Shown here one piece after another: positions 1 to 64,000 of a stretch of 64,000 bases of DNA. A model generated the notes under the pieces. The model saw only the letters and a program-made list of their open reading frames with translations, was not told the origin of the DNA and did not search any database. The position numbers and the translations under genes were made by a program. Positions within the stretch are counted from its first letter, which is position 1, and the number at the start of each line of letters is the position of its first letter. Origin of the DNA: a virus (lineage: Duplodnaviria; Heunggongvirae; Uroviricota; Caudoviricetes); IMG/VR virus record IMGVR_UViG_3300037189_028117, positions 18,977-82,976 of that record; one strand, given 5' to 3'.

Positions 1-819
1 TTTGAACCTATGCTTGCTCATAAATGGTCTGATTTGAAAGATTCATTTTCGTTTCCAGTTTATACTCAACCAAAACTTGATGGTATGAGATGTGTAATTT
101 CTAAAAATGGTATGTTTTCTAGAAATGGAAAACCAATTATTTCTGCCCCTCATATCTTTGAATCTGTCAAAAAACTATTTGAAGAAGAACCTAATCTTGT
201 TTTGGATGGAGAATTATATAATCATCAATTAAAACATAACTTTAATAAGATTATATCTTTGGCAAAAAAATCAAAACCAAAACCTGAAGATTTATCTGAA
301 TCAAAAAATCTTATTCAATATTTCATTTACGACTGTTTCTTAAATGAAAAATTTGAAAAAAGATTCAAAAAAATATCAGAGATTTCAAATACTTATAGTG
401 ATTTCGTTAAACTTACAGAAACACATCTTGTTAATTCCAATTCTGAATTGGACATGTTATATGAAAGATGGATGGAAGAAGGTTACGAAGGACAAATGAT
501 AAGAATAAATTCTAAATATGAAAACAAAAGATCAAAGTTTTTAATAAAAAGAAAAGAATTTATTGATGAAGAATTTGAAATAATTGATATTCTTGATGGC
601 AAAGGAAATAGAGAAGGTTTGGCTACAAAAGTTATCTTTAAAAATAAAGACGGTTCAACTTTTGATACTGGAGTTATAGGTAATGATGAATATACTTCAT
701 CTTTATTAAGTAATAAACTTAAATATATTGGTAAAAAAGCTACAGTTGTTTATCAAAACTTAACTCCTGACGGAGCACCTAGGTTTGGTAAAATGAAAAT
801 AATAAGGGACTATGAGTAA
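1..819 (+). CDS. ATP-dependent DNA ligase (5' partial; ORF open to window start)
   Basis: Adenylation motif I KxDGxR seen as 'TQPKLDGMRC'; length/architecture of phage T4/T7-type ligase; frame open from nt 1. Confidence 0.8.
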   Translation, partial: FEPMLAHKWSDLKDSFSFPVYTQPKLDGMRCVISKNGMFSRNGKPIISAPHIFESVKKLFEEEPNLVLDGELYNHQLKHNFNKIISLAKKSKPKPEDLSESKNLIQYFIYDCFLNEKFEKRFKKISEISNTYSDFVKLTETHLVNSNSELDMLYERWMEEGYEGQMIRINSKYENKRSKFLIKRKEFIDEEFEIIDILDGKGNREGLATKVIFKNKDGSTFDTGVIGNDEYTSSLLSNKLKYIGKKATVVYQNLTPDGAPRFGKMKIIRDYE

Positions 820-1282
820 ATTGGTTTCAAAAGCTGCTTGTGTTTTAATTCAAAACAATCATCTTTATCTTGGAGTTTCAAGAAAAAACAATAAAAATGA
901 TTGGGGTTTGCCTGGTGGTAAATCTGAAGGGGAAGAAACTTTAAAATCTACAGCCGTTAGAGAATTATTTGAAGAAACTGGATTGATAATATCTGAAGAT
1001 AATTTAACCGAAATATTTTCCAGACAAGATGAAGAGTTTAATGTTGTTACATATTGTTTAAATATACCTTTTTCAAATTTAAATCAAGAACCAAAACAAT
1101 GCGAAGATGGATTAGTTAATTGGGTAACACAAGAAGATTTAATAGATGGTACATTTGGAATTTATAACAAATTATTATTTGAAAAAATATATAAACAAAG
1201 ACTTCATAATATGAAATCAAAATTTGGAGAAGATTATGTTAATAAGCAAATCTCAGAATATAGAATCGTCTACGAGGATTAA
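812..1282 (+). CDS. NUDIX hydrolase
   Basis: Nudix box 'GGKSEGEETLKSTAVRELFEETGL' (GX5EX7REUXEEXGU); start overlaps ligase stop. Confidence 0.8.
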   Translation: MSKLVSKAACVLIQNNHLYLGVSRKNNKNDWGLPGGKSEGEETLKSTAVRELFEETGLIISEDNLTEIFSRQDEEFNVVTYCLNIPFSNLNQEPKQCEDGLVNWVTQEDLIDGTFGIYNKLLFEKIYKQRLHNMKSKFGEDYVNKQISEYRIVYED

Positions 1283-1526
1283 AATAATATATGAAGGTTT
1301 ATCTTTCGTTTTTAATTCTGAAGATGAGTTAAGATTATGGGAAACAAAATTAAAATCAAATGATTTCTATATTGTTATAGAGGATGATGTTTGGGTTGAC
1401 TTAGAAGATATTGTAATTGAAAACACAATACCTTATAATGACAAACCTATTTGTCCTTATTGTAAAGTTGGACCTTCTTTGGAAGATGAAATTTGCCCCG
1501 TTTGCGAATCAAAAATAAATATATGA
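1224..1526 (+). CDS. hypothetical small protein with C-terminal zinc ribbon
   Basis: 'CPYCKV...CPVCESK' CxxC-x15-CxxC; start uncertain (overlaps Nudix 3' end). Confidence 0.35.
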   Translation: MEKIMLISKSQNIESSTRIKIIYEGLSFVFNSEDELRLWETKLKSNDFYIVIEDDVWVDLEDIVIENTIPYNDKPICPYCKVGPSLEDEICPVCESKINI

Positions 1527-2332
1527 TAAGTTTACAAGAAAGACAAGAGCATTATGAAGAATCTTATGATTATAAAATCATACCAAATCTTCCTATCGTG
1601 ATAAAATCTTCAATAAGAAATTTTGATGTTGTAACTAAAAATATCAAAAATCCTTATTCAAAAGAATTATATTCAATATTACAAAATTCACTTTTATATA
1701 CTGTAAAAGAAATTGATGGTGCGGTTTTCGCTTATGCTTATAATGGAGAATTTTCCATTGTAATAACAAATGATATTAATTCTAATAAAATATTTTGTAA
1801 AAACAAAATACAAGAAATAAGCTCTACCGTAAGTAGTTTACTTACATCTGCATTTAATAAATATTATTTTGCTTCAGATAACCCACCGGATATAATTGGT
1901 GATGTTATTTTTAAAACAAAATCATTTGCTTTGCCTTCTATAAATGAAACTGTTAATTATTTAATTTTAAAGCAAGGACAATGTAATTATCATAATATTT
2001 CTTATGTTTCATATTTTGAATTAATAAAGCATTTTTCAAAAGACAGAGTTAAAGAAATATTGGAATCAAAATCAACGGATGACAAGATAGATATAATAAA
2101 AGATTATTTAGATTTAGATATTTATGATAAATATGATCAGTTTTTCTTAAATGGATGGTCATGCTATAAGGCTCCACAAATAATCTCTAGTGGAGATCAA
2201 GAAATAACCAAAAAACGTTGGTTGTGTGATCTTGATTTTAATTATTTTGTTGACAATCGAGACGGATTGAGGCATATTCTGATGACCGGACAAGACGTAT
2301 TTGTTCCCGAAAGAGATATTATAAAAAAGTAA
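1493..2332 (+). CDS. Thg1-like (tRNA-His guanylyltransferase fold) protein, probably catalytically altered
   Basis: Colinear resemblance to Thg1 N-terminal half ('IVIKSSIRNF' vs 'VVVRLDGRNF'; 'AVFAYAYNGEFSIV' vs 'VIAYGQSDEYSFV'; 'QGQCNYHNISY' vs 'QADCHINNLYN') but metal-binding Asp positions are Ser/Gly; from memory, not searched. Confidence 0.4.
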   Translation: MPRLRIKNKYMISLQERQEHYEESYDYKIIPNLPIVIKSSIRNFDVVTKNIKNPYSKELYSILQNSLLYTVKEIDGAVFAYAYNGEFSIVITNDINSNKIFCKNKIQEISSTVSSLLTSAFNKYYFASDNPPDIIGDVIFKTKSFALPSINETVNYLILKQGQCNYHNISYVSYFELIKHFSKDRVKEILESKSTDDKIDIIKDYLDLDIYDKYDQFFLNGWSCYKAPQIISSGDQEITKKRWLCDLDFNYFVDNRDGLRHILMTGQDVFVPERDIIKK

Positions 2333-2336
2333 AACT

Positions 2337-2729
2337 ATGAAAAAACACAACTTAGATGTATGTTGGATTCAATATTCAGAAAAAGAATTAGAAGAGAATG
2401 CTAAATTATTCAGCCAAGCAGAGTGGAATTGGATTTCGAGCCGTCAGATTATATCTCAAAGATTTATTGAAAAATATTCAGATAAAATAGATTGGGGTTG
2501 GATTTCTGAACGTCAGAATTTATCTGAAGAATTTATGGAAAAACACCAAAATAAAATTAGTTGGTGTTATATTTCTCGATATCAAAAATTATCAGAAAAG
2601 TTTATAATAAAACATATAGATAAAATTGAGATTGATTGTTTAATTAATAATAGTTATATTTCTAGAAAATTAAAAAAACAAATAAAAAAAGAATATGAAC
2701 AATTAAAGTTATTGAAAGAAATTATATGA
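2337..2729 (+). CDS. 23-aa-repeat family protein (3 repeats)
   Basis: N-cap 'MKKHNLDV..YSEKELEEN', repeats 'ISxRQ.LSE.FIEKYSDKIDW', C-cap '..LKLLKEII'; ATGA overlap with next gene. Confidence 0.7.
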   Translation: MKKHNLDVCWIQYSEKELEENAKLFSQAEWNWISSRQIISQRFIEKYSDKIDWGWISERQNLSEEFMEKHQNKISWCYISRYQKLSEKFIIKHIDKIEIDCLINNSYISRKLKKQIKKEYEQLKLLKEII

Positions 2730-3046
2730 ATGACACTGATATTATTAATAAATATGTAAACTGGACAAGATTATCATGCGATGATTCTTTATCGGAAGAA
2801 TTTATCGAAAAATATCAAGATAAACTTAATTGGATGAACATATCTCAATATCAAAAATTATCAGAAAAATTTATTGAAAAACATTCAGATATAATTGATT
2901 GGGAACTTATTTCTGAATTTCAAGATTTATCCGAAGAATTTATAAAAAAACACTTAGATAAAATTGATATTTATTATTTAATGGACAATAGAAATATTCC
3001 AGAATATATTAAAAAAGAAATTGAAAATTTAAAAGAAATTATATGA
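2726..3046 (+). CDS. 23-aa-repeat family protein (3 repeats, divergent N-cap)
   Basis: 'LSEEFIEKYQDKLNW / LSEKFIEKHSDIIDW / LSEEFIKKHLDKIDI', ends 'NLKEII', ATGA junction. Confidence 0.7.
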   Translation: MNDTDIINKYVNWTRLSCDDSLSEEFIEKYQDKLNWMNISQYQKLSEKFIEKHSDIIDWELISEFQDLSEEFIKKHLDKIDIYYLMDNRNIPEYIKKEIENLKEII

Positions 3047-3352
3047 AAAAACATAATTTATTTTTAATATACAAGAAATACCCTGAAGAAGAATTAGAGG
3101 GAAATATTAACTTGTTTAATGAACAGGATTGGAATTATATTTCTTATTATCAAGATTTATCTGAAGATTTTATAGAGAAGCATTTAGATGAAGTTGATTG
3201 GGATAATATTTCTTTTAACCAAAAGTTATCAGAATCATTTATAAAAAAACATATTAATAAAATTAACTTTACTTTATTAATGAGAAATAAAAAAATTCTT
3301 TAAATTTGAAAGATAAAATTAAAAAAGAAATTGAATTATTGAAAGAAATTAT
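3043..3352 (+). pseudogene. 23-aa-repeat family member interrupted by a frameshift in an A7 run (ORF as called ends 3303; family C-cap '...KIKKEIELLKEII' continues in -1 frame to 3352)
   Basis: N-cap 'MKKHNLFLIYKKYPEEELEGNINLF', 2 repeats, stop after 'MRNKKIL'; downstream frame encodes 'NSLNLKDKIKKEIELLKEII*' with ATGA into next gene. Confidence 0.5.
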
Positions 3353-3790
3353 ATGAATCATAATTTAGATTTAGTAAACAAAACATATTCTGAAAAAACA
3401 TTAGAAAAATACATAGAATACTTTAATGATGAAGATTGGGAAGATATTTCTTATTGTCAAGATTTATCGGAATCATTTATTGAAAAATATTTTGATAAAG
3501 TTGATTGGTATTATATTTCTGGATATCAAATATTATCTGAAAAATTCATAGAAAAACATTTAGATAAACTTGATTGGGAATACATTTATAGCAACCAAAG
3601 GTTATCAGAATCTTTCATAGAAAGAAATTTGTATAAAGTTAATTGGATTGAAATATCTTGCTATCAAAAATTATCCGAAAAATTTGTTAAAAAACACTTA
3701 AATAAATTAGACGTTAAACAACTAATGTATAATGATAAAATTTCTAATAAAATAAAAAAAGAAATCTCAAAATTAATTGAAATCATATAG
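3353..3790 (+). CDS. 23-aa-repeat family protein (4 repeats)
   Basis: 'MNHNLDL..YSEKTLEKYIEYF', four 'xYQxLSExFIEKxxDKxxW' units, ends 'LIEII' (TAG stop). Confidence 0.7.
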   Translation: MNHNLDLVNKTYSEKTLEKYIEYFNDEDWEDISYCQDLSESFIEKYFDKVDWYYISGYQILSEKFIEKHLDKLDWEYIYSNQRLSESFIERNLYKVNWIEISCYQKLSEKFVKKHLNKLDVKQLMYNDKISNKIKKEISKLIEII

Positions 3791-3996
3791 CTCAAACGAT
3801 TATCTTTAAACCAAGAAAAAACTCAAAAAAAGATCATTTAGAAGTTGACTTCCTCGACCAACGTGCTAAAACCAGAGGGTCGAAACGGAGACGGAACAAC
3901 ACCAACCCCGTTCAAAAAAACTTACATCAAACTTAACAACTTAACACTTATTATAATTTATAAACAAAAACACACAACAATAATGGAGAATAATTA

Positions 3997-5310
3997 ATGC
4001 TAACTGACGTACATACAATTAATCAATCTAAGTTTAAGGAACTTCTCAAGGTTCATATTCAATGTGAAGAAAATCTTCTCGTTATCGGTCCTTCTGGCGG
4101 TGGAAAAACCGTAATTGCAAAATCTGTTGCTGACCAACTTGGTTGCGACTTGGTTTATGTAAACCTTGCGGTCATGGAAAGAACTGACTTTCAGGGTTTC
4201 CCAGTATTAGCTGATGATAAGCAATCAGTTGATTATGCAACGCCAACCTTCCTTTGCTTTACGGATACCGCTGCTTCTCAAGAAATTTCAAAGCTTGAAC
4301 GTAACCGTTCTGCCCTTGATGAAAGCAAGGATAAGAAAGCAATTGCAGCTCTTGATGCTAGAATCAAGACTCTTAAGAATCAGGAAGAGGAGCAAAAGCT
4401 TATTAACCTCTACAATTCTGGAATTAGAACTCCAGACTTGGAAGCAAAGGTTAAGGCTGCTCTTGAAGAAAGAAAGAAGTCTCGTCCAATTGTTTTCCTT
4501 TTCGACGAAGTTGATAAGGCTGCAACGGAAACAAACCAGACTCTTCTTGAACTTCTTCAGTTCAAGTCTATCAACGGTCGTCCACTCAATGTAAAGGCTT
4601 GTATTCTTACAGCTAACTTACCAGATGAGCATGCTCATTCTAACCAAATCAGCCATGCAATTTCAAAGCGTTGTTCAACTTATCGTTTAGATATTGAATT
4701 TGATATTTGGCGTGACTGGGCATTTAAGAACGATGTTCACACCCATATTATTCAGTTCTTATCTTCGCATGATAAGCTTCTGTATCAGCCAGCACCAGAT
4801 GGTGACGCAACGGCTTATGCTCTTCCTTCTCCTCGTACATGGGTATCTGCAAGTGATAAACTTAAGACGCTCGATGCAATGAATGTTCCTGATAAGGATA
4901 GTCTTATGACTGCAATTATTGCTGGTAACGTTGGAGAAACAGCAGCGATTAAGTTTGCAAGTTGGTATGAACATTACCGTAAGTGGGACAGCGCAATTGA
5001 AGATCTTGTAGAAAAGGGTAAGGCCCCAGATTTATCAAAGGCTGGAGCACAAGAAGTTCTTATCGTTGCAATTGCAGCTTGTAGCAAGGTTTACACTGAG
5101 CTTAAGCCAAACAATGACGCTCGTATCAAGAAGGTTGTAAAGAATGTTTACAAGTGGCTTGGTACTCAATCAAAGGATGTTCAACACGGAGCTATCCGAA
5201 TTTCATTCGGTGGAGATTTCCATACTGCATACCAATATGGTTTCTCTAAGATTGAGGAATCAATGAATATCTTCAATGATCTAAAGAAGGATTTCGAAAA
5301 GTACAAGTAA
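3997..5310 (+). CDS. MoxR-like AAA+ ATPase
   Basis: Walker A 'VIGPSGGGKTV', Walker B 'IVFLFDEVDKA'; strong RBS; gene pair with downstream VWA protein; locally higher GC than surroundings. Confidence 0.8.
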   Translation: MLTDVHTINQSKFKELLKVHIQCEENLLVIGPSGGGKTVIAKSVADQLGCDLVYVNLAVMERTDFQGFPVLADDKQSVDYATPTFLCFTDTAASQEISKLERNRSALDESKDKKAIAALDARIKTLKNQEEEQKLINLYNSGIRTPDLEAKVKAALEERKKSRPIVFLFDEVDKAATETNQTLLELLQFKSINGRPLNVKACILTANLPDEHAHSNQISHAISKRCSTYRLDIEFDIWRDWAFKNDVHTHIIQFLSSHDKLLYQPAPDGDATAYALPSPRTWVSASDKLKTLDAMNVPDKDSLMTAIIAGNVGETAAIKFASWYEHYRKWDSAIEDLVEKGKAPDLSKAGAQEVLIVAIAACSKVYTELKPNNDARIKKVVKNVYKWLGTQSKDVQHGAIRISFGGDFHTAYQYGFSKIEESMNIFNDLKKDFEKYK

Positions 5311-5326
5311 TTTTCGAAAAAACACA

Positions 5327-5349
5327 GGGGGTAGGTTTTTCCTACCCCC
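5327..5349 (+). other. GC-rich hairpin between MoxR and VWA genes (no U-tract)
   Basis: 'gggggtagg-ttttt-cctaccccc' 9-bp stem; flanked by two copies of palindrome TTTTCGAAAA. Confidence 0.45.
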
Positions 5350-5384
5350 ATTCCCCCAATTCTATATATATTTTAAGAGGTAAA

Positions 5385-6836
5385 ATGGCAAATCTTCTCA
5401 ATGACCCAAAGAACATCGCTTCAGATGATTTCGAAGAACTTAATGAAAAACTAAAAATTGCGCAAATGTTAATTTCGCGCTCACCTGATAAGAAAGGTTT
5501 TCCTTTCGTATATTGTTTTACTGCTCAGAAAGAGCATGTTTTGGAAGAAATTAAAATTCCAATTTTTACAGACGAAAATGGTAATGAAGAATATTTTTAT
5601 ACCGCAGCTACTGACGGTAAGAAATATTATTGGTCACCTCAATTAATTCGTGAAATGACCCCGAGAGCATTAGCTATCATTATGGCTCATGAAACTTACC
5701 ATGTTGTTTTGCAACATTGTATTCCTGCAAGAACCGGAGGAAAATTAAATTCAATCTGGAATATTGCAGTAGATTACGTTGTTAACGGAATGATTGAACA
5801 TGACGTTCGTCAAAGTTGGCCAGGAATGAATACAAATGAAAATTTCCGAGGAAAGGAACATCCTCTTTGGAAAGAAAAGCTTGGAAAGCCTCTTTATTTT
5901 GATGAACTTCTTGACTCCATCAAAGAGCAAACTAAGAAAAAGAAAGCTGAAAGAGCTGCTTCTAAAAATGGAAAAGCTCAGAAGCCACCTAAAGCTCAAA
6001 AGAAAAAGACTCCACCATCAAAAGATGATTTAAGGTTTTATGCCGATTATTCTTTGTATGGTAAATCTGCCGAAGAGATTTATGACCAAATCATCAAGGC
6101 TATGGAAGATCTTACCAATGAAGAAATGCAAGAAGCTCTTGAAGGCATGGGTATATCTATGGACGAACATATGGAACATGGTTTGTCAAAGGGTCAATTG
6201 TTTAAAGAAATCCTCGATGCTGCAAGAAATGCAAAAAAGCTTGCTGGAACCGTACCTGGATCAATTGAAGATCAAATTCTAAAGCTTCAAGAACCAAAAC
6301 TATCTGCTTTTGATATTATCAGAAATGTTATTAGCAAAAGAAGAGATGAAAAAGGTAGAATCAATGATTGGTCAAGATTTAAGAGAAGAGGATTATCTCT
6401 CGGTCTTTATCAACCAAAGAAAAAGGATGATTACATTCGTTGGTGCGCATTCCTAGATACGTCTGGGTCTATGAGTCAAGATGACCTTACATATGCCGTA
6501 AGTCAGCTAAAATGTTTGGATGGTCGTTCGGAAGGGATTGTTATTCCTAATGATGCCCAACCTTACTGGGATAAAGCAACTGACATTAAAAGAGTTGGTG
6601 ACTTACAAAGAACAAAGATTGTTGGTCGTGGCGGAACGGTATTCAAGCAAATCTTTGATGAATTTCCTAAGAAAATGAAAAAGCCAATTGATGTATTAAT
6701 TATTCTAACCGACGGTGGAATTTTTGATATGCCAGAATTAAAGAGACCAAATGTTAAGGTTGTTTGGATTTTAACAAACGATATGAAGGGATTTAACCCA
6801 CCTTTCGGTGAAGTTGCTCCCCTCAGAACATACTAA
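5385..6836 (+). CDS. VWA-domain protein with N-terminal zincin-like (HEXXH) domain, MoxR partner
   Basis: 'MAHETYHVVLQH' HEXXH; MIDAS 'FLDTSGSMS'; classic AAA(MoxR)+VWA operon; RBS 'aagagg'. Confidence 0.75.
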   Translation: MANLLNDPKNIASDDFEELNEKLKIAQMLISRSPDKKGFPFVYCFTAQKEHVLEEIKIPIFTDENGNEEYFYTAATDGKKYYWSPQLIREMTPRALAIIMAHETYHVVLQHCIPARTGGKLNSIWNIAVDYVVNGMIEHDVRQSWPGMNTNENFRGKEHPLWKEKLGKPLYFDELLDSIKEQTKKKKAERAASKNGKAQKPPKAQKKKTPPSKDDLRFYADYSLYGKSAEEIYDQIIKAMEDLTNEEMQEALEGMGISMDEHMEHGLSKGQLFKEILDAARNAKKLAGTVPGSIEDQILKLQEPKLSAFDIIRNVISKRRDEKGRINDWSRFKRRGLSLGLYQPKKKDDYIRWCAFLDTSGSMSQDDLTYAVSQLKCLDGRSEGIVIPNDAQPYWDKATDIKRVGDLQRTKIVGRGGTVFKQIFDEFPKKMKKPIDVLIILTDGGIFDMPELKRPNVKVVWILTNDMKGFNPPFGEVAPLRTY

Positions 6837-6851
6837 AAAGGAAAAATAAAT

Positions 6852-7082
6852 ATGTATGCGATTGATGTGTATTTAAACAGTGGTAAAAAGGTAGAAGCTC
6901 TTCTTTGGAGTTGGAAACCAAAAGAAGGATATTTTGAAGCTTTAGTTGAATCAACTGGAGCAATAAAGAAATATCAATTAAGAGAAGTTAGAGGAGGTAA
7001 ATTCTATTCGGATAGAATCCGTGAAGTATCTACCTCGGAAGATTTCCTTGAAAAAGCAAAAAGAGATGGTTTCGAAGGTTAA
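6852..7082 (+). CDS. hypothetical protein (76 aa)
   Basis: ORF with AT-biased codon use consistent with neighbours; no recognisable motif. Confidence 0.35.
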   Translation: MYAIDVYLNSGKKVEALLWSWKPKEGYFEALVESTGAIKKYQLREVRGGKFYSDRIREVSTSEDFLEKAKRDGFEG

Positions 7083-7305
7083 GCATTTCGAAGAGTTGTG
7101 GGAAGAAGCGGAATCTTTATCCTTTATGGATGAAGATTCCGTTTTCATTTCTATAATTGATGAAATCAATAATTTAAAAAAAAATCCTCAAAATATGGGT
7201 AAAGTTTTGCTATTATTGAGCTTTATATCAAAAAAATATAATATTGATGTTTATGATTTGTTGAAAAAAGAAATTGATCAAATTAAAATTGACAATTGGG
7301 AATGA
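7021..7305 (+). CDS. hypothetical protein (94 aa)
   Basis: ORF abutting repeat-family cluster; overlaps previous ORF, start uncertain. Confidence 0.3.
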   Translation: MKYLPRKISLKKQKEMVSKVKHFEELWEEAESLSFMDEDSVFISIIDEINNLKKNPQNMGKVLLLLSFISKKYNIDVYDLLKKEIDQIKIDNWE

Positions 7306-7692
7306 ATGCTTATGGGGCATAATTTGAAGTTAAAAACACAAAAATATTCTGAAAAAGAATTGGAAAATGATATTAATTTATTTGATGAACAGGATTGGGT
7401 TTATATTTTTAAATATCAAAATCTATCTGAATGGTTTATTGAAAAACACTATGATAAAATTGATTGGAGTGAGATTTCTTGGTCCAAAAAATTATCTGAA
7501 GAATTTATTGAAAAATATTCAGATAAAGTTGATTGGTATTATATTTCTGGATATCAAAAATTATCTGAAAAATTTATAAAAAAACATATAGATAAAATTG
7601 ATATTGATTGGTTAATGGAAAATAACAAAATTTCTGAAAAATTAAAAAATAAAATTAAAAAAGAAATTAATTTATTGAAAGAAATTATATGA
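7306..7692 (+). CDS. 23-aa-repeat family protein (3 repeats)
   Basis: 'KYSEKELENDINLFDEQDW', repeats, 'INLLKEII', ATGA junction. Confidence 0.7.
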   Translation: MLMGHNLKLKTQKYSEKELENDINLFDEQDWVYIFKYQNLSEWFIEKHYDKIDWSEISWSKKLSEEFIEKYSDKVDWYYISGYQKLSEKFIKKHIDKIDIDWLMENNKISEKLKNKIKKEINLLKEII

Positions 7693-8060
7693 AAAGACAT
7701 AATTTAGATTTAGGTAGAATAAAATATTCTGAAAAAGAATTAGAAAAAAATATTAAATTATTTGATTCAATTGATTGGTATAATATTTCTAAAAATCAAA
7801 AATTATCTGAAGAATTTATAGATAAATATTCAAAGATAGTTAGCTGGAGAGATATTTCTTGTTGTCAATATTTATCAGAAGAATTTATGGAAAAACACCA
7901 AAATAAAATTAGTTGGTGTTATATTTCTTGCTGCCAAAAATTATCTGAAAAATTTATAACAAAACATATAGATAAAATTGATTTTGAAGGGTTAATGGAA
8001 AATAAATATATTTCTCATAAAATTAAAGAAGAAATTAAAATATTGAAAGAAATTATATGA
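7689..8060 (+). CDS. 23-aa-repeat family protein (3 repeats)
   Basis: 'MKRHNLDL..KYSEKELEKNIKLF', Cys-containing repeat variants 'CCQYLSEEFMEKHQNKISW', 'KILKEII'. Confidence 0.7.
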   Translation: MKRHNLDLGRIKYSEKELEKNIKLFDSIDWYNISKNQKLSEEFIDKYSKIVSWRDISCCQYLSEEFMEKHQNKISWCYISCCQKLSEKFITKHIDKIDFEGLMENKYISHKIKEEIKILKEII

Positions 8061-8356
8061 AACATAATTTAGATTTAAGTAATACAAAATATTCAGAAGA
8101 AACGTTAGAAAAATATATTAATTCATTTTCTGGATGGGATTGGTATTATATTTCTTACTGTCAAGTTTTATCTGAAAAGTTTATAGAAAAACATTCGGAT
8201 AAATTAAATTGGTATGAAATTTCTTTTTATCAAAAATTATCCGAAGAATTTATGAAAAAACATATTGATAAAATTGATATTGGTTGTTTAACGGAGAACA
8301 AAAATATTTCTGAAAAAATCAAACAAGAAATTCAAACTTTGAAAGAAATAATTTAA
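8057..8356 (+). CDS. 23-aa-repeat family protein (2 repeats)
   Basis: 'MKHNLDLSNTKYSEETLEKYINSF', 'IQTLKEII'. Confidence 0.7.
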   Translation: MKHNLDLSNTKYSEETLEKYINSFSGWDWYYISYCQVLSEKFIEKHSDKLNWYEISFYQKLSEEFMKKHIDKIDIGCLTENKNISEKIKQEIQTLKEII

Positions 8357-8880
8357 GACATAGCTTGTTTTATTAGATACACAGAGGTTTCAAAATCATT
8401 AATTTGGCTCATTAACATATCGTCCAAACCTAATGACATTTCTCCAACAGCTTTAATTCGGTTGTAAACATCCTCCGCCATAATTATTAAATCTTGTTCA
8501 ACATCCAAAGAGTTTTTGAAAAAATTCTCAAAATGATACTTGCATAAGTTATTCATTTCAGGCAATTGATCTTCAATTACCAAAGAATCATTACCATATA
8601 AACCTATTATTTTTTCCGCAACGGAATCAATTTTATCACCAGCTTTTTCATAAATCTTTTGGAACATTTTATGATTCCCATAAAAATTTGGACCTTTACA
8701 TTTCCAATGAGAATGTTGATGAACAATATAAGAAACTCTAAGTAAAGCTAAATATTTATTTAATAAGTCTGGTCCAATAGAATCTTTTTTTTCTATTTTA
8801 GAAGAATCTGATGAATCATTTGCTAATTTAATTCTTCCAGATTTAATATCATCGTATATTTCTATTGGGTTTTTAACCAT
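8353..8880 (-). CDS. dps: Dps-like ferritin (DNA protection during starvation protein)
   Basis: 'LLRVSYIVHQHSHWKCKGPNFYGNHKMFQKIYEKAGDKIDSVAEKIIGLYG' matches Dps ferroxidase-site helix pair (HW.VKG..F...H..F...Y); SD 'gagga' upstream on minus strand; only minus-strand gene. Confidence 0.8.
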   Translation of the reverse strand: MVKNPIEIYDDIKSGRIKLANDSSDSSKIEKKDSIGPDLLNKYLALLRVSYIVHQHSHWKCKGPNFYGNHKMFQKIYEKAGDKIDSVAEKIIGLYGNDSLVIEDQLPEMNNLCKYHFENFFKNSLDVEQDLIIMAEDVYNRIKAVGEMSLGLDDMLMSQINDFETSVYLIKQAMS

Positions 8881-8930
8881 AAATCCTCAAATATAATGCA
8901 ACTTTATGCATTTCACTGAAAGGCAATAAT

Positions 8931-9650
8931 ATGAATATAATAAATGTTCCAAAAGGAACTCAAATACTCTTTGTTGGAGATATACACGAACACGATGATC
9001 AATTCTTTTCTTTAATGGAAAATTGGAAACCTTCTCTTGAAAGATGGGTCGTATCCCTGGGAGACGTGTGCGACAAGGGCAAGGGAGATGGAGCTTTCGA
9101 AAAGGTGTCTCATTTTTTGCAGGACGGCCACAGGCAGGGATGGGCAAGAGCAATCAAGGGAAACCACGAGCTGAAGCGTCTAAAAAATAGAAGACACAAT
9201 CTGAAAGATTATGACTTGTGGTGGAAAGAAAGACAAATTTCACTTTCATTTCAATTTTACAATTCAAATATTATAACTTGTGTTCATGCAGGAATTCCAC
9301 CCAAACTATCAAGCGATGATTTGAAAAAAAATCTTGATGTTTGTTATGTCAGAGACGTTGACGACCAAGGAATCATTCCATTAATTTGGAAACATGATGA
9401 AATAAATCCAAAGTTGGTCAAGGCTCGCGAAGGTGGGATTTCTTGGCATGAAATTTATGATGGACGTTTTGGTTATGTTATTTCCGGACATAATGCTCAA
9501 ACAGATGGCATTCCAAAGTTTTTTAATTATTCCTGCAATATAGATACAGGAGTATATGAAACTGGAATTTTAACTGGTCAAATTATTGATGAAAATGGAA
9601 AACTAGGAGAAACCTTACAAATTAAAGGTGAAGTTTTTAGAAGTAAATAA
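8931..9650 (+). CDS. calcineurin-like metallophosphoesterase (PPP family)
   Basis: 'LFVGDIHEHDD', 'SLGDVCDKG', 'GNHE' metallophosphatase motifs; contains a GC3-rich patch 9048-9182. Confidence 0.75.
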   Translation: MNIINVPKGTQILFVGDIHEHDDQFFSLMENWKPSLERWVVSLGDVCDKGKGDGAFEKVSHFLQDGHRQGWARAIKGNHELKRLKNRRHNLKDYDLWWKERQISLSFQFYNSNIITCVHAGIPPKLSSDDLKKNLDVCYVRDVDDQGIIPLIWKHDEINPKLVKAREGGISWHEIYDGRFGYVISGHNAQTDGIPKFFNYSCNIDTGVYETGILTGQIIDENGKLGETLQIKGEVFRSK

Positions 9651-9657
9651 GTTTTAA

Positions 9658-9770
9658 AAACTAAGTAAATATTATTTACTAAGTAAATATTACCTATAAT
9701 CTTGATTATAGGTAAATTTATTTACTAAGTAATATTTACTTAGTAAATAATATATATTATTTACTAACAA
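9658..9770. promoter_or_regulatory. array of 4-5 dyad-symmetric sites (ATTTAC-TAA-GTAAAT) plus 20-bp palindrome, candidate operator/iteron region
   Basis: direct copies at 9658-9674 and 9675-9692, perfect 13+3+13 palindrome 9720-9748, partial copy 9759-9769; hairpin 'cctataatcttgattatagg' 9693-9712. Confidence 0.6.
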
Positions 9771-9777
9771 AATATTA

Positions 9778-9804
9778 CGAAGTAATATTTTACTTCGTTT
9801 TTTG
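9778..9804 (+). terminator. intrinsic terminator
   Basis: 'cgaagtaa-tatt-ttacttcg' 8-bp stem + 'ttttttg'. Confidence 0.6.
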
Positions 9805-9807
9805 ATT

Positions 9808-9835
9808 TTGCAATTATTACAATATATGTTATAAT
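9808..9835 (+). promoter_or_regulatory. sigma70-like promoter with extended -10 (TTGCAA-16-TGtTATAAT), near-leaderless for ORF at 9843
   Basis: -35 9808-9813, -10 9830-9835 preceded by TG; ATG at 9843. Confidence 0.5.
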
Positions 9836-9842
9836 ATAATAA

Positions 9843-10199
9843 ATGGAAGATAAGTTAAATTTACCAGAATTAAATCCAAATTTATTCTCTTATTTAGAAG
9901 AAATAAAATTTAACAATCCAGTTAAATTAACAAATCAAGAAGAATTGCTTTTTAAATTAAAAGCTCACATTGATTTGCCTATGAATTTAATAGTCTTCAT
10001 TATAGAAGAATTTTTAAATGAAGCAAAATCGGCACTTATAATAGGAGATTCGATTGACATGAGGCCGATAGGTATGCTATACACGGACAAAGACTCTGAG
10101 ATTTCAAGGTTGGTCAAGTTAAAAAGACATAAAAATTTAAAACGTAGAATTATATATGGAAAAAAACATAAATATGAACATTTCAGAAGTTCCAAGTGA
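9843..10199 (+). CDS. hypothetical protein (118 aa)
   Basis: first ORF after promoter/operator region. Confidence 0.45.
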   Translation: MEDKLNLPELNPNLFSYLEEIKFNNPVKLTNQEELLFKLKAHIDLPMNLIVFIIEEFLNEAKSALIIGDSIDMRPIGMLYTDKDSEISRLVKLKRHKNLKRRIIYGKKHKYEHFRSSK

Positions 10200-10572
10200 A
10201 AGTTTAATTAATTATATTTCAAATTATCAAGTTACAAAAATAAATAAAGAATTATCTAAAAATTGTATGATTGAACTCTTAAGAAGAAGATCTGAAGGAG
10301 AAGATTTGGATTTTGAAAAATTAATTTCTGATAAAGTAAATTTATTAAAGTCTGTTGGTAAAGGTTATGTGGTAAAAATTGATCCTAGATTTGATTTAAA
10401 TAAATCTGTTGAAAAGATATATAATATATCTCCATGTATGATTTTTAATAGAACAGAAAATTTAATCCATGTTGGAATTCCAATTGATGAAAAAATTAAA
10501 CAAATATGTTCTTTAGAAGAATCAATTATGTTTGAAAGCGATAAAAACTACTTACATTTAAGTTTAGAGTAA
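10156..10572 (+). CDS. hypothetical protein (138 aa)
   Basis: ORF; start uncertain (overlap with previous). Confidence 0.4.
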   Translation: MEKNINMNISEVPSESLINYISNYQVTKINKELSKNCMIELLRRRSEGEDLDFEKLISDKVNLLKSVGKGYVVKIDPRFDLNKSVEKIYNISPCMIFNRTENLIHVGIPIDEKIKQICSLEESIMFESDKNYLHLSLE

Positions 10573-10575
10573 ATT

Positions 10576-11001
10576 ATGAATCATTTAGAATATATAATAT
10601 CAAATTACGATGAAGAAATAACTAGAATGGGTAATGGTGAAGGTTTTTCTAGTGATTATAATTTGGTATTTCAAGGTTTATCTATTGAAGATTTAATATA
10701 CCTGAAAGAAAAATTAAATCCTGATCCGTCTATTTGGTCTTGGTTTATACCATATGATAAATTGGAAAAAATATTTCCCAATTGTAAAAAATGTATTATA
10801 CATTATAAAAAATTGGGTTATAGACAAAAACAAACTTGGTCAATAGAAATTTATGATTATAAAAATTTAGTTACTTTCTATGATGATCGTGAAAATTCAG
10901 ATGTGATTGATTTACAATATGCGGATATTATAAAAATATTTAATGATAATGACATAGAAAAAGATATTAAAGAATATTTCCTTTTAAAGGACATTATATG
11001 A
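10576..11001 (+). CDS. hypothetical protein ending 'LLKDII', ATGA-coupled
   Basis: shares C-terminal motif and junction with repeat family but lacks repeats. Confidence 0.45.
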   Translation: MNHLEYIISNYDEEITRMGNGEGFSSDYNLVFQGLSIEDLIYLKEKLNPDPSIWSWFIPYDKLEKIFPNCKKCIIHYKKLGYRQKQTWSIEIYDYKNLVTFYDDRENSDVIDLQYADIIKIFNDNDIEKDIKEYFLLKDII

Positions 11002-11351
11002 AATATATTGTTGTTTCAATTTTTATACCCGAATCTGGAGATAAATCTATTTATATTGCAACAAAAATTAATAGTAAAGAATTAATTGAAGAACCAATAT
11101 TTGATTGGGAAAACCTTGAATTTATAAAACAAATCTTTAATATAAAATTGATAATTAAAAATAATAAAGTAGATATAAATGAATTTATTAAAATTCATAA
11201 TTTCATCTTTTTAGAAGAAGATTTGTGCAGAATCTGTAACAAAACAAGAATATTTATTCCTTTAAAAGATTCATTTTCTTCAATTGAAGATTTTGAATCA
11301 TATGTTAAAAATGAAATTGATAAATTTGAATTATTTAAGGAAATTATATGA
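10998..11351 (+). CDS. hypothetical protein ending 'LFKEII', ATGA-coupled
   Basis: as above. Confidence 0.45.
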   Translation: MKYIVVSIFIPESGDKSIYIATKINSKELIEEPIFDWENLEFIKQIFNIKLIIKNNKVDINEFIKIHNFIFLEEDLCRICNKTRIFIPLKDSFSSIEDFESYVKNEIDKFELFKEII

Positions 11352-11938
11352 ATAAAGATAAACTATTTTTAAAAACTAAAAGGTATCCACAAAAAGAATT
11401 AGAAAAATATATTAATCTTTTTAATTCAAAAGATTGGAATAACATTTCTAAATATCAATATTTGTCAGAAAAATTTATTGAAAAACATTCAGATAAAATT
11501 AATTGGAAATTAATTTCTGCTCATCAAACTTTATCCGAAAAATTTATAGAAAAACATTACAATAAAGTTGATTGGGTTTATATTTCTCGTTGTCAAAAAT
11601 TAACAGAATTTCTTATAGAAAAACATTCAAATAAAATATCTTGGGGTTTTATTTCTTATTATCAAACTTTATCAGAATCATTTATTGAAAAATATCAGGA
11701 TAAACTTCATTGGTATTGGATTTCTTGGGCCCAAAGTTTATCTGAAGATTTTATTGAAAAACATTCAGATAAAATCTATTGGGATTGTATATCTCGATAT
11801 CAAAACTTATCTAAAGAATTTATAAAAAAACACGTTAATAAAATTAATTTTTATTATTTAAAATATAATAAAAACATTTCGAAAGAATTAAGATTAAAAA
11901 TTAAAAAAGAAATTGAATTATTGAAAGAAATTATATGA
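11348..11938 (+). CDS. 23-aa-repeat family protein (6 repeats)
   Basis: six consecutive 'SxYQxLSExFIEKHSDKIxWxxI' units; 'IELLKEII'. Confidence 0.75.
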   Translation: MNKDKLFLKTKRYPQKELEKYINLFNSKDWNNISKYQYLSEKFIEKHSDKINWKLISAHQTLSEKFIEKHYNKVDWVYISRCQKLTEFLIEKHSNKISWGFISYYQTLSESFIEKYQDKLHWYWISWAQSLSEDFIEKHSDKIYWDCISRYQNLSKEFIKKHVNKINFYYLKYNKNISKELRLKIKKEIELLKEII

Positions 11939-12144
11939 AGTCAAAATTAGTATTTTTTATAATTGCACCAGAAATTTCAATAGAATCTGCAGCTTTAGCT
12001 TTTAAAGAGAAATATTCTGAGTTCTTTAAAACTCATAATTTTTTAAAATCATTAGAGCATAACTATTTTAGTTATAACGGTGATTCTTGCGAAGAAATGA
12101 TTGAAGAATATAAGAAATATTTGTTGTTACAGGAAATAATATGA
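11935..12144 (+). CDS. hypothetical small protein ending 'LLQEII'
   Basis: ATGA-coupled small ORF. Confidence 0.4.
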   Translation: MKSKLVFFIIAPEISIESAALAFKEKYSEFFKTHNFLKSLEHNYFSYNGDSCEEMIEEYKKYLLLQEII

Positions 12145-12329
12145 CTAACATTTTAAAAATATCAAAGTTTTTAATAAAAGAAAATATAAAATTTTTCACA
12201 ATAGGATATAAAGAAAATTATTTTGTTGTTTTCTATATATTCGGAAATAGAGATGAAAACTCAATTTTTGAGTTTGAAGATATTAAGTATAAATTTAGAA
12301 AGGTTAATTACCCACATTATGAAAATTGA
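12141..12329 (+). CDS. hypothetical small protein
   Basis: ATGA overlap (ATGAAAATTGA) with RNA ligase start. Confidence 0.35.
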   Translation: MTNILKISKFLIKENIKFFTIGYKENYFVVFYIFGNRDENSIFEFEDIKYKFRKVNYPHYEN

Positions 12330-13398
12330 TATATCAAAATACAACCTTGAAGATTTCAGAATATTAGAGACTAATATTGCTGGAGAAAAGTGTTATTTAA
12401 TTAATCCAAATCATATAAACACAAAATGGACAAAAGAAAATTTAATTTTCCGTTCATCTATGTGGAATTCGAATTGGGAATCAATATCTCTTTCGTTCAA
12501 AAAGTTTTTTAATTGGGAAGAACAAACAGAGATGATACCAAAGCCTAATTCATTAAAAGAAGCGAAGTGCATTGAAAAAATTGATGGTTCTACTCTAATT
12601 ATTTCAAAATACAAGGGTGAATTAATTATTCGCACAAGAGGAACTACTTCCGCTTATAATTTAGAAAATGGTAATGAAATTGATTTTCTAAAACAAAAAT
12701 ATCCAAATTGTTTTAATTTTACAAATGAAAATCAAACTTATATTTATGAATGGGTTTCTCCTGTAAATAAAATTGTAATAAATTATGGTAATGATCCTGA
12801 TATTTATTTAACTGCCGTTATCAATCATTCGGATTATAGCATGGTTAAACAATCTGAATTAGATAAAATTGCTTTAACTTTGGGTGTTAAAAGACCAAAG
12901 GTATTTTCTTTTAAATCAATTGATGACATGGTATACTTGATTGATAACTTAAAAGGTCAAGAGGGTATCTGTGTTTATTTTAAAAACGAACAAGAAATAA
13001 AAAAAGTAAAATCTGCTTGGTATCTAACTTTGCATAGGATGAAAACTGAACTTGGTTCCTTTGAAAGGGTTGTAGATTTATATTTTGTAATAAATAAGCC
13101 GGATTATAATACATACTACCAATATGTAGTTGATAATTTTGATTATGAGCTTGCAGAATCTTGTAAATCTCATATTTCAAGAATATGTGATGGAATGAAG
13201 GAAGTTAACAAAATAGTGAAAGCGATGAAAGAAAAAGCTGATGAAGTAAGAGGCTTGACAAGAAAGGAAGCTGCCGCTATAATTCTTTCTGATTACGGAG
13301 TTACAAACCGTTCTGGAATGGTATTTTCTTTATTAGATAATAAACCTTTACAGGATAAAGATTATAAAAGATTATTATTTCAAGTAACCAAAATGTAA
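12319..13398 (+). CDS. RNA ligase, T4 Rnl1-like
   Basis: motif I 'EKIDGSTLIISKYKGELIIRTRG' (T4 Rnl1 '[23 protein letters not shown]'); 'YEWVSPVNKIVINY', 'KVKSAWYLTLH' colinear with Rnl1; start taken at 'MKIDISKY'. Confidence 0.75.
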   Translation: MKIDISKYNLEDFRILETNIAGEKCYLINPNHINTKWTKENLIFRSSMWNSNWESISLSFKKFFNWEEQTEMIPKPNSLKEAKCIEKIDGSTLIISKYKGELIIRTRGTTSAYNLENGNEIDFLKQKYPNCFNFTNENQTYIYEWVSPVNKIVINYGNDPDIYLTAVINHSDYSMVKQSELDKIALTLGVKRPKVFSFKSIDDMVYLIDNLKGQEGICVYFKNEQEIKKVKSAWYLTLHRMKTELGSFERVVDLYFVINKPDYNTYYQYVVDNFDYELAESCKSHISRICDGMKEVNKIVKAMKEKADEVRGLTRKEAAAIILSDYGVTNRSGMVFSLLDNKPLQDKDYKRLLFQVTKM

Positions 13399-13399
13399 T

Positions 13400-13669
13400 A
13401 TGGAACAATTTTTTGGATATGTTGGTGCTCTATTTTTGGCAGTCAGTGGTATTCCGCAGGCTATAAAATCAATTATAGATGGTCATTCTAGAGGAGTTTC
13501 TCATGGAACCGTTTGGTTATGGTTTTGGGGAGAAGTTTTTATGACCATATATGTTCTATCAACATATTCAAATGATTATAAGTTGTTGGTTAATTATATA
13601 TTAAATTGTATAATTATTTCTATTGTTTTGAAATATAAATACTTTGAAAGAAAAAAGAATGACAAATAA
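13400..13669 (+). CDS. PQ-loop / SemiSWEET-like 3-TM membrane protein
   Basis: 89 aa, three hydrophobic helices, 'SGIPQAIKSI' PQ motif in TM1. Confidence 0.55.
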   Translation: MEQFFGYVGALFLAVSGIPQAIKSIIDGHSRGVSHGTVWLWFWGEVFMTIYVLSTYSNDYKLLVNYILNCIIISIVLKYKYFERKKNDK

Positions 13670-14156
13670 AAGCTCGTATTCATTAACAAAACAGCAAGAA
13701 GATGCAATACTGGAAATGTATCGTGTAGGTTTACATGATATGTTAAGAGTACGCTTAGATGATAATTTATATGAACTATCTTTCTTGGAAAGGCTTGTTT
13801 CATGTGCTTCTACAGTTTTGAATTCTTATATGTGGGGATGTATTTCAAACAATGAAAATTTAAGTTTAGACTTTATAAAATCTAATATTGATAATATAGA
13901 ATTATATGATTTAACATGCTTTGCAAATTTTTCTGAAAAGGAAATAGAAGAAATTTTAGAAATTTGTTATAAAAAACGACGTGATTATTTTGTGGCTTCT
14001 AATATTTGTAATCAAGCAAAAATGTCAAAAGAATTTATAATAAAAAATTATGAAAAGCTTAATGTAAGAGAAAATTTTCATTGGATACGTTGCAATGAAA
14101 ATATACCCGAAGATGTTAGAGAAGAATTGGAATGTTTGGAGGATATAATTAAATGA
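13644..14156 (+). CDS. hypothetical protein (170 aa), possibly very divergent repeat-family relative
   Basis: ends 'ELECLEDIIK'; weak 'NENLSLDFIKSNIDNIELYDL' repeat-like segments. Confidence 0.4.
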   Translation: MKEKRMTNKSSYSLTKQQEDAILEMYRVGLHDMLRVRLDDNLYELSFLERLVSCASTVLNSYMWGCISNNENLSLDFIKSNIDNIELYDLTCFANFSEKEIEEILEICYKKRRDYFVASNICNQAKMSKEFIIKNYEKLNVRENFHWIRCNENIPEDVREELECLEDIIK

Positions 14157-14491
14157 TACTAGTTTTAGTGGTTTTTTTATATTTTATAATTACATTAATT
14201 AGGTTTAATTTTAATACAAAAGATAGATGCGAAATAGTTATGTGTGATGATGGTAGTTATGCCATAAAATGGTATAATTTTCCACATATTAAATATCAAT
14301 ATAGGCATTTTTGGAAAAAAGTTTATAATACAGAAATGGAGGCTGTAGAAGGAATGTTGTTTGAGTCTCATCTTAAAATGATGGAAAAAGAAAGAGAATT
14401 AATAAAAATGGAAAAACAAAAACAATTTAAAAATAAGACTTTTTCAAAAGAAGAAATTGAAAATTTATTAACTACAAAAGATATAATATGA
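14153..14491 (+). CDS. hypothetical protein with N-terminal TM helix, ends 'LLTTKDII'
   Basis: ATGA-coupled. Confidence 0.4.
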   Translation: MILVLVVFLYFIITLIRFNFNTKDRCEIVMCDDGSYAIKWYNFPHIKYQYRHFWKKVYNTEMEAVEGMLFESHLKMMEKERELIKMEKQKQFKNKTFSKEEIENLLTTKDII

Positions 14492-14976
14492 TTCATAAAA
14501 ATTTAAAAAAAGAATTAATAAAGACAATATTTGGAACAATGGGGATAAGTTTCCCGCCAAATTTTGGTTTATCTGGAATTTCTACAAATGATTATATAAA
14601 CGATTATATTTCAATTACATATGAAGATTCCGATTTGTATAAATATCCAATTTATTGTGGAGAGACTTATGAATCAAAGTTAAGATTAAGGTTTATGTTT
14701 ATTGATTTATTTGATGAAAAAAATAAATTTCATGAATTTTATGGAATATATGTTTTGGATGATGGTTTAAAAAATTATAAGTTAATAAAATTAACATCTG
14801 ACGAAGATTTCAATTATTTATCATTTGACTCAAATAAATGGAGAGAATTTTCTTTGTTTGAAATGTTAAATTCATGTTCTACATTTGTAAGGATGATGGA
14901 TATTGGTTATACATGGAAGCCATGTAAAGAATTTGATGATCTAAAAGATAAACTTTTAGAATTCTTGGATAATTAA
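14488..14976 (+). CDS. hypothetical protein (162 aa)
   Basis: ORF. Confidence 0.4.
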   Translation: MIHKNLKKELIKTIFGTMGISFPPNFGLSGISTNDYINDYISITYEDSDLYKYPIYCGETYESKLRLRFMFIDLFDEKNKFHEFYGIYVLDDGLKNYKLIKLTSDEDFNYLSFDSNKWREFSLFEMLNSCSTFVRMMDIGYTWKPCKEFDDLKDKLLEFLDN

Positions 14977-14989
14977 AGAAAGGGTTGAT

Positions 14990-15484
14990 ATGGAAGAAAA
15001 AATTGATTTTTGCGAAAAATTTGTTTCAGATTGTATTAAATCAGGAATAACAAAACCTAATGATATTTGTGATTTAGCTCTCAAAAAGATAGAAGAGATA
15101 GATTTAGAAATAGAAAAAGCTAAAATTCTAAGATTGGAGAGAGATAAGTATCAATCTGTTTTGAGAAACTTTAATCATAAATCTATAAAAACAAGAGGTA
15201 GAAAACAAAATCCAACAATTGTCAATTTTGATGCTGATTCTGATATGGAAGAGTATGAAACTCTCATTGTTGATATTATTACACAATTTACTGATGTTAA
15301 TAATATGACCGTGGTTGACTTGGCCGGCCGAGTGGGGTATGGTGCTGGGACTGACCCCACCCCTTTATATACGGCGTTGAAGTGGCTTCAAGCTAAAAAT
15401 ATACTCTTTAGAGAGGTGGATAGGTCACTTTCTCGTGGCAGTAATTGGGATAATAGATTTAATTTTATAAAGAAAGAAGGCTGA
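14990..15484 (+). CDS. hypothetical protein (164 aa)
   Basis: RBS 'aaagggttgat'; contains GC3-rich patch 15306-15395. Confidence 0.45.
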   Translation: MEEKIDFCEKFVSDCIKSGITKPNDICDLALKKIEEIDLEIEKAKILRLERDKYQSVLRNFNHKSIKTRGRKQNPTIVNFDADSDMEEYETLIVDIITQFTDVNNMTVVDLAGRVGYGAGTDPTPLYTALKWLQAKNILFREVDRSLSRGSNWDNRFNFIKKEG

Positions 15485-15486
15485 TT

Positions 15487-16155
15487 ATGCGTTTTAAACA
15501 AGAAGATTTTTTTAACAATTTGGATTCTTTTCTTGAAGAAGTAAAGGTTAAAGAGAGTAAGAAAAAGAAAAAAACCTACAAAGGTACAATTAATGGTTTT
15601 GTAGGTAATTACGATTTTCTTTCAAATTTATTTTGTAGACCACAAACATCAATAATTTATTTTAATACCGTAAATGAAAAAGGTCAAGAAATGTTGACTT
15701 CAGTTATGGAAACTGCACCAACTCTAGAGCATCTATTTCAGATGTCTAAAACAATCAATCGTGAACAACAATTAAAGATTAAAGAAGCTCATACACCACT
15801 TCAAGCAAGAAGGTTAGGTTCAAAAGTGGATTTAATTAGTAATTGGGATGAGAAAAGGGTTCCAGTAATGAAGTCATTATTGGAGGATAAATTTTCTCAA
15901 CACTTTGATTTGAGATTAAAGCTTCTTGTAACTAATGGTTTTAAACTTGTAAATGAATCTCCATTAAACGAACCATTTTGGGCAACAAAAAATGGAAATG
16001 GAGAAAATATGTTGGGAAAACTTTTAGAAGAAGTTAGGAGTAGAATAATTAGAGATAGTGGTTCTCCAAAAGAAATTTTGCAAGCTTATTTGTCAAGGGA
16101 TGGTCTTGGTTTTATTTGCGATTGGTTTGAGGAAAATAAAATGAAAATTGTATGA
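15487..16155 (+). CDS. NADAR (YbiA-like, DUF1768) domain protein
   Basis: 'GNYDFLSNLF', 'EHLFQ', 'ARRLGSK', 'LKLLVTNGFKLVNESPLNEPFWATKNGNGENMLGKLLEEVRSRI' match the NADAR signature (LSNF...EHYFQ...ARK.GR...L.TG...L.E.S..D..WG.G.G.N.LG..LM..R). Confidence 0.7.
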   Translation: MRFKQEDFFNNLDSFLEEVKVKESKKKKKTYKGTINGFVGNYDFLSNLFCRPQTSIIYFNTVNEKGQEMLTSVMETAPTLEHLFQMSKTINREQQLKIKEAHTPLQARRLGSKVDLISNWDEKRVPVMKSLLEDKFSQHFDLRLKLLVTNGFKLVNESPLNEPFWATKNGNGENMLGKLLEEVRSRIIRDSGSPKEILQAYLSRDGLGFICDWFEENKMKIV

Positions 16156-16598
16156 AACATAATTTACATTTACAATCTAAAAAATATTCTGAAAAAGAAT
16201 TGGAAGATAATATTGGTTTATTTGATGAATATGATTGGCATGCAATTTGTTATGCACAGATTTTATCTGAAAAATTTATAGAAAAACACTCAGATAAAAT
16301 TAACTGGAATATTATAAGTTATTGCCAATTTTTATCCGAAAGGTTTATAGAAAAACATTGGAATAAAGTTGATTGGAAAACCATTGCAATTAAACAAGAA
16401 TTATCCGAAAAATTTATTGAAAAACACATGCTTCATATGGATAAAATTACTTGGAATTTTATTTCTAGATACCAAAAGCTATCAGAAGAATTCATTAAAA
16501 AACATATAAATAAACTTGAATTAAATAATTTATTTAATAATAAAAAAGTTTCAGAAGAAACCAAAAATGAAATAAAATTATTAAAAGAAGTTATATGA
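16152..16598 (+). CDS. 23-aa-repeat family protein (4 repeats)
   Basis: 'MKHNLHLQSKKYSEKELEDNIGLFDEYDW', 'EIKLLKEVI'. Confidence 0.7.
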   Translation: MKHNLHLQSKKYSEKELEDNIGLFDEYDWHAICYAQILSEKFIEKHSDKINWNIISYCQFLSERFIEKHWNKVDWKTIAIKQELSEKFIEKHMLHMDKITWNFISRYQKLSEEFIKKHINKLELNNLFNNKKVSEETKNEIKLLKEVI

Positions 16599-16893
16599 AA
16601 AGATACAATTTAAATATAATTAAATATAGTGAAAATTATTTACAACATAATTTTCATTCATTTGATTCAGTTGATTGGAGTTTAATATCTTCTTATCAGG
16701 TTTTATCGGAAGAATTTATTGAAAAAAAATTCACATAAAGTTAGTTGGAATGATATTTCTGCTAGTCAAAAATTGTCAGAAAAATTTATCAAAAAACATT
16801 TTAAATTACTTGATATAGATAGTTTGCTTTTAAATAAAAATATAAGTAAGAAAACAAAAGGGAAAATTCTATTATTAAAAGAAATAATATAAT
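16598..16893 (+). pseudogene. 23-aa-repeat family member split by frameshift in an A8 run (~16733)
   Basis: 'MKRYNLNIIKYSENYLQHNFHSFDSVDWSLISSYQVLSEEFIEKKFT*' then other frame 'KFTHKVSWNDISASQKLSEKFIKKHFKLLDIDSLLLNKNISKKTKGKILLLKEII*'. Confidence 0.55.
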
Positions 16894-17072
16894 GTACTCT
16901 ATACTATGTGAACTACTTTCACCTAAAAGTGAAGTCTTCCTATCTTTATTGAATAAAAAATATGATTTTTTGATTCAATAATCAAGGCTTTATATTCGGG
17001 CAGTTCCTGCCCTATTAACTTTATATTTTTTGTTGCATTGATATCCTTGTCATTAAGATATAGAATATATTG

Positions 17073-17102
17073 TTGACAAAACCTCACAAAAAGTAATATA
17101 AC
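17073..17102 (+). promoter_or_regulatory. candidate promoter TTGACA-18-TATAAC in 350-bp non-coding region with several hairpins
   Basis: -35 17073-17078; region 16894-17260 lacks ATG-initiated ORFs, has inverted repeats (tattgaat..attcaata; gggcag-ttc-ctgccc; cccttgcc-taaa-ggcaaggg). Confidence 0.35.
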
Positions 17103-17425
17103 AATAGGTACGAAAAATGTAAAAGAAAATTGTAAAAATTGTCAATTCATCCCTTGCCTAAAGGCAAGGGTCTTCTTGACTTTTTATATAAAAACGTTGA
17201 TGGGAAAAGAAAATATGTATCTTATCTTAAAGATTTTGATTTGTGGCCTTCATATGTAGGTGTCATGTTTACTGAAGATATAAATGATTCATATATTTTT
17301 GAAGCAGAAATGTTAAATTTTACATATATGGTAATTGATAATTATGATGATATAATTGAAGTCAAATTTAACACAAAAAAAGAACTGGATGATTTTATAA
17401 CTTTAGAAAATATTATTTAAAAATT

Positions 17426-17749
17426 ATGAAATATATCATATTAAATGCCAATATTAAATCTGATACAGTATATTTAGAGAAATGTAACTTTTTTCCAAAA
17501 AAAGTTTTTATTTCATCATTATTCTTATCAAATAATTGCTTACTATCCAAGTTAGATGTAGAAAGTTTATATAATGCATTATATAGGGTTGCAGGCGTAC
17601 GTTCGCACATGTATTCAAAAAATGGAATTACATATGTTAATTCAATGACTAAAAAAGTAACATATTCTTTTATTGTTTTTAAAGGAAAAAATATAAAAAC
17701 AATAAAAAATAATATAAAAAATTATCTTTTATTAAAGGATATTTTATGA
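17426..17749 (+). CDS. hypothetical protein ending 'LLKDIL'
   Basis: ATGA-coupled ORF. Confidence 0.4.
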   Translation: MKYIILNANIKSDTVYLEKCNFFPKKVFISSLFLSNNCLLSKLDVESLYNALYRVAGVRSHMYSKNGITYVNSMTKKVTYSFIVFKGKNIKTIKNNIKNYLLLKDIL

Positions 17750-18159
17750 AAAAATTTGATTTTTATAACAAAAAATATAAACAGAAATATATTGAAAAAA
17801 GATTATTATATCTTTCAAAAGAGGATTTCTACCCTCTTTTCTATTATCAAGGACTTAAACCAAGTTTTTTTATAGAAAATAAAGATTACTTATTATCTGT
17901 GGTAGATAAGAATTTTTTTTATAGTGGTTTGCTTAGATCTGGTGAATCCGAATTAATACCAGAAACTTTTCTAAATGAAAATTGGAAAGATATATTAGAA
18001 TATACACCTATAGCAAGTAGGTCTCTTATTATTCTTGATGAAGATTTTTTTATGAATCATATTCATGATTTTGATATGTACAATATATTAAAGTATAATT
18101 TTTCTATTTCAGAAAAAACAAAGAATGATATAAAAGATATTATTGAAATAATATGTTAA
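17746..18159 (+). CDS. degenerate repeat-family-like protein
   Basis: 'KKYKQKYIEKRLLYLSKEDFYPLFYYQGLKPSFFIENKDY', C-term 'ISEKTKNDIKDIIEII'. Confidence 0.45.
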   Translation: MKKFDFYNKKYKQKYIEKRLLYLSKEDFYPLFYYQGLKPSFFIENKDYLLSVVDKNFFYSGLLRSGESELIPETFLNENWKDILEYTPIASRSLIILDEDFFMNHIHDFDMYNILKYNFSISEKTKNDIKDIIEIIC

Positions 18160-18476
18160 ATAGAAATAAATCTAGATTTAGAAATAATATATCTAAAAAC
18201 ATAGTTAAAAAATCTGGTAGAGTTTTAACTAAACATAAGGTAGAAGAAGTTATTGCTTTGTTTTTAGAATTTATGTTATTAGATTTAATTGATTATAAAA
18301 TTGTATCTATAGAAAATTTTGGGTCTTTTTCTAGAGGTTTTAAGAAAATTAAGGACAAATATAGTATTGACTTTAAATTTCATCCATCGTATAACTTGAT
18401 GAAGAACTCTATAAAAAGAAGAGCTATAATGAGAAAACCAAAAAAGAAAGGTAAAATATATGGAAGAAGTAATTAA
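18153..18476 (+). CDS. HU/IHF-like DNA-binding protein (tentative)
   Basis: ~100 aa, 'VEEVIALFLEFMLLDLIDYKIVSIENFGSFS' resembles HU 'VDAVFDSITEALRKGDKVQLIGFGNFE' arm region, Lys/Arg-rich C-tail. Confidence 0.5.
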   Translation: MLNRNKSRFRNNISKNIVKKSGRVLTKHKVEEVIALFLEFMLLDLIDYKIVSIENFGSFSRGFKKIKDKYSIDFKFHPSYNLMKNSIKRRAIMRKPKKKGKIYGRSN

Positions 18477-18951
18477 ACGTAAGCGTGGAAGAAAAAAGAT
18501 AAGTGAGGGTGGAAAATCTTCTCAAAGAGAAATATATTGTTCTTGCGCTGCAATTGTTAATGGAAAATTAGTTTTTGAACAAATGAAGTCTGACTTGTCA
18601 AATATTTCTTCAAATGATGAAATTGTAAAAGAGTTAACTAAAAAATTTGAATTAAAATATAATGTTACACCGCAGATATCAAACCCTTGGCTTATAAGAG
18701 TTGGTGCATTTAATAAATCTTCCTTAAGAGATAAAACTGAGGAGCCTACAGTAGATATCAATTTTGATGAAATTGAGTTTTCTACAGAGGAGCCAATTCA
18801 AGCAACTTATAAAGATTGGAAAGTTTCCGCTCAAAAAATCTTAAATGAAGAAGATTGTTACTTTATAAGCTATAAACATCACTTAACTGATCAAAATAAA
18901 ACAAAACCACAAAGTAAAATTGTTAAATTAAATAGTTTACAGTTTTCTTAA
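18460..18951 (+). CDS. hypothetical protein (163 aa)
   Basis: ORF. Confidence 0.4.
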   Translation: MEEVIKRKRGRKKISEGGKSSQREIYCSCAAIVNGKLVFEQMKSDLSNISSNDEIVKELTKKFELKYNVTPQISNPWLIRVGAFNKSSLRDKTEEPTVDINFDEIEFSTEEPIQATYKDWKVSAQKILNEEDCYFISYKHHLTDQNKTKPQSKIVKLNSLQFS

Positions 18952-18962
18952 TATTTTAACAT

Positions 18963-19313
18963 ATGAAAATGAACAAAAAACATTTAGAAAAATTCAAGAT
19001 ACATTTTAATGAATGTATATCGAAAATTGATTCTGATATCAAAAAAGAGATTGAAATCGATATTTCTGGCGATGAAGTTGATGAAGCTTCAGGGGATTCT
19101 ATTGCAAAGGTAATGAAACAGCTTTCTGAAAGAAATCTTAGAAAAAAGAAATCTATCGAGAGCGCTCTTCTAAAAATAGAAGATGGTACATTTGGGGAAT
19201 GCGAAGAATGTGGATGCCAAATTGGAGAAAAACGTTTATTAGCAATACCAGATGCAAAACATTGCATTAATTGTGCAGAAGATTTAGAACATATCGCAAA
19301 GCAATTTGCTTAA
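18963..19313 (+). CDS. DksA/TraR-family C4 zinc-finger protein
   Basis: coiled-coil N-term then 'CEECGCQIGEKRLLAIPDAKHCINCAEDLE'. Confidence 0.75.
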   Translation: MKMNKKHLEKFKIHFNECISKIDSDIKKEIEIDISGDEVDEASGDSIAKVMKQLSERNLRKKKSIESALLKIEDGTFGECEECGCQIGEKRLLAIPDAKHCINCAEDLEHIAKQFA

Positions 19314-19327
19314 GAAAGGAATAAAAT

Positions 19328-19948
19328 ATGTCTCCATATATATATGAAAAAACAAAAGACGGAGAAATGATGTATGATGTTTTTTCAAGGTTGGTGAAGG
19401 ATAGAATAGTTTTCTTGTCCGGGGAAGTTAATACAGATATAGCTACAACAATATCCGCAACTCTTCTTTGGCTAGATAATCAAGACCATGATAAAGAAAT
19501 ATCTCTTTATTTAAATTCTCCTGGAGGTCTAGTACATTCTGGTTTATTTACTATAATTGATACTATGAATTATATTAAAGCTCCAGTTAAAACTGTATGT
19601 ATAGGTGAAGCTTATAGTGCAGCCGCTTTAATTCTTTCAAATGGAACAAAGGGTAGAAGGTTAGCTTTTGAAAATTCTAATATAATGATCCATGATATAC
19701 AAGCCGGAACAATAGGTTCTTTTACAAACATGGAAAAAGATATTAAAAGATTTAAGCATACAAATGATCGCTTGATGAATATTTTATCAAAAAATACAGG
19801 AAAAACAATATCCGAAATAAAAGAACAATCGAAAGAAGATTCTTATTTTACAGCAAAAGAAGCTTTGAAATTTGGTTTAATAGATAAAATTGTAAAATCA
19901 AATTCTTCTTTTAATCCAAAAGAAATAGATGATGAATTTAATATTTAA
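19328..19948 (+). CDS. clpP: ATP-dependent Clp protease proteolytic subunit ClpP
   Basis: 'LYLNSPGGLVHSG', 'CIGEAYSAAALIL' (Ser), 'IMIHD' (His), 'NDRLMNIL' (Asp); RBS 'aaggaataaaatATG'. Confidence 0.85.
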   Translation: MSPYIYEKTKDGEMMYDVFSRLVKDRIVFLSGEVNTDIATTISATLLWLDNQDHDKEISLYLNSPGGLVHSGLFTIIDTMNYIKAPVKTVCIGEAYSAAALILSNGTKGRRLAFENSNIMIHDIQAGTIGSFTNMEKDIKRFKHTNDRLMNILSKNTGKTISEIKEQSKEDSYFTAKEALKFGLIDKIVKSNSSFNPKEIDDEFNI

Positions 19949-19954
19949 TAGATT

Positions 19955-19980
19955 AAAGGGGGTTATGCCCCTTTTTCTAT
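19955..19980 (+). terminator. intrinsic terminator after clpP
   Basis: 'aaagggg-gttatg-ccccttt' + T-run. Confidence 0.6.
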
Positions 19981-19994
19981 TTTAGGGAGGAAAA

Positions 19995-20318
19995 TTGAGT
20001 TATTTAGATTCAAAATTAATTTTAAGAGAAAATTCAAAAAAATGCTCTTTGTGCAAAGTTGGTAATTTAAAATGTATAAAGAAAAACTTTGCATTCAGTT
20101 CAGTTAAATCAAAATTAATTATCGGTGGAAAAGTTTGGTCACGTCCATTAATTAAAAAATATAAATACATTGATGATTATTCAACCAGAAGCGCTCATGG
20201 TGTGAGAAGACCACATACGAATGTTCCTGTGTATTCTATGTATTTTTACTGCTCTTCTTGTGGAAATGTTCAAAGTTATGAAACTTTAGCTTCAGATCTA
20301 AGAGTAATCGACTCATAG
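19995..20318 (+). CDS. hypothetical Cys-rich protein, TTG start with strong SD 'agggagg'
   Basis: 'CSLCKVGNLKC...YCSSCGNV' possible zinc ribbon. Confidence 0.45.
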   Translation: MSYLDSKLILRENSKKCSLCKVGNLKCIKKNFAFSSVKSKLIIGGKVWSRPLIKKYKYIDDYSTRSAHGVRRPHTNVPVYSMYFYCSSCGNVQSYETLASDLRVIDS

Positions 20319-20320
20319 TT

Positions 20321-21694
20321 TTGCATATATTCATGGATAAAAAAGCTGATTCTAAAGATCCTTTGCAACAAAACCTTAGAAATTCTAAGAAAGAATGGAA
20401 TAAAGAGATGAGTGTATTGATCGCTCAGCTTATAGCTATGAAACAAGCCATAAACGGAAGGGGTAATGCAAAAGCTGGATTACCACCTTCTGATATAAAA
20501 AATCCATTTCCAAATGAGGTAGAATCTTATTTAGATAATATCATTAGTAATTTTAATTCAGTTTATTCTGATGCAAAATCCATAATTGATCAACAAGCTC
20601 ATTATTCAGAGAATAGAAGAAAACCAATACAAGCTTTTTATAATTATAAAATAAAAAAGACCGCAAGTAATCCTTTTACCAGAATGATTTCATATCTTTG
20701 GAAATCTCCATTTTCTGATGACGTCTTTAAACAAAAAACAAGATTATTAAGTTTAACAGCCGATTTTGAAAAGACAGTTAATGAAATTGAAGTTATTTTG
20801 ACTTCCGGTAGATCTGATGCAATAGCTCAATCTTTCTATAATTATATGGGTTTTGTTAAAGGAATGAAAACAATTTTTCATCCAAGGTTAAATGACTTAA
20901 TTTCAAAACAACTTAAATTATCCGTTTTAACTAAAAATATAAAAGAAAAAGATGATGAAGATGAACCAATTACTAATTTTGAGCAAGAAGCTATAAATGA
21001 TGAAAATATAAAATATTATATTTCGGATATAAATGATTATATTGATGAAATACATTATATTATATTTGTGGCTAAAAAGTATTTAGAAGAAGGTAAAATA
21101 AATACAACAAAAGAATATTTAAATGATCTAAAATATAAAGCTACAAATTTATTAAATGAAACAAACGAATATGATTTGAATGAAAAACTTATAGAAATTG
21201 TAGAAGAATTATCCAAAGTTTTTAATTTAGAAGCTGATAAATTATCAGAATTATACTACTCTGTATCAAAATTAAATAAACAAGCTTCTTTAAAATTTGC
21301 CAGAAAGAATATCCATAGAGCTTTAAATAGGTTAAAATTAAATATTTTACCAAATGAAGAAGAAAGATCTAGATTAGATACAGCCAATTCTTTAAATAAA
21401 CTATATGGGTTATTACAAGAACTTATGGATTTATTACAATCCAAAGAATCTTCTTTACAAGATATTTTAATAAAAGTTTCAGAAATATATCTAAACATAT
21501 CAAAAACATCCACTCTTTTTAGTTATTTAGGTGATTTATTTAATTTTTCAATTAAAAAAGAAAAACTTCAACATAACAAAGTAAAACATCCAATAATTTC
21601 AGAGACTTATATTAATTTCTTAAAAAATACAGCAACAAAAGAATTTGATGGTTTAGCAGCAAATATGGTTGAAAAAATTCAGGAGTTATCGTGA
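20321..21694 (+). CDS. hypothetical protein (457 aa), coiled-coil rich
   Basis: long ORF, no recognisable catalytic motif. Confidence 0.5.
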   Translation: MHIFMDKKADSKDPLQQNLRNSKKEWNKEMSVLIAQLIAMKQAINGRGNAKAGLPPSDIKNPFPNEVESYLDNIISNFNSVYSDAKSIIDQQAHYSENRRKPIQAFYNYKIKKTASNPFTRMISYLWKSPFSDDVFKQKTRLLSLTADFEKTVNEIEVILTSGRSDAIAQSFYNYMGFVKGMKTIFHPRLNDLISKQLKLSVLTKNIKEKDDEDEPITNFEQEAINDENIKYYISDINDYIDEIHYIIFVAKKYLEEGKINTTKEYLNDLKYKATNLLNETNEYDLNEKLIEIVEELSKVFNLEADKLSELYYSVSKLNKQASLKFARKNIHRALNRLKLNILPNEEERSRLDTANSLNKLYGLLQELMDLLQSKESSLQDILIKVSEIYLNISKTSTLFSYLGDLFNFSIKKEKLQHNKVKHPIISETYINFLKNTATKEFDGLAANMVEKIQELS

Positions 21695-22080
21695 ATTATG
21701 TAATCTTAAAAGATAAAATAATAAATACGGTACCAGCAATTACTGAAGATGAGCATATGACTGGATTGATGTTTAAAGATTCTGTTCCTGATTCAATGTC
21801 ATTTTTATTTACAAAAGCTTCAATAAATAAATTTTGGATGCACAATACAAAAATACCATTAGATATATTATTTTGCAATAATAACAAAATAATCGATATA
21901 TGTAGTGGAGTTCCTTACTCCAAAGAATATATTGGTCCAAATTTATATTCAAATTTGGTGGTGGAATTGCCTAAAGGATATTGTGAAAAAAACCAAATTA
22001 GAATTGGAGATAATGTTCGGGTCAAGTTGTCAATAAGCAAGCTTGCCGATTTTTTTGAAATTAAGTTGAAGAGGGCTTGA
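21691..22080 (+). CDS. DUF192 family protein
   Basis: 'TGLMFKDS...SMSFLF...FWMHNTKIPLDILF...VVELPKGY..IRIGDNV' fits the DUF192/COG1430 pattern. Confidence 0.6.
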   Translation: MNYVILKDKIINTVPAITEDEHMTGLMFKDSVPDSMSFLFTKASINKFWMHNTKIPLDILFCNNNKIIDICSGVPYSKEYIGPNLYSNLVVELPKGYCEKNQIRIGDNVRVKLSISKLADFFEIKLKRA

Positions 22081-22152
22081 CGCACCCGAAACATTATGTT
22101 ACAGTGAAGGCATTACACCGGACGGTCGGCCAGTCTGGAGAAAGCTTATTTA

Positions 22153-23157
22153 ATGGAAGACATTTTAAAATATAAAATGAATAAAGTTTTAACAAGTTTA
22201 AAACTGAATGCAAAATGTGTTCACGCAGAACAAAATAGACACTTAGCTTTTTTTGATCTTCAATTGGATAACTCAACAAGAGTTAGAAAGATTGAAATGT
22301 TCAATAGAGAGATTAGTCTTGGTTTAAAATCAAAAACTCAACCTATTATTCAAACCCTTTCAGATAAGGGAGTGGTGAGGGTTAAAGTTGCCATGGGTGA
22401 CTCCAAGGTTCTCCCCCTAGACCACCTACTCTCCAAAAATGTGATGCCTTCTGGCATTCTACCAACCCTCCTCGGAGAGACGGACACAGGAACACCATTA
22501 TGGATGGATATGTCAAAAAATCCACATTTATTAATTGCTGGAACTACTGGGTCTGGTAAATCAACCTTACTTCATGTAATTATAGAAAATCTTATAAATA
22601 GAGATGATACATTTCTTTATTTAATTGATCCAAAACAAGGAGTTGAGTTTGGTTTATATGAAAAATATAAAAATACAAAAGTTATATGCGAGTACAATGA
22701 TGTTCTTAAAAACTTGCAAGATTTAAAGAATTTGATGGAAAAAAGATTTTTAAAACTAAAACAATTAGGATTAAAATCAATTGAAGAAAACCCTTTTGTA
22801 TTCAATAAGTACATTGTAATAATTGATGAGGTTTCGGATATTATGTTAAATGATTCTTCTAGAAAGAATCCTAACAAAAATATGTTTGAAACATTACTTG
22901 TTGCTTTGGCTCAAAAAGCAAGAGCTGCTGGTATTTACTTAGTCTGTGCAACGCAAAGACCATCAGTTGATGTATTAACTGGTTTAATCAAGGCAAACTT
23001 CCCAGCAAGAATATCATGTAAGGTTAATTCTGCTGTAGATTCAAAGGTTATTTTAGATTCTGTTGGAGCAGAATCTCTATTAGGTAGAGGTGATGCAATC
23101 TTAAGTAATGTTACAAATGGTAACATTAGATTTCAATCAGCTTTTGTTAAAAGATAA
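22153..23157 (+). CDS. FtsK/SpoIIIE-family DNA-translocase-like ATPase
   Basis: Walker A 'LLIAGTTGSGKSTLL', Walker B 'YIVIIDEVSD', signature 'LVCATQRPSVDV'. Confidence 0.75.
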   Translation: MEDILKYKMNKVLTSLKLNAKCVHAEQNRHLAFFDLQLDNSTRVRKIEMFNREISLGLKSKTQPIIQTLSDKGVVRVKVAMGDSKVLPLDHLLSKNVMPSGILPTLLGETDTGTPLWMDMSKNPHLLIAGTTGSGKSTLLHVIIENLINRDDTFLYLIDPKQGVEFGLYEKYKNTKVICEYNDVLKNLQDLKNLMEKRFLKLKQLGLKSIEENPFVFNKYIVIIDEVSDIMLNDSSRKNPNKNMFETLLVALAQKARAAGIYLVCATQRPSVDVLTGLIKANFPARISCKVNSAVDSKVILDSVGAESLLGRGDAILSNVTNGNIRFQSAFVKR

Positions 23158-23165
23158 GAGGTTAA

Positions 23166-24581
23166 ATGGATATAGATAAAATAATTAAAGATAATATAGA
23201 TAAAATAGATGAGGACTTTATAAAGTCCAATTTAATAGATTTTTTTATAGAATCAGAAATTAAATATATAAGAAAAGAAGCCAGAAATTGCTATGGTGAT
23301 AATGATGTTGGATTACAATCATTTATAGAATCATTAAAAAATGAAATATTTACATCCTGTAAAAGTTTTATATTGACAAACGAATTTTGGAAAACAAGAA
23401 GCATAATACCTTTTATAAAGAAAGTTATTTCAAGACATTCACAGAATATTTCTAAAAGAGGAGTGGCGCATAAGGTGTATCTTATTTGCCCAGCTTGTAG
23501 ATTTTATGGGAAAAAAGGAGATGATTCATTTTTAAAATCTAAAAATGGAACTTGTTATTGTGAAAAATGCAAAGAGGAAATTTCAAAAATAGAAGATGAA
23601 ATTAAATTAAATAATAACTTTAAATTAAATATAAATAAAAAATTAAGATCTGTATTTGTTGAGCATTCAAGAAAAGGATATCAATGTCCAGATTGCAAAA
23701 GTTTTATTCCAGCTTCTTCAAAACATGAAGATAATTTAGTTTGTCCTTACCCAAATTGTTTCTTTGTTGGCAAAGAAAATGATTTAAAAATAATGAATCA
23801 TCCTTTGATTAGCTTGAAAGTCTCTAATATTTCTCTTGACCAAGATGTTAGCAAAGATGGTTTTAGAAAAATAACATTAGAAAATTTTATTTCTTCTCAA
23901 GAAACGGAAGGTTTTATTCTTGATGAAATAATAGATGATAAAATTAATTTATTAAATGAAATAATAGACGCACAAATATCTTTTATCAAAAGAACAGAGG
24001 ATAAATCAACAACATTAATTAAAATTATGATGTTTGATGCCTTTAAGAAAATATTGGAAAAAGATCCGCAAGATATGATTTCTTATTTATTTTTTGGAAA
24101 AAAACAAATAGGAAACCCAATTCAAGCAAGAATATTCCAAGAATTTTCAAGAAACATTGAATCCATGTTACCTTTTGAAATAACAAAAGCTGGTAAAAAG
24201 ATTCAAATAAATGATTTGTTAGATGAAAACATTTCTTTATTTGATGGTTTAAGCGAGTTTTCGGCAGAAGTTAAAGAGAATGGTATTATACCAAATAAAA
24301 CAAAAGAAATATATATTGGAGGTAATAATTTTAAAAATTACGGGCCTTGTTTTATTGGTTATTTAAAAGATGTAATAGATGAAGAAACTGGAAATTCTCT
24401 AATGAATTTAGTGACGGATTATAGTTTTTCTAAAATAAAATCAAAAATAGCATCTGGGAAAAAAGTAAAGGTAATTCATTATAGAATACCTTCCCATTAT
24501 GAAATGGGAACTCTTGTAACATTACAAAAAACAAGAAAAAAGATTACAGAAAACATAAACAAAAAAGAGAAAAATATATGA
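23166..24581 (+). CDS. hypothetical multi-zinc-ribbon protein (471 aa)
   Basis: 'CPACRFYG...CYCEKCKEE', 'CPDCKSF...CPYPNCFF'. Confidence 0.5.
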   Translation: MDIDKIIKDNIDKIDEDFIKSNLIDFFIESEIKYIRKEARNCYGDNDVGLQSFIESLKNEIFTSCKSFILTNEFWKTRSIIPFIKKVISRHSQNISKRGVAHKVYLICPACRFYGKKGDDSFLKSKNGTCYCEKCKEEISKIEDEIKLNNNFKLNINKKLRSVFVEHSRKGYQCPDCKSFIPASSKHEDNLVCPYPNCFFVGKENDLKIMNHPLISLKVSNISLDQDVSKDGFRKITLENFISSQETEGFILDEIIDDKINLLNEIIDAQISFIKRTEDKSTTLIKIMMFDAFKKILEKDPQDMISYLFFGKKQIGNPIQARIFQEFSRNIESMLPFEITKAGKKIQINDLLDENISLFDGLSEFSAEVKENGIIPNKTKEIYIGGNNFKNYGPCFIGYLKDVIDEETGNSLMNLVTDYSFSKIKSKIASGKKVKVIHYRIPSHYEMGTLVTLQKTRKKITENINKKEKNI

Positions 24582-25378
24582 GATTATTTTTAATTAGACA
24601 CGCAGAAAGTACAGCCAACACATTAAATGATGGCCAAAAAAGAGATTTGCCAGATCATTTAGTTCCTCTAACTGATAGAGGTATAGAACAAGCAAGGGAA
24701 TGTGGTAAATTTCTAAACTCCTATTTAGAGAAAAACAAACCTAATATTAATTTAAGTTTTACTGGAAATCCACAAGTAAGCAAAGCCGTTGAAGGTGTAC
24801 TTGGTCAGATTGGTGGAATTTTAAATGATAAAAATTTAGGAAAAGGTTTTAATGAAAATTTACAATCATTAAATAAAATGAAAATTTGGACTTCCCCATA
24901 TGTTAGAGCAAGAGATACTGCTTCAATTATAAGAACAAATTGTTTTGATAAAATAAAAGAAGTGGAGGAAAATCTTTTGCTTACCGAGCAACAATTTGGT
25001 TTATTTGATAACTTATCAAATAAGCAAAGAAAAGAAATGTACCCAAATGAATGGGAACAATATAATAATATTAAGAAGTTTAATGGGGAATTTTGGGCAA
25101 GATATCCTTATGGGGAATCCATGTATGATGTGTCGATAAGGGTTGAGAAGTTTTTTTCAATCTTAAAAAGTGAGAGCTTGACATCTTACAGTGGAGATGT
25201 TATAGTGGTTTGTCATGGAAACGTTATAAAAGCGTTTGCCAATCTTTGGGCAAAAAAGAAATTCGAATATATTGATGAAGAAAAGACAACGGGAAATTGT
25301 TCTATTCGTTTATTTGAAGATAATATTGACAAAGGTTTGATTTTTGGTGGTTTTAAGTATGGAGAAAAAGTTATATAG
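24578..25378 (+). CDS. histidine phosphatase (phosphoglycerate mutase-like) family protein
   Basis: 'LIRHAESTAN' RHG-type catalytic motif, later 'VCHGNVIKAF'. Confidence 0.7.
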   Translation: MRLFLIRHAESTANTLNDGQKRDLPDHLVPLTDRGIEQARECGKFLNSYLEKNKPNINLSFTGNPQVSKAVEGVLGQIGGILNDKNLGKGFNENLQSLNKMKIWTSPYVRARDTASIIRTNCFDKIKEVEENLLLTEQQFGLFDNLSNKQRKEMYPNEWEQYNNIKKFNGEFWARYPYGESMYDVSIRVEKFFSILKSESLTSYSGDVIVVCHGNVIKAFANLWAKKKFEYIDEEKTTGNCSIRLFEDNIDKGLIFGGFKYGEKVI

Positions 25379-25679
25379 CTAACAAAACAATACCAATAAT
25401 ACCTAATATGAGCGAATATGATATCTTAAAAAGACTTAATCTTAATTTGCTTGCAATTAAAGCAAGGCCAAAAATGTATGGAATAAACACATGTTCATAA
25501 GTTCAATTGTTTATTTCTGCATTTTTAGCAGGAGCCCAATATTATTCGCCAAATGAATTTGGCCATTACTTAGCAAAAGTAACTAAAAATGGAAATACTG
25601 CAGTTGATGATTTATCATTGGATAAAACAATTGATTATGCTTTGTTTTGTATTAATAATATTACTGTAGGAGACTTAAA

Positions 25680-26069
25680 GTGAAAGAACCGCAAAAACCA
25701 ATTGAACCAAGAAAACCACAAGAGTTTTTTGAAAAAACAGAAACAGTACATACATTATATTCTAGTGATTCTTTATCAAAAGAAGATATTTTAAATATTA
25801 ATTTCACATATCTTTATTCAGAATATAATGGTTATGAAGGCTCTTACGATGTAAAATTTATAAAAGTTATCAAAGTCAAAAATAAAAATTATAAAAAAGA
25901 ATATGAAAAATATATAAAAGAAAAAAATAAATTTGATTTATTAATGATTAAATATGAAAAAGAAATGATCGAATACAACAAATATCTTGAGCAAGAAAAA
26001 GATAAATTAAACGAAGAAAAAGAAAGAAAACTTTTTCTTAAACTAAAAAAGAAATTTGAAGGAAAATAA
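25680..26069 (+). CDS. hypothetical Lys/Glu-rich protein (GTG start)
   Basis: ORF. Confidence 0.35.
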   Translation: MKEPQKPIEPRKPQEFFEKTETVHTLYSSDSLSKEDILNINFTYLYSEYNGYEGSYDVKFIKVIKVKNKNYKKEYEKYIKEKNKFDLLMIKYEKEMIEYNKYLEQEKDKLNEEKERKLFLKLKKKFEGK

Positions 26070-26081
26070 AAAGTAAAAACA

Positions 26082-26465
26082 ATGAAAAAGACTCAATTAA
26101 ATTTTATTAAAATGGCTATAACAAAATTTGCCAACGAAGTTTACGGTAACACTTTATCTGATGGCGATACAGATTTAGATATCGCTGATGAAATAGTTTC
26201 AAGATTATCCAAATATTTTGATAAATCAAAAGTACCAGAATTATCAGATTCTGATTATCAAATATATTTACAGACGAGAACTTGTGATATGGAGGATTCC
26301 TATTTCTTAGGAATAGAAGAAAACAATAATTATTCTGAAAAAGAAAGAAAATTAAAAGAGAAAGAATTAAAAAGCTTAAATACATTTATAAATAAATTTT
26401 TCCCTAAAAAGCCTGAAAGGAAAATACTTTCCGCACCAAAAGCAAAGAAAGTTTTGAAAAAATGA
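26082..26465 (+). CDS. hypothetical protein (127 aa)
   Basis: ORF, ATGA to next. Confidence 0.4.
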   Translation: MKKTQLNFIKMAITKFANEVYGNTLSDGDTDLDIADEIVSRLSKYFDKSKVPELSDSDYQIYLQTRTCDMEDSYFLGIEENNNYSEKERKLKEKELKSLNTFINKFFPKKPERKILSAPKAKKVLKK

Positions 26466-26728
26466 AATTTTCAGATTTTGTTGAAGATGGCAAAGAACAT
26501 TTTATTTTATATAAATTTGATGGAATTGGATATGATTTTTTACACTCCTATTATAAATTAAGTAATATAATCATTAAGACCGGTTCTTACATGAATATTG
26601 AAGAGGCTTATATAGATTTGCCATATAATGATGGGGAATTGAAAGATTATAAAAAAATATTCTTTAAATCAAAGAAAGAACTAATTGACGAGTTTAATAA
26701 TTTAAAAATATTAAAAGAAATTATATGA
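26462..26728 (+). CDS. hypothetical protein ending 'LKILKEII'
   Basis: shared junction/C-tail, no repeats. Confidence 0.4.
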   Translation: MKFSDFVEDGKEHFILYKFDGIGYDFLHSYYKLSNIIIKTGSYMNIEEAYIDLPYNDGELKDYKKIFFKSKKELIDEFNNLKILKEII

Positions 26729-27258
26729 AAAAGCAAAAAGTTAAAAAAATTTTATCAAAAGAGCAAGAAGAGAATATATTAAATATTCTCTCAAATAATT
26801 TTTCAAATGGAGATCATTTTGATTTCTCTTTTAATTTTAAAAATTACAATTATTCAGAAGAGTTTATAGAAAAAGCTATTCCTTATTTAGACTCGAAAAC
26901 ACTAGGAAGTATTATTACTAATGATAATTGCAAGTATATATTTTTGTTATCTGAAAATTCTATTAAAAAAATTTTAAAATACAAATATGTTTGTTTACAG
27001 TTTTCATACTATGCAAATAGAATATTTAAAAAAAGACTCTTCTCTGAAGATTTTTTGCAAAGTTATATAAACAAATTTACTCGTAAGAATAGTTATTATT
27101 TTTCAAATAATATTTCTTTAATTTCTATATATCAAAATATGTCTGAAGATTTTATTATTAAAAATATAAAAATTTTAAATGTTGAATTCTTGATAAGAAA
27201 CAAAAATATAACAAAAGATGTAAAAAATAAAATTATTTCATTAAGAGAAATTATATGA
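26725..27258 (+). CDS. degenerate repeat-family-like protein (177 aa)
   Basis: 'NMSEDFIIKNIKILNVEFLIRNKNITKDVKNKIISLREII'. Confidence 0.5.
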   Translation: MKKQKVKKILSKEQEENILNILSNNFSNGDHFDFSFNFKNYNYSEEFIEKAIPYLDSKTLGSIITNDNCKYIFLLSENSIKKILKYKYVCLQFSYYANRIFKKRLFSEDFLQSYINKFTRKNSYYFSNNISLISIYQNMSEDFIIKNIKILNVEFLIRNKNITKDVKNKIISLREII

Positions 27259-27776
27259 AAAAACATAATTTGGATTTAAAATATAATAGATATTCAGAGC
27301 AAGAATTAAAAGATAAAATTCACTTATTTGATTTAAATGATTGGGATAATGTTTCTGAGCATCAAAATCTATCTAAAATTTTTATCAGAAAACATTCAGA
27401 CAAACTTTGTTGGGGTTGCATTTCTTACTTTCAAGAATTATCAGAAAAACTTATAGAAAAATATTCGGAAAAAGTTAATTGGCATTCGATTTCTTCTGAA
27501 CAAAAATTATCAGAAGAATTTATTGAAAAATACTCAGATAAAGTTGATTGGATTAATATTTCTTATTGTCAAAAATTATCTGAAAAATTTATAGATAAAT
27601 ACTCAAATAAACTTGATTGGTATTCTATTTCTGCTAGTCAAAAATTATCAGAAGAGTTTATAAAAAAATATATAAATAAAATTAATATTGGTTTTTTAAT
27701 GGAAAACCCAAACATTTCTGAAAAATTAAAAAAGAAAATAAAAAAAGAAATTAAATTATTAAAAGAAATCATATGA
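27255..27776 (+). CDS. 23-aa-repeat family protein (5 repeats)
   Basis: canonical caps and repeats. Confidence 0.75.
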   Translation: MKKHNLDLKYNRYSEQELKDKIHLFDLNDWDNVSEHQNLSKIFIRKHSDKLCWGCISYFQELSEKLIEKYSEKVNWHSISSEQKLSEEFIEKYSDKVDWINISYCQKLSEKFIDKYSNKLDWYSISASQKLSEEFIKKYINKINIGFLMENPNISEKLKKKIKKEIKLLKEII

Positions 27777-28156
27777 AAAAACATAATTTAGATTTATTAA
27801 GTAAAATATATTCCGAAGAAGAATTGGAAGAAAACATTATGTTATTTAAAAAACTTGATTGGCATACAATTTGTTATGCGCAGGTTTTGTCTGAAAATTT
27901 TATTGAAAAATACTCTGATAAAATTTATTGGGAATTGATTTCTGAATGTCAAAATTTATCCGAAGAATTTATTGAAAAACATTCAGATAAAGTTGACTGG
28001 GATTATATTGCTATAGAGCAAGTTTTATCAGAAAAATTTATAAGAAAACATATAGATAAAATTGATATTAATTATTTAATGGAAAACTATCATATAGATG
28101 AGAATGTAAAATCTAAAATTAAATTAGAAGTCGATTTATTAAAAGAAATTATATAA
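27773..28156 (+). CDS. 23-aa-repeat family protein (3 repeats)
   Basis: canonical caps, 'VDLLKEII'. Confidence 0.7.
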   Translation: MKKHNLDLLSKIYSEEELEENIMLFKKLDWHTICYAQVLSENFIEKYSDKIYWELISECQNLSEEFIEKHSDKVDWDYIAIEQVLSEKFIRKHIDKIDINYLMENYHIDENVKSKIKLEVDLLKEII

Positions 28157-28418
28157 ATAAAAACAATTATAAAAAGATTAAAATTAATAACGGTAAAGAA
28201 TATTATATTCTTTTTTCTAAAAGAAAAAAAGATCCAATTTTAAGCGTGCGGCCAATAATAAAATATTTCCCAGAAATAGAGTTTGAATATGAATGTGATA
28301 TAAAAACTCTTATGAGTGAAATTTTCGATTTTGATTATTCTTATTATTTGGAAGATATTTCAAATGAAGAATATGAATTAATATTGTTAAAAAAATTATA
28401 AATTAAGAAAGACAAAAA

Positions 28419-29312
28419 ATGGCATCAGTAATAGATAGGGTTTTTAGATTTAATTTAGCTTCTCCTCCACCTTGGTTGAGAACAAATGTTCATTACGAAG
28501 TTGTTATGGGATCTACCGCTTATGGTGTATCTTCTGATAATTCTGATATGGACATTTATGGATTTTGTATTCCTCCTAAAGAATATATATTCCCTCATTT
28601 ATCCGGTTACATCAATGGTTTTGGTAAAAAACCTCCAAATTTTGAAGTTTGGACAGAACATCATATAAAAGACAAAGATAAAAACAAAGAATACGATTTT
28701 TCTATTTATGGAATTGTTAAATTTTTTCAATTGTGTATGGACAATAACCCAAACATGATTGATTCTCTTTTTGTTCCACAAAACTGCGTTCTTCATCAAA
28801 CCAGAGTCGCTACAATGATTAGAGATAATAGAAAAATATTTCTTCATAAGGGATGCTATCATAAATTTAAAGGTTACTCATTTAGTCAATTACATAAAGC
28901 TGAAATTAAAAATCCACAAGAAGGTTCAAAAAGATATGAAGATATAAAAAATCATGGTTATGATTCAAAATTCTTGTACCACGTTGTTAGACTTTTAGAT
29001 GAATGTGAGCAAATTCTTACATTAGGTGACCTTGATTTACAGAGGTCGAAAGAGTATCTTAAGGCCATCCGTAGAGGAGAAGTTTCCGAAGAAGATGTAA
29101 AATCTTATTTTAACGAAAAAGAAAAATATTTAAACAAATGTTACGAAGAATCAAAGCTTCCTTATTCTCCAGATGAGGATAAAATAAAAACTCTTCTTTT
29201 GAATTGCTTGGAGGACCATTATGGTTCTTTGGAAAAAGCTTATTTTGATCCTGGCAAAGCTGAAAAGGCTTTGATGGAAATAAAGCAAATAATTGAAAGA
29301 AATGTAAAATGA
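28419..29312 (+). CDS. Pol-beta-superfamily nucleotidyltransferase-fold protein
   Basis: 'GSTAYGVSSDNSDMDIYGF' = GS-x9-DxD NTase motif. Confidence 0.55.
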   Translation: MASVIDRVFRFNLASPPPWLRTNVHYEVVMGSTAYGVSSDNSDMDIYGFCIPPKEYIFPHLSGYINGFGKKPPNFEVWTEHHIKDKDKNKEYDFSIYGIVKFFQLCMDNNPNMIDSLFVPQNCVLHQTRVATMIRDNRKIFLHKGCYHKFKGYSFSQLHKAEIKNPQEGSKRYEDIKNHGYDSKFLYHVVRLLDECEQILTLGDLDLQRSKEYLKAIRRGEVSEEDVKSYFNEKEKYLNKCYEESKLPYSPDEDKIKTLLLNCLEDHYGSLEKAYFDPGKAEKALMEIKQIIERNVK

Positions 29313-29677
29313 ATTTAATGAACAAAAAATATTCTGAAAAAGAATTGGAAGTGAATATTGATTCATTTAATGATATTGATTGGATGAACGTTTGTGAATT
29401 TCAGAATTTATCTGAAGAATTTATGGAAAAATATTATAATAAGTTGAATTGGCTTTATGTTTCTAAATGTCAAAAATTATCTGAAAATTTTATAGAAAAA
29501 TATTCAGATGAATTATATTGGGATTTGATTTCTCAATATCAAAAATTATCAGAGTTTTTTATTAAAAAACATATAAATAAAATTAGTTTTTATGATCTTA
29601 TGTTAAATAAAAACATTTCAAAACATTTGAAAGAAGAAATAAAAGAAGAATTAGAGTTGTTGAAAGAAGTTATATGA
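29309..29677 (+). CDS. 23-aa-repeat family protein (3 repeats)
   Basis: 'KKYSEKELEVNIDSFNDIDW', 'LELLKEVI'. Confidence 0.7.
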   Translation: MNLMNKKYSEKELEVNIDSFNDIDWMNVCEFQNLSEEFMEKYYNKLNWLYVSKCQKLSENFIEKYSDELYWDLISQYQKLSEFFIKKHINKISFYDLMLNKNISKHLKEEIKEELELLKEVI

Positions 29678-29973
29678 AACATAATTTAGATTTAGTGTAT
29701 AAAAAATATACCGAAGAAGAATTAGAAAATAACATTCATTTATTTGAATTCAATGATTTTCGTAGAATTTATACATATCAAAAATTATCAGAAAAGTTTA
29801 TAGAAAAACATTCAACTAATGTTGATTGGGGATATATTTCTCATTATCAATATTTATCTGAAGAATTTATAAAAAAACATATAAATAAAATTAGTATTTA
29901 TTATTTAATGATGAACAAAAAAATCTCTAAGAACATCAAACAAGAAATAAAAACATTAAAGTATATAATATGA
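29674..29973 (+). CDS. 23-aa-repeat family protein (2 repeats)
   Basis: 'MKHNLDLVYKKYTEEELENNIHLF', 'IKTLKYII'. Confidence 0.7.
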   Translation: MKHNLDLVYKKYTEEELENNIHLFEFNDFRRIYTYQKLSEKFIEKHSTNVDWGYISHYQYLSEEFIKKHINKISIYYLMMNKKISKNIKQEIKTLKYII

Positions 29974-30269
29974 AAAAACATAATTTAGATTTATTTAAGA
30001 AATGTTCTGAAAAAGAATTAGAAAAAAACATTGATTTATTTAATCAAATTGAGTGGAATATTATTTCTTATTCTCAAAAATTATCAGAGTCATTTATAGA
30101 AAAATATTCACATAAACTTGATTGGGGATGGATTTCAATTTATCAAGAATTATCTGAAAAATTTATAATGAAACATCTTGATAAGATTAGTGTTTTTTGG
30201 TTAATGGAAAATAAAAAAATCTCTAATAATATTAAAAAAGAAATAAAAACATTAAAAGATATAATATAA
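29970..30269 (+). CDS. 23-aa-repeat family protein (2 repeats)
   Basis: 'MKKHNLDLFKKCSEKELEKNIDLF', 'IKTLKDII'. Confidence 0.7.
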   Translation: MKKHNLDLFKKCSEKELEKNIDLFNQIEWNIISYSQKLSESFIEKYSHKLDWGWISIYQELSEKFIMKHLDKISVFWLMENKKISNNIKKEIKTLKDII

Positions 30270-30373
30270 TGACAAAGCAAGAAAAGATATATAAACTATG
30301 TTTAAAGTTCATAAAAGAAAATAAAATTGGTTGCTCGGAAACTATTTTTCAAACCGACATGGTTTCTGAATAG
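30269..30373 (+). CDS. possible 34-aa micro-ORF (TAATG overlap)
   Basis: 'MTKQEKIYKLCLKFIKENKIGCSETIFQTDMVSE*'. Confidence 0.25.
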   Translation: MTKQEKIYKLCLKFIKENKIGCSETIFQTDMVSE

Positions 30374-30433
30374 GCATTACCTTTTATTGAAGAAATTTGT
30401 CAAATTGTTGGTTACGATAGGAGCGAAAGTTAA

Positions 30434-30997
30434 ATGGAAAGTTTTTTTCAATGGTATAATTTAATTTACTATGCAAGTTTGTTTGTTGGCATAATTCTTT
30501 CTTCATTGTCAGCTTTGGATGTTGACTTGGATATGGATGATGTTCCAAGCTCATTTTTCCAAGCGTTTGGAATTGGGAAAATACCAATAATGATAACAAT
30601 TGTCATCATTTGTTTGGTTTTTGGCTTTTTCGGAAATGTTTTTAATTATGTTTTTAGTATAAACTCTTTATCAACTTCATTTGATTATATTAAAGTTTTT
30701 TTATTATCTTTTATAACTTCAATAATTTTTCATTCTTTTACTGCTTATTTGTTTAATAATATTTTCAAAGACAAGCCAAATAAAGAAAATAAAATAATTG
30801 GTTCAAATGGAGTATTGAGAACGAAAGTTTCAAAAGAAAATAAAAAAGGATTGGCTAATTTTTACGTCAATGGAGATGTTTTTCAACATCATGTATATTT
30901 TGAAGATCTTGATGTGGATTTAATTCCATTGACAGATATAACCGCGGTTGGTTACAATGAAGAAACCAAAGAATATTTGGTAGAAAGAAAGGTATAA
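30434..30997 (+). CDS. NfeD-like membrane protein (flotillin partner)
   Basis: N-terminal TM helices, soluble C-terminal beta domain, SD 'aggag', immediately upstream of SPFH gene. Confidence 0.55.
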   Translation: MESFFQWYNLIYYASLFVGIILSSLSALDVDLDMDDVPSSFFQAFGIGKIPIMITIVIICLVFGFFGNVFNYVFSINSLSTSFDYIKVFLLSFITSIIFHSFTAYLFNNIFKDKPNKENKIIGSNGVLRTKVSKENKKGLANFYVNGDVFQHHVYFEDLDVDLIPLTDITAVGYNEETKEYLVERKV

Positions 30998-31090
30998 TGT
31001 TATTTTTAAATTATTTAGTTTTGGGTGTATTTTCATCCATATTGTTTGTGTATTTTGTTAATAAGTTTTTAAAGAAAGGTAAAATGTAAT

Positions 31091-32932
31091 ATGAATATTT
31101 TTTTAGTAGTTTTAAGTTTAATTATGTTATTTTCACAAGTTCTTCTTGGTCTTGTTGGGATAACTTTAAGTCCAGTATCTAATATGATAATTTCTGGATT
31201 AGCCATTTTAGTTTTAATGGCAGTAACTTCAATTTTGGTAGTTACTAAACTATACGTAAGAGCAAAGCCGAATGCTGCCTTTGTAAGAACCGGTATGGGT
31301 GGCCTTAAGGTTGTAAAAGATGGTGGTGCATTAGTAATTCCAATTCTTCATCAAATTGTTTGGGTTAACCTAGAAACAATTAGACTAGAAGTCAACCGCT
31401 CAGGTAAAGATGCACTTATAGTAAAGGACATGCGCGCAGACATACAGGCAGAATTCTTCGTAAGAGTTCAACCAGACGAATCCTCTATTCAATCCGCAGC
31501 AAGATCTCTTGGAGATAAGAAAGATGCCACAAATTCAATTGCAGCTCTTTTGATTGATAAGCTTGTCTCTGCCTTACGTACGGCAGCAGCAGTTAAAACA
31601 TTGGCTCAACTAAACTCAGAAAGAGAAGAATTCGTAAAAGAAGTTACAAATCAAATTAAAGAAGATTTGGCTCATAACGGGTTTACGTTAGAAACGGTTA
31701 CAATTTCGGCACTTGACCAAACTGATGTTATTCATTTTAAAGCAACAAATACTTTTGATGCTCAAGGCTTGGCAAATATTGCCCAAATTACAGAATCAAA
31801 TTTAACCAAAAAGAATGAAGCGGAGAATCTAAATAAGAAAGCTCGTAAGGAACAGGATGTAAAAACTGCTCTTTCTGTTTTTGATTTAGAGAAAACTCAA
31901 GCTGAAGCTGCGGCAAAACAAAAAACTGAAATTGCAATTGTTACAGCTGAACAAGAAAAGCAAGCAAAAGAAAAAGTAATTGAAGCTGAAAGATCTGTAG
32001 ATTTAGCTAACGTTGAAAGAATGAAAACAATTGAAATTGCAAAACGTGAACAAGAAAAGGCTGCAGAAATCGCAGCTAAAGAAAAAGAACGTTCGATTGT
32101 TGATGCTGAAAAGTTGGTTGAAGTCGCTAAACGTTTGCAACAAGAAGCAATTGCTCAAGCTGAAGCTAAGAAAGCATTAGAAGAAGCAAAACAAGCTCAA
32201 GCGGAAGCTTCTAGAGCTGAAGAAAGACAAAAAATTCTAACAGTAGAAGAAGTTGCAAAGGCAAATCGTGATAAGACCGTAAATGTTACAAAAGCAGAAG
32301 CGGAAGCTCAACAAAACCTTGTTACAGCACAAAAACAAGCAGACGCAGATGCTTATAAAATTACAGCTCAAGCTGAGGCAAGAAAAGCATCAGCCGATGC
32401 TGACGCAGAAGCAATTAAAAAGAAGGCAGAAGCAGAAGCCGAAGCCGTAAAAAGAAAAGCTGAAGCAGACGCTTTCGCAAAGACAAATATGGCACAAGCA
32501 GAACGTTCTCAGTTGTTAGCTCTTGCAGAAGGTACAAAAGCTCAACAAATGGTTCCAGTGGAAGTTGCAGAAAAGCAAGTTGCCGTTGATAAATCAAGAG
32601 TTGAAGATGTTCTTAAACCAGAACTTGAGGCTCGTGAAAAGAGCGGTAAGGTTGCTCAAGAATTTGAGATTGAACAAATGAAAATAAAATATAATGCAGA
32701 AATAAGCGTTGCTTATGCTCAAGCATTAGGTTCAATGGCTGGTAAGTTTGAAGCAACACTATATGGAACTCCCGAGCAAGCTGCTGATATGTTTAGCAAG
32801 TTTGGTAAAGGGTTTGGTTTAGCTCAAACTTTAGAGGGTATGATTGATGGTTCTGGAGAAGGAACCAGAAATCTAATTCAAAAAGCTGGTGAGGCTGTTG
32901 AATCATTGCTACCTAAAAAAGAAGAAAAATAA
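31091..32932 (+). CDS. SPFH/band-7 flotillin-like protein (YqiK/FloA type)
   Basis: N-terminal TM, SPFH domain, long Ala/Glu-rich 'AEAEA' coiled coil. Confidence 0.8.
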   Translation: MNIFLVVLSLIMLFSQVLLGLVGITLSPVSNMIISGLAILVLMAVTSILVVTKLYVRAKPNAAFVRTGMGGLKVVKDGGALVIPILHQIVWVNLETIRLEVNRSGKDALIVKDMRADIQAEFFVRVQPDESSIQSAARSLGDKKDATNSIAALLIDKLVSALRTAAAVKTLAQLNSEREEFVKEVTNQIKEDLAHNGFTLETVTISALDQTDVIHFKATNTFDAQGLANIAQITESNLTKKNEAENLNKKARKEQDVKTALSVFDLEKTQAEAAAKQKTEIAIVTAEQEKQAKEKVIEAERSVDLANVERMKTIEIAKREQEKAAEIAAKEKERSIVDAEKLVEVAKRLQQEAIAQAEAKKALEEAKQAQAEASRAEERQKILTVEEVAKANRDKTVNVTKAEAEAQQNLVTAQKQADADAYKITAQAEARKASADADAEAIKKKAEAEAEAVKRKAEADAFAKTNMAQAERSQLLALAEGTKAQQMVPVEVAEKQVAVDKSRVEDVLKPELEAREKSGKVAQEFEIEQMKIKYNAEISVAYAQALGSMAGKFEATLYGTPEQAADMFSKFGKGFGLAQTLEGMIDGSGEGTRNLIQKAGEAVESLLPKKEEK

Positions 32933-32960
32933 GATTGACTAAACGGTCATCCTCATGGTA

Positions 32961-32998
32961 AAAGGAGGAGAGGTTAATTCCTCTCCTCCTTTTTATTT
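32961..32998 (+). terminator. strong intrinsic terminator after flotillin gene
   Basis: 'aaaggaggagagg-ttaatt-cctctcctccttt' + 'ttttatttg'. Confidence 0.8.
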
Positions 32999-33001
32999 GA
33001 T

Positions 33002-33382
33002 ATGAAACATAATTTAGATTTAATAAATAATAATTCTTCCGAAGAAGAATTAGAAAAATATATACACTTATTTGAATCGCTTGATTGGATATATATTTCT
33101 GCGTATCAAAAATTATCTGAAGAATTTATAGAAAATCATTCAGATGATGTTCGTTGGGATAAAATTTCTAAATACCAAATTTTATCAGAAAATTTTATTG
33201 AAAAATATTCAGATAAGCTTAGGTGGGATTATATTTCTTATTATCAAAAATTATCCGAAGAATTTATAAAAAAACATATCAATAAAATTGATGTTGAAGA
33301 GTTAATAGAAAACAATAAAATTTCTAAAAAGTTAAAAGAAAAAATTGAAAAAGAAATTAATTTATTGAAAGAAATTATATGA
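33002..33382 (+). CDS. 23-aa-repeat family protein (3 repeats)
   Basis: canonical caps. Confidence 0.7.
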   Translation: MKHNLDLINNNSSEEELEKYIHLFESLDWIYISAYQKLSEEFIENHSDDVRWDKISKYQILSENFIEKYSDKLRWDYISYYQKLSEEFIKKHINKIDVEELIENNKISKKLKEKIEKEINLLKEII

Positions 33383-33815
33383 AACATAATTTAAGTCTAA
33401 GTGATAAAAAATATTCGGAAAAAATTTTAGAAAAAAATATTAAATTATTTACGGAATGGGATTGGTTTTTCATTTCAAGATATCAAAATTTATCAGAACA
33501 ATTTACAGAAAAAAATGTAGATAAACTTCATTGGGGTTGCATTTCTTGCTTTAAAAAATTATCTGAATGTTTTTTATAAAATATTCAGATAAATTAAATT
33601 GGAACTTGATTTCTAGATATCAAAAGTTATCAGAAAATTTTATAAAAAAACATTCAGATAAAGTTAATTGGTATGAAATTTCTTATTATCAAAAATTATC
33701 CGGTAAATTTATAAAAAGAAATGTTAATAAAATTAATTTTACTTTGCTTATGATGAATAAAAACATTTCAGATGGAATAAAAAATGAAATACTGACTTTG
33801 AAAGAAATTATATGA
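33379..33815 (+). pseudogene. 23-aa-repeat family member split by frameshift in a T6 run (~33573); called as two ORFs 33379-33579 and 33567-33815
   Basis: '...CFKKLSECFL*' then other frame 'FIKYSDKLNWNLISRYQKLSE...'; one extra T would restore 'LSECFFIKYSDKLNW'. Confidence 0.55.
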
Positions 33816-34057
33816 AAAAACATAATTTAAATTTGGCCAGGAATAAATATTCAGAAAAAGAATTAGAAGATAATATTAACTTTTTTGATCTAATAGATTG
33901 GGGAGATATTGCTTATCATCAAGAATTATCCGAAGAATTTATAAAAAAACATATTAATAAAATTAGTATTTTTTTATTAATGAGAAACAAGAAAATTTCT
34001 AAAAAATTAAAAGAAAAAATTGAAAAAGAAATTAATTTATTGAAAGAAATTATATAA
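33812..34057 (+). CDS. 23-aa-repeat family protein (1 repeat)
   Basis: caps with single repeat. Confidence 0.65.
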   Translation: MKKHNLNLARNKYSEKELEDNINFFDLIDWGDIAYHQELSEEFIKKHINKISIFLLMRNKKISKKLKEKIEKEINLLKEII

Positions 34058-34350
34058 TGCTAAATGAATATATTTTAATTTACATACCAAATAAAAACAA
34101 TGAATTTTTTGATTTTTTTATTTCTTATGATAAAAATTATCAAAATAATGATGATCTTGGAAAATATTTCAAAAAATTTGAACCAAATACAATAGATATT
34201 GAATTGTTTTTAACAGAAATTGATAATGATTATTTATTTAAATTAAATAATAAAGTTAAAGAAGATGGTTTTTATTGTTATTTGAAATATAAGAAAAAAA
34301 CAATAAAACAAGATATAAAAAATTTGTTAACGATTAAGGATATTATATAA
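34057..34350 (+). CDS. hypothetical protein ending 'LLTIKDII'
   Basis: shared C-tail only. Confidence 0.4.
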   Translation: MLNEYILIYIPNKNNEFFDFFISYDKNYQNNDDLGKYFKKFEPNTIDIELFLTEIDNDYLFKLNNKVKEDGFYCYLKYKKKTIKQDIKNLLTIKDII

Positions 34351-34361
34351 AGGAAAATCGA

Positions 34362-35411
34362 ATGATAAAAAACACAATAGGAATACCAAAAGAAATAAAA
34401 AAATTTGAATTTAGAGTTGGAGCAACTCCAACTTGTGTAAAAGCTTACAAGAAAATTTGCGAATATGTTTTCGTTGAAGCTGGAGCTGGTATAGGTTCCG
34501 GCTTTTCTGACGATGAATATGCTGAAGCTGGAGCAACAATTGTATCCACAGCAAAAGAAGCTTGGAATGCTGAAATGGTTATAAAAGTAAAAGAACCTCA
34601 ACCTTCTGAATTTCAATATTTTGAAAAAGGTAAATTTCTTTATACTTACCTTCATTTAGCAGCTTTCCCAGATTTAACAGAAGCTTTGGTTCGCTCTGAG
34701 ATGAATTGCGTTGGATATGAAACAATCTCAGAAAACAATTCTTTAGTTTGTCTAGAACCAATGTCCATCATTGCTGGCAAGCTGGCTGCTCAGAAGGGGT
34801 CCGAGTACCTCCTAGCGCCACACGGTAGGGGCATTTTAATGGGGGGTCTTCCTGGAATTCCTCCAGCCAATGTAACCATTGTTGGTGGTGGTTCAGTCGG
34901 AACGGCCGCTGCAAGAGTATCTATTGGCATGGGAGCAAACGTTACCATACTTGATATTTCTCAAAAAAGATTATATGAATTAGAAAATATATTTGGAAAT
35001 TCAGTTAATTTATTATTATCAAATGATAAAAATATAAAATCAACATTAGTAAATACTGATCTTTTAATTGGTGCAGTTCTTATTCCTGGTAAAAAAGCTC
35101 CAAAATTATTTAATTCAATTTTACTTAATTTAATGAAAAGAAATTCTGTATTTGTTGATGTTGCCATAGATCAAGGTGGTTGTTCAGATACATCTGTGCC
35201 TACTACACATGATAATCCTATATATTATAAAGATAATATTTTGCATTATTGTGTAGCAAATATGCCTTCTGTATCAGCTAGAACATCAACTTTAGCCTTA
35301 ACTAATTCAACTTTAAAATATGGTTTAGATTTATTTTTAAATAAAGATAGAAAATGCGAAATAGATAAAGGTTGGCAAATTAATAAAAACGGAATGATAA
35401 TATCAATGTGA
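34362..35411 (+). CDS. ald: L-alanine dehydrogenase
   Basis: near-colinear with bacterial Ald: 'IGIPKEIKKFEFRV', 'AGAGIGSGF', 'AEMVIKVKEP', 'YTYLHLAA', 'VTIVGGGSVGTAAAR', 'VDVAIDQGG', 'HYCVANMP'; SD 'aaaggaaaatcg'. Confidence 0.85.
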   Translation: MIKNTIGIPKEIKKFEFRVGATPTCVKAYKKICEYVFVEAGAGIGSGFSDDEYAEAGATIVSTAKEAWNAEMVIKVKEPQPSEFQYFEKGKFLYTYLHLAAFPDLTEALVRSEMNCVGYETISENNSLVCLEPMSIIAGKLAAQKGSEYLLAPHGRGILMGGLPGIPPANVTIVGGGSVGTAAARVSIGMGANVTILDISQKRLYELENIFGNSVNLLLSNDKNIKSTLVNTDLLIGAVLIPGKKAPKLFNSILLNLMKRNSVFVDVAIDQGGCSDTSVPTTHDNPIYYKDNILHYCVANMPSVSARTSTLALTNSTLKYGLDLFLNKDRKCEIDKGWQINKNGMIISM

Positions 35412-35442
35412 AATTTTCACATCACTTGATATATATAAAAGT

Positions 35443-36273
35443 ATGTCTAAATGGCGACCAGCATCAGAATGTACATATGTAATTGGTGATATTCATGGTT
35501 ATAATGAACCTTTGAATTTAATATTAAAAAGAATATTGCCTTTAAGAAAAAATGATAAAATAATATTCTTAGGAGATTATGTTGATAGGGGGCCAGATTC
35601 CGCTGGAGTAATTGATACAATAATTTCTTTAAAAGAAGAATATGGAGATCAAATTATAGCTTTAATGGGTAATCATGAGTGGTTGTTTATGGCTTCCATG
35701 GGTAAGTTAAATAATAAAGTATACTATGATGACCCTTTACAAATTTGGTTTTCAAATGGAGCATATAATACTTTGTGGTCTTATGTAAGATCAAAGGGTG
35801 TATCAGAAAATGATATGCGACAAATGCCATTAGATAGATTTAATAATATAATTCCACAAAAACATTTTGATTTTTTAACTAATTTACCATATTTTTATGA
35901 AACAAATGATTATATATTTGTTCATGCAGGTTGTGATCCATATGAAAATATAAGTCTTCAAAATGAAAATGATTTAATTTGGGACAGATCCTTATTTAAT
36001 AAGGTGCTTTCATTAATAGCAAATGACAAAGAGGTTGATTTTCCAAAAACAATTGTAACTGGACATAATAGTCGAGGACCAGTTATTACAAGTAAGTTCA
36101 TGATGATAGATTGTAGCTCTTCAAAGAGAATAATGTGTCTAGAATTGAATTCTATGGAAGCATTTTTTGCTGAACCAGGAAATAAAAGACTAGTAAAATG
36201 TGATGTGCAGGAATCAAATAAAAAAGATTTAGGCATAAATAATATAAAACAAGCTGTATTTAAAAGATGTTAA
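35443..36273 (+). CDS. PPP-family Ser/Thr phosphatase / ApaH-like metallophosphoesterase
   Basis: 'VIGDIHGY', 'LGDYVDRGPDS', 'GNHE'. Confidence 0.75.
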   Translation: MSKWRPASECTYVIGDIHGYNEPLNLILKRILPLRKNDKIIFLGDYVDRGPDSAGVIDTIISLKEEYGDQIIALMGNHEWLFMASMGKLNNKVYYDDPLQIWFSNGAYNTLWSYVRSKGVSENDMRQMPLDRFNNIIPQKHFDFLTNLPYFYETNDYIFVHAGCDPYENISLQNENDLIWDRSLFNKVLSLIANDKEVDFPKTIVTGHNSRGPVITSKFMMIDCSSSKRIMCLELNSMEAFFAEPGNKRLVKCDVQESNKKDLGINNIKQAVFKRC

Positions 36274-38189
36274 AAAAAGAAAAAACTCTTATCATTGTAG
36301 AATCTCCAGGTAAAGTTAAAAAAATCCAAGAGTATCTTGGAAATAACTATCTTGTTACAGCATCTTATGGACATATAAGAGATTTGGATCATAGCGGACC
36401 CATGAATATGGGTGTAAATTTGCAAACATTTACTCCAACATATAAAATCATAGAAAATAAACGTGATAAAGTTTCTGCGATAATACATTTAGCTTCTTCT
36501 GTAAAAGAAATTTATTTAGCAACCGACCCTGATAGAGAAGGTGAAGCTATTGCTTGGCATTTGTATTTTTGTTTAGAGTCGGTTGGTTGCCCAATAAAAA
36601 GAGTAAAGTTTAACGAAATTACAAAAAAAGCTATACAGAAAGCTGTAAAGAATGCTCACGACTTAGATTATAAATTATTCGAATCACAACAATCAAGAAG
36701 AGTAATTGATAGAGTTGTTGGCTTTATGTCATCAGATTACTTAAGAAAGTATTATAATAAGAATTATTCTGCTGGAAGAGTGCAATCTGTTGCTGCTAAA
36801 TTAATTGTCGATCGAGAATCAGAAATTTCAAATTTTATTCCGGAAGAATATTGGAATGTTTCTGTTATTTTGCAAAAAAATAAAAAACAATTTGAGGCAA
36901 AATTAAATCAAAAACCAAAGAATAAAAAAGATGCAGTTGCAATCCAAACAAAATTAAATGGGGCAACTTTATCTGTTAAAAATATAAAATCCGAAAAGAA
37001 TTTTAGACAACCAAATCCACCATTTATTACTTCTTCATTACAACAATATTGCTCTCAAAAACTTAATGTAAAAGTTGGAGAAATAATGAAGCAAGCTCAA
37101 TCTTTATATGAAGCAGGTTTAATTACTTATATGAGAACTGATTCTACAAGATGTTCTGATGAATCAATAATATCGGCTAGAGAAGAAATAAAAAATTTAG
37201 GATTTAATGTACCAGTTAAATCAAATAATTTTTCAAAAGGAAAAGCTTCCCAAGACGCTCACGAAGCAATTCGTCCAACAAACCCTAATGTTAAACCAAA
37301 TGATGCATTTATAAGTGATGATATAAAAGACTTATATAATTTAATTTGGGAAAGATTCATTGCTTCTCAAATGGAACCGGCAGAGATAGATTCTACAATT
37401 ATAAATTTTAACTATAATGGAATAGAATTGAAGTCCATAGGTAAAACCATAAAAAACAAAGGTTGGTTAGGGTTTATAAAAGAAAATGAAGAATTAGAAG
37501 AACTTCCAAATATATCTGAAAAAGATTCTTTTGTTGTTTTAGATGTTAAATTGGAACAGAAATTTACACAACCACCAAGTAGATATACAGAAGCTTCTCT
37601 TGTAAAAGAACTAGAAAAACGTGGCATTGGAAGACCTTCCACATATGCATCAATTACAGAAACAGTTAAAGATAGAGGTTATGTTGGATTGGATGGAAAA
37701 AGCTATAAGCCAACCAGTGTAGGAATTGATATTATAAATAATTTATATAATAAATTTTCTTTTATGAAATATGATTATACTTCTAAGATAGAAGAAAAAC
37801 TTGATGATATTTCCGAAGGAAAATATAATTATAATGATATGATGGAAGAATTCTTTAAAGAATTTAGAGTAGAATATCGAGAAGCTACAAAAGATCCAGA
37901 CACTCATACTGAATATGAGTGTTACTTATGCGAATCACCTATGGTTTTGAAAAAAGGTAAATTTGGAGATTTCTTAGCTTGTAGCGATATGCCTTTTTGC
38001 AAAGCAACAATTGGTGTAAATATAGTTCATGGAATACCTATTCCAAATAATATAGTTGATAAAAACCCTTATATGGATTATAAATGTAAAAAATGCAATG
38101 ATTTTATGTATTTAGTTTATTTTGGAAAAATTAAAAGAGTCCATTGTATGGATGAAAGTTGTGGCGGATCATATATAATAGAAAGGTAA
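36267..38189 (+). CDS. topA: DNA topoisomerase I (type IA)
   Basis: TOPRIM 'LIIVESPGKVKKI', 'DPDREGEAI', catalytic Tyr context 'GLITYMRTDS', C-terminal Cys4 zinc ribbons. Confidence 0.9.
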   Translation: MLKKEKTLIIVESPGKVKKIQEYLGNNYLVTASYGHIRDLDHSGPMNMGVNLQTFTPTYKIIENKRDKVSAIIHLASSVKEIYLATDPDREGEAIAWHLYFCLESVGCPIKRVKFNEITKKAIQKAVKNAHDLDYKLFESQQSRRVIDRVVGFMSSDYLRKYYNKNYSAGRVQSVAAKLIVDRESEISNFIPEEYWNVSVILQKNKKQFEAKLNQKPKNKKDAVAIQTKLNGATLSVKNIKSEKNFRQPNPPFITSSLQQYCSQKLNVKVGEIMKQAQSLYEAGLITYMRTDSTRCSDESIISAREEIKNLGFNVPVKSNNFSKGKASQDAHEAIRPTNPNVKPNDAFISDDIKDLYNLIWERFIASQMEPAEIDSTIINFNYNGIELKSIGKTIKNKGWLGFIKENEELEELPNISEKDSFVVLDVKLEQKFTQPPSRYTEASLVKELEKRGIGRPSTYASITETVKDRGYVGLDGKSYKPTSVGIDIINNLYNKFSFMKYDYTSKIEEKLDDISEGKYNYNDMMEEFFKEFRVEYREATKDPDTHTEYECYLCESPMVLKKGKFGDFLACSDMPFCKATIGVNIVHGIPIPNNIVDKNPYMDYKCKKCNDFMYLVYFGKIKRVHCMDESCGGSYIIER

Positions 38190-38199
38190 AATATAAATA

Positions 38200-39501
38200 A
38201 TGACAACATTAACAGAACTAGACATTGAGAAACAAGAAGATTTATCTAAAAAAAGACTTAAGTCATTTACCCCGAAATATTCAAACTTAAATGATAGACC
38301 TGAATCAAATTTAATAGATTTAATGAATTGGGTTCAAAATACATTTAAAACTGAATTGAAAGATTCAAAACATTTAAGTAATGTCATTCACAATAAAATT
38401 GTAATTGATGGACCATTCGTTCAATTTTGCGAAGAAAATGAAATAAAAATAGAATGTTTATATAAAGATTCTTTTGCTTCTTGGAAGTCCGAAAATAACT
38501 TTGAAAGTTTCACATTTCAAGGTGTTTTTAAAATTTCAAAAGGAAATCTTGAATTTATACAATCTTCCTTATTTCATAAGGGCAATCAAAACGAAGATGA
38601 AGTTTCATATTTTATAGTTGTAAGCGATGATAAATTTCATCAATATACAAAATTAAGAAATGATTATGATAGTTGGTTAATTGCAAGAGACCGTGAAAAT
38701 CTTGAAATCCAAGTCATTGGAGGAGAGCCAATTCCATATGAAAGGAACCTTTCTTGGGATGATCTTTTCATGGAAGAATCTTTGAAAAAAGAAATAAAAG
38801 GTACGGTTGAAGGTTTTCTTAATGCAGAATCTCTTTATAAAGAACGTGGTATTCCATGGAAAAGAGGTGTTTTGTTTTTCGGGGAGCCAGGAAATGGAAA
38901 AACATCTGCAATAAGAACGATTATATCAGAATATAATTTTAAGCCAGTTACAGTTCAAAATAGCGCATCCACTAATGATGATACCATTACTGAAGCTTTT
39001 GTTTATGCAGAACAACAGGGGCCTTCATTATTATATTTTGAAGATCTAGATAGTTTGTTGCAACAAAATATTAGCTTAAGTCATTTTTTGAATTTAATGG
39101 ACGGCGTTGCATCTAAACAAGGAATTTTCATAATTGCTACAGCTAATGAACCAGGAATATTAAAGCAATCTATAACAGACAGACCTTCTAGATTTGATCG
39201 TAAATGGGAATTTAAATTACCAGATGAAAAGAGTTCTTTAGATTATTTAAAGAAGTGGTTTGGAACACAAATTAAAGAAGAATCTTTGAAAAAAGTTGCC
39301 GAAAAAACTGTAAAATATAAATTTTCTTTTTCATATTTGAAAGAATTATATATAACTGCGGCATATTCTGCAATTTCAAATAATAGAAAAACACCAAATA
39401 ATAAAGATTTATCAATTGCCTTGAAGCAATTGGTAGGAGATAAAACAAGAGCGCAAGATGGGTTTTATACAAATACAAGTGAGGAAATAGGAATAAGATG
39501 A
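38200..39501 (+). CDS. AAA family ATPase
   Basis: Walker A 'GEPGNGKTS', Walker B 'LLYFEDLD', sensor 'ATANEP'. Confidence 0.75.
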   Translation: MTTLTELDIEKQEDLSKKRLKSFTPKYSNLNDRPESNLIDLMNWVQNTFKTELKDSKHLSNVIHNKIVIDGPFVQFCEENEIKIECLYKDSFASWKSENNFESFTFQGVFKISKGNLEFIQSSLFHKGNQNEDEVSYFIVVSDDKFHQYTKLRNDYDSWLIARDRENLEIQVIGGEPIPYERNLSWDDLFMEESLKKEIKGTVEGFLNAESLYKERGIPWKRGVLFFGEPGNGKTSAIRTIISEYNFKPVTVQNSASTNDDTITEAFVYAEQQGPSLLYFEDLDSLLQQNISLSHFLNLMDGVASKQGIFIIATANEPGILKQSITDRPSRFDRKWEFKLPDEKSSLDYLKKWFGTQIKEESLKKVAEKTVKYKFSFSYLKELYITAAYSAISNNRKTPNNKDLSIALKQLVGDKTRAQDGFYTNTSEEIGIR

Positions 39502-39755
39502 GTAAAGCAACCAAAATACCAGCAACATTAGATCAAATGAGAAAGTTTTCGGCAATTGAAGCAAAACCAGCTTCTGATTCAAGAGAAGATTTTGAATATG
39601 CTTTGAGAATTTTTAAATCAATAGTTCAAAAGGAAAGAATTTTATCTCTTTATAAAGAAAAACAAAGATATGAAAAACCTTCCGTTAAAAAAAGAAGAAA
39701 GAAAATCGAAGCTTTGCAAAGAGCTAAAGAAGAAAAGGTAAAAGATGGAGAGTGA
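39498..39755 (+). CDS. rpsU: ribosomal protein bS21 homolog (with ~30-aa N-terminal extension)
   Basis: 'EDFEYALRIFKSIVQKERILSLYKEKQRYEKPSVKKRRKK' vs E. coli S21 '[40 protein letters not shown]'. Confidence 0.7.
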   Translation: MSKATKIPATLDQMRKFSAIEAKPASDSREDFEYALRIFKSIVQKERILSLYKEKQRYEKPSVKKRRKKIEALQRAKEEKVKDGE

Positions 39756-40137
39756 TAAAAAGGATTTGGTGGATCAAAAAAGGTCAAACCAAATCCCTTT
39801 TTCTGGATATAATACGGAAGTTTTATTTTCAGAAAGAGAGATTGACCCTAATGAAGAATCTTTTGAGGTAGATCAAATAACTGAACCACCTCCTCCAATA
39901 CCAGATTTTGTTGAGGAATTAACGGAAGAATCTAGCGAAGAAGATGATTTTTTATCTTTAAAATCTTTAAGTGATGGAATGTACTGTTTATTTTACGAAG
40001 ATCAACTGGTATTAAATGGAACAAAAGATAAGATAAAAAATTACTTATCAGAAGTAATATTAAATGATGTTCCCGTTGAATCATTTTCCGTTTTGAAAAA
40101 GGTAACTTTGAAAGTTGGTATTTCATTGGATGAATAA
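39745..40137 (+). CDS. hypothetical acidic protein
   Basis: ORF. Confidence 0.4.
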   Translation: MESDKKDLVDQKRSNQIPFSGYNTEVLFSEREIDPNEESFEVDQITEPPPPIPDFVEELTEESSEEDDFLSLKSLSDGMYCLFYEDQLVLNGTKDKIKNYLSEVILNDVPVESFSVLKKVTLKVGISLDE

Positions 40138-40793
40138 TGTCAAAAAAAATATCTGAAATAATAATTGAGTTGAATGATAAAACTGATAAAATTTTACAAA
40201 ATCTTGTAAATCAAGATTTATTGTTAAAAACAATCGTTAAAAGGTTGAATTCAATTTCATTATTATTAAACAATGACAAAATATCAAATAATATTTCAAA
40301 CGAAATATCTCAATTAACAGAAGAAATAAAATCAATACCATCAATTTTAACTACATCCACACACACGTACGTGGATGAAAAATCAAATGAAATTGAAGTA
40401 AAAGAAACAATACAAACCGACCCTAACCTTATTAGGGTTCCAGGAATGAAAGAAGGTATATTTCTTCATAAAGATACTGGAATTGTTCATAAAAAAACAA
40501 TTAGGGGTCAGCAATATGCTGTTCCCGTTCAACAAAAACTTTTGTATTCAGATGGAACTCCAATAACGATGGCAAATGTAGAATTATTGTCAGAAGAAAC
40601 TGGATCTTTAGTTTCTGTAAAAAAATTAAAAACAAATGCGACTGGAAAATGGACAACAAATATTCAACCAGGATCTTATGTTGTCAAAGTTTTTAAAAAC
40701 AAAAATCATAATAGAGAAGAAGTTAGGCATTTAGCGGATATAGTTGTTCCCGAAGATAAGTCAGGAACCCAATTACAGGATTTAATAATATGA
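40137..40793 (+). CDS. hypothetical coiled-coil protein
   Basis: ORF. Confidence 0.4.
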   Translation: MSKKISEIIIELNDKTDKILQNLVNQDLLLKTIVKRLNSISLLLNNDKISNNISNEISQLTEEIKSIPSILTTSTHTYVDEKSNEIEVKETIQTDPNLIRVPGMKEGIFLHKDTGIVHKKTIRGQQYAVPVQQKLLYSDGTPITMANVELLSEETGSLVSVKKLKTNATGKWTTNIQPGSYVVKVFKNKNHNREEVRHLADIVVPEDKSGTQLQDLII

Positions 40794-41185
40794 AAATATA
40801 TTTAGCTTCATATAAGGAAACTAATAATCATGGCTTTGGTAGGAAAATTTCTGTTGCTGAATCTAAACCTCCAGAATTAGATATAAAATTTATATATAAA
40901 GATTTTGTACCATCAAATGAAATAATAAATAATTATTATTTAAACAAAAATAAAAACCAAGATTTGGCAGCAAAAGCTTTTGAATTAGAGTTTTCTAAAC
41001 AATTAGATGAATTTAAAGGAAAATTATTAAAATTTTGCGAAAATAATAACAAAGAACCGAAAGAAGTTCTTCCTTTTAAAGATGGAGATACTTTATTGTC
41101 TTGGGAAAGGTTTGGTTATTCTAATTATAGAAAACCTATATCTAACCTTTTAGAATCTTTGGGTTATGAGGTGATTTTAAAATGA
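40790..41185 (+). CDS. hypothetical protein
   Basis: ORF. Confidence 0.4.
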   Translation: MKIYLASYKETNNHGFGRKISVAESKPPELDIKFIYKDFVPSNEIINNYYLNKNKNQDLAAKAFELEFSKQLDEFKGKLLKFCENNNKEPKEVLPFKDGDTLLSWERFGYSNYRKPISNLLESLGYEVILK

Positions 41186-41616
41186 GAAAAAACCCATGGA
41201 TAAAAAGAAAAGCAAAAATATTATATGGTGATTTGAATAAAAAAATAGAATCTGATGAAGAATATAGTAAACACTCTGATATTTTAAATAAAAAATCATT
41301 GGAGGCTGATGAGCTTGTTAATGATATTAATTTAATTAATGAAAAATTTATAAAAATTTCAGAAAAATTAAAAACAAAATCACCAGATCTTTTAATAGAA
41401 GCTTTGCCAATAGAAAATACAAAAGATTTTTATGATATAGAATATCATGGTAAATTAACAAAACCAACATATTCTGATTTTTCAGAATTAATAAAAACAG
41501 CCAAGGTTTTAGATAAAATATCGGTTCAAGTTGAAAAAACAGAGGAAGAAGAAAGAATCCTTAAAATTGAGCAATTAATATTAAAAATAAACAAAATATT
41601 AGAAATTAATAATTAA
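41182..41616 (+). CDS. hypothetical protein
   Basis: ORF. Confidence 0.4.
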   Translation: MRKNPWIKRKAKILYGDLNKKIESDEEYSKHSDILNKKSLEADELVNDINLINEKFIKISEKLKTKSPDLLIEALPIENTKDFYDIEYHGKLTKPTYSDFSELIKTAKVLDKISVQVEKTEEEERILKIEQLILKINKILEINN

Positions 41617-41629
41617 TTAGCATAAGTAT

Positions 41630-42067
41630 GTGATTAAAGAAGCTGAAAAACACTTTATAGATGCTTTGTTTATATTAGCTTCTGCTGGACCAAATGTTAT
41701 AATTGAGCCAGTAGAACCTATGGTACAAAAAGCTGTAGACATTTTAAAAAGAATGAATTCAAATTATTTTGATGGCATTAGTAAAATTAAAGCTAATTAT
41801 GGATCAAATGCATTTGGTTTTGTTGAATCTGGTAAAGATAAAGATCCAACAATACTGAATATTAATTTAAATAAATTAAAAGGTTTAACTGACCCTATTG
41901 AGATTTTATATCAAACAATAGTTACAATTGCTCATGAAGCAGCTCACGCCAAATCTTTTGATGAAAAATCTGGATTTGTTGGCGGAGAGTCGGTCGCAGA
42001 AGCTGAAGAAAGAAAAGTTGAACAATGGTTAAAAGCAAATATAAAACTTTTGCAGGATAATGTTTAA
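41630..42067 (+). CDS. small HEXXH (zincin-like) protein
   Basis: 'TIAHEAAHAKSF'. Confidence 0.4.
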   Translation: MIKEAEKHFIDALFILASAGPNVIIEPVEPMVQKAVDILKRMNSNYFDGISKIKANYGSNAFGFVESGKDKDPTILNINLNKLKGLTDPIEILYQTIVTIAHEAAHAKSFDEKSGFVGGESVAEAEERKVEQWLKANIKLLQDNV

Positions 42068-42433
42068 ATGTTTGAAAATATAGAACAATTATCAAAAATC
42101 TTTTATAAAGAAGCTCAAATTAAATCCATATTAATGGATAAAGATTTATTTGTTTTATTAAATGATATGATTTTTGGAACAAAACATAAATCAGAAATGA
42201 TATCAATTTTAATAAAAAATGATATTTTTCCAAAAAAAGTAAATGATAATATATATTTACTGTTTAAAACAAATGGTGTTATTTATAGAAATGTAATTTT
42301 AGACTCTTATGGTGGATATTTTATTAGATATAAAGATCCAATAGAAGTAAAAAAGCTTTATGATTCTTTGGAATTCAAAAATTTTGTTAACAACCAGGAA
42401 GCTTATGCATTATGGTCAGATAGAGTGGAATAA
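42068..42433 (+). CDS. hypothetical protein
   Basis: ORF. Confidence 0.4.
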   Translation: MFENIEQLSKIFYKEAQIKSILMDKDLFVLLNDMIFGTKHKSEMISILIKNDIFPKKVNDNIYLLFKTNGVIYRNVILDSYGGYFIRYKDPIEVKKLYDSLEFKNFVNNQEAYALWSDRVE

Positions 42434-42767
42434 CAGGGAAGATGACCCTCAGTTTAAAGAATGGTCTTTGGAAGTTAAAAAAAGAGATAATTTTACTTGT
42501 CAAATTTGTGGGATTAGAGGTGTTTACCTTGAGAGTCATCATTTAAATTCGTGGGATTGGTGCATAAAAGAAAGGTATGACATTGACAATGGCGTTAGTC
42601 TGTGCAAAGCTTGTCATCATGACAGATTTCATAAACAATATGGCTATGGCAAAAATACAAAATTTCAATATTTTGAATTCAAAAAATTAGTTGCCCTGTT
42701 CAAAACAGTAATAAAAAAAGAGATAGAGAGTTACGGCTTGAAAGTGAACAATAATAGTGATGACTGA
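42405..42767 (+). CDS. HNH endonuclease
   Basis: 'CQICG...ESHHLNSWDWC...CKACHHDRFH'. Confidence 0.7.
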   Translation: MHYGQIEWNNREDDPQFKEWSLEVKKRDNFTCQICGIRGVYLESHHLNSWDWCIKERYDIDNGVSLCKACHHDRFHKQYGYGKNTKFQYFEFKKLVALFKTVIKKEIESYGLKVNNNSDD

Positions 42768-43548
42768 TATACAAGAAATATTTAACACAATCAAAGAGCA
42801 AGAAAATTCAAAAAAGAAAATTATTGCATCAACTTCAAATAAAGTTGAAAATTTTACTTCAATTGAAGAAAAAGAAGAGAATATAAAAGTTTTCATGAAA
42901 AACATGAAAAATGATTTATTTAAAATCTTTGATGGATCAAATGGTGAAATTCAAATAGATCCATTTGATAATATTTCTTTTGTTATGGAAATTCAAGAAG
43001 ATTCAGTTCTTTCAAAAGAACACATGGAAATCACAAGATTAAGAGGTCATAAATATACAAACCTTGATGCAATTGATGGGGAAGCTGCTTTTGTATATTT
43101 AATGAACCCAATTCTTGAACACCTAAAGTTTAGTACCAGATTTTTATTGGATGGAAGATCATATAAAAATATGGGTGATAATGGAGATTTTAAATTTGGA
43201 TCTAAAAGATTAGACATAAAAACAAGACAAGTTAGATCTTCTAATTTTAGATCTAAAACAAATTTACTTATAAACGAAAGTACAATAAGTAAAAAGTTTA
43301 ATTATTATGGTCTAGTTCATAGAGAAGGAGATTCCTCTTTAGAAGGAAAACAAAGACGTTGTACATTTGTCGGAACTGCCACGCATGAAAAAGTTGTAGA
43401 AAATCCACCATTTATTATAGGTAATGGTGATGGAAGGAAAGATTTGGGTAAGAAATATGAAGTAAAAATAGATGAGTTAGATTCTCTATCTATTTTAATA
43501 GCTGATGTTTGTTTAGAATTATTCTACCGTGGGGGTAATAATCCATGA
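42757..43548 (+). CDS. hypothetical protein (263 aa)
   Basis: ORF. Confidence 0.45.
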   Translation: MMTDIQEIFNTIKEQENSKKKIIASTSNKVENFTSIEEKEENIKVFMKNMKNDLFKIFDGSNGEIQIDPFDNISFVMEIQEDSVLSKEHMEITRLRGHKYTNLDAIDGEAAFVYLMNPILEHLKFSTRFLLDGRSYKNMGDNGDFKFGSKRLDIKTRQVRSSNFRSKTNLLINESTISKKFNYYGLVHREGDSSLEGKQRRCTFVGTATHEKVVENPPFIIGNGDGRKDLGKKYEVKIDELDSLSILIADVCLELFYRGGNNP

Positions 43549-43823
43549 ATGAATATGATTTCGTAAATTTTTTAAATAATTTATTATTAATTGATGAAAA
43601 AGCTATTAGTAATTTGTTCTTACATAAAACAATAACTAATAATCAATTTGCTGATTTCGAAAATGTTTTTGTATTAGAAGATGAAAATAAAGATTGTCAT
43701 TGTTCAATTTTAGGAATTATAAATGGTTATTTAAAAAAGAATGGTTCAAAATCTATGATTACAGCTGTTTCTGCGGATGATTTGGTTATATATTTTGAAT
43801 TATCAAGTATAGATGAATTATAA
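43545..43823 (+). CDS. hypothetical protein
   Basis: ORF. Confidence 0.4.
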   Translation: MNEYDFVNFLNNLLLIDEKAISNLFLHKTITNNQFADFENVFVLEDENKDCHCSILGIINGYLKKNGSKSMITAVSADDLVIYFELSSIDEL

Positions 43824-43834
43824 GATATATTAAT

Positions 43835-44800
43835 ATGGATTGGAAAGCAAAAATTTTAATTATATTAGGTGTAGTTTTAGTTATAGCATCTTTAGGATTT
43901 ATAATAAAATACCAAAGAGATATTATAAATAAGCAATCAATTATTGAAAGTTCTTTAGTTGAGCAAAAGGAACTTGCAAATGGAATTTTGAGATCTCAAG
44001 GGTCTTATATTCTAAAAAAAGATTTAGATAATTATGCCAAATCACAAAATGTAGATTTAAAACCAATTAAAGAAGATTTAGAAAAAATAAAATCAGAAAT
44101 AAAAGGCATAAATACAATTAGGGTTATAACAAATGGTGTTAAATCAGATAATTTACCATCTGATTCTGTGATAAAAATACCGAATAATGTAAACATTACA
44201 GAAGATAAATTTAATTATTTAAAGACAACTCAAATAAAAGATATAAATGAAATATCTTCTGAACAAAAAATACCATTTGGTAAAGTTGGATTCTCTGCTT
44301 GGAAAGAAAAGCCTTGGTCAGAAGAATTGTATAAAAGAGAGTATTTTGTAACAAACACAATTTCTATAGATGAAGATGGAAGAAGTAATGTTTATAATAA
44401 GTTTTCTGTGAAGGTTGATGATAAATTTTATGATTTAAAAATAAATAAAGCTGATTATGTTGACGTTTTCCCGGAAGCAAAATTTCGCTTTTCTCCAAGG
44501 TTATATGCTGGTTTCAATGGCGGTGCTTATTTAAATCAAATTGCAGGTGAAGCTTCACCAAATTTAAAACTTTACCTATTTTCTTCAGGAAAAACAAAAG
44601 TAGATCCTAATTGGATATTTTTAGGTTTAGGTGGTGGGTATGGTGTTGTTGGGCAAAGTTTCTTGTTTAACATATCTCCTGTTGGTTATAATGTAGGGCA
44701 CCATTTACCTTTTGTAAACAACATTTTTGTTGAACCATCATTTGCTATTGATATAAATGGTAATTATGCCGTATTGGCTGGATTAGCATTTGGTTTATAA
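43835..44800 (+). CDS. membrane-anchored hypothetical protein, Gly/aromatic-rich C-terminal beta-like region
   Basis: N-terminal TM 'ILIILGVVLVIASLGFII'. Confidence 0.45.
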   Translation: MDWKAKILIILGVVLVIASLGFIIKYQRDIINKQSIIESSLVEQKELANGILRSQGSYILKKDLDNYAKSQNVDLKPIKEDLEKIKSEIKGINTIRVITNGVKSDNLPSDSVIKIPNNVNITEDKFNYLKTTQIKDINEISSEQKIPFGKVGFSAWKEKPWSEELYKREYFVTNTISIDEDGRSNVYNKFSVKVDDKFYDLKINKADYVDVFPEAKFRFSPRLYAGFNGGAYLNQIAGEASPNLKLYLFSSGKTKVDPNWIFLGLGGGYGVVGQSFLFNISPVGYNVGHHLPFVNNIFVEPSFAIDINGNYAVLAGLAFGL

Positions 44801-44817
44801 ATTATATAATTTTTTAA

Positions 44818-44846
44818 TTGAAAATGATATATAAGATAGAGATAAT
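44818..44846 (+). promoter_or_regulatory. promoter for infC (TTGAAA-17-GATAAT)
   Basis: -35 44818-44823, -10 44841-44846, SD 'taggag' 44855-44860. Confidence 0.5.
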
Positions 44847-44870
44847 TAATTAAATAGGAGAATAATAAGA

Positions 44871-45413
44871 TTGCAAAACTTTAAGAATAAAAGACCAAAT
44901 AAAATATATATACCTTATAATGATAGAATTAAAGCAACTCACGTTAGATGCATAGATTCTTCAAATGAAAATATAGGTGTCTTACCTATAATGGAAGCTA
45001 TAGATAAAGCTTTCTCTGAAGATTTAGATTTAGTTCAAATTTCTGAAGGAAAGGATGGTATACCAGTTTGTAAAATAACTGATTTTGGAAAGTTTAAATT
45101 TGAATTTCAAAAGAAACAAAAAGAGACTGCTAAGAAACAAAGAGAAGCAATTATCAAAGTAAAAGAAATAAAATTAAGACCTTCTACAGAAGATAATGAT
45201 TTAAAAATAAAAGCAGAAAAAGCTAATGAATTTATAAATGATGGTGATAAAGTAAAAATATTTATAGTATTTAGAGGAAGAGAAATGGCTCATAAAGAGT
45301 TGGGTTACGAAACTTTAAATAAATTTTTAAGTTTTATACCGGAGAAAAATGTTTATAATCAATCTTTTCAAGGGAAAATTCTATCAACAATGATAGAGAA
45401 GAAAGCAAAATGA
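44871..45413 (+). CDS. infC: translation initiation factor IF-3 (TTG start)
   Basis: 'IPVCKITDFGKFKFEFQKK..KKQ...IKVKEIKLRPSTEDNDLKIK...DGDKVKIFIVFRGREMAH' colinear with bacterial IF-3. Confidence 0.85.
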   Translation: MQNFKNKRPNKIYIPYNDRIKATHVRCIDSSNENIGVLPIMEAIDKAFSEDLDLVQISEGKDGIPVCKITDFGKFKFEFQKKQKETAKKQREAIIKVKEIKLRPSTEDNDLKIKAEKANEFINDGDKVKIFIVFRGREMAHKELGYETLNKFLSFIPEKNVYNQSFQGKILSTMIEKKAK

Positions 45414-45922
45414 TAATTACAGATATAGATAAGCTTTCGGTTTTATCAGAAGATGTAAGTCCGGAAGAAGCTCTTACTATAATTGACTTATTAGAAAAAG
45501 AATTAGAAAATTCTGCAAAGCAAGGTAGTCCAGGCATTGGATTAGCTGCGCCACAAATAGGTATAAATAAAAAGGTAGCTATAGTTAGAGTTGGTGACAA
45601 TAAAATAAATCTTGTTAATTCTAAAATAGTAGAAAAAATAATACCTTTCGAATTTGATGGTGAAGGATGTCTTTCATTCCCTGGAATGATTAAAAAAACT
45701 AAAAGGTACAAAGAAATAGTTGTAGAGAACGAAATTTATCCACACAAGTTTATTGCAACTGATTTGTTGGCAGTTGTAATTCAACACGAAATTGGTCATT
45801 GGAATAACGAACTTTTGCCTTATATAGAAGATCTTAATCCAAAAGTAAAACAGAAATTACGACCGAATGATCTATGTAATTGTGGTAGTGGTAAAAAATA
45901 TAAAAAATGTTGTGGAGCATAA
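45410..45922 (+). CDS. def: peptide deformylase with C-terminal SEC-C zinc motif
   Basis: PDF motifs 'GIGLAAPQIG', 'EGCLSFPG', 'QHEIGH'; C-terminus 'CNCGSGKKYKKCCG' = SecA-type SEC-C. Confidence 0.8.
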   Translation: MIITDIDKLSVLSEDVSPEEALTIIDLLEKELENSAKQGSPGIGLAAPQIGINKKVAIVRVGDNKINLVNSKIVEKIIPFEFDGEGCLSFPGMIKKTKRYKEIVVENEIYPHKFIATDLLAVVIQHEIGHWNNELLPYIEDLNPKVKQKLRPNDLCNCGSGKKYKKCCGA

Positions 45923-45924
45923 AT

Positions 45925-46128
45925 ATGAATGAAGAAGATGACAAAAAACTTAATAAAGACCAGATGTTAATGGTTGCTTTGATTAAAATTTCAGTGCTTG
46001 AAAAACTATTAATAGAATCTAATATAATTAGTGAAGAGGCTTATTCTAAGGCAATTAATGAATTTAGTGAAAAATTCAAATTGATTTTAGAAAGTTCGAT
46101 TCGAGAAAAGGTTTCTTCAAAACAATGA
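45925..46128 (+). CDS. hypothetical small protein
   Basis: ORF starting 'MNEEDD'. Confidence 0.35.
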   Translation: MNEEDDKKLNKDQMLMVALIKISVLEKLLIESNIISEEAYSKAINEFSEKFKLILESSIREKVSSKQ

Positions 46129-46134
46129 GGATAT

Positions 46135-46437
46135 ATGGAAAATTACAAAACAGATATTAATTTGAGTGAGGGAAAATTGGTTTTAAAATTTAATGCCGTA
46201 TGGTGCGGTGTTTGTAAATCTATGGAACCATTTATGGATAAAATGAATCAGGAATTTCCTGATATAAAAATTTACAATGTAGATATAGATGATTATCCAG
46301 AATTAACTCAAAAATTTTCTGTAAAAATGTTACCAACTCTTGTTTATTTGGAAAATGGTAATGAAACAAATAGAACAAATGGTAAAATTTTAATTAGTGC
46401 TTTGAGAAAAGCATTTAGAGATTTGCAAGAAAAATAA
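46135..46437 (+). CDS. thioredoxin
   Basis: 'VLKFNAVWCGVCK', 'MLPTLVYLENG'. Confidence 0.75.
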   Translation: MENYKTDINLSEGKLVLKFNAVWCGVCKSMEPFMDKMNQEFPDIKIYNVDIDDYPELTQKFSVKMLPTLVYLENGNETNRTNGKILISALRKAFRDLQEK

Positions 46438-46448
46438 AAGGATAAAGT

Positions 46449-46751
46449 ATGAGTCAGAAAGAAACAGACAAGCCAGTTCAAGAAAAAAGAAAATCAAAAG
46501 CAGAAATGATATGGGATAAAGTAAGCACAGTTTCGTTGGAATTGTTTTCTTTACCAAACCAATTAGTTAGTAAACATTTTGAAGTGGTATCTACTTCTGG
46601 AGATACAGTTTACTTAAAAAGTAAGACTTCAGCAGCATTTCCAGCTTTAGATGAAGCTTTAAATAGAACTTTTCCAAATAAATTTGAAGTTACTTTAAAT
46701 GGAGAAGGTTATATTTCTGTAAAAGAAAAAGAAACTGATTTTACATTGTAA
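46449..46751 (+). CDS. hypothetical protein
   Basis: ORF. Confidence 0.4.
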   Translation: MSQKETDKPVQEKRKSKAEMIWDKVSTVSLELFSLPNQLVSKHFEVVSTSGDTVYLKSKTSAAFPALDEALNRTFPNKFEVTLNGEGYISVKEKETDFTL

Positions 46752-47192
46752 GTGGAAAATAAAGAAAGCCCAGAATTATTATTAGTTTTAGGATGCTTTG
46801 GTTTAATAGAAGAGGGTTTTACACATTGTTCTTCATGTGAAAACAAAATTCTAAAAATAAACCAAAGTATCCAAAATTATTCTAATTTAATAGAATACTT
46901 AGATTCTTGTAGATTGTTTGATAAACCATTATATGATATGAATGGAGTTAAAAACGTCATTCAAAATATACATGTTAAATTTAATTTAAATAACTTCAAA
47001 AAACTTTGGCATCAAAAAGAAATAGATAATTATGAAAAATTCATTTCTTCTCATAAAAGATGCGGTCTTTATTTAAAATTAATTCTAGAAGAAACTCAAA
47101 TAAAACAAGAAACAACTGAAGTTCTTGAAAATATTCAAAATAATGAAGAAAATGTAATATTTATACCAAATAATAAAAGGAAAAAATGGTAA
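46752..47192 (+). CDS. hypothetical protein
   Basis: ORF. Confidence 0.4.
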   Translation: MENKESPELLLVLGCFGLIEEGFTHCSSCENKILKINQSIQNYSNLIEYLDSCRLFDKPLYDMNGVKNVIQNIHVKFNLNNFKKLWHQKEIDNYEKFISSHKRCGLYLKLILEETQIKQETTEVLENIQNNEENVIFIPNNKRKKW

Positions 47193-47602
47193 CGGTTAAA
47201 AGATTATCTGACGGAGAAATCGTTAATAAAAACAACGATTTAGACATTAAAAATTTTTTAGATGAAGATTCATTTAAGATTTTGTCAAAAGATTTGAATA
47301 AAAACATAAATTCTTTCTTAGTAAAGAATTTTCCTGGTTTCGATAATATGTATTATAAAACGGTTTCAAGCGAAATTTTGTCAATTTTTCAACTAGAATT
47401 TGATGATAAAATACAAAATTTATTAAATTTAATAAATGAAAATAAAAAATTACAAGATAACATGAAAACATTTAAGGAAGAGGCAGCGGTTTTAAACCCT
47501 GAAGACTCTTGTTTTGAAATACAAACGGTGTCTATTAATTCAGTTGATTATCTTGGAAATCCCGTTGATATCAACGATAGGTTTAAGCTTGGCAAAATTT
47601 AG
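47186..47602 (+). CDS. hypothetical protein
   Basis: ORF. Confidence 0.4.
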   Translation: MVTVKRLSDGEIVNKNNDLDIKNFLDEDSFKILSKDLNKNINSFLVKNFPGFDNMYYKTVSSEILSIFQLEFDDKIQNLLNLINENKKLQDNMKTFKEEAAVLNPEDSCFEIQTVSINSVDYLGNPVDINDRFKLGKI

Positions 47603-47780
47603 CGCATAATTTTGTATTTTTACATGGATCTTTCCAAAAGAAAAAGAATTTTAAGATATATTTTGTTAAATAAATTATTAAATAAAAAAACAAATATATC
47701 AAATAATTCTGCGAGGCCAGAATATATGAGTCCAGCAGATAGAAGTTCTTATAATTATGGTTATATGACATCTGCAGAAA

Positions 47781-48200
47781 TTGGTGCTGGAGAACCTAAC
47801 ATTTGGTGAAAATATGAGAACAATTAGCAAAAATCAATATGAGAGAATGATAGTTCAAGCTGAAGAAGCTGATTCTTTAGGTTTAACTAAAATTTCAGAA
47901 AATTTAACTAAACAAATAGAAAAAAACTCTATAAGAGAAGATGTAGAATCGTATACTTATGCATCTGAAGATTACATGAAAGACGTTGAAGAAAATTTAT
48001 GGAATATAATTGTTAGAACAGCTGATTTTCATGGTGTTTCAATAAATGCAGAAAATTCACAAAAGCTTGTTGAATATTTTTCTGAAAAAATATCAGAATC
48101 AATAAGAAAAGAATTAAAAGTAAAAACATCAATTGGTTCTTATGAACCAAAATTACCTGGCGAAGATGGTAATTTTACTTTGTTAGAAATAGAGGGTTAA
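47781..48200 (+). CDS. hypothetical protein
   Basis: ORF. Confidence 0.4.
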   Translation: MVLENLTFGENMRTISKNQYERMIVQAEEADSLGLTKISENLTKQIEKNSIREDVESYTYASEDYMKDVEENLWNIIVRTADFHGVSINAENSQKLVEYFSEKISESIRKELKVKTSIGSYEPKLPGEDGNFTLLEIEG

Positions 48201-48201
48201 T

Positions 48202-48651
48202 ATGGAAACCGAGAAAGTTAATTATAATGCATTTTTGGAAGAAACTGCAGAAGTTTCGAAAGTCAATCCCAATTTAAAAATTGGAAATCAAAAAAGTATG
48301 TTTAATAAAGAAAAAGAACCAACTCAGAATGATTTTGAGTCGGCAGTTTCTGATTATAAACATAATCATTTAAATATAATGAATAAAGTTAGTGAGCTTG
48401 GTGTTAAGTTTAAAAACTTCATTAATGATAAAACTTTAAAACAAAACAAAAGTCAAGCAAAAATTAACGAAGAAAAGTTAGTAATAAAAGAATTATCTGA
48501 TATTGCTGTATTATTAAATTCAGATCAAAATCAACCAGAAGGTATAGGTTCTGTTGGAATTTCTGTTTTGTTAATGCAATTAATTTTATTACAAAGAGAT
48601 AAAATTAATGAGCTTGAACATATTATAGAAAATAATTTGAAAGGAAGTTGA
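48202..48651 (+). CDS. hypothetical protein
   Basis: ORF. Confidence 0.4.
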   Translation: METEKVNYNAFLEETAEVSKVNPNLKIGNQKSMFNKEKEPTQNDFESAVSDYKHNHLNIMNKVSELGVKFKNFINDKTLKQNKSQAKINEEKLVIKELSDIAVLLNSDQNQPEGIGSVGISVLLMQLILLQRDKINELEHIIENNLKGS

Positions 48652-48848
48652 TGCTCAAAAATAGGACTCATTTTTCAGAAGAAGATATTTTAAAGCTCTT
48701 AACTGACGAGAAAGAGGATTATAATGAGTACATTAGGCTATGTACCAAGTACAAGATACAACCAGATCCAGTAGCGACAGCGAATTTTCTTTCGAAACAA
48801 GAAGTTCTGATGAAGATTTTGGATGGGAAATTGAACCAGATACAGTAA
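48648..48848 (+). CDS. hypothetical small protein (may be N-terminal part of primase-like gene via frameshift)
   Basis: two frames co-open over ~100 nt with next ORF. Confidence 0.3.
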   Translation: MMLKNRTHFSEEDILKLLTDEKEDYNEYIRLCTKYKIQPDPVATANFLSKQEVLMKILDGKLNQIQ

Positions 48849-49414
48849 AAATTACTAACAAAGAAGTTAGTGCTTTAAATCAATCTATTTCAATTTTAGA
48901 TTTTTTAAATTCATTTGGTGTAAAATGTGAAGAATTTTATTCTCCAAGCGGTTGGAGTCATAAAGCTTTATGTCCATTCCCAGATCACAAAGAAAGAACA
49001 CCTTCTTTTCATATAAATCCAGAAGAGAATAGATTTTGGTGTTTTGGTTGCCATAGAGGTGGTGGACCAGTTAATTTCCTTGCGTTTTACAAAAACATAA
49101 ACATTTATGAAGCAGCAGATGAGCTTTTGAAAAATTCAAATTTTGATTTTTCTGACATTATAGTAAATAAATCAATCTCAGAAGAGGTATTATATAACGA
49201 AATACTTCCTTTTTCTGAAAAGATAAATTATATGTTCAAAATATTTAAAGATGAAAAATCTTTTAAATTTATAAATAATATTTGTTATAGTTTGGATATC
49301 TTTCTTGAAAAGAATATATCTAAAAAATCTCTTAATTTAGATGATATAAAAGCTAGAGTTAGCATCTTAATAGAAAAGTTAAATAAATATGAGCAAGACA
49401 TTAATAATAGGTGA
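48740..49414 (+). CDS. DnaG-type primase zinc-binding (CHC2) domain protein
   Basis: 'CPFPDHKERTPSFHINPEENRFWCFGCHRGG'. Confidence 0.6.
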   Translation: MYQVQDTTRSSSDSEFSFETRSSDEDFGWEIEPDTVKITNKEVSALNQSISILDFLNSFGVKCEEFYSPSGWSHKALCPFPDHKERTPSFHINPEENRFWCFGCHRGGGPVNFLAFYKNINIYEAADELLKNSNFDFSDIIVNKSISEEVLYNEILPFSEKINYMFKIFKDEKSFKFINNICYSLDIFLEKNISKKSLNLDDIKARVSILIEKLNKYEQDINNR

Positions 49415-50564
49415 TTTACACTTAGGAAAAGGTATATCTATTGGAAAATCTGGTTCTGGATTAAACTCTAGAATTATAGATCAATTAAATATACTAAATT
49501 GGATTTTAGAAACAGCTATAGAAAAAAATGTTTCCAGATTTATATTTACTGGAGATTTTTTTGAAGAATTAAAACCAGATCATAATTTAGTTGTTCAATT
49601 TATAAATTGGCTCAGATCATGCTCTGATTATAATATAGAAATGCATTTAATTGCCGGAAATCATGATCTAAAAAGAGTTGGCACAAGATATAGCTCATCT
49701 CTTGATATGATAGAATCATCAAATATTCACAATTGTTTTGTTCATAATAATATTTATACAATAAATTGTAATAAAGCTTCTTTCACATTAATTCCATTTA
49801 GAGATAAAAGAAGCTTATTATGTTCTTCTATTGAAGAAGCAATAGATAAGCTAAAGGGTTTGATTTCATATGAAAATTTATTTTCTGAAAAGAAAATAAT
49901 TGTTGGACATTTAGCTATAGAAAAATCCTTTTATACAGATGAAGTAGATGATGTTTCTAATGAATTAATGTTACCCGTTAGCTTTTTTGATGGATGGGAT
50001 TATGTTTGGATGGGTCATGTTCATAGTCCACAAATAATGAATAAATCAAATCCACTAGTAGAACATGTCGGAAGTATGGATTTATCTGATTTTGGAGAGA
50101 CTAAACATAAAAAAATATTAATATTATACGATTCAGAAGTTGATTCGATTGAAAGAATTAATATACCAACAAGACCATTGGTTAGATTAAAATTTGAAAT
50201 AGATAAGGATTTTGATCCAACAGAATTTCTTCTAAATGAAATTGATGCTGCTCAATATGATGGAGGTTTAAAAAACTCTATAGTGAAACTGGAAGTTAAA
50301 ATACTTAATCCTGATGCAAAATCAATAAATAGAGATTTAATTTTAAATAAATTAAAAGAATTTGGAGTATTTCATGTTTCTTCTTTTTCTGAATCAAAAG
50401 CAATAACTGTTGTTCCTACAAACAAACTTCTAGTAACTGATAATGCGATTAACTCTAGAGATGCTGTAAAGCTCATTTCAGAGGTTTTAGAGCATGAGTC
50501 AGAGGAGGACAAGTTAGATTTTATAAACGCTTGTAATTCAATAATTGAAGAGGAAAAAATATGA
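49389..50564 (+). CDS. sbcD: SbcD/Mre11-like nuclease
   Basis: 'LIIGDLHLG', 'TGDFFE', 'IAGNHD', 'GHVH'. Confidence 0.8.
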   Translation: MSKTLIIGDLHLGKGISIGKSGSGLNSRIIDQLNILNWILETAIEKNVSRFIFTGDFFEELKPDHNLVVQFINWLRSCSDYNIEMHLIAGNHDLKRVGTRYSSSLDMIESSNIHNCFVHNNIYTINCNKASFTLIPFRDKRSLLCSSIEEAIDKLKGLISYENLFSEKKIIVGHLAIEKSFYTDEVDDVSNELMLPVSFFDGWDYVWMGHVHSPQIMNKSNPLVEHVGSMDLSDFGETKHKKILILYDSEVDSIERINIPTRPLVRLKFEIDKDFDPTEFLLNEIDAAQYDGGLKNSIVKLEVKILNPDAKSINRDLILNKLKEFGVFHVSSFSESKAITVVPTNKLLVTDNAINSRDAVKLISEVLEHESEEDKLDFINACNSIIEEEKI

Positions 50565-52723
50565 AGTTTGAACCGCTATATTTAGAAATAGAAAATTTTA
50601 TGAATCATTCTTTTAGCAAGATAGATTTTAATGATTTTAATTCTTGTTTAATTGTTGGAAAAGATAATGACAATTCCAGAAAATCAAACGGTGTAGGAAA
50701 ATCTACTATATATCACGCAATAGTGTTTGTTTTATTTAATGAAGTTCCAACAAAAACAATTGATAAAATAGTTAGAGAAGGGCAGAGTAAATGCCGTGTT
50801 TCTTTTGAGTTTTTGGTTGATGACCAGAAATACAAAATAACAAGAAAAAGAAGTAATGCTTCTAATAAAATGGAAGTTTTACTTGATAAATGGAATGGCT
50901 CATGGGTACAAGAAGATAATAGAACCAAATCTGATACAGAAAAAGATATTAAATCATTATTAAAAATAAATTATGAATCTTTTAAAAATTCAGTTTTATT
51001 TTCTCAAGGTGGATTTTCAGATTTATCTGAAGGAACAAATGCTCAAAAAATAAAAGTTTTAAAAGAACCATTAGATCTTTCAATTTATTCTAAATATGAA
51101 AAAAATGCAAAGAAAAAACTCTCATCAATAGAGATGGAGTATAATACAAATAATGAATTAATTAAATCTTTAGGTGATCCTTTAAAAGATATTGAATATT
51201 GCAATGTTTCTTTAAAAGAACTTTCGGATAAATTAAAGATATATAATGAAAATTTTATTCTTTTGAAAGAAAAAATAAATCTAAAAAGAGAAAAAATAAA
51301 CGAATTAAATAAATTATTAAATTCCGATGATGCCAAAAATTCCGAACAAATAATTCAAATATCAAATAATATTAATTCTTTATTAAAAGATTCAAATGAT
51401 TTAAATGATAAAATATCAAAGTTTAATATTAAAATTAAAGATTTAAAAGAAAAAGAAAATACATTTAATTTAAATTTAAAAAACGAAAAAGATAATCTTA
51501 AAAAATTAGAATCAGAAAAATTCCCAACAGAAAATGAATTGAATGAAAAAATAAAAGAATTATCAGAATCAGAAGTTCGTGGACACAAATATATTGCATC
51601 TTTGGAATCTAAAATAGAACATTATAGCAAACCTTTGCCAAAAGGATCTAGTTGTGAACATTGTTTTAATGAGTTGGATGATAATTATAGAGAAAAGATA
51701 TCAAAGACTCATCAAGAAAAACTAGCAGATGTAAAAATAGAACTTCAAAAATCAAAAATTAAGTTAGAAAACTTAATTGAAAAAAAGGAATTTTATTTAA
51801 ATAAAATAAAAGAATTGGCAAAAAATCAATTTGCAATTAAAACGAGCAAATCTTCAATTGCAAATATTGAATTGAATATAAAAAATAATAACGATCTAAT
51901 TATAGATATAGAAAAATCTATAAAAGAATCAAATGATAATAATTTAATAATTTTAAAGAAAGTTGATGATCTTAAGGAAAAAGAATCTTTCTTAAAAGAA
52001 AAAATATCGTCATTTGATTCAAAATCAATTAATGATGATATTATTCTCTTAAATAAAGAAATCGAAAAATCGACACAAGAAGAATCTTCTTTATTTAAAG
52101 AAATAAATTTAACAAATTCTCTTATAGGTCAAAACCAATCTAAATTAGATATGAGGTCTAAAGACTTAGAGAAACTTAATGAAATTTTAAATAAAAATGA
52201 ATCTGTAAGAAGAAATCTTAATATTTACAATAAGGTTGTAAAAGCATTCTCTTCTTCAGGAATACCTACATTGATAATTCATACCATTTTAGATGATCTT
52301 CAATTTGAGGCAAATAATATTCTTCAAGAAATTAGACCAGAGTTAGAAATACAATTTCTAATTCAAAAAGATGACAAAGAAATTCTTGATATTGTTTATA
52401 AGCTTAACGGGAAAGAAAGAGACTATAAACAATTATCTGGAGGACAAAGGACTTATATATCTTTCGCTTTAAAATTGGGATTATCCGTTATAATACAAAA
52501 GAGAATGGGAATAAATTATAAATTTCTTGCCTTAGATGAAGTTGATCAAGCTTTGGATGAAGATGGAAAAGATTCTTACGTTGAAATAATTAAGAAATTT
52601 CAAGATAAATATAAAATATTGGTAATTACACATGACGCAAGATTGCAAAGTAAGTTTCCATATATATTAAGTGTAGATAACGATAAGGATAATGGAGCAA
52701 CAATAAACGTAATAAAGGATTAA
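50561..52723 (+). CDS. sbcC: SbcC/Rad50-like ATPase
   Basis: Walker A 'NGVGKSTI', long coiled coil with central 'CEHC' zinc hook, signature 'LSGGQRTYISFAL', Walker B 'LALDEVDQALD'. Confidence 0.85.
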   Translation: MKFEPLYLEIENFMNHSFSKIDFNDFNSCLIVGKDNDNSRKSNGVGKSTIYHAIVFVLFNEVPTKTIDKIVREGQSKCRVSFEFLVDDQKYKITRKRSNASNKMEVLLDKWNGSWVQEDNRTKSDTEKDIKSLLKINYESFKNSVLFSQGGFSDLSEGTNAQKIKVLKEPLDLSIYSKYEKNAKKKLSSIEMEYNTNNELIKSLGDPLKDIEYCNVSLKELSDKLKIYNENFILLKEKINLKREKINELNKLLNSDDAKNSEQIIQISNNINSLLKDSNDLNDKISKFNIKIKDLKEKENTFNLNLKNEKDNLKKLESEKFPTENELNEKIKELSESEVRGHKYIASLESKIEHYSKPLPKGSSCEHCFNELDDNYREKISKTHQEKLADVKIELQKSKIKLENLIEKKEFYLNKIKELAKNQFAIKTSKSSIANIELNIKNNNDLIIDIEKSIKESNDNNLIILKKVDDLKEKESFLKEKISSFDSKSINDDIILLNKEIEKSTQEESSLFKEINLTNSLIGQNQSKLDMRSKDLEKLNEILNKNESVRRNLNIYNKVVKAFSSSGIPTLIIHTILDDLQFEANNILQEIRPELEIQFLIQKDDKEILDIVYKLNGKERDYKQLSGGQRTYISFALKLGLSVIIQKRMGINYKFLALDEVDQALDEDGKDSYVEIIKKFQDKYKILVITHDARLQSKFPYILSVDNDKDNGATINVIKD

Positions 52724-52724
52724 A

Positions 52725-53234
52725 ATGACAAAAGAACAAAATACAAATAATCAAATTTACAATAGTCCTACTGGTGATAGTTGGGATAAGGCAGCAGAAG
52801 ATTATTGGAATCTTATAAGCACTACCTCTACTGTTATAAATACTACCTCTACTTTATCAAACACAAATTCTACTGCGCCAATATGGGTCTATCCACCACA
52901 AACTCCAACCTATGTACCTATGAGTATAGGTACATCAGCAACTTCTGCTTATGTTCACCAAGCTCAATCTAAAATAAATTTAAATAATTGCTTCTTATTA
53001 AGAAAAGTTGGTGCTGGAAAATGGAAATGTTTTCAAGCTATACATTATACTGGTTATGATGTTCATTTTTTAGATGATGGAAAGATTAGCGTTTCTGGTC
53101 TTAATAAAAAAAATATAGTAGTCAATAAAGAAACAATTAATAAAGCAAAAGAAAAAGGAATAGAAATAATAGATTCTTGGCCTGAAGAATTATTGACTGA
53201 GGATGAAGAAAATATTAAGGATATTATAGAATAA
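52725..53234 (+). CDS. hypothetical Thr/Ser-rich protein
   Basis: ORF. Confidence 0.4.
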   Translation: MTKEQNTNNQIYNSPTGDSWDKAAEDYWNLISTTSTVINTTSTLSNTNSTAPIWVYPPQTPTYVPMSIGTSATSAYVHQAQSKINLNNCFLLRKVGAGKWKCFQAIHYTGYDVHFLDDGKISVSGLNKKNIVVNKETINKAKEKGIEIIDSWPEELLTEDEENIKDIIE

Positions 53235-53254
53235 TAATAATTTCGTATATTTGC

Positions 53255-53551
53255 ATGGTATCTAAGGACATAATTGATAGTTATGTAAAAAATTTTAAAA
53301 AAAAAGGAGAGTTTCTTTTTTTTGAATATATTTTTAAATTAGGTATATCAAATATACAGAAAATACCAAATATTGATACAGAATTCTTAGATATTGCAGA
53401 ATATTTTTTTTCTCTTTACAGAACTACTGGAAATAATAACTATTTTTTAATAGGTAGATGCTTTAGAAGGGCAGCTCATAGATTAAATAGATTTCTAATA
53501 AAAAACCATAAAAAAGAAAAAAATCTGCGCTTTTTAAGGCTTATTAAGTGA
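53255..53551 (+). CDS. hypothetical protein
   Basis: ORF. Confidence 0.35.
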   Translation: MVSKDIIDSYVKNFKKKGEFLFFEYIFKLGISNIQKIPNIDTEFLDIAEYFFSLYRTTGNNNYFLIGRCFRRAAHRLNRFLIKNHKKEKNLRFLRLIK

Positions 53552-53552
53552 C

Positions 53553-54527
53553 ATGCCTGTTTTAACAATTACTATTTCGGAAGATCCAATTCAAATCATA
53601 TCAGGAATACCAAGAAGTATATCTGTTGAAACAAATTTACCTTCAACCGTTTTCTACACTTTAGATGGTTCAGATCCAACTGTTGATTCAGATATATTAA
53701 TTGGATCATTAACTTTACCAACAAATTATCCATCAATTTTATTAAAATTGTTTGCTACAAATGGCGTTGATGATTCTGGAATAATTGAAATAGAATATAA
53801 AACCTCTTGGATAGGTGATAAAAGGCCAAGAGATAAAGTTATATCTGATGATAGCGGTTGTTCCAGTGGTTGCGTTGAACCATTCACTTCCTCCTACACA
53901 GGTCCAACAGCACAATATGGAAACATGGCCGGTGTTGTTGTGGACTCGGCCGGAACCGAAGGTATACCTAACGGTTACAGGGATGGATATGTAGTATCGG
54001 AAACTGATAAGCCATATCATAGATGGAATTATGATATAGTTTATGATACAACAAACTCTATAGGTTTAAGCGGTCCTTTTATTGGTAACTTGCCAGCGAA
54101 AGTTACTTATTATAAACCTCCAACTTATAATAAATCAAATAAAGTTAATAGTTTATTATTTAATCCAAAAGCAATGGTTATCGTGCAAGATGGTAGACAA
54201 GAAAATGAAGATCCAAATGTAACTTTTTTAAATAGAAATTATTTCTCACTAAAGCCTTCGAGAGATGATTTTAGTGACTATACAACACCAGCGAACGACG
54301 GAAATCCATTAAAGGGTTCTTTTATTAAATCTTTTTATAATCAAAAAGAAAACACTTATACATTTTATTATAGAGATTTTGCAACGGATAGATGGATAAT
54401 ATCAATTGAACCTGCCTCAAAAATAAAAACAAATCCAAAACCTGTTTTGAAAGATTTTATTGCCCCAGTTTCTTTTGCTAATAAAAAAGTTTTCCAATGG
54501 GTTCCATTTCATAGAAGATACATTTAA
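53553..54527 (+). CDS. hypothetical beta-rich protein (324 aa)
   Basis: ORF; contains GC3-rich patch 53853-53985. Confidence 0.45.
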   Translation: MPVLTITISEDPIQIISGIPRSISVETNLPSTVFYTLDGSDPTVDSDILIGSLTLPTNYPSILLKLFATNGVDDSGIIEIEYKTSWIGDKRPRDKVISDDSGCSSGCVEPFTSSYTGPTAQYGNMAGVVVDSAGTEGIPNGYRDGYVVSETDKPYHRWNYDIVYDTTNSIGLSGPFIGNLPAKVTYYKPPTYNKSNKVNSLLFNPKAMVIVQDGRQENEDPNVTFLNRNYFSLKPSRDDFSDYTTPANDGNPLKGSFIKSFYNQKENTYTFYYRDFATDRWIISIEPASKIKTNPKPVLKDFIAPVSFANKKVFQWVPFHRRYI

Positions 54528-54566
54528 TTCTCTATTTAGAATAGAGTTGTTATAGAGAAAGATATA

Positions 54567-55472
54567 ATGTCAGTTTTAAAAGGAAAGTTTTTGAAAGTTT
54601 TGCCAGAGAATTATTCTCAACATTTTAAACTTTCTGTATCTAAAATTAAAACATTTGAGTCATGTAAGGCTAAGTTTTATTTTTCATATATAAAATATAT
54701 TCAAAAGAAAGAATGGGAATTCCAAATATTTGGATCATTTTTACATGAAGTTTTAGAAAGATTTGAGGAGTTCATAAAAAACGGTGATTCTTCTGAAGAA
54801 AATGTAATTATGAAAAAAGCTTTCAATAATGCTTGGAAAGCTGTACCGTTTAAAAACGGTGAAAAGTTTACAAAATGGTCAGAAAAAGTTTCCGTAGAAC
54901 AGAAGAAAGAATGTTTAACTATATTAAACAGCTACCTATCTTTAAGAAAATCTTTGAAAGAAAATGGTAATGTATCTAAAACACTGGATACAGAAAAGAA
55001 GTTTAATATTTTATTGCAAGAAAATTTATTAATAAATGGTTTTATAGATTTGTTACAAGAAGATAGTGATGGTATTTTACATGTAATTGATTATAAATCA
55101 AGTTCACATACAAAATATTTAAAGAAAGATAAGTTTCAATTACAAACATATGCTTATGCTCTTTTTCTTGAAAACCCAGAATTACAAAAAATAAGAGGTT
55201 CTTATGTTATGTTAAAACATAATTTTGAAAAAATAACATTTGAATTTACAAGAGATCAAATTATGAAATGTGAGAAAGAATTCATAAAATATTATGAACA
55301 AATGCAAGAAGAAAAGCTTTATAGACCTGAACCTGGACCCCTTTGCAAATATTGTGACGCTTTAGATTTATGTGAAGAAGGGCAAAAAAGAGTTGAGGAA
55401 GACAAGCAACGAGAAGAGAAAAAAAAGGATTACTCAATACAAAACATTGTAGTTGGTGAAAGGGAATGGTAA
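54567..55472 (+). CDS. PD-(D/E)XK nuclease with 4-Cys cluster (Cas4/AddB-like)
   Basis: 'GFIDLL', 'ILHVIDYKSS' (D...E/D-x-K), Cys at 'ESCKAKFYF' and 'CKYCDALDLCEE'. Confidence 0.65.
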   Translation: MSVLKGKFLKVLPENYSQHFKLSVSKIKTFESCKAKFYFSYIKYIQKKEWEFQIFGSFLHEVLERFEEFIKNGDSSEENVIMKKAFNNAWKAVPFKNGEKFTKWSEKVSVEQKKECLTILNSYLSLRKSLKENGNVSKTLDTEKKFNILLQENLLINGFIDLLQEDSDGILHVIDYKSSSHTKYLKKDKFQLQTYAYALFLENPELQKIRGSYVMLKHNFEKITFEFTRDQIMKCEKEFIKYYEQMQEEKLYRPEPGPLCKYCDALDLCEEGQKRVEEDKQREEKKKDYSIQNIVVGEREW

Positions 55473-55473
55473 A

Positions 55474-56670
55474 ATGATTTCAGTACAAGATATAGAATAT
55501 TGCAAAGTTAAAGTTAATTACAAGGCTGATTTAGAAAAGATCAATTCAGTAAAAAATGATATTATTAAAAATTTTAGAAACATGAAAGTGCCAGGATTTA
55601 GAACTGGCAAAGCATCTGATCAAGCGGTTTTTTATCATTACAAATCGGAAATAAATAACGCTGTCAAAAATGAATTGATAAGTCAATCAAATGACGATAT
55701 TTTATTTGAAACTAAAATAAGACCAATAGGGCAACCACAAATCAAAAGTGTATTTTTTGATGGTAAAATATTCGAGTGTGAAATTGTCTATTCAAAAAAA
55801 CCAGATTTTGAATTAAAACAATATAAAGAACTTGAGGTTGTAGATCCACATATGGATTCTTCTGTAGAAGAAATTACAGAAAGCACAATTCAAGAATTAA
55901 GAAACCAATTTTCAGAAGTTAGAGCTTATGCCGATGAAGACTTTATACAAGATGGAGATAAAGTGACCTTATCATATAAGTTTGAGGATGGTACAGAAGA
56001 AGAAGGTACTTTATATACTGTTGGATCAAACGGGTTTCCTGGTTTCGACCAAAATATATATGGCATGTCTCCCGGAGACGAAAGAGATTTTCAAATTGAA
56101 TTAAATGGTAAAGTCCAAAAATGCCATGTTCAATTTCATATGGGTATGAAAAAATCTCCAGCTGAGCTAAATGATTCTTTGGCAATAAAAGTTGGTCTAC
56201 AAAATATAGATGAACTTTATGTTAATGTAAAGGCAATGTCTGAGCAACAATTTAAAGCACAAAAAGATGCAAAGATTGCAGATCAAATTATTAAAATCTT
56301 ATGTGATTCACATGAAATTGTATCTCCAGAATGGATTGTTGAGCTAGAAGCGCAACAATTAACATTAAAAGAAGGTCAAAAGTTTAGCGAACTTGATGAT
56401 AATGTAAAAAAACATTATTTAGAAAAAGCTGAAAAAAATGTTAAATTGGCATTTATTTTAGATTCTATTCAAATGGAAGAACCAGAATCTAAAATTTCAG
56501 AAAACGAAGCTCTTCAATTAATTCACCAAAACCTAACCCAAAGAGGTATTAAAGCGCAAGAATGGATGGAGAACGCTGCAAAAAATGGAATGTTGCAAGG
56601 TGTTCTAACAAAATTCAGAAATGATTTTACCATTCAATGGTTGGTGGATAATTGTAAAAAGATTTCCTAA
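55474..56670 (+). CDS. tig: trigger factor-like chaperone
   Basis: N-domain 'MKVPGFRTGKASDQAV' (TF 'GFRKGKVP'), PPIase-like 'FPGFDQNIYGMSPGDERDF' (TF 'IPGFEDGIKGHKAGEEF'); start taken at 'MISVQD'. Confidence 0.7.
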   Translation: MISVQDIEYCKVKVNYKADLEKINSVKNDIIKNFRNMKVPGFRTGKASDQAVFYHYKSEINNAVKNELISQSNDDILFETKIRPIGQPQIKSVFFDGKIFECEIVYSKKPDFELKQYKELEVVDPHMDSSVEEITESTIQELRNQFSEVRAYADEDFIQDGDKVTLSYKFEDGTEEEGTLYTVGSNGFPGFDQNIYGMSPGDERDFQIELNGKVQKCHVQFHMGMKKSPAELNDSLAIKVGLQNIDELYVNVKAMSEQQFKAQKDAKIADQIIKILCDSHEIVSPEWIVELEAQQLTLKEGQKFSELDDNVKKHYLEKAEKNVKLAFILDSIQMEEPESKISENEALQLIHQNLTQRGIKAQEWMENAAKNGMLQGVLTKFRNDFTIQWLVDNCKKIS

Positions 56671-56692
56671 TGGAAAAGAAAGGTAATTAGAA

Positions 56693-56998
56693 ATGAGAAA
56701 GCAAAAAAATGATAGTGGTGACTCTAAATTAGATGGCATCCCTAAGAAAATACAAAAAATTCTAGCAGATGATTTAGAATGGCTAGAAAAAGCACAACAG
56801 TTTAGCAAACAAGATATTGATAAAGAAATTGTAATTTGTAACGAAGTTATAGTTGATTTAGCAAAGGATATGGATGCTGATCAACATTTAAATGAAATAA
56901 AAGAACAAAAGAAAGAAGCCGAAGCTGTTTATAAGTCTGGTTTAAAGATTAATAACGCTAGAGTTGCTTACTTAGTTGCTCTAAAAAGATCAATGTAA
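56693..56998 (+). CDS. hypothetical protein
   Basis: ORF. Confidence 0.4.
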   Translation: MRKQKNDSGDSKLDGIPKKIQKILADDLEWLEKAQQFSKQDIDKEIVICNEVIVDLAKDMDADQHLNEIKEQKKEAEAVYKSGLKINNARVAYLVALKRSM

Positions 56999-57002
56999 AT
57001 TA

Positions 57003-57030
57003 ATGGCGGGAGGAAACTCCCGCCATTTTT
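57003..57030 (+). terminator. intrinsic terminator with GAAA tetraloop
   Basis: 'atggcgggag-gaaa-ctcccgccat' + 'ttttt'. Confidence 0.75.
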
Positions 57031-57040
57031 AAATAAACGC

Positions 57041-57385
57041 ATGAAAAACATACCATGTAGAATAAAAACACATTCATCAAATAAGAGTGAAAACTTCTTT
57101 GATTTTTATTCTTTTGTTTATGATATTTCTTTTGTCAGAGAAAACATTGATAAAATGAAACCTTATGATTGGTATATGATAAGTCACACTCACGAGTTAG
57201 ATATGGATTTCATTCAAACTTATGAAGACAAACTAGTTCTTGATGCTTTGTGTAGATTTCAAAATTTAAGCGAAGAATTTATAAGAAAAAATATATCATT
57301 AATAAATATTAATGATCTTAAAGTAAATAAGAATATTGATGAAAAAATAATTGAAGAAATTAAATTATTAAAAGATATTATATAG
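57041..57385 (+). CDS. 23-aa-repeat family protein (1 repeat, divergent N-term)
   Basis: 'CRFQNLSEEFIRKNISLININDLKVNKNIDEKIIEEIKLLKDII'. Confidence 0.6.
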   Translation: MKNIPCRIKTHSSNKSENFFDFYSFVYDISFVRENIDKMKPYDWYMISHTHELDMDFIQTYEDKLVLDALCRFQNLSEEFIRKNISLININDLKVNKNIDEKIIEEIKLLKDII

Positions 57386-57408
57386 CATTAATTATAAGAT
57401 ATTAAAAT

Positions 57409-57690
57409 ATGGTACAAAGAAAAACTGTAAAATCTTGCTGTGGTAAAGCTTCCGTCACTTTAGTTCTAACTAAACCTGCTAGAATAAGTCATGTTGAGTT
57501 ATTTAAACAAAATGGATTTCAAATTCCAGATGTTTATGTTAAAGCGGGAATTCTTTATGCAAAAAAAAATGGCTTGATTGCAACAGCCACTTTTGGTATA
57601 TGTACCGTCAACGTCCGCTGCTCAGGACCCAACTGTGATTCTTTAATTAATGAATTAGAAAAAGTATTTTCAATTATAGAAAACGAATAA
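57409..57690 (+). CDS. hypothetical protein
   Basis: ORF with GC-rich patch 57578-57645. Confidence 0.4.
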   Translation: MVQRKTVKSCCGKASVTLVLTKPARISHVELFKQNGFQIPDVYVKAGILYAKKNGLIATATFGICTVNVRCSGPNCDSLINELEKVFSIIENE

Positions 57691-57706
57691 TTTTAGAAAG
57701 AAAAAT

Positions 57707-60700
57707 ATGTCAGAAAGTTACCAAAAAATAGGTTATGTTTCACTACATAACCATACAACATTTTCTATATCCGATAGTTTAATATCTCCAAAAGATTTAA
57801 TTAAAAGAACTGCTGAATTAGGCCAAAAGGCAGTTGCTGTCACGGATCACGGATCTTTGGCTGGTCTTTGGGATGCTTTTCAAGAAGCAAAGAAAACCAA
57901 AGTAAAACTAATTCCAGGAATAGAAATGTATTTCATGGATGATCTCAACTCTGATACGGAGAGAATGAGGCATTTAATTTTGCTTTCTAAAAATGAAGTT
58001 GGTTACCGTAATTTGCTTTTATTAACTGCAGAATCTTTTGATAATAAAAAAATCGTTCATAAAAAAGTCGTACCAAGAGCTACATGGGAAACTTTAGAAA
58101 AATATAAAGAAGGTTTGATTTGTTCAACAGCTTGCGCAAATGGCATTCTTGGTTCATTAATTAATGAAAAGAAATATGACGAAGCTTTCAAAACAGCTGA
58201 AAGATTAAAAAGTATATTTGGTGATGATTTTGCGATTGAATTGCAAGCTCATGCTTTAAAAAGAAAAGCTACATCTTACTCTGGAGAAATTGATCAAGTT
58301 TCCACAAATAAAAGATTAAGAGAAATTGCCGAAAAACTTGATGTAAAATGTATTGTTACAACAAACGCACATTATGTTCACCCCGAACAACATGAAGCTC
58401 ATGATGTTTTGTTAGCTATAGCTTCTGGTCAACCAATTAATTCAGGCCAAAGGCTTAAATATGAAAATGTACCTCTACACATAAGAGATGAAGAAGATAT
58501 TTTCACAAAACTTTCAAGAATAACTTATGACAAAGAGTTTTCAAAAAAATGCATTGAAAACTCAAAATACTTTGCTGATAAATGTGAATTTCCAGAATGG
58601 ATTGATCCTAAATATTCAAATCCATCCGGAAAAGAACTTCCACACTTTCCAGTTAAAGACCAGGAAGATTATTCTGAATTTTTAGAATGGAATAAAGAAA
58701 ATCAAATAGAAGGAAAACAAGAAGATCACATGTATCTTAGATATAGATGTGAAATTGGTCTTAAAAAGAAAGTTCCTGAAGAAAAACACCAAATATACAA
58801 AGAAAGATTAGAATCTGAACTTTACGTATTAGAACATCACGATTTCTCATCATACATGTTAATCGTTATGGATTTTCTTGAATATGCAAGAAAAAATAAT
58901 ATGTCTGTTGGCGTTGGTCGTGGATCTGCTGGCGGAGTTTTAACTTGTTATTTGGTAGACATTCATATTTCAGACCCAATCAAATATGGTTTAATATTTG
59001 AAAGATTTCATAACATAGAAAAAGCTTCATTTCCCGATTTAGATTGTGACGTAGCTTCAGAATCTAAAGAGGCTGTTGAAAACTATTTAATTAAAAAATA
59101 TGGCAAAGATAACGTAGCAAATGTTTCCAATATTTCATCTTTAACTCCAAAAGTTTACATGAGATCAATTGCTAGAACATTTGTTTATGGAGGAGATAGA
59201 AAAACTGCAGTTTCAATAGGTACAAATCTTGCTGATGCTGTTCCGGCAGATCTTAAAGAAGCTCCAATAGATGATATTATCTCTTTGCCATTAATTTCGG
59301 AATATGTAAAGCCAAAAGAAGAAGGTGGGGCTGGGTATACTGAAGTAAGTAAATACGCTAAAGATTTAAGCAAGCAATATGCAGCTTGGTCAACTCATGC
59401 TGCTGGTTTGGTTATAGGTAAAAGGCCATTAAAAGGACTTGTTCCTTTAAGGAAGGATAAAGATAATAATATAGCTTTAGAATTTGAAAAAGAAAGAGCT
59501 GAAGCAAATGGTCTTGTAAAAATGGATATTCTTGGGTTATCAACTCTTGATGTTATTGACGAAACAAGAAGATTAATTAAATCTTTAGGAAAAGAAGTTC
59601 CAAAACCAATTTCTGAATTTGACTATGATGTTTATGATAAAAAAACATACGATTTGATTTCTGAAGGAAGAACTCTTTGCGTTTTTCAATTGGGAACCTC
59701 AGCTGGAACAATAGAGTTATGTAAAAGAATTAAACCAAAATCTATAGAAGATATTGCTGTAATAAATAGTTTGGCTAGACCTTCAGCTAGAGATTTTAGA
59801 GATACATTTATAAAAACAAGAGATGGTGAGTTGGAGATAAAGTTGCTACATCCTCTATTGGCAAATGCTTTGAATCCAACTTATGGTTTTCCTATTTATG
59901 AAGAAAGCTTGATGTTTATTACAAAAGACGTTGCAAATTTCAGTCTTCTTGATTCTGATAGATGTAGAAAAATAACAAAAGCAAAGGGTAAGGATAAGTC
60001 AAAATTAGAGGCTTTGAAAAAAGATTTTATTGACGGTGCGGCTAAAAATGGTGTTTCCGAAGAAAAAGCAAAAGAAATATTTGCTTTCATTGAGGGTTAT
60101 AGCGCATATGGATTTAATAAATCTCACGCAATTTTCTATTCTTACCTTGGGTTTTATACAGCTTATTTAAAAGCAAATTATCCTTTAGAATATTTAGTTT
60201 CGTGTTTAAAACACGAAGTCAATTCTAATGCAAAAATTGCAGAAGATAATATTGCAAAAATAAAAGAAGAAATTAGAGCAATGAAGGTTAAAATTGTTCC
60301 ACCTGATATTAATACATCAGATACTTCTTATAAAATAATTGACAGCAATACATTGATGACAGGTTTAGATGCAATAAAATTTATGGGCAAAGATGCAATG
60401 CCAGAGATTTTATCAAAAAGACCATTTTCTTCATTTGAAGATTTCTTAACTAGAATTGATGGGTCAAAGGTTCGTGCTCCAGCCATTCAAGCCCTTGCTG
60501 CTGCTGGATGTTTAGATTCCTTAGGAGTTTCGAGGAAAATGATTTTCTTGTATGCCTCTGATTATAAGAAAAAACTGGGAGCATTCCTTAAAAAGAAAGA
60601 AAAGTCTCCAAATAAATATACAGAATTTAATTATCCATGGCCTGAAGAGCCAGATTGGACAATTCCAGAAAAATGCGCTTTGGAAACTTTTTATATCGGA

Positions 60701-61306
60701 GAATATTTAGCTGGTGATAGAATTGCTGCGTATAATGGTTTCTTTATGAGGGGTTCTATGGCATTTTCTCATTTAGAGAAATTATTACCAAGACCACCAG
60801 AGAGTTTCTCGGAATCCGATTTAAAAAAGTATAATAAAAAAGTAAATCTATTACAAGGTGAAGTTAAGTCAATTTTTGAATTTAAAGTAAAGAAAGAAGA
60901 TTCAAAAATGAGAGGTCAATTAATGGCCAAGATAGCCATAGAAGATATTTATGGTTCTCAAATTGTTTTGACTTGTTTTCCGGATGGATGGGAAAATTTA
61001 AAAAAGAAATGTCTTAAAATGTCCGGTGGAAAGCAAAAATTTGATGTAGGTTGCGGTATTTACTTTAATGGCAATCTTAGTTGGTATAATGGGGAATTGG
61101 GTATAACTTATGAGGATGTGGTAAAACTTTGTTCTCCACCTCAATTGCCTGCGGATTTAAAGGCAAAGAAAATAAATATGAGAGATAAATCTTTAAAAGA
61201 AGAAACGGTTGTTTTTGATGAAGATGATCGAAATATTCTTCTGGAAGATATTGAACAAGAATTAATTGAAATGGGAAACTCTGGGTTTGAAGATGAAGAT
61301 CTTTAA
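57707..61306 (+). CDS. dnaE: DNA polymerase III alpha subunit (DnaE-type, PHP domain)
   Basis: PHP 'YVSLHNHTTFSISDS', 'AVTDHGSL', polymerase core colinear with DnaE, 1199 aa. Confidence 0.9.
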   Translation: MSESYQKIGYVSLHNHTTFSISDSLISPKDLIKRTAELGQKAVAVTDHGSLAGLWDAFQEAKKTKVKLIPGIEMYFMDDLNSDTERMRHLILLSKNEVGYRNLLLLTAESFDNKKIVHKKVVPRATWETLEKYKEGLICSTACANGILGSLINEKKYDEAFKTAERLKSIFGDDFAIELQAHALKRKATSYSGEIDQVSTNKRLREIAEKLDVKCIVTTNAHYVHPEQHEAHDVLLAIASGQPINSGQRLKYENVPLHIRDEEDIFTKLSRITYDKEFSKKCIENSKYFADKCEFPEWIDPKYSNPSGKELPHFPVKDQEDYSEFLEWNKENQIEGKQEDHMYLRYRCEIGLKKKVPEEKHQIYKERLESELYVLEHHDFSSYMLIVMDFLEYARKNNMSVGVGRGSAGGVLTCYLVDIHISDPIKYGLIFERFHNIEKASFPDLDCDVASESKEAVENYLIKKYGKDNVANVSNISSLTPKVYMRSIARTFVYGGDRKTAVSIGTNLADAVPADLKEAPIDDIISLPLISEYVKPKEEGGAGYTEVSKYAKDLSKQYAAWSTHAAGLVIGKRPLKGLVPLRKDKDNNIALEFEKERAEANGLVKMDILGLSTLDVIDETRRLIKSLGKEVPKPISEFDYDVYDKKTYDLISEGRTLCVFQLGTSAGTIELCKRIKPKSIEDIAVINSLARPSARDFRDTFIKTRDGELEIKLLHPLLANALNPTYGFPIYEESLMFITKDVANFSLLDSDRCRKITKAKGKDKSKLEALKKDFIDGAAKNGVSEEKAKEIFAFIEGYSAYGFNKSHAIFYSYLGFYTAYLKANYPLEYLVSCLKHEVNSNAKIAEDNIAKIKEEIRAMKVKIVPPDINTSDTSYKIIDSNTLMTGLDAIKFMGKDAMPEILSKRPFSSFEDFLTRIDGSKVRAPAIQALAAAGCLDSLGVSRKMIFLYASDYKKKLGAFLKKKEKSPNKYTEFNYPWPEEPDWTIPEKCALETFYIGEYLAGDRIAAYNGFFMRGSMAFSHLEKLLPRPPESFSESDLKKYNKKVNLLQGEVKSIFEFKVKKEDSKMRGQLMAKIAIEDIYGSQIVLTCFPDGWENLKKKCLKMSGGKQKFDVGCGIYFNGNLSWYNGELGITYEDVVKLCSPPQLPADLKAKKINMRDKSLKEETVVFDEDDRNILLEDIEQELIEMGNSGFEDEDL

Positions 61307-61763
61307 AAAACTTATAAAATATATACGTAAATCTAAATTAGATTTAATTGATAAAAAATACTCCGAAGAAGAGTTAGAAAAACATGCTGATTCATTTAAT
61401 GAATTGGATTGGTATTATATTTCTAAATATCAAAGTTTATCAGAATCATTTATAAAAAAATATTCACATAAATTTTGGTGGGGTGATATTTCTGCTTATC
61501 AAAGTTTATCCGAAAAATTTATTGAAAAATACTCAGATAAAGTTAATTGGACTTACATATCTAGATATCAAGAGTTATCTGAAACATTTGTAGAAAAATA
61601 TTTAGATAAAGTTAATTGGATTCACATTTCTTATTCTCAAAAATTATCCGAGCCATTTATAAAAAAATATTTTAATAAAATTGATGTTGATTGTTTAATG
61701 AATAATAAATATATCTCAAAAGAATTCAAAAATGAAATAAAAACATTAAAAGAAATAATATGA
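61293..61763 (+). CDS. 23-aa-repeat family protein (4 repeats)
   Basis: start overlaps dnaE 3' end; caps and repeats canonical. Confidence 0.7.
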   Translation: MKIFKKLIKYIRKSKLDLIDKKYSEEELEKHADSFNELDWYYISKYQSLSESFIKKYSHKFWWGDISAYQSLSEKFIEKYSDKVNWTYISRYQELSETFVEKYLDKVNWIHISYSQKLSEPFIKKYFNKIDVDCLMNNKYISKEFKNEIKTLKEII

Positions 61764-62062
61764 AAAAACATAATTTGCATTTGATGTATAAAAAGTATTC
61801 AGAAAAAGATTTGGAATATAATTGTCATTTATTTAATAATGATGATTGGTATCGTATTTCTTATTATCAAAATTTATCTGAAAAATTCATAGAAAAATAT
61901 TTAGATAAATTAGATTGGAAATGGATATCTAGATTTCAAAAACTATCAGAAGAATTTATCAAAAAACACGTAAATAAAATTGATATTGATTTTTTAATGA
62001 AAAACAATGATATTTCAGAAAAAACAAAAAAAGAAATAGAAACATTAAAAGAGATTATATGA
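61760..62062 (+). CDS. 23-aa-repeat family protein (2 repeats)
   Basis: canonical. Confidence 0.7.
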   Translation: MKKHNLHLMYKKYSEKDLEYNCHLFNNDDWYRISYYQNLSEKFIEKYLDKLDWKWISRFQKLSEEFIKKHVNKIDIDFLMKNNDISEKTKKEIETLKEII

Positions 62063-62499
62063 ATGAACAGAATGTAGACTTACATAATAAAAGATATTCT
62101 GAAGAAGAATTAGAAAATAATATTAATTTATTTGATCTTGATCATTGGTATATTTTATGTTATAGACAAAAACTATCCGAAAACTTTATAGAAAAATATT
62201 CAGATAAAATTCATTGGGAGGAAATTTCTTGGGCCCAAGATTTGTCAGAGTCATTTATTGAAAAATATTCAAATAAAGTTAAATGGTTTGAAATTAGCAT
62301 ATATCAGGAATTATCAGAACAATTTATAGAAAAACATTCAGATAAAGTTAATTGGAATGAAATTTCAAGATGCCAAAAGCTATCTGAAGGATTTATTAAA
62401 AAACATATAAATAAAATAAAAATATCTTCTTTAATAGATAATGAAAATATTTCAGAAAAAACTAAAGAAGAAATAAAAACATTGAAAGAAATTATATGA
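62059..62499 (+). CDS. 23-aa-repeat family protein (4 repeats)
   Basis: canonical. Confidence 0.7.
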   Translation: MNEQNVDLHNKRYSEEELENNINLFDLDHWYILCYRQKLSENFIEKYSDKIHWEEISWAQDLSESFIEKYSNKVKWFEISIYQELSEQFIEKHSDKVNWNEISRCQKLSEGFIKKHINKIKISSLIDNENISEKTKEEIKTLKEII

Positions 62500-62789
62500 A
62501 ATATTTTGTAATCATATTATTTAATGAGACTTGGGATTATGATATATCACTGGCAACAAAAAATCATAGCGACATAAATTGCGATTTTGTGTCAGAAGAA
62601 AACGTAGATGCTTTAACGTTTGAATATTTCGAAGCAAAAAATTTATATCATTATTGGAAGGATTGTGATGTAGAAAAAATCGTTCTTGATGTTTATTTGG
62701 TTGAAGCAAATAAAGATAATAAAGTAAAACAAATATTAAAAATAAAAGAAGAAATTGAAGAAATAAAAACGTTGAAAGAAATTATATGA
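62496..62789 (+). CDS. hypothetical protein ending 'IKTLKEII' (non-repeat cassette inside family cluster)
   Basis: junction and tail shared, body unrelated. Confidence 0.45.
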   Translation: MKYFVIILFNETWDYDISLATKNHSDINCDFVSEENVDALTFEYFEAKNLYHYWKDCDVEKIVLDVYLVEANKDNKVKQILKIKEEIEEIKTLKEII

Positions 62790-63100
62790 AAAAACATAAT
62801 TTAGATTTAATACGAAAAAAATATTCGGAAAAAGAATTGGAAGAATATATTAAATTCTTTAGTGATTATGATTTGGAGGTAATTTCTTATACTCAAAATT
62901 TATCCGAAGAATTCATTGAGAAATATTCAGATAAAGTTGATTGGTATTATATTTCTTCTCGACAAAATTTATCTGAAGAATTTATAAGAAAACATATAAA
63001 TAAAATTCATATTAGTTGGTTGATGAATAATAATTTTATTTCTAGAAAATTAAAAAATAAAATTAAAAAAGAAATAAAAACATTGAAAGAAATTATATGA
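62786..63100 (+). CDS. 23-aa-repeat family protein (2 repeats)
   Basis: canonical. Confidence 0.7.
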   Translation: MKKHNLDLIRKKYSEKELEEYIKFFSDYDLEVISYTQNLSEEFIEKYSDKVDWYYISSRQNLSEEFIRKHINKIHISWLMNNNFISRKLKNKIKKEIKTLKEII

Positions 63101-63465
63101 AACATAACTTAGATTTAAAATTTGAAATATATTCTGAAAAAGAATTAGAAAATAATATGCATTTATTTGATTTATATGATTGGGACTGCATTTGTAGGTA
63201 TCAGATGTTATCTGAAAGATTTATAGAAAAATATTCAGATGAAGTTAGTTGGGGTTTAATTTGTTTTTATCAAAATTTATCTGAAAAATTTATAGAAAAA
63301 TATTCAGATAAAGTTGATTGGTATTATATTTCTTATTCTCAAAAGTTATCTGAAAATTTTATAGAGAAACACATAAATGAAATTAATATTAATAAGTTAA
63401 TGCAAAACAAAAATATTTCAAAACAAATAATAGAAGAACTAAAAACTTTAAAAGATATAATATAG
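63097..63465 (+). CDS. 23-aa-repeat family protein (3 repeats)
   Basis: canonical, 'LKTLKDII' TAG stop. Confidence 0.7.
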   Translation: MKHNLDLKFEIYSEKELENNMHLFDLYDWDCICRYQMLSERFIEKYSDEVSWGLICFYQNLSEKFIEKYSDKVDWYYISYSQKLSENFIEKHINEININKLMQNKNISKQIIEELKTLKDII

Positions 63466-63467
63466 AA

Positions 63468-63905
63468 ATGATTTATACTAATGAAAATATTTTATATTCA
63501 AATTACCAATATATAGCCCATCAATGCAACTGCGTTTCGAAAAACTCTGCAGGTTTGGCCAAATCGATATTTGAAAAATATACTTACTCAAATATTTACC
63601 AAAATAGAGAAAAGAACGATTCTCCCGGAAATATAATAATTTCAGGAAATGGCGATGATCAAAGATATATAATTAATATGCTTTCTCAATTTTATCCAGG
63701 AACGCCAAAGTATGAAACATATGAACAAAGATTAGGTTGGTTTAAATCCTGTATACTTAAAATATCCGAAAGTAAAAATATTAACCAAATAGCTTTTCCG
63801 TTTAATATTGGTTGCGGTTTGGCCGGAGGAAAATGGGAAGATTATGAAAATTTAATATCTTTTCTTGATAATTATTGCGAAGTTTTCATATGCAAAATTC
63901 AATGA
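63468..63905 (+). CDS. TARG1/OARD1-like macro domain protein
   Basis: 'IAHQCNCVSKNSAGLAKSIFEKY' vs TARG1 '[23 protein letters not shown]'; 'FPFNIGCGLAGGKWEDYENL' vs 'MPRIGCGLDRLQWENV'. Confidence 0.6.
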   Translation: MIYTNENILYSNYQYIAHQCNCVSKNSAGLAKSIFEKYTYSNIYQNREKNDSPGNIIISGNGDDQRYIINMLSQFYPGTPKYETYEQRLGWFKSCILKISESKNINQIAFPFNIGCGLAGGKWEDYENLISFLDNYCEVFICKIQ

Positions 63906-63918
63906 TATATATCCGTTT

Positions 63919-64000
63919 ATGAAGTGTAGCAACTGCGGAGTTATAATTCCACCAGAATGGAAAAAAGTTATAGAAAAAAACACATGCCCAAATTGTGACA
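63919..64000 (+). CDS. zinc-ribbon protein, 3' partial at window end
   Basis: 'MKCSNCGVIIPPEWKKVIEKNTCPNCD'. Confidence 0.3.
   Translation, partial: MKCSNCGVIIPPEWKKVIEKNTCPNCD

Follow-up and report, generated by a model that had tools for sequence, protein, structure and literature searches.

Orphan NADAR proteins of phages (AdfN: T4 gp30.3, Bas32, and Bas60) neutralize DarTG1, and three unrelated phage NADARs rescued phages from this system (PMC11825919). A phage macrodomain, AdfM (PhiKZ gp104), neutralizes DarTG2 (PMC13309987). Members of all four NADAR subfamilies hydrolyze guanine-linked ADP-ribose (G-ADPr) in vitro, with C-ADPr as a further substrate of the YbiA and general families (PMC11125620, PMC12945103), and NADARs can remove G-ADPr from RNA (PMC11833690). 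In one study, E. coli YbiA and the T4 NADAR were active in vitro, yet gave cells no protection from DarT1. Thymidine ADP-ribose made by DarT is removed by ALC1-like macrodomains, the Gln-type SCO6735 among them (PMC9411070). SCO6735 also rescues cells from DarT and removes U-ADPr from RNA; it is the sole tested member of the Gln-type subclass and de-ADP-ribosylates DNA/RNA and protein. The authors of a survey covering 21,191 viral proteomes argued that Macro, NADAR, and Nudix proteins of phages act mainly on soluble ADP-ribose derivatives (PMC9503650). The activities cited in the first-pass annotation of the locus studied here, removal of guanine-linked ADP-ribose by NADARs and of thymidine ADP-ribose by ALC1-like macrodomains, agree with this literature.

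The window, a 64-kb stretch, belongs to the AT-rich genome (25-34% G+C) of a huge phage whose relatives are 435-459 kb in size. Its label "virus" is upheld by the near-identity of the macro end with a viral contig of IMG/VR (macrodomain identical, adjacent repeat protein one residue off) and by the colinearity of the NADAR region with 435-kb and 459-kb IMG/VR contigs. Three plus-strand ORFs had been read as a NADAR protein, a TARG1-like macrodomain, and a Nudix hydrolase that form one toolkit against ADP-ribosylation. All three are present, and the domain calls hold in Pfam profile searches, a family profile, and structure models. The features are as follows, with four genes given as context.

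10..819, plus strand: ATP-dependent DNA ligase (context), directly upstream of the Nudix gene and overlapping it (Pfam PF01068, E 2.5e-19; NCBIfam NF006592, E 9e-30)
812..1282, plus strand: Nudix hydrolase, 156 aa (Pfam PF00293, phrog_1198, Nudix box)
1493..2332, plus strand: Thg1-like protein of the tRNA 5'-end repair family (context), two genes downstream of the Nudix gene (Pfam PF04446, E 2.6e-12)
12223..13398, plus strand: RnlA-like RNA ligase (context), 2 kb upstream of the NADAR gene (NCBIfam TIGR02308, E 3.9e-14, under cutoff)
15487..16155, plus strand: stand-alone NADAR domain protein, YbiA-type, 222 aa (Pfam PF08719, phrog_1017, structure model)
28419..29312, plus strand: RlaP-type nucleotidyltransferase of RNA-repair pathways (context; Pfam PF10127, E 7.4e-17)
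63468..63905, plus strand: stand-alone macrodomain, 145 aa, fitting the Gln-type SCO6735/Bt_1257 subclass of ALC1-like macrodomains (Pfam PF01661, family profile, AlphaFold2 model)

The NADAR protein matched Pfam PF08719 (E 1.2e-20, 75 bits, cutoff 35), phrog_1017, and the E. coli YbiA structure 2b3w (E 2.8e-15). When its AlphaFold2 model (pLDDT 90.8) was compared with solved structures by Foldseek, matches were limited to E. coli YbiA and a Phytophthora NADAR (PnNADAR). With PnNADAR as reference, 7 of 8 ADP-ribose-contacting residues are conserved: E43, K50, W89, R93, E125, D130, and W133 correspond to E81, K88, W120, R124, E157, E162, and W165, while S112 replaces the phosphate-binding R79. 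As judged by sequence and model, the protein is a YbiA-type NADAR. A long beta-hairpin is inserted at about residues 50-79, the C-terminus forms a helical extension, and the N-terminus is Lys-rich and of low model confidence. Hairpin and C-terminal extension recur in only a handful of database proteins (10 at E <= 1e-30). Both are found in P0095 (44% identity to the window NADAR), a fusion of NADAR with an NMN adenylyltransferase of the NadD type (TIGR00482, 113 bits, over cutoff); P0108 is another fusion similar to P0095, and a further NADAR (L069) is fused to a YspA/SLOG domain. Among cultured phages, the nearest homologs are NADARs of T5-like Tequintavirus (~35% identity), the subfamily that gave AdfN-Bas32. 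The NADAR locus is colinear with three huge-phage contigs, and its position is maintained in the 435-459-kb relatives.

Taken alone, the Pfam support for the macrodomain is marginal, since PF01661 was matched with 23 bits (E 7.8e-5) at a cutoff of 22. The call is made secure by 88 homologs with invariant motifs from a database search, by matches of the family profile to the macrodomains Bt_1257 (E 2e-13), Poa1p, SCO6735, DarG, and TARG1, and by the AlphaFold2 model (pLDDT 94.9). Bt_1257 and SCO6735 were the top matches by sequence, profile, and structure. The protein belongs to the TARG1/DarG (ALC1-like) class and fits the Gln-type SCO6735/Bt_1257 subclass. The description as TARG1-like is right for the class and wrong for the catalytic site, where Q74 replaces Lys84/Lys80 of TARG1/DarG and A119 replaces Asp125. 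Residues H18, N21, Q74, G115, and G117 correspond to H24, N27, Q85, G126, and G128 of SCO6735. In the latter, activity was abolished by Q85A and nearly so by N27S, and the mutants G128E and H24Y were also impaired, H24Y via misfolding. The window macrodomain has no positional equivalents of K34 and K89, the DNA-positioning lysines of SCO6735; it has a calculated pI of 5.8, compared with 9.6 in the aligned segment of SCO6735, and lacks an equivalent of Poa1p Ser30.

The Nudix hydrolase matched Pfam PF00293 (NUDIX; E 6.8e-13, 49 bits, cutoff 21) and phrog_1198 (E 7e-25), and its Nudix box (G36-L58) is intact. The 5' end of its gene overlaps the 3' end of the DNA ligase gene. The protein is 43% identical to the pseT-adjacent Nudix of Acinetobacter T4-like phages, and its nearest cultured-phage homologs lie in an rnlA-pseT-Nudix cluster with a NADAR gene 2.6 kb off. 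Its top relatives among solved structures are MutT-type proteins. T4 NudE was rejected as an ortholog, with just 29% identity over 62 aa.

The Nudix, NADAR, and macro genes are separated by 14 kb and 47 kb, with unrelated genes in between and no shared operon. They form no unit in the window, and nothing there supports the proposal of one coordinated toolkit; for the Nudix hydrolase, no link to NADAR or macro was found. Macro, NADAR, and Nudix each occur in about half of jumbo phages (0.56, 0.48, and 0.45), so that all three would be expected in ~1/8 of them if independent (0.56 x 0.48 x 0.45), and real co-occurrence is above chance (PMC9503650). Given such base rates, their co-occurrence is expected, and the combination is common and previously described in large phages.

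In two huge-phage relatives, NADAR and macro are both present and far apart, as in the window; both genes are kept across this clade, although the macro position has shifted. At 6 of 80 IMG/VR loci, a NADAR gene starts less than 450 bp downstream of a macro gene of this family on the same strand, and these six fall in two lineages with a mutual identity of only ~33%. A viral PARP of ~500 aa (WGR, PARP_reg, and PARP, with a conserved H-Y-E triad) adjoins the macro family in 22 of the 80 macro-seeded loci. When viral loci were seeded with PARP (n = 78), this macro was found in 47, NADAR in 35, and both in 32, the usual order being PARP, macro, NADAR on one strand. Eight of the closer IMG/VR relatives of the window macro (38-50% identity) are PARP-linked.

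We propose that NADAR and macro are separate, stand-alone "orphan antitoxin-like" erasers of ADP-ribose on nucleic-acid bases, a reading we hold tentatively and at somewhat less than an even chance. As a ribosyl N-glycosidase, the NADAR would cleave ADP-ribose off guanine in DNA or RNA and, being YbiA-type, perhaps also off cytosine. The Gln-type macrodomain would act on thymine N3 in single-stranded DNA or on uracil in RNA, with Q74 and N21 positioning the distal ribose in a mechanism that needs no catalytic lysine. The pair would allow the phage to go on using its DNA and RNA once infection triggers a host ADP-ribosyltransferase toxin of the DarT1/DarT2 or a related kind. The Nudix hydrolase would at most degrade released ADP-ribose, NAD-type RNA caps, or other nucleoside-diphosphate compounds. 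The analysis itself shows folds, family placement, conserved active-site residues, and gene context. We infer the substrates, the counter-defense role, and any cooperation between the genes from several lines of evidence: the family, fold, contact residues, and colinear retention of the NADAR, the match of the macro to SCO6735/Bt_1257 with corresponding active-site residues, macro-NADAR linkage, and the AdfN and AdfM precedents. Against this reading count the dispersed genes, the jumbo-phage base rates, the soluble-substrate argument of PMC9503650, the pI and missing lysines of the macro, S112 of the NADAR, the failure of YbiA and the T4 NADAR to protect cells from DarT1 in one study, and, in relatives, the NMN adenylyltransferase fusions and the RNA ligase, PARP, and SLOG/HAD_SAK neighbors. 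Counter-defense, as first suggested, is plausible and has precedents in AdfN and AdfM, but the context in relatives fits PARP erasure, NAD+ metabolism, and RNA repair equally well. Overall, the earlier interpretation is partly supported.

The recurrent PARP linkage suggests that macro and NADAR could erase marks of a phage-encoded ADP-ribosyltransferase (PARP- or KptA-like), lost or outside the window, as part of a reversible ADP-ribosylation system for proteins or nucleic acids that the phage itself would run. We regard this as unlikely. Pfam scans (E <= 1e-3) of the 64-kb window and the next 11 kb detected no PARP or other ART, a PARP search of the same region (phmmer; PARP HMM with --max) reached E 0.1 at best, and none of 82 IMG/VR PARP relatives came from contigs related to the window phage. 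The 435-kb relative encodes, 6 kb from its macro, a HAD_SAK_2 protein, one segment of which weakly resembles an ART, but this match falls short of significance (Pfam E 0.005, PDB E 0.79). Action on soluble ADP-ribose derivatives or in the NAD+ economy, as argued from the viral survey (PMC9503650; also PMC7824862), would mean that the enzymes destroy immune signals or toxic metabolites or feed ADP-ribose into NAD+ synthesis, with the Nudix cleaving the diphosphate. Candidate molecules are cyclic ADPr variants, ADPr-1''-phosphate, and O-acyl-ADPr. The NADAR fusions to NMN adenylyltransferase and YspA/SLOG point in this direction, and the acidic pI of the macro speaks against a nucleic-acid substrate. 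However, NadV, NadM, Nampt, SLOG, and DUF4326 genes were not found in the window, every NADAR tested to date hydrolyzes base-linked ADP-ribose, the one tested Gln-type macro acts on nucleic acids and protein, and Poa1p S30 is not conserved; we consider such a role rather improbable.

RNA-repair genes offer another context. Besides the RnlA-like ligase, the Thg1-like protein, and RlaP, two metallophosphatases are encoded in the window. In the colinear relative L167, an RNA ligase (PF09414) lies two genes upstream of NADAR; at locus L081, a macro of this family is found near RNA_lig_T4_1, YpsA, DUF4326, and HAD_SAK_2, and some macro relatives lie near SLOG/HAD_SAK RNA-repair genes. With the rnlA-pseT-Nudix cluster and the activity of NADARs on RNA (PMC11833690), this is consistent with enzymes that aid an RNA-repair set, either clearing ADP-ribose by-products of 2'-phosphate removal or stripping ADP-ribose or NAD-type groups off RNA ends or bases for tRNA religation. 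We give this little credence, as neither KptA/Tpt1 nor a 2H phosphoesterase turned up in the window and the genes are kilobases apart rather than operon neighbors, the macro lying 50 kb from the ligase. T4-type RnlA/Pnkp repair is not known to yield ADPr>p, which also counts against it. Equally doubtful is the absence of any joint function, with a MutT-like nucleotide sanitizer, a YbiA-like N-glycosidase acting on riboflavin intermediates, and a generic macrodomain sharing the ADP-ribose theme by name. Gene dispersal, base rates, and the MutT-type relatives of the Nudix would suit this, as would the 62 bits of the NADAR on the riboflavin N-glycosidase model TIGR02464, but that score is under the cutoff of 73.7 and the window has no riboflavin genes. 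Moreover, adjacent macro and NADAR genes and fusions are seen repeatedly in other viruses, and macro and NADAR were retained across the huge-phage clade although the macro moved.

Compared with AdfN, the window NADAR is likewise phage-encoded and stand-alone, has no toxin adjacent, and has the catalytic Glu and Lys (T4 E36/K43, window E81/K88). It differs in its low identity to the AdfN-Bas32 group, its function being predicted, in its YbiA-type Glu at the subfamily-defining position (His in T4-type, Asp in DarG1-type), and in its ~30-residue hairpin insertion and C-terminal helical extension. Like AdfM, the window macro is small, phage-encoded, and ALC1-like and has the conserved Asn, but identity is only 26% (E 7e-5; hhalign probability 91%), and AdfM retains a lysine of the DarG type (F-P-T-K) and enters the phage nucleus by import. 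TARG1/OARD1 and DarG have the catalytic Lys/Asp dyad that the window macro lacks; in addition, it carries no C-terminal domain for DarT binding, has no DarT next to it, and scored 15.8 bits on the NCBIfam DarG model (cutoff 250). It is ~20% identical to SCO6735/Bt_1257, from which it differs by a second Cys, specific to the viral family, in the H-Q-C-N-C motif, and it is acidic, whereas SCO6735 is strongly basic. In comparison with yeast Poa1p, an ADP-ribose 1''-phosphate phosphatase, Ser30 is absent and the loop after the central strand is different, and the window has no tRNA-splicing-type Tpt1. The 2022 survey (PMC9503650) describes the same pattern as here, in which a large phage carries Macro, NADAR, and Nudix as stand-alone genes in the vicinity of genes for host manipulation and RNA repair; nothing essential differs, and the window is one more instance, from an uncultured huge phage.

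The first-pass annotation had named three genes as a putative anti-ADP-ribosylation toolkit. All three ORFs were found exactly where it had placed them, on the + strand:

812-1282, + strand: Nudix hydrolase, 156 aa; Pfam NUDIX, E 6.8e-13; phrog_1198 (Nudix)
15487-16155, + strand: NADAR protein, 222 aa; Pfam PF08719, E 1.2e-20, 74.8 bits (cutoff 35.1); phrog_1017
63468-63905, + strand: macrodomain protein, 145 aa; Pfam Macro, E 7.8e-5, 1 bit over the curated cutoff; phrog_335 ("phosphatase")

Profile searches bore out the domain identities, since Pfam assigned NUDIX, NADAR and Macro and the PHROGs agreed. The weak Pfam call for the macrodomain is secure because three lines of evidence agree independently: database searches returned 88 homologues with invariant motifs, the family profile matched solved macrodomains with E values down to 2e-13, and the AlphaFold2 (AF2) model had a pLDDT of 94.9. 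The robust statement of this analysis is that, as judged from sequence, the phage encodes two predicted, intact ADP-ribose-cleaving enzymes of different folds and a Nudix protein.

Over its final 600 bp the window matches the beginning of IMG/VR contig 3300032307_000952 almost exactly, and this contig goes on into RecA-like, RuvC, DnaJ, primase and sigma-factor genes. In the NADAR block the window is colinear with two IMG/VR contigs, 459 kb and 435 kb long, and in its 36-52 kb part with a 61-kb NCBI contig. The overlap and the colinearity with large contigs therefore show that the window comes from the genome of a huge, uncultured phage. Its G+C content is 24-34%, its long ORFs are all on the + strand, and at 33 of its 104 ORFs the start codon overlaps the stop codon of the ORF before it as ATGA. 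No tRNA genes or Rfam families were found in the window, megablast of 10 kb of it found no match among 50,697 phage records, and tblastn with its 613-aa SPFH protein returned distant matches only. The + strand ORFs were scanned with Pfam and NCBIfam, apart from 21 of the 23 members of a repeat family; Pfam was run at E <= 1e-3 on all 104 ORFs bar those 21. The domains assigned included DNA ligase, topoisomerase I, DnaG zinc finger, SbcCD, PD-(D/E)XK nuclease and DnaE-type polymerase. Also assigned were MoxR-type AAA with VWA/metallopeptidase, PQ-loop protein, DksA, ClpP, DUF192, FtsK, Thg1-like, RnlA-like RNA ligase, RlaP, histidine phosphatase, ApaH-like phosphatase, SPFH, alanine dehydrogenase, ribosomal protein S21, HNH, IF3, peptide deformylase, thioredoxin and trigger factor.

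We compared the NADAR protein with E. coli YbiA (2b3w, E 2.8e-15), Phytophthora PnNADAR and 39 homologues, taking the ligand contacts from the PnNADAR crystal structure (PMC11543638). Its AF2 model (pLDDT 90.8) showed the YbiA-like fold, with an alpha-helical core and small flanking beta-sheets, and the only significant Foldseek matches among solved structures were YbiA (TM 0.74 on target) and PnNADAR (8bau). Seven of the eight ADP-ribose-contacting or catalytic residues of PnNADAR are kept, as follows (PnNADAR, then window NADAR):

E43: E81
K50: K88
R79: S112 (not conserved; K113 adjoins)
W89: W120
R93: R124
E125: E157
D130: E162 (Asp to Glu)
W133: W165

Position 125 of PnNADAR defines the subfamily, with Glu in the YbiA type, Asp in the type of DarG1 (BC4488) or linked to DarT1, and His in the T4 type; the window NADAR is thus YbiA-type, because it has Glu (E157) there. 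Neither PF08010 (gp30.3) nor the PADLOC DarG1-type model matched it. A DarG1 antitoxin, which needs an adjoining DarT1, was rejected, as the Pfam scans (E <= 1e-3) detected no ADP-ribosyltransferase (ART) of any family in the window; the riboflavin N-glycosidase equivalog scored 62.4 bits, below its cutoff of 73.7. Three features set the protein apart from plain YbiA: a long beta-hairpin insertion ahead of the E-H motif, an N-terminus that is rich in Lys and modelled with low confidence, and, in the AF2 model, 2 to 3 additional C-terminal helices. This full-length architecture is common to several of its closest homologues. The homologues came from an exhaustive search of representatives, in which only 10 proteins among 1.8 billion matched at E <= 1e-30; a word-indexed protein search gave only 2. 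All four NADAR subfamilies hydrolyze guanine-linked ADP-ribose (PMC11125620, PMC12945103), and YbiA-type and general NADARs also hydrolyze the cytidine adduct, on DNA and RNA (PMC11125620, PMC12945103, PMC11833690). The position of the NADAR gene is constant within the colinear huge-phage clade.

The annotation of the macrodomain as TARG1/OARD1-like held at the level of the class and failed at the active site. The protein has the three-layer alpha/beta/alpha fold with the ADP-ribose cleft loops G-x-G and G-C-G-L-A-G-G. TARG1/DarG-type catalysis was rejected because Gln and Ala stand at the Lys and Asp positions: Lys84 of the TARG1 "T-K" motif aligns to Q74, and Asp125 of "G-C-G-L-D" to A119. 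The DarG (DarG2) antitoxin was likewise rejected, with Gln instead of Lys80 and a length of 145 aa that holds the macro domain alone; the DarG model NF048014 scored 15.8 bits (cutoff 250), and PADLOC DarG matched with its macro part only (E 1.4e-5). Sequence, profile and structure comparisons all gave Bt_1257 and SCO6735 as the nearest solved relatives; these two define a Gln-type subclass of ALC1-like macrodomains in which Gln, Gln85 in SCO6735, stands at the lysine position and is held in place by the conserved Asn (PMC9411070). Q74 and N21 of the window protein align to SCO6735 Q85 and N27, and the equivalents kept are H18, N21, Q74, G115 and G117. Across 34 aligned homologues, I16, N21, Q74, P77, R88, P111, C116, G117, A119 and G121 were invariant, and H18, Q19, C20, C22, G115, L118, G120 and W123 were at least 90% conserved. 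SCO6735 loses its activity with Q85A or Q85E and nearly all of it with N27S, and G128E impairs it; on thymidine ADP-ribose made by DarT the enzyme works faster than DarG or TARG1, it protects cells from DarT, and it leaves the guanine adduct untouched (PMC9411070). It also removes uracil-linked ADP-ribose on RNA.

The window protein departs from SCO6735 at the DNA-positioning residues K34 and K89: K34 is replaced by A28, there is no Lys at Gln+4, and the sole lysine nearby is K81. Its calculated pI is 5.8; the median of the family is 8.2, and the aligned stretch of SCO6735 comes to 9.6. The Gln-type subclass has a lengthened "mobile loop" after the Gln. In the window protein 13 residues separate Gln and Arg, the same number as in Bt_1257; the loop sequence differs, and in most family members the loop is 4-5 residues longer. 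The macrodomain gene was found at three different places within the colinear huge-phage clade and behaves as a retained but mobile accessory gene, having moved within the clade while NADAR stays put. Gln-type members also occurred in giant-virus bins, in a protist transcriptome (P0044, 45% identity) and in a eukaryote-like context with copine, HSP70, ankyrin and RasGEF neighbors (P0008 at locus L248, 54% identity). This distribution over phages, giant-virus bins and protist-type sequences indicates transfer of the family among phages, giant viruses and protists.

The Nudix protein has an intact Nudix box (G-x5-E-x7-R-E-U-x-E-E-x-G-U, G36-L58). Its best solved relatives were MutT-type proteins, NUDT6 and diphosphoinositol polyphosphate phosphohydrolases, which say nothing on the substrate. 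Nudix enzymes of the ADP-ribose pyrophosphatase subgroup have a conserved proline about 16 residues past the box; the window protein has prolines only at 34, 86 and 94. Orthology to T4 NudE was rejected (29% identity over 62 residues, in the Nudix-box region only). A closer relative, 43% identical over 138 residues, is the pseT-adjacent Nudix of Acinetobacter T4-like phages, part of an rnlA-alc-pseT-Nudix cluster with a gp30.3-type NADAR 2.6 kb off. In the window, the Nudix gene overlaps the one for DNA ligase, and the Thg1-like gene is two genes away.

The arrangement of the three genes does not show a coordinated toolkit: they are not a unit in the window, where unrelated genes fill the 14 kb and 47 kb that separate them. 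The Nudix showed no consistent linkage to macrodomain or NADAR across 160 related loci. A strict Nudix-box pattern occurred at 0 of 80 macrodomain loci and 1 of 80 NADAR loci, and a weak Nudix (phmmer E 1.9e-5) lay near the macrodomain in only one set of three similar contigs (L024-L026). There is thus no functional tie for the Nudix in the loci examined. A NADAR was present within 10 kb at 7 of 80 IMG/VR loci seeded with the macrodomain, and six of these started <450 bp downstream of it on the same strand; the expected chance per NADAR of lying so close is about 5% if uniform over the 20-kb span. The six loci represent two lineages, only about 33% identical. In the reverse test a macrodomain stood beside the NADAR at just one of the 80 best NADAR loci, so this adjacency is a minority arrangement outside PARP clusters. 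The functional tie of the Gln-type macrodomain family with NADARs is real in some viruses.

The more interesting lead is a recurrent cluster of PARP, macrodomain and NADAR genes in related viral loci (L004-L011, L015, L055, L057, L064-L080, L170-L247), of which no description was found in the searchable literature. At 22 of the 80 macrodomain loci the gene adjoins one for a protein of about 500 aa that combines WGR, PARP regulatory and PARP catalytic domains; this viral PARP keeps the H-Y-E triad. Among 78 IMG/VR viral loci seeded with this PARP, 47 had a macrodomain, 35 a NADAR and 32 both. The common order is PARP, macrodomain, NADAR on one strand, as in this example locus (L170):

9920-11482: PARP
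13417-13908: macrodomain
14242-14697: NADAR, same strand as the other two

In a second arrangement the macrodomain gene overlaps the start of the PARP gene. Eight of the closer IMG/VR relatives of the window macrodomain (38-50% identity; L004-L009, L011, L015) are PARP-linked.

By analogy, the NADAR and the macrodomain would most likely strip phage nucleic acids of base-linked ADP-ribose and complement each other in specificity, the former acting on guanine and cytosine, the latter on thymine and uracil. We hold this reading tentatively, and because of two precedents: AdfN, phage NADARs that act against DarTG1 (PMC11825919), and AdfM, a phage macrodomain that acts against DarTG2 (PMC13309987). 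The PARP linkage, NadD and SLOG fusions and RNA-ligase neighbors complicate a counter-defense reading. The order of PARP, macrodomain and NADAR at 32 of 78 viral PARP loci suggests that the two enzymes could instead be erasers for a phage-encoded writer, which we consider rather unlikely. The Gln-type macrodomain and the hairpin NADAR would then serve a virus-run reversible ADP-ribosylation whose writer, the phage PARP, might lie elsewhere in the genome or have been lost, the orphan erasers being re-used against host toxins; this scenario, too, has only a small probability. No ADP-ribosyltransferase of any Pfam family, PARP or Tpt1/KptA was detected in the window by Pfam at E <= 1e-3, and the best E from a PARP HMM run on it with --max was 0.1. 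A PARP was likewise not seen in the next 11 kb or in related huge-phage loci, and contigs related to the window phage were absent from the 82 IMG/VR PARP relatives.

A role in soluble ADP-ribose and NAD+ metabolism appears about as unlikely as a phage-encoded writer. Bearing on it are two fusions of NADAR to a NadD-type NMN/NaMN adenylyltransferase, one (P0095) of the window subtype with 44% identity and the same hairpin and C-terminal extension, the other P0108, and a NADAR fused to a YspA/SLOG domain (L069). In the window, Pfam (E <= 1e-3) detected neither NAD+ salvage enzymes (NadV, NadM) nor SLOG or DUF4326. An RNA-repair helper role is improbable. An RNA ligase lies near the NADAR both in the window and at L167, and at L081 and L023 (the latter a 435-kb relative) the macrodomain lies near RNA ligase, YpsA, DUF4326 and HAD_SAK_2 genes. 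L023 encodes, at 16610-17947, a 445-aa protein with HAD_SAK_2 ("Swiss Army Knife" RNA repair), the macrodomain being 6 kb away and a YpsA SLOG gene 3.6 kb; the similarity of its ART-like segment, after HAD_SAK_2, to the PARP/Tpt1 type was weak and non-significant. The window has a dispersed RNA-repair-like set, beside which no Tpt1/KptA or 2H enzyme was seen in the window:

1493-2332: Thg1-like protein
12223-13398: RnlA-like RNA ligase
28419-29312: RlaP nucleotidyltransferase
8931-9650 and 35443-36273: two metallophosphatases (one ApaH/Pnkp-like)

That the three genes have no joint function is equally improbable. Macrodomain, NADAR and Nudix co-occur above chance, and Macro-NADAR-SLOG fusions and neighborhoods have been described (PMC9503650, PMC7824862).

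Several other features of the window are recorded here. Twenty-three paralogous small ORFs consist of tandem repeats of about 24 residues (W..IS..Q.LSE.FIEKH.DK) and occur in these arrays:

2337-3790, 7306-8356, 11348-11938, 16152-16598, 27255-28156
29309-30269, 33002-34057, 57041-57385, 61266-62499, 62786-63465

Three scanned members (of the 23) matched phrog_3532, of unknown function. Repeat ORFs adjoin the two putative eraser genes, one directly after the NADAR gene and a run directly before the macrodomain gene; at L023 a DUF4116 repeat protein gene directly follows the macrodomain gene. A C-terminus ending in LKEII or LKDII is found on 30 window ORFs, non-paralogous ones included, with gene junctions of this pattern for example at 2726, 7689, 8057, 62786 and 63097. 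Start codons are preceded by the consensus AAAGAAATAATATGA, and the pattern AARGAWATWATATGA occurs 15 times in the window. Given this consensus, the AARGAWATWATATGA occurrences and the ATGA overlaps, the C-terminus that these ORFs share seems to reflect, on the coding side, a conserved signal for translation coupling. The following genes were also located:

39498-39755: ribosomal protein S21
44871-45413: IF3
45410-45922: peptide deformylase (PDF) with SEC-C motif
55453-56670: trigger factor
3997-6836: MoxR-type AAA ATPase and DUF2201 metallopeptidase/VWA pair
31091-32932: SPFH/flotillin-like membrane protein, 613 aa, with a long Ala/Glu/Lys-rich region
34362-35411: alanine dehydrogenase/PNT-type enzyme, full-length

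The first four of these serve translation and protein folding, and the block with S21 and IF3-PDF-thioredoxin recurs in a related contig (L249). Two related loci (L084, L086) retain the MoxR/DUF2201 pair upstream of their NADAR block; G+C is 0.34 in the 4-kb bin 4001-8000, versus about 0.25 in neighboring bins. The SPFH protein, whose best cultured-phage match was in the 469-kb Sinorhizobium phage Phosso, and the alanine dehydrogenase are unusual phage cargo.

If the preferred reading of base-linked ADP-ribose removal is true, an uncultured huge phage would carry two erasers that complement each other in base specificity, with the NADAR acting on G/C and the macrodomain on T/U, and the practical yield would be candidate broad-spectrum nucleic-acid de-ADP-ribosylases. 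No phage member of the Gln-type macrodomain subclass has been tested so far. The concept is already in the literature, and large phages commonly carry this combination of domains, which makes the present case a further example and not a principle. Three unrelated phage NADARs, from T4, Bas32 and Bas60, restore growth on DarTG1 hosts (PMC11825919). The closest cultured-phage homologues of the window NADAR are Tequintavirus NADARs (about 35% identity), and AdfN-Bas32 comes from the same Tequintavirus subfamily, the likeness being drawn at subfamily level and not from the Bas32 sequence. On the preferred reading, the counter-defense principle of AdfN and AdfM would be extended by a variant NADAR of the YbiA type and by a macrodomain of the Gln type.

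Follow-up and report, generated by a model that had tools for sequence, protein, structure and literature searches.

Among jumbo phages, subgroup 3.2 is defined by a DNA polymerase III alpha subunit carrying a PHP domain (Iyer et al. 2021; PMC7824862), and includes Bacillus phage G (Donellivirus gee, 497,513 bp). Within the huge phages, GD_PHAGE_CIR_35_878 and GD_PHAGE_CIR_35_52 are Judaphages of 437,772 bp (Al-Shayeb et al. 2020; PMC7162821 supplementary tables), a size shared by BM_PHAGE_CIR_35_55 (PMC7162821). Also, several components discussed below have precedents: IF3, S21 and deformylase are already known in huge phages (PMC7162821), as are stand-alone primase zinc ribbons and RNA repair by RlaP, Rnl and Thg1, SbcCD being near-universal (PMC7824862). 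The stretch of DNA analysed here (64,000 nt, hereafter the window) comes from a metagenomic contig of 171,650 bp. Very probably it is the arm of a large tailed dsDNA phage (Caudoviricetes), related to Judaphages and phage G, in which the non-structural genes are transcribed in one direction. Its functions are those of a replication, recombination, RNA-repair and host-takeover arm; DnaE-defined jumbo phages are a known kind, already described, and the present phage is not a new type of element.

Greedy ORF mapping yields about 107 genes, which together occupy 95% of the window. All but one of these (106) lie on the plus strand, the sole minus-strand gene being a Dps/ferritin-like protein at 8353-8880 (Pfam Ferritin 5e-9), and 4-base ATGA-type overlaps are found at 35 of the 105 consecutive plus-strand junctions, which bears out the one-strand layout and the ATGA couplings described in an earlier note on this DNA. 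The GC content varies from 22 to 39%, being around 26% for the most part, and the cumulative GC skew rises monotonically along the window. The standard genetic code fits, with 49 TAA, 46 TGA and 6 TAG stops. Neither tRNA genes nor Rfam families were found in the window, and the search for capsid, terminase, portal and tail families, with Pfam for all genes and PHROGs only for those without a clear Pfam assignment, gave no match within it, in agreement with the earlier claim that these 64 kb hold no structural genes.

The replication and DNA-handling genes are all on the plus strand. At the left edge lie the C-terminal 269 aa of an ATP-dependent DNA ligase (10-819; Pfam DNA_ligase_A_M 4e-18, DNA_ligase_OB_2), whose gene starts upstream and whose N-terminus is thus cut by the window edge (full protein of 364 aa in L007). 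A TopA-like type IA topoisomerase with a zinc ribbon follows at 36267-38189 (Pfam Topoisom_bac 4e-115, Toprim, Zn_ribbon_Top1). The primase is split: a stand-alone DnaG-type zinc ribbon without Toprim domain is encoded at 48740-49414 (Pfam Zn_ribbon_DnaG 1e-16), while the Toprim half is a separate downstream gene (Toprim/DNAG_N, L003 8579-9352), an arrangement also found in the 437,772-bp genome GCA_902730365.1, a putative Judaphage. The DNA-end-processing complex is represented by SbcD (49389-50564; Pfam Metallophos 1e-12) and SbcC/Rad50 (50561-52723), the latter with weak Pfam SbcC_Walker_B and SMC_N matches and with both ATPase halves matched by Rad50 structures in a PDB sequence search (7.5e-15). 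Beyond these lie a conserved CHB_HEX_C_1/Fn3-associated domain protein (53553-54527; Pfam), found at the same position in GCA_902730365.1 (4879-5865 of the stretch read), and a PD-(D/E)XK Cas4-like nuclease (54567-55472; Pfam PDDEXK_1 1e-30, Cas_Cas4 4e-8). The DnaE-type polymerase III alpha subunit (57707-61306, 1199 aa; Pfam PHP, DNA_pol3_alpha, DNA_pol3_finger, HHH_6) has PHP, palm, finger and HhH domains, matches Thermus aquaticus Pol III alpha 2hpi at 3e-131 (PDB sequence search) and keeps 8 of 9 metal ligands in its PHP domain. Past the window, RecA, RuvC, DnaJ, the Toprim primase and a sigma factor (sigma-70 region 4) complement this set. A second polymerase, clamp, clamp loader or replicative helicase was not found in the approximately 119 kb examined, and within that span DnaE would be the sole replicase. 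We propose that the genome is copied by the phage's own DnaE, with priming by a DnaG primase made up of two proteins, the zinc ribbon and the Toprim core; replication would probably be recombination-dependent, involving RecA, SbcCD, the Cas4-like nuclease and RuvC, and may be assisted by the topoisomerase and the ligase.

Pfam, PHROGs or PDB sequence searches corroborate the ligase, Nudix, RNA ligase, DksA-like, ClpP, FtsK-like, topoisomerase I, primase zinc-finger, SbcCD, Cas4-like and DnaE genes named in the earlier note. The HU-like assignment at 18153-18476 is not sustained, as its Pfam match (E 0.005, 17.5 bits) falls short of the cut-off of 22.4 bits and neither PDB nor NCBIfam gave an HU match. 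The description of the stretch as a replication/repair block is too narrow as a label, other classes being abundant: 29 of the 107 genes belong to a tryptophan-repeat family, and there are many translation, RNA-repair, chaperone/protease and metabolic genes.

Indeed, a set of plus-strand genes related to ribosome and nascent-chain capture comprises ribosomal protein S21 (39498-39755; Pfam Ribosomal_S21 4e-13, phrog_21469), initiation factor IF3 (44871-45413; Pfam IF3_N, IF3_C), a peptide deformylase with a SEC-C motif (45410-45922; Pfam Pep_deformylase, SEC-C) and trigger factor (55453-56670; Pfam Trigger_N 4e-20, Trigger_C 3e-6), with DnaJ downstream; the IF3/deformylase pair (44871-45922) matches phrog_9787 at 2e-48. 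Repair of tRNA and RNA is represented by a Thg1-like 3'-5' nucleotidyltransferase for tRNA 5'-end repair (1493-2332, called as 269 aa in L007; Pfam Thg1 1e-11), a T4 Rnl1-type RNA ligase (12223-13398; Pfam RNA_lig_T4_1 3e-14), the RNA-ligase-associated Pol-beta nucleotidyltransferase RlaP (28419-29312; Pfam RlaP 3e-17) and phosphoesterases, with a CCA-adding enzyme downstream. An ADP-ribose/NAD conflict set consists of a macro-domain protein (63468-63905; Pfam Macro 8e-5; O-acetyl-ADP-ribose deacetylase in the JGI naming), NADAR and a Nudix hydrolase (812-1282; Pfam NUDIX 1e-11), and a proteolysis set of ClpP (19328-19948; Pfam CLP_protease 1e-56) and AAA+ proteins. A MoxR-like AAA ATPase (3997-5310; Pfam AAA, AAA_5, bpMoxR) and its partner, a DUF2201 metallopeptidase/VWA protein (5385-6836; Pfam DUF2201_N, DUF2201), form a GC-rich island (3997-6836, 38.6% GC). 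The remaining plus-strand assignments are a DksA/TraR-type zinc-finger protein (18963-19313; Pfam zf-dskA_traR 4e-12), a YqiJ/NfeD-like membrane protein (30434-30997; Pfam YqiJ_N), a flotillin/SPFH protein (31091-32932; Pfam Band_7, JGI name flotillin) and alanine dehydrogenase (34362-35411; Pfam AlaDh_PNT_C 1e-63, AlaDh_PNT_N 4e-38), an auxiliary metabolic gene whose best-scoring named homologues are mostly from Bacillota.

The tryptophan-repeat paralogs, assigned to one family with a local HMM, make up 27% of the window genes and are grouped in about 12 clusters along it, among them 2337-3790, 7306-8356, 11348-11938, 13644-14156, 16152-16892, 17746-18159, 26725-28156, 29309-30269, 33002-34057, 57041-57385 and, on the plus strand and also supported by alignment, 61266-63465. 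An AlphaFold2 model of one such protein (pLDDT 94.7) matches, in BFVD, the entomopoxvirus tryptophan repeat family and phage G gp558-563, and the family would represent a large expansion of solenoid proteins.

The structural genes lie to the right of the window. An adjoining 51-kb contig, viral according to IMG/VR, overlaps the window end over 1,080 nt at 99.9% identity, and encodes a large terminase with an intein 19 kb past the window (phrog_675 3e-51; Pfam GpA_ATPase, Intein_splicing), a portal (phrog_16240, 3e-46), a prohead protease domain after the terminase, a baseplate-hub lysozyme with an SLT domain (phrog_196, 7e-33) and, 45 kb downstream, an HK97-type major capsid protein (phrog_2522, 1.5e-77). 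The capsid and terminase searches suggested in the earlier note are positive just beyond the window, and its continuity with these genes upholds the identification as a phage. The same note had asked, in view of the FtsK-like ATPase, whether packaging is terminase-based; motors of the FtsK/HerA/A32 type serve this purpose in membrane-containing viruses. The gene at 22153-23157 does code for a true FtsK/SpoIIIE motor (plus strand, 334 aa; Pfam FtsK_SpoIIIE 2e-28, FtsK_alpha; 2e-43 to the FtsK motor structure 2ius), and the window itself has no terminase. However, the protein is the alpha-beta motor only, without membrane anchor or gamma domain, its matching family (phrog_1358, 2e-72) falls in the PHROGs category moron/host takeover, and FtsK/HerA-type packaging is not known from any large prokaryotic virus (PMC7824862). 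The same contig encodes, 19-25 kb past the window, a portal and a terminase that has Walker A and B motifs, with the HK97-type capsid protein further on; packaging is thus terminase-based, and the FtsK-driven alternative, largely refuted, is extremely unlikely. Concatemers would be packaged by the conventional terminase-portal motor, the FtsK-like protein being probably an accessory DNA translocase and not the packaging motor.

Two other origins have to be weighed against that of a tailed phage. Bacterial-type housekeeping genes (DnaE, TopA, ClpP, trigger factor, IF3, S21, DnaJ, RecA) could also be expected in a megaplasmid or a different mobile element of non-viral nature, or in the reduced genome of a bacterium or symbiont, the link to the structural genes being then an assembly chimera, and indeed a JGI assembly break occurs at 62,921-62,942, within a cluster of repeat genes. 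But the window itself spans this break, proteins from both of its sides are on the same 171,650-bp longest contig, and in the independent GCA_902730365.1 the genes around the equivalent junction follow the same order, DnaE-RecA-RuvC-DnaJ-primase-sigma; we thus consider window and structural contig as joined. Furthermore, relatives of DnaE and terminase recur together on single contigs, contigs of the DnaE clade never exceed 0.47 Mb, and rRNA, tRNA, ribosomal operon, partition and conjugation genes, some of which the earlier note had named as evidence for a plasmid or symbiont, were not found in the window, so that a non-viral origin is very improbable. A large NCLDV-like DNA virus of eukaryotes is suggested by the tryptophan-repeat proteins, a family common to entomopoxviruses, pithoviruses and marseilleviruses, which match entomopoxvirus and giant-virus proteins with TM 0.8-0.88 and 34-43% identity. 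Yet the family also occurs in Bacillus phage G, and a bacterial host is indicated both by the structural genes (terminase, portal, HK97-type capsid) and by translation factors of bacterial type, a sigma-70 region 4 protein and the ATGA coupling, rendering the probability of a eukaryotic virus practically negligible.

Comparison with GCA_902730365.1 evidences a DnaE 51% identical to that of the window and a gene order shared over about 14 genes, running from primase zinc ribbon, SbcD, SbcC, Fn3-associated protein, PD-(D/E)XK nuclease, trigger factor and DnaE to RecA, RuvC, DnaJ, Toprim primase, sigma region 4 protein and a 534-aa protein. The two differ in GC content (26-30% here, around 33-35% in GCA_902730365.1) and in size (171,650 bp for the present contig), and no tryptophan-repeat paralog was found in the 23.5 kb read of GCA_902730365.1. 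The lineage thus appears related to the Judaphages, on the basis of DnaE identity and synteny rather than of the clade-defining terminase tree.

A distinct pattern resulted from the comparison with phage G, to which the lineage appears related through the capsid module. Identity to phage G is 53% for the major capsid protein (gp27), 34-37% for the portal and 36% for the prohead protease domain. Terminase, portal and capsid follow each other in this order in both phages, which also share a Pol III alpha with PHP domain, the tryptophan-repeat family and selfish elements within essential genes. However, the phage G DnaE is intron-split, only 23-31% identical to that of the window and set in a non-syntenic neighbourhood, and its terminase gave no match at E 1e-5. 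The best matches among GenBank phages are small siphoviruses of about 50 kb, such as Bacillus Andromeda-like phages and the vB_BpsS phages of Bacillus pseudalcaliphilus (DnaE 28-33%, terminase 24% identity), and several of these siphoviruses have a DnaE gene; five phages (Rossellomorea phiT1, vB_BpsS-36, PK-1, Jayan and PS1) are in both the DnaE and the terminase lists. These differ in their small genomes, very low identity and lack of the extended host-like gene set.

Closer relatives are uncultured. The DnaE homologues form a large clade in which no contig exceeds 471 kb; this and the subgroup 3.2 definition (PMC7824862) substantiate the earlier view that DnaE is characteristic of certain clades of huge phages. 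Contigs with a related DnaE or terminase range from less than 10 kb to 471 kb, and this, together with the length of the present contig, agrees with the predicted genome of well over 150 kb. Homologues of both proteins occur together, at similar identities, on contigs of 88,604, 35,199, 239,683 and 435,004 bp, the last (IMGVR_UViG_3300027740_000003) with terminase 58-61% and DnaE 57% identical. The nearest DnaE among 5.8 billion proteins is only 69% identical, and the proteins of this phage all fall into 90%-identity clusters of 1-4 members, which indicates a rare, undescribed phage. Inteins inserted at this same site of the terminase are widespread within the lineage.

The window has a GC content of 22–39%, mostly around 26%, and a cumulative GC skew that climbs steadily from end to end. 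A greedy ORF map, drawn with the standard code, has about 107 genes, which cover 95% of the window. Indeed, 106 of the 107 genes lie on the plus strand and 4-base overlaps of the ATGA type are found at 35 of the 105 consecutive gene junctions, in agreement with an earlier note on this DNA which had described nearly all genes as running on one strand with such couplings. The sole gene on the minus strand encodes a Dps/ferritin-like protein (8353–8880; Pfam Ferritin 5e-9, DUF5856). All predicted proteins, joined into pseudo-proteins, were scanned with Pfam, and with PHROGs as well where the assignment was not clear; these searches matched nothing in the window to a family of capsid, terminase, portal or tail proteins, and the note had likewise seen no capsid, terminase or tail genes. 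No tRNA was found in the window or in any other locus read from this phage, and no Rfam family in the window.

Domain searches recovered all the genes named in that note with one exception. These comprise an ATP-dependent DNA ligase (10–819, truncated at the window edge; 364 aa when complete), a Nudix protein (812–1282), an Rnl1-type RNA ligase (12223–13398), a DksA/TraR zinc finger protein (18963–19313), ClpP (19328–19948), an FtsK/SpoIIIE protein (22153–23157), topoisomerase IA (36267–38189), a DnaG zinc ribbon lacking a Toprim domain (48740–49414), SbcD and SbcC (49389–52723), a PD-(D/E)XK Cas4-like nuclease (54567–55472) and a DnaE of 1199 aa (57707–61306). The exception is the proposed HU-like protein (18153–18476), whose match to Pfam Bac_DNA_binding (E 0.005, 17.5 bits) falls below the cut-off of 22.4 bits and covers profile positions 5–56 alone, with no HU match in PDB or NCBIfam. 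The description as a replication/repair block holds for the genes on which it was based but is too narrow, as translation, RNA-repair, NAD-related and other genes are also present. Among these are a Thg1-like enzyme (1493–2332), RlaP (28419–29312) and two metallophosphoesterases, which join Rnl1 in RNA repair; NADAR and macro proteins, related like the Nudix protein to ADP-ribose/NAD; ribosomal protein S21 (39498–39755), IF3 (44871–45413), peptide deformylase (45410–45922) and a trigger factor (55453–56670) whose GenBank phage matches are at 21–31% identity only; as well as a CDC48/FtsH-type AAA+ protein (38200–39501, NCBIfam), a thioredoxin and an HNH endonuclease. Such additional categories have already been described in huge and jumbo phages (PMC7162821; PMC7824862). 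The stretch 3997–6836, with 38.6% GC against about 26%, forms an island encoding a MoxR-type AAA ATPase and a DUF2201 metallopeptidase/VWA protein, and may be a recent acquisition. In the 4.7 kb upstream of the window (L007 1–4688) another ClpP paralog, of 194 aa, is encoded ahead of the ligase, together with an HNH endonuclease.

Exact-protein look-ups assign the window to a 171,650-bp contig that occurs in the data of JGI, Logan and ENA. This same length is obtained as the longest contig for proteins encoded upstream of the window, within it, and beyond it in the terminase and capsid flanks; therefore the replication arm and the structural module belong to one molecule. In JGI sample 3300032307 the sequence is present as two contigs, one of 82 kb that ends at window position 62,942 (99.99% identity to the window) and one of 51,361 bp, also deposited as IMGVR_UViG_3300032307_000952, that begins at 62,921 and is 99.9% identical over a 1,080-nt overlap. 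Moreover, the gene order across this junction is kept in an independent genome of 437,772 bp. The break at 62921–62942 is observed to fall within a cluster of near-identical genes of a repeat family (see below), and the initial 548 nt of the 51-kb contig find a further match at window positions 7513–8062 (78% identity), from which we conclude that the repeat paralogs fragment the assemblies.

The 51-kb contig was followed stepwise by IMG/VR scans and every sizeable ORF on it is on the plus strand. It opens with RecA, RuvC, DnaJ, a Toprim/DNAG_N primase core and a sigma-70 region 4 protein, followed by several large acidic proteins without assignment and then by a CCA-adding enzyme and a GIY-YIG homing endonuclease. 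A large terminase of 752 aa is encoded next (positions 9995–12253 of the contig stretch L011; phrog_675 3e-51, Pfam GpA_ATPase), with Walker A and B motifs KGRQIGGT and FYDE, its gene starting at about 83,059 in window-equivalent coordinates, some 19.1 kb beyond the window end. An HNH/EndoVII-like endonuclease separates it from a portal of 985 aa (L011 12985–15942; phrog_16240 3e-46; window-equivalent start about 86,049), after which come a baseplate-hub/SLT protein (phrog_196 7e-33), a 1558-aa protein with an embedded prohead-protease domain (stretch L022, 13717–18393) and an HK97-type major capsid protein of 358 aa (stretch L027, 16488–17564; phrog_2522 1.5e-77; window-equivalent start about 108,646). 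The capsid and terminase profiles which the earlier note had proposed to search for are both found downstream, and the large terminase, portal and HK97-type capsid characteristic of Caudoviricetes are all linked to the window.

Several of these essential structural genes carry inserts. The terminase contains a mini-intein directly after Walker B, and an intein occupies the same site in most of the best 120 of 897 homologues; portal residues 300–707 (about 400 aa) resemble an inserted selfish element; and genes for GIY-YIG, HNH/EndoVII and LAGLIDADG endonucleases flank the insert-bearing genes. The capsid gene and the LAGLIDADG endonuclease that comes next are immediately followed by CRISPR-Cas genes (L027 18481–20543 and stretch L030 about 11130–12714, contig about 47.7–51.4 kb), namely Cas1 (Pfam E 8.8e-17), a type I-F Cas2-HD protein (Cas3_I-F_Cas2 1e-31, Cas3_HD 1e-7) and a separate ORF running to the contig end with the DEAD/DEAH-box helicase motifs GPAGCGKT, DEFH and SAT, which is likely the Cas3 helicase. 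Over the final 1.8 kb of the 51-kb contig no CRISPR array was seen, nor were any Csy genes up to its end.

The replication genes point to a DnaE-based system. The DnaE matches Thermus aquaticus Pol III alpha (2hpi) with E 3e-131, with PHP, palm, finger and HhH domains, and keeps the PDxD motif of the palm (PDLDCD versus PDIDTD in 2hpi). Jumbo-phage subgroup 3.2, typified by Bacillus phage G, is defined by this kind of phage polymerase, a bacterial-type Pol III alpha that carries a PHP domain at its N-terminus (Iyer et al. 2021, PMC7824862), and no family A or B polymerase is found in the approximately 119 kb examined. Within the PHP domain, 8 of the 9 metal ligands of the Thermus aquaticus enzyme are kept, Asp being replaced by Asn in TTNAHY; at the same site the relative P0027 keeps Asp (STDVHY) and the relative P0100 has lost both Asp and His (ATNSQY), a variation of ligands which suggests that PHP activity is probably not uniform across the clade. 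The C-terminal 260 aa of DnaE have no match among GenBank phages. SbcCD is well defined, with a Metallophos match of 1e-12, Rad50 N- and C-terminal ATPase halves that match structures at 7.5e-15, and a long coiled-coil middle in SbcC containing CEHC, a CxxC hook. The DnaG primase is split, the zinc ribbon and the DNAG_N/Toprim protein (stretch L003, 8579–9352) being encoded some 22 kb apart; the same split is present in the 437,772-bp relative, and stand-alone primase zinc ribbons are known from jumbo phages (PMC7824862). The approximately 119 kb examined yielded no recognisable clamp, clamp loader, DnaQ, replicative helicase or SSB, and an NCBIfam scan of ten unassigned proteins likewise returned no clamp, clamp loader, helicase or SSB.

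From this gene content we infer that DnaE would act as the replicative polymerase of the phage, primed by a DnaG that has its zinc ribbon and its Toprim core on two distinct proteins, and assisted by topoisomerase IA and ligase, and that RecA, SbcCD, the Cas4-like nuclease and RuvC could sustain recombination-dependent replication and concatemer processing, the product being presumably packaged by the terminase. A more specific joint reading, which we regard as improbable, is that the lineage runs a pared-down and partly host-dependent replisome, in which a stand-alone DnaE might draw proofreading from its own PHP domain, the primase zinc ribbon would act in trans with the Toprim core, clamp, clamp loader, DnaQ and replicative helicase of the phage would be absent, and the orphan FtsK alpha-beta motor might handle large replicating or concatemeric genomes. 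If true, this would set the replication of the lineage apart from the four paradigms described to date for jumbo phages.

Relatives of this DnaE are found in at least 120 cluster representatives at 48–69% identity, several with inteins, and among the matches listed the longest contigs reach 435–471 kb, none exceeding 0.5 Mb. One of these relatives, P0100 (51% identity), is encoded on GCA_902730365.1, the single contig of 437,772 bp, which matches the window from 48.7 to 64 kb and the next 10 kb gene for gene, in a 14-gene synteny. The shared order runs through the primase zinc ribbon, SbcD, SbcC, an Fn3-associated protein, the PD-(D/E)XK nuclease, trigger factor and DnaE, and continues across the junction with RecA, RuvC, DnaJ, the Toprim primase, the sigma factor and a 534-aa protein. 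In this way genomes of about 170 kb and 438 kb share a conserved replication-recombination core of 14 genes, a split primase among them. GD_PHAGE_CIR_35_878 and GD_PHAGE_CIR_35_52 are listed as members of the huge-phage clade Judaphage and are circularised at 437,772 bp, like BM_PHAGE_CIR_35_55 (PMC7162821); GCA_902730365.1 would be one of these three genomes of Al-Shayeb et al. 2020, two of them Judaphage. The 51% DnaE identity and the synteny are indirect signs that the phage may itself belong to Judaphage, a clade delimited on the large-terminase tree. As for the terminase, 897 homologues at E≤1e-10 are found on contigs of up to 458,729 bp, that of the 437,772-bp genome being absent among the best 120. 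Contigs of 88,604, 35,199, 239,683 and 435,004 bp carry relatives of both terminase and DnaE at matching identity, therefore the two have travelled together in one lineage. Phage G is the closest GenBank phage for the capsid (gp27, 53%), the portal (34–37%) and the prohead-protease domain (36%); however, its DnaE is intron-split, only 23–31% identical and set in a different neighbourhood, and its terminase gave no match at E 1e-5.

The phage is undescribed: the nearest DnaE among the matches listed is 69% identical, its protein clusters hold 1–4 members, its DnaE has no exact copy in IMG/VR, and 24 kb of the window gave no match when compared by megablast with GenBank phages. No paper was found that cites the sample accessions. 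All its features fall in kinds already described for huge phages. It adds a low-GC (26–30%) and apparently rare genome to the DnaE-using lineage that links Judaphages with phage G, and it illustrates how much of a genome can be given to one repeat family, to translation and RNA-repair genes and to selfish elements such as inteins and homing endonucleases.

The repeat family alone accounts for 29 of the 107 window genes, in clusters at 2337–3790, 7306–8356, 11348–11938, 13644–14156, 16152–16892, 17746–18159, 26725–28156, 29309–30269, 33002–34057, 57041–57385, 61266–62499 and 62786–63465. As seen in the alignment, each member has a conserved N-terminus, 2–7 tandem repeats of 23 residues (DWxxISxxQxLSExFIEKxxDK, with a conserved Trp) and a C-terminus ending in LKEII, and the stop codon of many of these genes overlaps the next ATG. 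The predicted structure is an alpha-solenoid (pLDDT 94.7), whose BFVD matches (TM 0.76–0.88, 34–43% identity) include MSV027, MSV205, AMV029 and phage G gp558–563, with several giant-virus proteins also among the fold matches. The repeat and the fold are those of the entomopoxvirus "tryptophan repeat gene family"; given these matches and the 9,897 related cluster representatives retrieved by a profile search, the repeat is widespread and already named. No Pfam model matches the family, Foldseek gave no PDB match for the predicted structure, no informative Pfam domain is present in the longest relatives, and no such paralogs were seen in those loci of the relatives that were read. Small ORFs outside the family HMM are also observed to end in L(K/Q)(E/D)II with an ATGA overlap (for example at 10572, 11351, 12144, 14491, 17749, 26728, 34350 and 62789), and the 18-mer TTGAAAGAAATTATATGA occurs 10 times in the window, at gene 3' ends; the shared ending could be a module common to the C-termini, or could reflect a constraint that acts on the nucleotides of the coupled stop-start junction. 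Short overlapping ORF pairs at 16595–16892 (g30 and g31) and 33379–33815 (g60 and g61) each look like one frameshift-split member, which suggests decay or phase variation inside the family.

These data allow other readings of the window to be weighed. The tryptophan-repeat family by itself would suggest a eukaryotic giant virus; nevertheless, phage G also carries it, and the translation and sigma genes found here are bacterial. That the contig might be a plasmid, a symbiont region or an assembly chimera is contradicted on four grounds. No rRNA, tRNA, ribosomal-operon, partition or conjugation genes were found, the earlier note having named rRNA or ribosomal operons as signs of a plasmid or symbiont origin, the window itself spans the junction between the JGI contigs, both sides share one 171,650-bp contig, and the synteny across the junction is conserved independently. 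The reading proposed in that note is borne out, the window being the non-structural arm of a large tailed phage that uses DnaE. The 171,650 bp are the longest contig for this phage, and contigs with related genes range from less than 10 kb to 471 kb, many exceeding 200 kb, the genome length from which a phage counts as jumbo or huge.

The FtsK-like protein had raised the question of whether packaging relies on FtsK rather than on a terminase. In favor of a true motor, its 334 aa comprise the alpha-beta motor (2ius 2e-43; Pfam FtsK_alpha, FtsK_SpoIIIE). The protein ends with the motor and is devoid of the gamma (KOPS-reading) domain and of the N-terminal membrane region, so that by its domain composition it qualifies as a genuine FtsK-type motor but not as a full cellular FtsK; PHROGs classes the family as moron/host-takeover. 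The downstream genes for terminase, portal and HK97-type capsid contradict packaging by FtsK, and with a normal terminase and portal present the protein is an accessory translocase. Besides this clear negative, the window provides a well-anchored reference locus for the clade.

In respect to the host, alanine dehydrogenase (34362–35411) has a best match 60% identical, and its best-scoring named homologues are mostly from Bacillota or relatives at 51–58% (Ruminococcus, Lachnospiraceae, Halobacillus, Haloplasma, Streptococcus). A GTDB scan with this protein returned one match, at 51% in an Acholeplasmataceae MAG, a single one because the query peptide patterns were not the conserved ones. By capsid, DnaE and terminase, the closest relatives in culture are phages of Bacillus-group hosts. 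Together these observations point weakly to a low-GC Gram-positive as host, or as donor of the alanine dehydrogenase. Shortly upstream of this gene, at 30434–32932, two successive genes encode a YqiJ/NfeD-like membrane protein and a flotillin/SPFH protein of 613 aa with a long Ala/Glu/Lys-rich coiled region, a pair that resembles the bacterial yqiJK operon.

Follow-up and report, generated by a model that had tools for sequence, protein, structure and literature searches.

The window analysed here is a 64,000-nucleotide stretch from the genome, about 172 kb long, of a large uncultured phage. Close to its start lies a gene for a degenerate Thg1-like protein, pTLP, among the following genes:

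10-819, ATP-dependent DNA ligase (PF01068 plus an OB domain)
1224..1526, + strand, small upstream ORF whose C-terminus has a CxxC...CxxC motif resembling a zinc ribbon (weak Pfam match to Zn_ribbon_3, E=0.016)
1523..2332, + strand, pTLP gene, 269 aa plus stop
2337..3790, + strand, four genes in tandem from an expanded family of small repeat proteins, between pTLP and the AAA gene
3997..5310, + strand, putative MoxR-type AAA+ ATPase (Pfam AAA and AAA_5, weak bpMoxR below the cut-off; PHROG 1297)
5385..6836, + strand, DUF2201 protein combining HExxH and VWA (Pfam DUF2201_N, E=7.7e-14; DUF2201, E=7.4e-10)
8931-9650, calcineurin-like phosphoesterase (metallophosphoesterase)
12223-13398, Rnl1-type RNA ligase (Pfam E=3.9e-14; NCBIfam equivalog cut-off not reached), 10 kb downstream of pTLP

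An earlier note on this DNA placed the pTLP gene at 1493-2332. The open reading frame and its end stand, as listed in the ORF table; the start does not, as TTG 1493 opens the longest frame upstream of, and in the same frame as, ATG 1523. The latter is probably the true start because it forms an ATGA overlap with the stop codon of the upstream small ORF, because the protein read from it is identical to the database protein P0001, and because it keeps the residue numbering in register with that of BtTLP. The overlapping small ORF is not conserved upstream of pTLP relatives. The same note assumed an RNA ligase next to the gene; this was rejected, as the nearby ligase at 10-819 is a DNA ligase and the Rnl1-type enzyme lies 10 kb away.

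pTLP is a bona fide homolog of the Thg1/TLP superfamily (PF04446) with a confident TLP palm and fingers fold. The Pfam match to Thg1 (E=2.6e-12, 47.2 bits) passes the curated threshold of 29.2 bits, and PHROG 4717 is matched with E=2.9e-23. Among sequences of known structure, the match is to BtTLP (4kgk_A), a bacterial 3'-5' polymerase for tRNA 5'-end repair from Bacillus thuringiensis (PDB 4KGK/4KGM), with E=1e-13 for the single sequence and E=2.7e-27 for the pTLP clade profile, which covers residues 3-252. The AlphaFold2 model (pLDDT 95.2, pTM 0.90) retrieves Thg1/TLP structures in all 32 significant PDB matches of a Foldseek search, the best being 4kgm_C (E=4.9e-17, TM 0.89, rmsd 2.5 A); a weak tail at ranks 33-49 includes GGDEF and Cas10 structures. 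The earlier claim of a Thg1-like fold, against which a low Thg1 match would have spoken, is thus borne out by Pfam, PHROG, the PDB matches (HMMER alignments to both 4kgk and 3otb), the model and Foldseek.

Four segments of the protein matter for what follows:

1604..1624, + strand, motif K28-S-S30-I31-R-N-F34 in place of the canonical R-x-D-G-[KR]-x-F, from HMMER alignments to 4kgk and 3otb
1739..1756, + strand, motif Y-N74-G75-E76-F-S in place of the canonical Q-S-D-E-[IY]-S, from alignments to BtTLP and human THG1
2153..2230, + strand, long beta-hairpin G211-D236 with K216, K230, K231, R232 and W233, the counterpart of the tRNA-elbow-binding TLP hairpin
2276..2317, + strand, C-terminal extension I252-L-M-T-G256-Q-D258-V-F-V-P-E-R-D265, characteristic of the phage TLP subfamily to which the degenerate clade belongs

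In BtTLP, the conserved carboxylates are D30, D75 and E76; D30 and D75 ligate two Mg2+ ions, and the D75A mutant shows dramatically decreased activity (PMC3701042). As the earlier note had recognized, both of these aspartates are replaced in pTLP. In pairwise HMMER alignments, KSSIRNF is set against RIDGAHF of BtTLP and RLDGRNF of human THG1, so that the metal ligand D30 becomes Ser (codon TCA, 1610-1612) and the turn residue Gly31 becomes Ile; YNGEFS is set against QSDEIS and QSDEYS, respectively, so that the ligand D75 becomes Gly (codon GGA, 1745-1747) and S74 becomes Asn, with the third carboxylate, E76, kept. The resulting triad of S30, G75 and E76 falls short of what a functional 3'-5' RNA polymerase requires. 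The note understated the extent of substitution, however, since many further residues are also changed (K9E, R28K, G31I, K43N, D46S, S74N, K98E, D131K, R133K, R150K, D153Q and N157H), all in columns with 70-100% conservation among canonical TLPs. Residues E12, E76, Q151 and G211 are kept, as is T38.

The substitutions extend to both chemical steps. The triphosphate at the transfer site of BtTLP is bound by R28, K99' and R131, and the equivalents of K43, S74 and N158 serve the activation step; in ScThg1, the corresponding residues are K44, S75 and N161 for activation and R27, K96 and R133 for transfer (PMC3701042). All six are replaced in pTLP, by N43, N74 and H157 for activation and by K28, E98 and K133 for transfer, and the activation- and transfer-step columns vary across the clade. 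A conserved aspartate elsewhere, which the earlier note had named as a finding that would count against its view, was looked for by comparing columns between the clade and the intact subfamily. No compensating Asp or other carboxylate was found at the sequence level; the acidic columns conserved in the clade are all also acidic in 29-100% of catalytically intact subfamily members.

These changes are not peculiar to one phage. pTLP sits in a monophyletic clade of 10 representatives, and the degenerate active site is ancestral to the whole clade. Asp30 is replaced in all 10 members (Ser in five, Glu in two, Lys in two and Asn in one), position 31 is Ile or Val in all 10, and D75 is lost in nine. 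E76 is kept in seven (lost in P0003, L008 and L009) and E12 in eight, and positions 9, 43, 74, 98, 131, 133, 150, 153 and 157 vary freely. In alignment A2, K28 and N33 never vary and R32 seldom does, and I252, G256 and D258 of the C-terminal extension are likewise invariant; the broader alignment A1 was too diverse for pattern derivation. The extension is common to pTLP and the catalytically intact proteins P0002 and L007, and it is absent from BtTLP-like and cultured-phage TLPs. More widely, 89 of the 131 nearest family representatives carry a degenerate triad. This family, with about 1,300 hits in all, was uncovered by exhaustive HMMER search, as word-indexed searches with a single sequence or a 45-sequence profile gave 3-4 proteins. 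Scans with the clade profile returned one viral locus, which is catalytically intact, two metagenome loci and no genome loci, and a pattern scan of 185,579 species genomes found no clade member. The search for the nearest cultured phage via DnaE gave matches at about 30% identity or less.

That pTLP is a pseudoenzyme, with the fold kept and both metal ligands replaced, is well supported by these alignments, and it is the best reading because a TLP fold, the loss of both aspartates, the lack of an alternative Asp and purifying selection coincide. Between L008 and L009, both with N30/G75/N76, there are 32 synonymous and 6 nonsynonymous changes. Two operational marks of a pseudoenzyme are present: essential catalytic residues are lost, and purifying selection distinguishes the gene from a pseudogene. 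We infer that activity has been lost, and that pTLP is most likely a non-catalytic binding protein, since both aspartates and most of its other active-site residues are gone yet selection on it is strong. The earlier suggestion of a fold retained without chemistry thus gains support from the lost aspartates, from the absence of a substitute for them and from dN/dS values of 0.04-0.1. Some binding of phosphate or nucleotide may persist, given that E76, E12, the invariant K28 and the mostly conserved R32 remain.

The conserved hairpin may point towards RNA. On the AlphaFold2 model, DSSP assigns the hairpin strands to residues 212-223 and 226-236, with pLDDT >90, and basic residues make up 90-100% of the columns K216, K/R230, K231 and K/R232 in the clade versus 17-83% in canonical TLPs. 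In the Methanosarcina acetivorans enzyme (MaTLP), this hairpin is the tRNA-elbow-binding element; it contacts the phosphates of U55 and G57, and its deletion abolishes tRNA binding (PMC4820378). From the hairpin sequence, we infer that pTLP may still bind RNA, with tRNA or a tRNA-like elbow as the likeliest partner. The conserved basic hairpin is the one sign of such binding, and the tRNA-binding decoy or regulator of the earlier note would be a conceivable role. MaTLP holds the 5' end of the tRNA with residues (the R136/N137 region, the FDxR motif) that the pTLP clade has not conserved; a tRNA, if bound at all, would therefore be bound differently, and with the catalytic centre lost as well, binding of 5'-truncated tRNA in the catalytic register is not expected. 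The 64 kb window and 10 related loci contain no tRNA genes.

pTLP also has constant partners downstream. It heads a conserved block that continues with a MoxR-type AAA ATPase and an HExxH and VWA (DUF2201) protein. The AAA gene is the downstream partner of pTLP in 7/7 sampled clade lineages, with orthologs (45-51% identity) directly after pTLP in L001, L008/9, L017, L018, L020 and L021, and DUF2201 follows it in all five clade loci long enough to show that position. Outside the clade, neither gene was found beside a TLP in nine loci (Fisher p=8.7e-5 for AAA linkage in the clade versus other TLP loci, in a test that ignores kinship). Upstream neighbours differ between lineages, and the four-gene repeat-family insertion is seen in this phage only, its relatives having 0-1 small ORFs at that position. 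These constant partners, like the wider radiation of degenerate TLPs, had been missed in the earlier note.

The motifs of both partners are intact. The ATPase has Walker A (GPSGGGKT, 4087-4110) and Walker B (VFLFDE, 4492-4509) motifs, and appears, from weak hits only, to belong to the MoxR clade. The DUF2201 protein has an N-terminal metallopeptidase-like HETYH (5688-5702) and a C-terminal VWA MIDAS motif, DTSGS (6456-6470), both invariant in four orthologs. An AAA+ protein with Walker A and B adjoining a VWA protein with a MIDAS is the combination that marks MoxR-VWA partner systems. A stem-loop lies between the two genes. Defence and NCBIfam libraries held no match for pTLP or DUF2201 and P-loop-level matches for the ATPase, and the PDB sequence search of the partners gave nothing for DUF2201 and Walker-A-level matches for the ATPase. 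Of a T4-type RNA repair set (Pnkp plus Rnl1), the Rnl1-type ligase and a phosphoesterase are seen, but no polynucleotide kinase was identified. A promoter scan was uninformative (57 matches versus 52.7 expected). L018 conserves the downstream block with the phosphoesterase and Rnl1, and L001 a part of it. The phages with the pTLP-AAA-DUF2201 order form one related group with further downstream synteny (orf6852, the metallophosphoesterase, Rnl1), so the linkage may reflect inherited gene order and not a physical or functional partnership.

Taken together, pTLP would have kept the complete TLP fold and given up two-metal-ion 3'-5' nucleotidyl transfer, and selection would keep it for a non-catalytic job. 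Its conserved, extra-basic hairpin would dock RNA, most probably a tRNA or an elbow resembling that of tRNA, and the protein would serve during infection as a binding or recognition subunit, probably with the neighbouring pair of ATPase and VWA-metallopeptidase. We lean, if only slightly, towards this account as a whole. A bolder version, which we consider unlikely, would make pTLP the RNA-recognition subunit of an undescribed three-part phage machine with the MoxR-type AAA+ and the HExxH/VWA protein. In such a machine, the hairpin would sit on tRNA or tRNA-like RNA and so bring the ATPase and the metallopeptidase to host factors bound to tRNA, such as anticodon nucleases or further defence proteins that target tRNA; alternatively, tRNA-protein complexes would be remodelled.

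Other functions may be considered for the same protein. pTLP could still be an enzyme, with non-canonical chemistry through E76, E12, K28, R32 and N33 or a single metal; metal-independent transfer and hydrolysis or modification of RNA 5' ends are among the reactions that can be envisaged. The former active-site loop does seem to be under constraint of its own, because K28 and N33 are invariant, R32 mostly so, and E76 and E12 often kept, and strong purifying selection fits any function. To our knowledge, however, every characterised palm-domain nucleotidyltransferase of the Thg1/TLP superfamily needs both aspartates. The decreased activity of BtTLP D75A (PMC3701042) is in line with this, the remaining pocket residues vary freely in the clade, unlike a conserved alternative active site, and even E76 is gone in three members, which makes this explanation rather improbable.

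Another possibility is that pTLP is an inactive subunit that hetero-oligomerizes with an active TLP, of the host or from a second phage copy, and poisons or retargets it. Heterodimeric cyclases with one degenerate site offer an analogy, and the core and helices of pTLP are well conserved. The architecture of the family would allow it, as the active sites of TLPs, like their tRNA binding, span the dimer interface, with K99' and R16' contributed by the neighbouring monomer and the elbow bound by molecule B (PMC3701042, PMC4820378). We nevertheless give this idea little weight: no second TLP was found in 25 related loci or in the window, whose 64 kb are part of a genome of about 172 kb, the genome scan described above likewise found no clade member, and the strict linkage to AAA and DUF2201 would be left unexplained. 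Most bacteria, as far as we know, also lack a TLP with which to pair.

Very improbable, in our judgement, is a nucleotide-binding sensor or sponge, in which the inactive palm pocket would capture nucleotides or signalling molecules and leave them unaltered. A precedent exists among the related palm-fold cyclases, where c-di-GMP or GTP is bound by degenerate GGDEF domains; GGDEF and Cas10 structures occur in the weak Foldseek tail, and pTLP still has T38 and, at 33-34, the residues that donate backbone contacts. Against this, a bulky, conserved Ile or Val takes the place of Gly31 beside the former metal site, and the base- and phosphate-contacting residues K43, D46, S74 and N157 are variable within the clade. 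Finally, a decaying relic without function was rejected as extremely improbable. In its favour are the loss of many catalytic residues and the lower conservation of pTLP (36-49% identity) compared with the neighbouring genes (45-56%). Against it, dN/dS inside the fully degenerate lineage is 0.044 (L008 versus L009) and about 0.1 (L001 versus L008), the ORFs of different lineages have stayed intact at about 255-275 codons (a 269-codon frame is open by chance with p ~2e-12 at the base composition of this 27% GC genome), clade-specific invariant residues have newly appeared, and the fold prediction is very confident.

In the literature searched, all characterised Thg1/TLP members are active 3'-5' polymerases, and the searches turned up neither a catalytically inactive member nor TLP biology specific to phages. 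The clade described here would thus be a whole selected branch without the two-metal centre, with the fold and a putative RNA-binding hairpin kept, and tied to an ATPase/VWA-metallopeptidase pair; pTLP offers a testable way into the function of phage DUF2201/MoxR pairs. The findings suggest that the reverse-polymerase scaffold was taken up by large uncultured phage-like genomes to recognize RNA without catalysis, possibly as part of a tRNA-centred arms race with their hosts. As degenerate members carry the annotation 'tRNA(His) guanylyltransferase', a systematic mis-annotation is also flagged. Should the three-part machine prove real, it would represent a new kind of module for counter-defence or host takeover, centred on a pseudo-polymerase. 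The NDE, NDQ, DDK and NDK clades, two thirds of the nearest TLP relatives, would then be a large unrecognized non-catalytic radiation, apparently in phage-like genomes and mislabelled as tRNA-His guanylyltransferases by current annotation.

Several known systems can be set beside pTLP. BtTLP is its best match in sequence and structure, colinear with it for about 250 residues and numbered almost identically, and shares the palm core, the helices and residues E12, E76, Q151 and G211. Unlike BtTLP, pTLP has Ser for D30, Gly for D75 and Ile for Gly31, and the equivalents of R28, K43, S74, K99, R131 and N158 are replaced; its hairpin is about 4 residues longer and more basic, and the C-terminal GQDxFxPERD is extra. 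MaTLP (PDB 5AXK-5AXN, in complex with tRNA) has the same fold (Foldseek E about 1e-10 to 1e-11), and its flexible hairpin with a conserved basic residue is retained in pTLP, whereas its 5'-end-holding residues and catalytic centre are absent. The TLPs annotated as 'tRNA-His guanylyltransferase' in cultured phages (Vibrio 1.170.O, Stenotrophomonas RAS14, Pectobacterium CBB, Aeromonas 2L372D, Xanthomonas XacN1 and others) belong to the same family and the same large-phage setting, and the uncultured P0002 and L007, of the extended subfamily, share with pTLP the C-terminal extension and a PPxIxG loop. In contrast to pTLP, P0002, L007 and the aligned cultured-phage proteins have the canonical RxDG, SDE, K98, FDxR and RQxD..N intact, and no AAA/DUF2201 pair adjoins any of these genes within the flanks examined.

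More distant parallels concern the way such proteins work. Inactive GGDEF domains and the degenerate site of heterodimeric class III cyclases are palm folds without metal carboxylates that are kept as binding or regulatory modules. The analogy is one of function, as structural similarity to pTLP is weak and a sequence relation undetectable; these signalling domains bind nucleotides, whereas the retained conserved surface of pTLP is a putative RNA-binding hairpin. For the AAA/DUF2201 pair, searches of NCBIfam, defence libraries, the PDB and the literature gave no characterised member or solved relative. The closest parallels are MoxR AAA+ and VWA partner systems such as RavA-ViaA, CbbQ-CbbO and the MoxR-vWA ternary conflict systems. 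As in these systems, a MoxR-like AAA+ gene of the phage adjoins the gene of a VWA protein with an intact MIDAS; unlike them, the pair is phage-encoded, the VWA protein bears an HExxH metallopeptidase-like domain (DUF2201_N), and a TLP that is probably dead stands ahead of both.

The open reading frame at 1493-2332 that the earlier note had reported is present in the ORF list, and the biological start of the degenerate Thg1-like protein (pTLP) is almost certainly the ATG at 1523, since this codon forms an ATGA overlap with the upstream ORF stop, agrees with the match to database protein P0001, and gives a 269-aa product whose numbering runs in step with the Bacillus thuringiensis TLP (BtTLP). 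The Thg1-like fold proposed for this product is borne out by sequence and structure searches, and its identity as a Thg1-like protein is beyond reasonable doubt. The Pfam Thg1 model matches above its gathering score (E=2.6e-12), and the PHROG 'tRNA-His guanylyltransferase' family matches at E=2.9e-23; BtTLP (4KGK) is matched by the single sequence at E=1e-13 and by a profile of the protein's own clade at E=2.7e-27 (residues 3-252). An AlphaFold2 model built with 45 homologs (pLDDT 95.2, pTM 0.90) was compared with the PDB by Foldseek, which effectively supplied the structural check that the earlier note had called for. All 32 significant matches were Thg1/TLP structures, headed by 4KGM chain C (TM 0.89, rmsd 2.5 A).

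In BtTLP, D30 and D75 are the ligands of two Mg2+ ions, E76 packs against R28, and the transfer-site triphosphate is bound by R28, K99' and R131; a D75A substitution dramatically decreased activity (PMC3701042). The equivalents of ScThg1 K44/S75/N161 have been assigned to activation and those of R27/K96/R133 to transfer (PMC3701042). Aligned by HMMER with BtTLP and human THG1, pTLP has 'KSSIRNF' where they have 'RIDGAHF' and 'RLDGRNF', and 'YNGEFS' where they have 'QSDEIS' and 'QSDEYS', respectively. The two Asp substitutions noticed earlier are thus real, and the damage is wider than was then stated: the catalytic positions hold S30, G75, E76, K28, E98, K133, N43, N74 and H157, and the protein also deviates at K9, G31, D46, D131, R150 and D153, each 70-100% conserved among 42 catalytically intact family representatives. 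At one of these, Gly31, adjacent to the former metal site, a conserved bulky Ile is found. Structural residues are kept (Y11, P24, P44, Y71, N94, Q97, S101, S105, F111, F130, F135, P138, E142, Q151 and G211). The earlier note had considered that conserved Asp residues might lie elsewhere; judged from the clade's alignment columns, none appears to do so as a substitute. Within the clade, neighbouring Asp residues (D36, for example) show no conservation, and at each clade-conserved acidic column 29-100% of the intact members of this subfamily have an acidic residue too, which suggests that none arose as a replacement carboxylate.

When 1.8 billion cluster representatives were searched exhaustively with HMMER, 1,289 matches emerged, 61 of them below 1e-30. 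Among the 131 full-length sequences from the best 150 of these matches, the D30/D75/E76 triad is canonical in 42 and degenerate in 89. Whole clades of these nearest representatives carry NDE, NDQ, DDK or NDK at the three positions, with the triphosphate-binding residues mostly lost too; the contexts sampled for such proteins (L014, L022 and L024) resemble phage loci and do not include the AAA/DUF2201 gene pair described below. Database annotation of degenerate members is still tRNA(His) guanylyltransferase. In a neighbour-joining tree, a uniformly canonical BtTLP-like group is set apart from the others, a second canonical group holds the uncultured P0002, several large groups are degenerate (NDE/NDQ, DDK/NDK and others), and pTLP is one of ten representatives that form a monophyletic group. 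In this clade none of the ten retains Asp30 (S in five, E in two, K in two, N in one), D75 is lost in nine (G in seven, S in two), and position 31 is Ile or Val throughout; E76 is additionally lost in P0003 and the L008/L009 proteins. Loss of the two-metal centre is ancestral to the clade. The TLPs sampled from cultured phages (Vibrio, Stenotrophomonas, Pectobacterium and Aeromonas) are all canonical, as are P0002 and the protein of jumbo-phage locus L007. Because the latter two share with pTLP a C-terminal 'KW...GQDxFxPERD' extension, the degenerate clade arose within a phage TLP subfamily with an extended C-terminus, in which intact members persist.

The gene is under purifying selection. 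Between the L008 and L009 orthologs, each of them N30/G75/N76, 32 synonymous substitutions were counted against 6 nonsynonymous ones (dN/dS 0.044), and L001 against L008 gives a dN/dS of about 0.1 with dS saturated. A random 269-codon frame would be open at this base composition with a probability of about 2e-12, and intact ORFs of 254-274 codons are kept across lineages only 36-49% identical. The clade has invariant residues of its own, including K28, I31, N33, D119, G126, K216, W233, I252, G256 and D258. With metal ligands D30/D75 replaced and the gene under such selection, pseudoenzyme, as the earlier note suggested, is the best reading of pTLP.

The gene also has conserved company downstream; its surroundings are listed here.

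Genes and elements around pTLP (window positions)
10-819: DNA ligase, cut off at the window edge (counterpart in L006, 364 aa)
812-1282: NUDIX hydrolase
1523-2332, + strand: pTLP
3997-6836, 6852-7082 and 8931-9650: GC-rich block of AAA, DUF2201, orf6852 and metallophosphoesterase
5327-5349: stem-loop
5385-6836: DUF2201 protein
12223-13398: Rnl1-type RNA ligase

The RNA ligase that the earlier note placed beside pTLP does not stand there, the nearby ligase being the DNA ligase. An orthologous AAA+ ATPase (45-51% identity) is the next substantial gene after pTLP in seven lineages (the window, L001/2, L008/9, L017, L018/19, L020 and L021) with pTLPs that share 36-49% identity with the query, and a DUF2201 protein (47-56% identity) follows in all five whose contig continues. 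The upstream neighbour differs between loci (NUDIX plus zinc-ribbon ORF, GNAT, DNA ligase, DUF815-type AAA or PARG-like protein). At the nine TLP loci from outside the clade, the pair did not appear within the flanks examined, some of which are short (Fisher p 8.7e-5, uncorrected for phylogeny). Walker A/B motifs are intact in the ATPase, and the HExxH and DxSxS MIDAS motifs of the DUF2201 protein are invariant in four orthologs; no characterised or solved relative of either was found. Distant DUF2201 homologs occur in Vibrio, Pseudoalteromonas and Acinetobacter phages of about 75-80 kb and in Salicola phage SCTP-2. In the matching PHROG family, phrog_1314, and in several RefSeq phage records the protein is labelled 'HNH endonuclease', probably an annotation error that has spread, since the sequence has an HExxH metallopeptidase-like motif and a VWA/MIDAS domain. 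L018 also has the block of orf6852, metallophosphoesterase and Rnl1 that lies further downstream, and L001 has part of it. The L001 phage, which encodes P0003, has a second, divergent AAA-DUF2201 pair (14587-18087) immediately after an Rnl1-type RNA ligase; thus a dead TLP and Rnl1, both RNA-end-enzyme-like, each precede such a pair.

GC content is 0.40 for AAA, 0.36 for DUF2201, 0.34 for orf6852 and 0.36 for the metallophosphoesterase, against a window average of 0.27 and 0.26 for pTLP, which may reflect strong constraint on the amino acids or else a separate origin of the block, possibly by horizontal transfer. Directly after the AAA stop codon and ahead of the DUF2201 start lies a perfect 9-bp GC-rich hairpin, GGGGGTAGG-TTTTT-CCTACCCCC, in a 27% GC genome. 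Its position is conserved in four of five lineages (counterparts at about 10135-10177 in L001, 12286-12313 in L018 and 3439-3468 in L021, each followed by T-runs), and one possible role for it is as a terminator or attenuator setting the ATPase to VWA ratio.

The window (27% GC, almost every gene on the + strand) encodes a DnaE-type polymerase, topoisomerase, FtsK-like ATPase, SbcC-like protein, ATP-dependent DNA ligase, NUDIX protein, Rnl1-type RNA ligase and calcineurin-like phosphoesterase, a repertoire typical of a large phage. Its public parent contig is 171,650 bp; no close cultured phage was found (DnaE identity about 30% or less). The NUDIX hydrolase, two genes upstream of pTLP, matches PADLOC candidate defence family PDC-S07 (E=2.8e-12) and is not conserved beside pTLP in relatives. 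A 613-aa protein (31091-32932) has an SPFH/Band-7 domain (Pfam E=1e-11), a proposed scaffold in RNA-repair systems. Small proteins (about 80-195 aa) made up of 'LSE[EK]FIEKH..KIDW..IS' repeats form a greatly expanded family with 29 HMM matches across the 64 kb; often they lie in tandem, their start and stop codons overlapping. Among library entries PHROG 3532 (function unknown) matches the family best. In this phage a cluster of four copies splits the pTLP-AAA module.

Repeat-protein family, regions with HMM matches (all + strand)
2325-3787
7306-8353
11339-11935
16140-16889
26701-28153
29297-30266
32978-34054
56999-57382
61266-63462

Syntenic with the MoxR-type ATPase and HExxH/VWA protein, pTLP would have a non-catalytic role; the most plausible is that of a subunit binding RNA or tRNA, and it plausibly works alongside these two neighbours. 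The tRNA decoy or regulator suggested earlier is one hypothesis for its role. In a rival reading pTLP would be a subunit that poisons or partners an active TLP; no second TLP was seen within the 64 of about 172 kb of phage genome covered. A residual enzyme with non-canonical chemistry is disfavoured, as the leftover pocket residues drift within the clade. Sensing or sponging of nucleotides has nothing positive in its favour, and Ile31 plugs the pocket. The low dN/dS, the persistent intact ORFs and the clade's own invariant residues rule out a relic pseudogene.

Pseudoenzymes are common in large enzyme families; no report of inactive Thg1/TLP members or phage-specific TLP biology was found in the literature searched. 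pTLP is of interest mainly because the degenerate radiation is so large, selection so strong, and the link to an uncharacterised ATPase/VWA-metallopeptidase pair so strict.

A role for pTLP as an RNA-binding subunit can be set against the known TLP-tRNA complex. In Methanosarcina TLP, a hairpin contacts phosphates of the tRNA elbow, its deletion almost abolished tRNA binding, and its single fully conserved residue is Arg (PMC4820378). The pTLP model contains the counterpart of this element, a long beta-hairpin (strands 212-223 and 226-236, high confidence). The 'FDxR' region, which holds the tRNA 5' end in TLPs, is not conserved in the clade. An RNA-binding surface seems to have been kept and strengthened while the catalytic pocket was abandoned: hairpin columns K216, K/R230, K231 and K/R232 are 90-100% basic in the clade, with W233 invariant, whereas the same columns are 17-83% basic in canonical TLPs.
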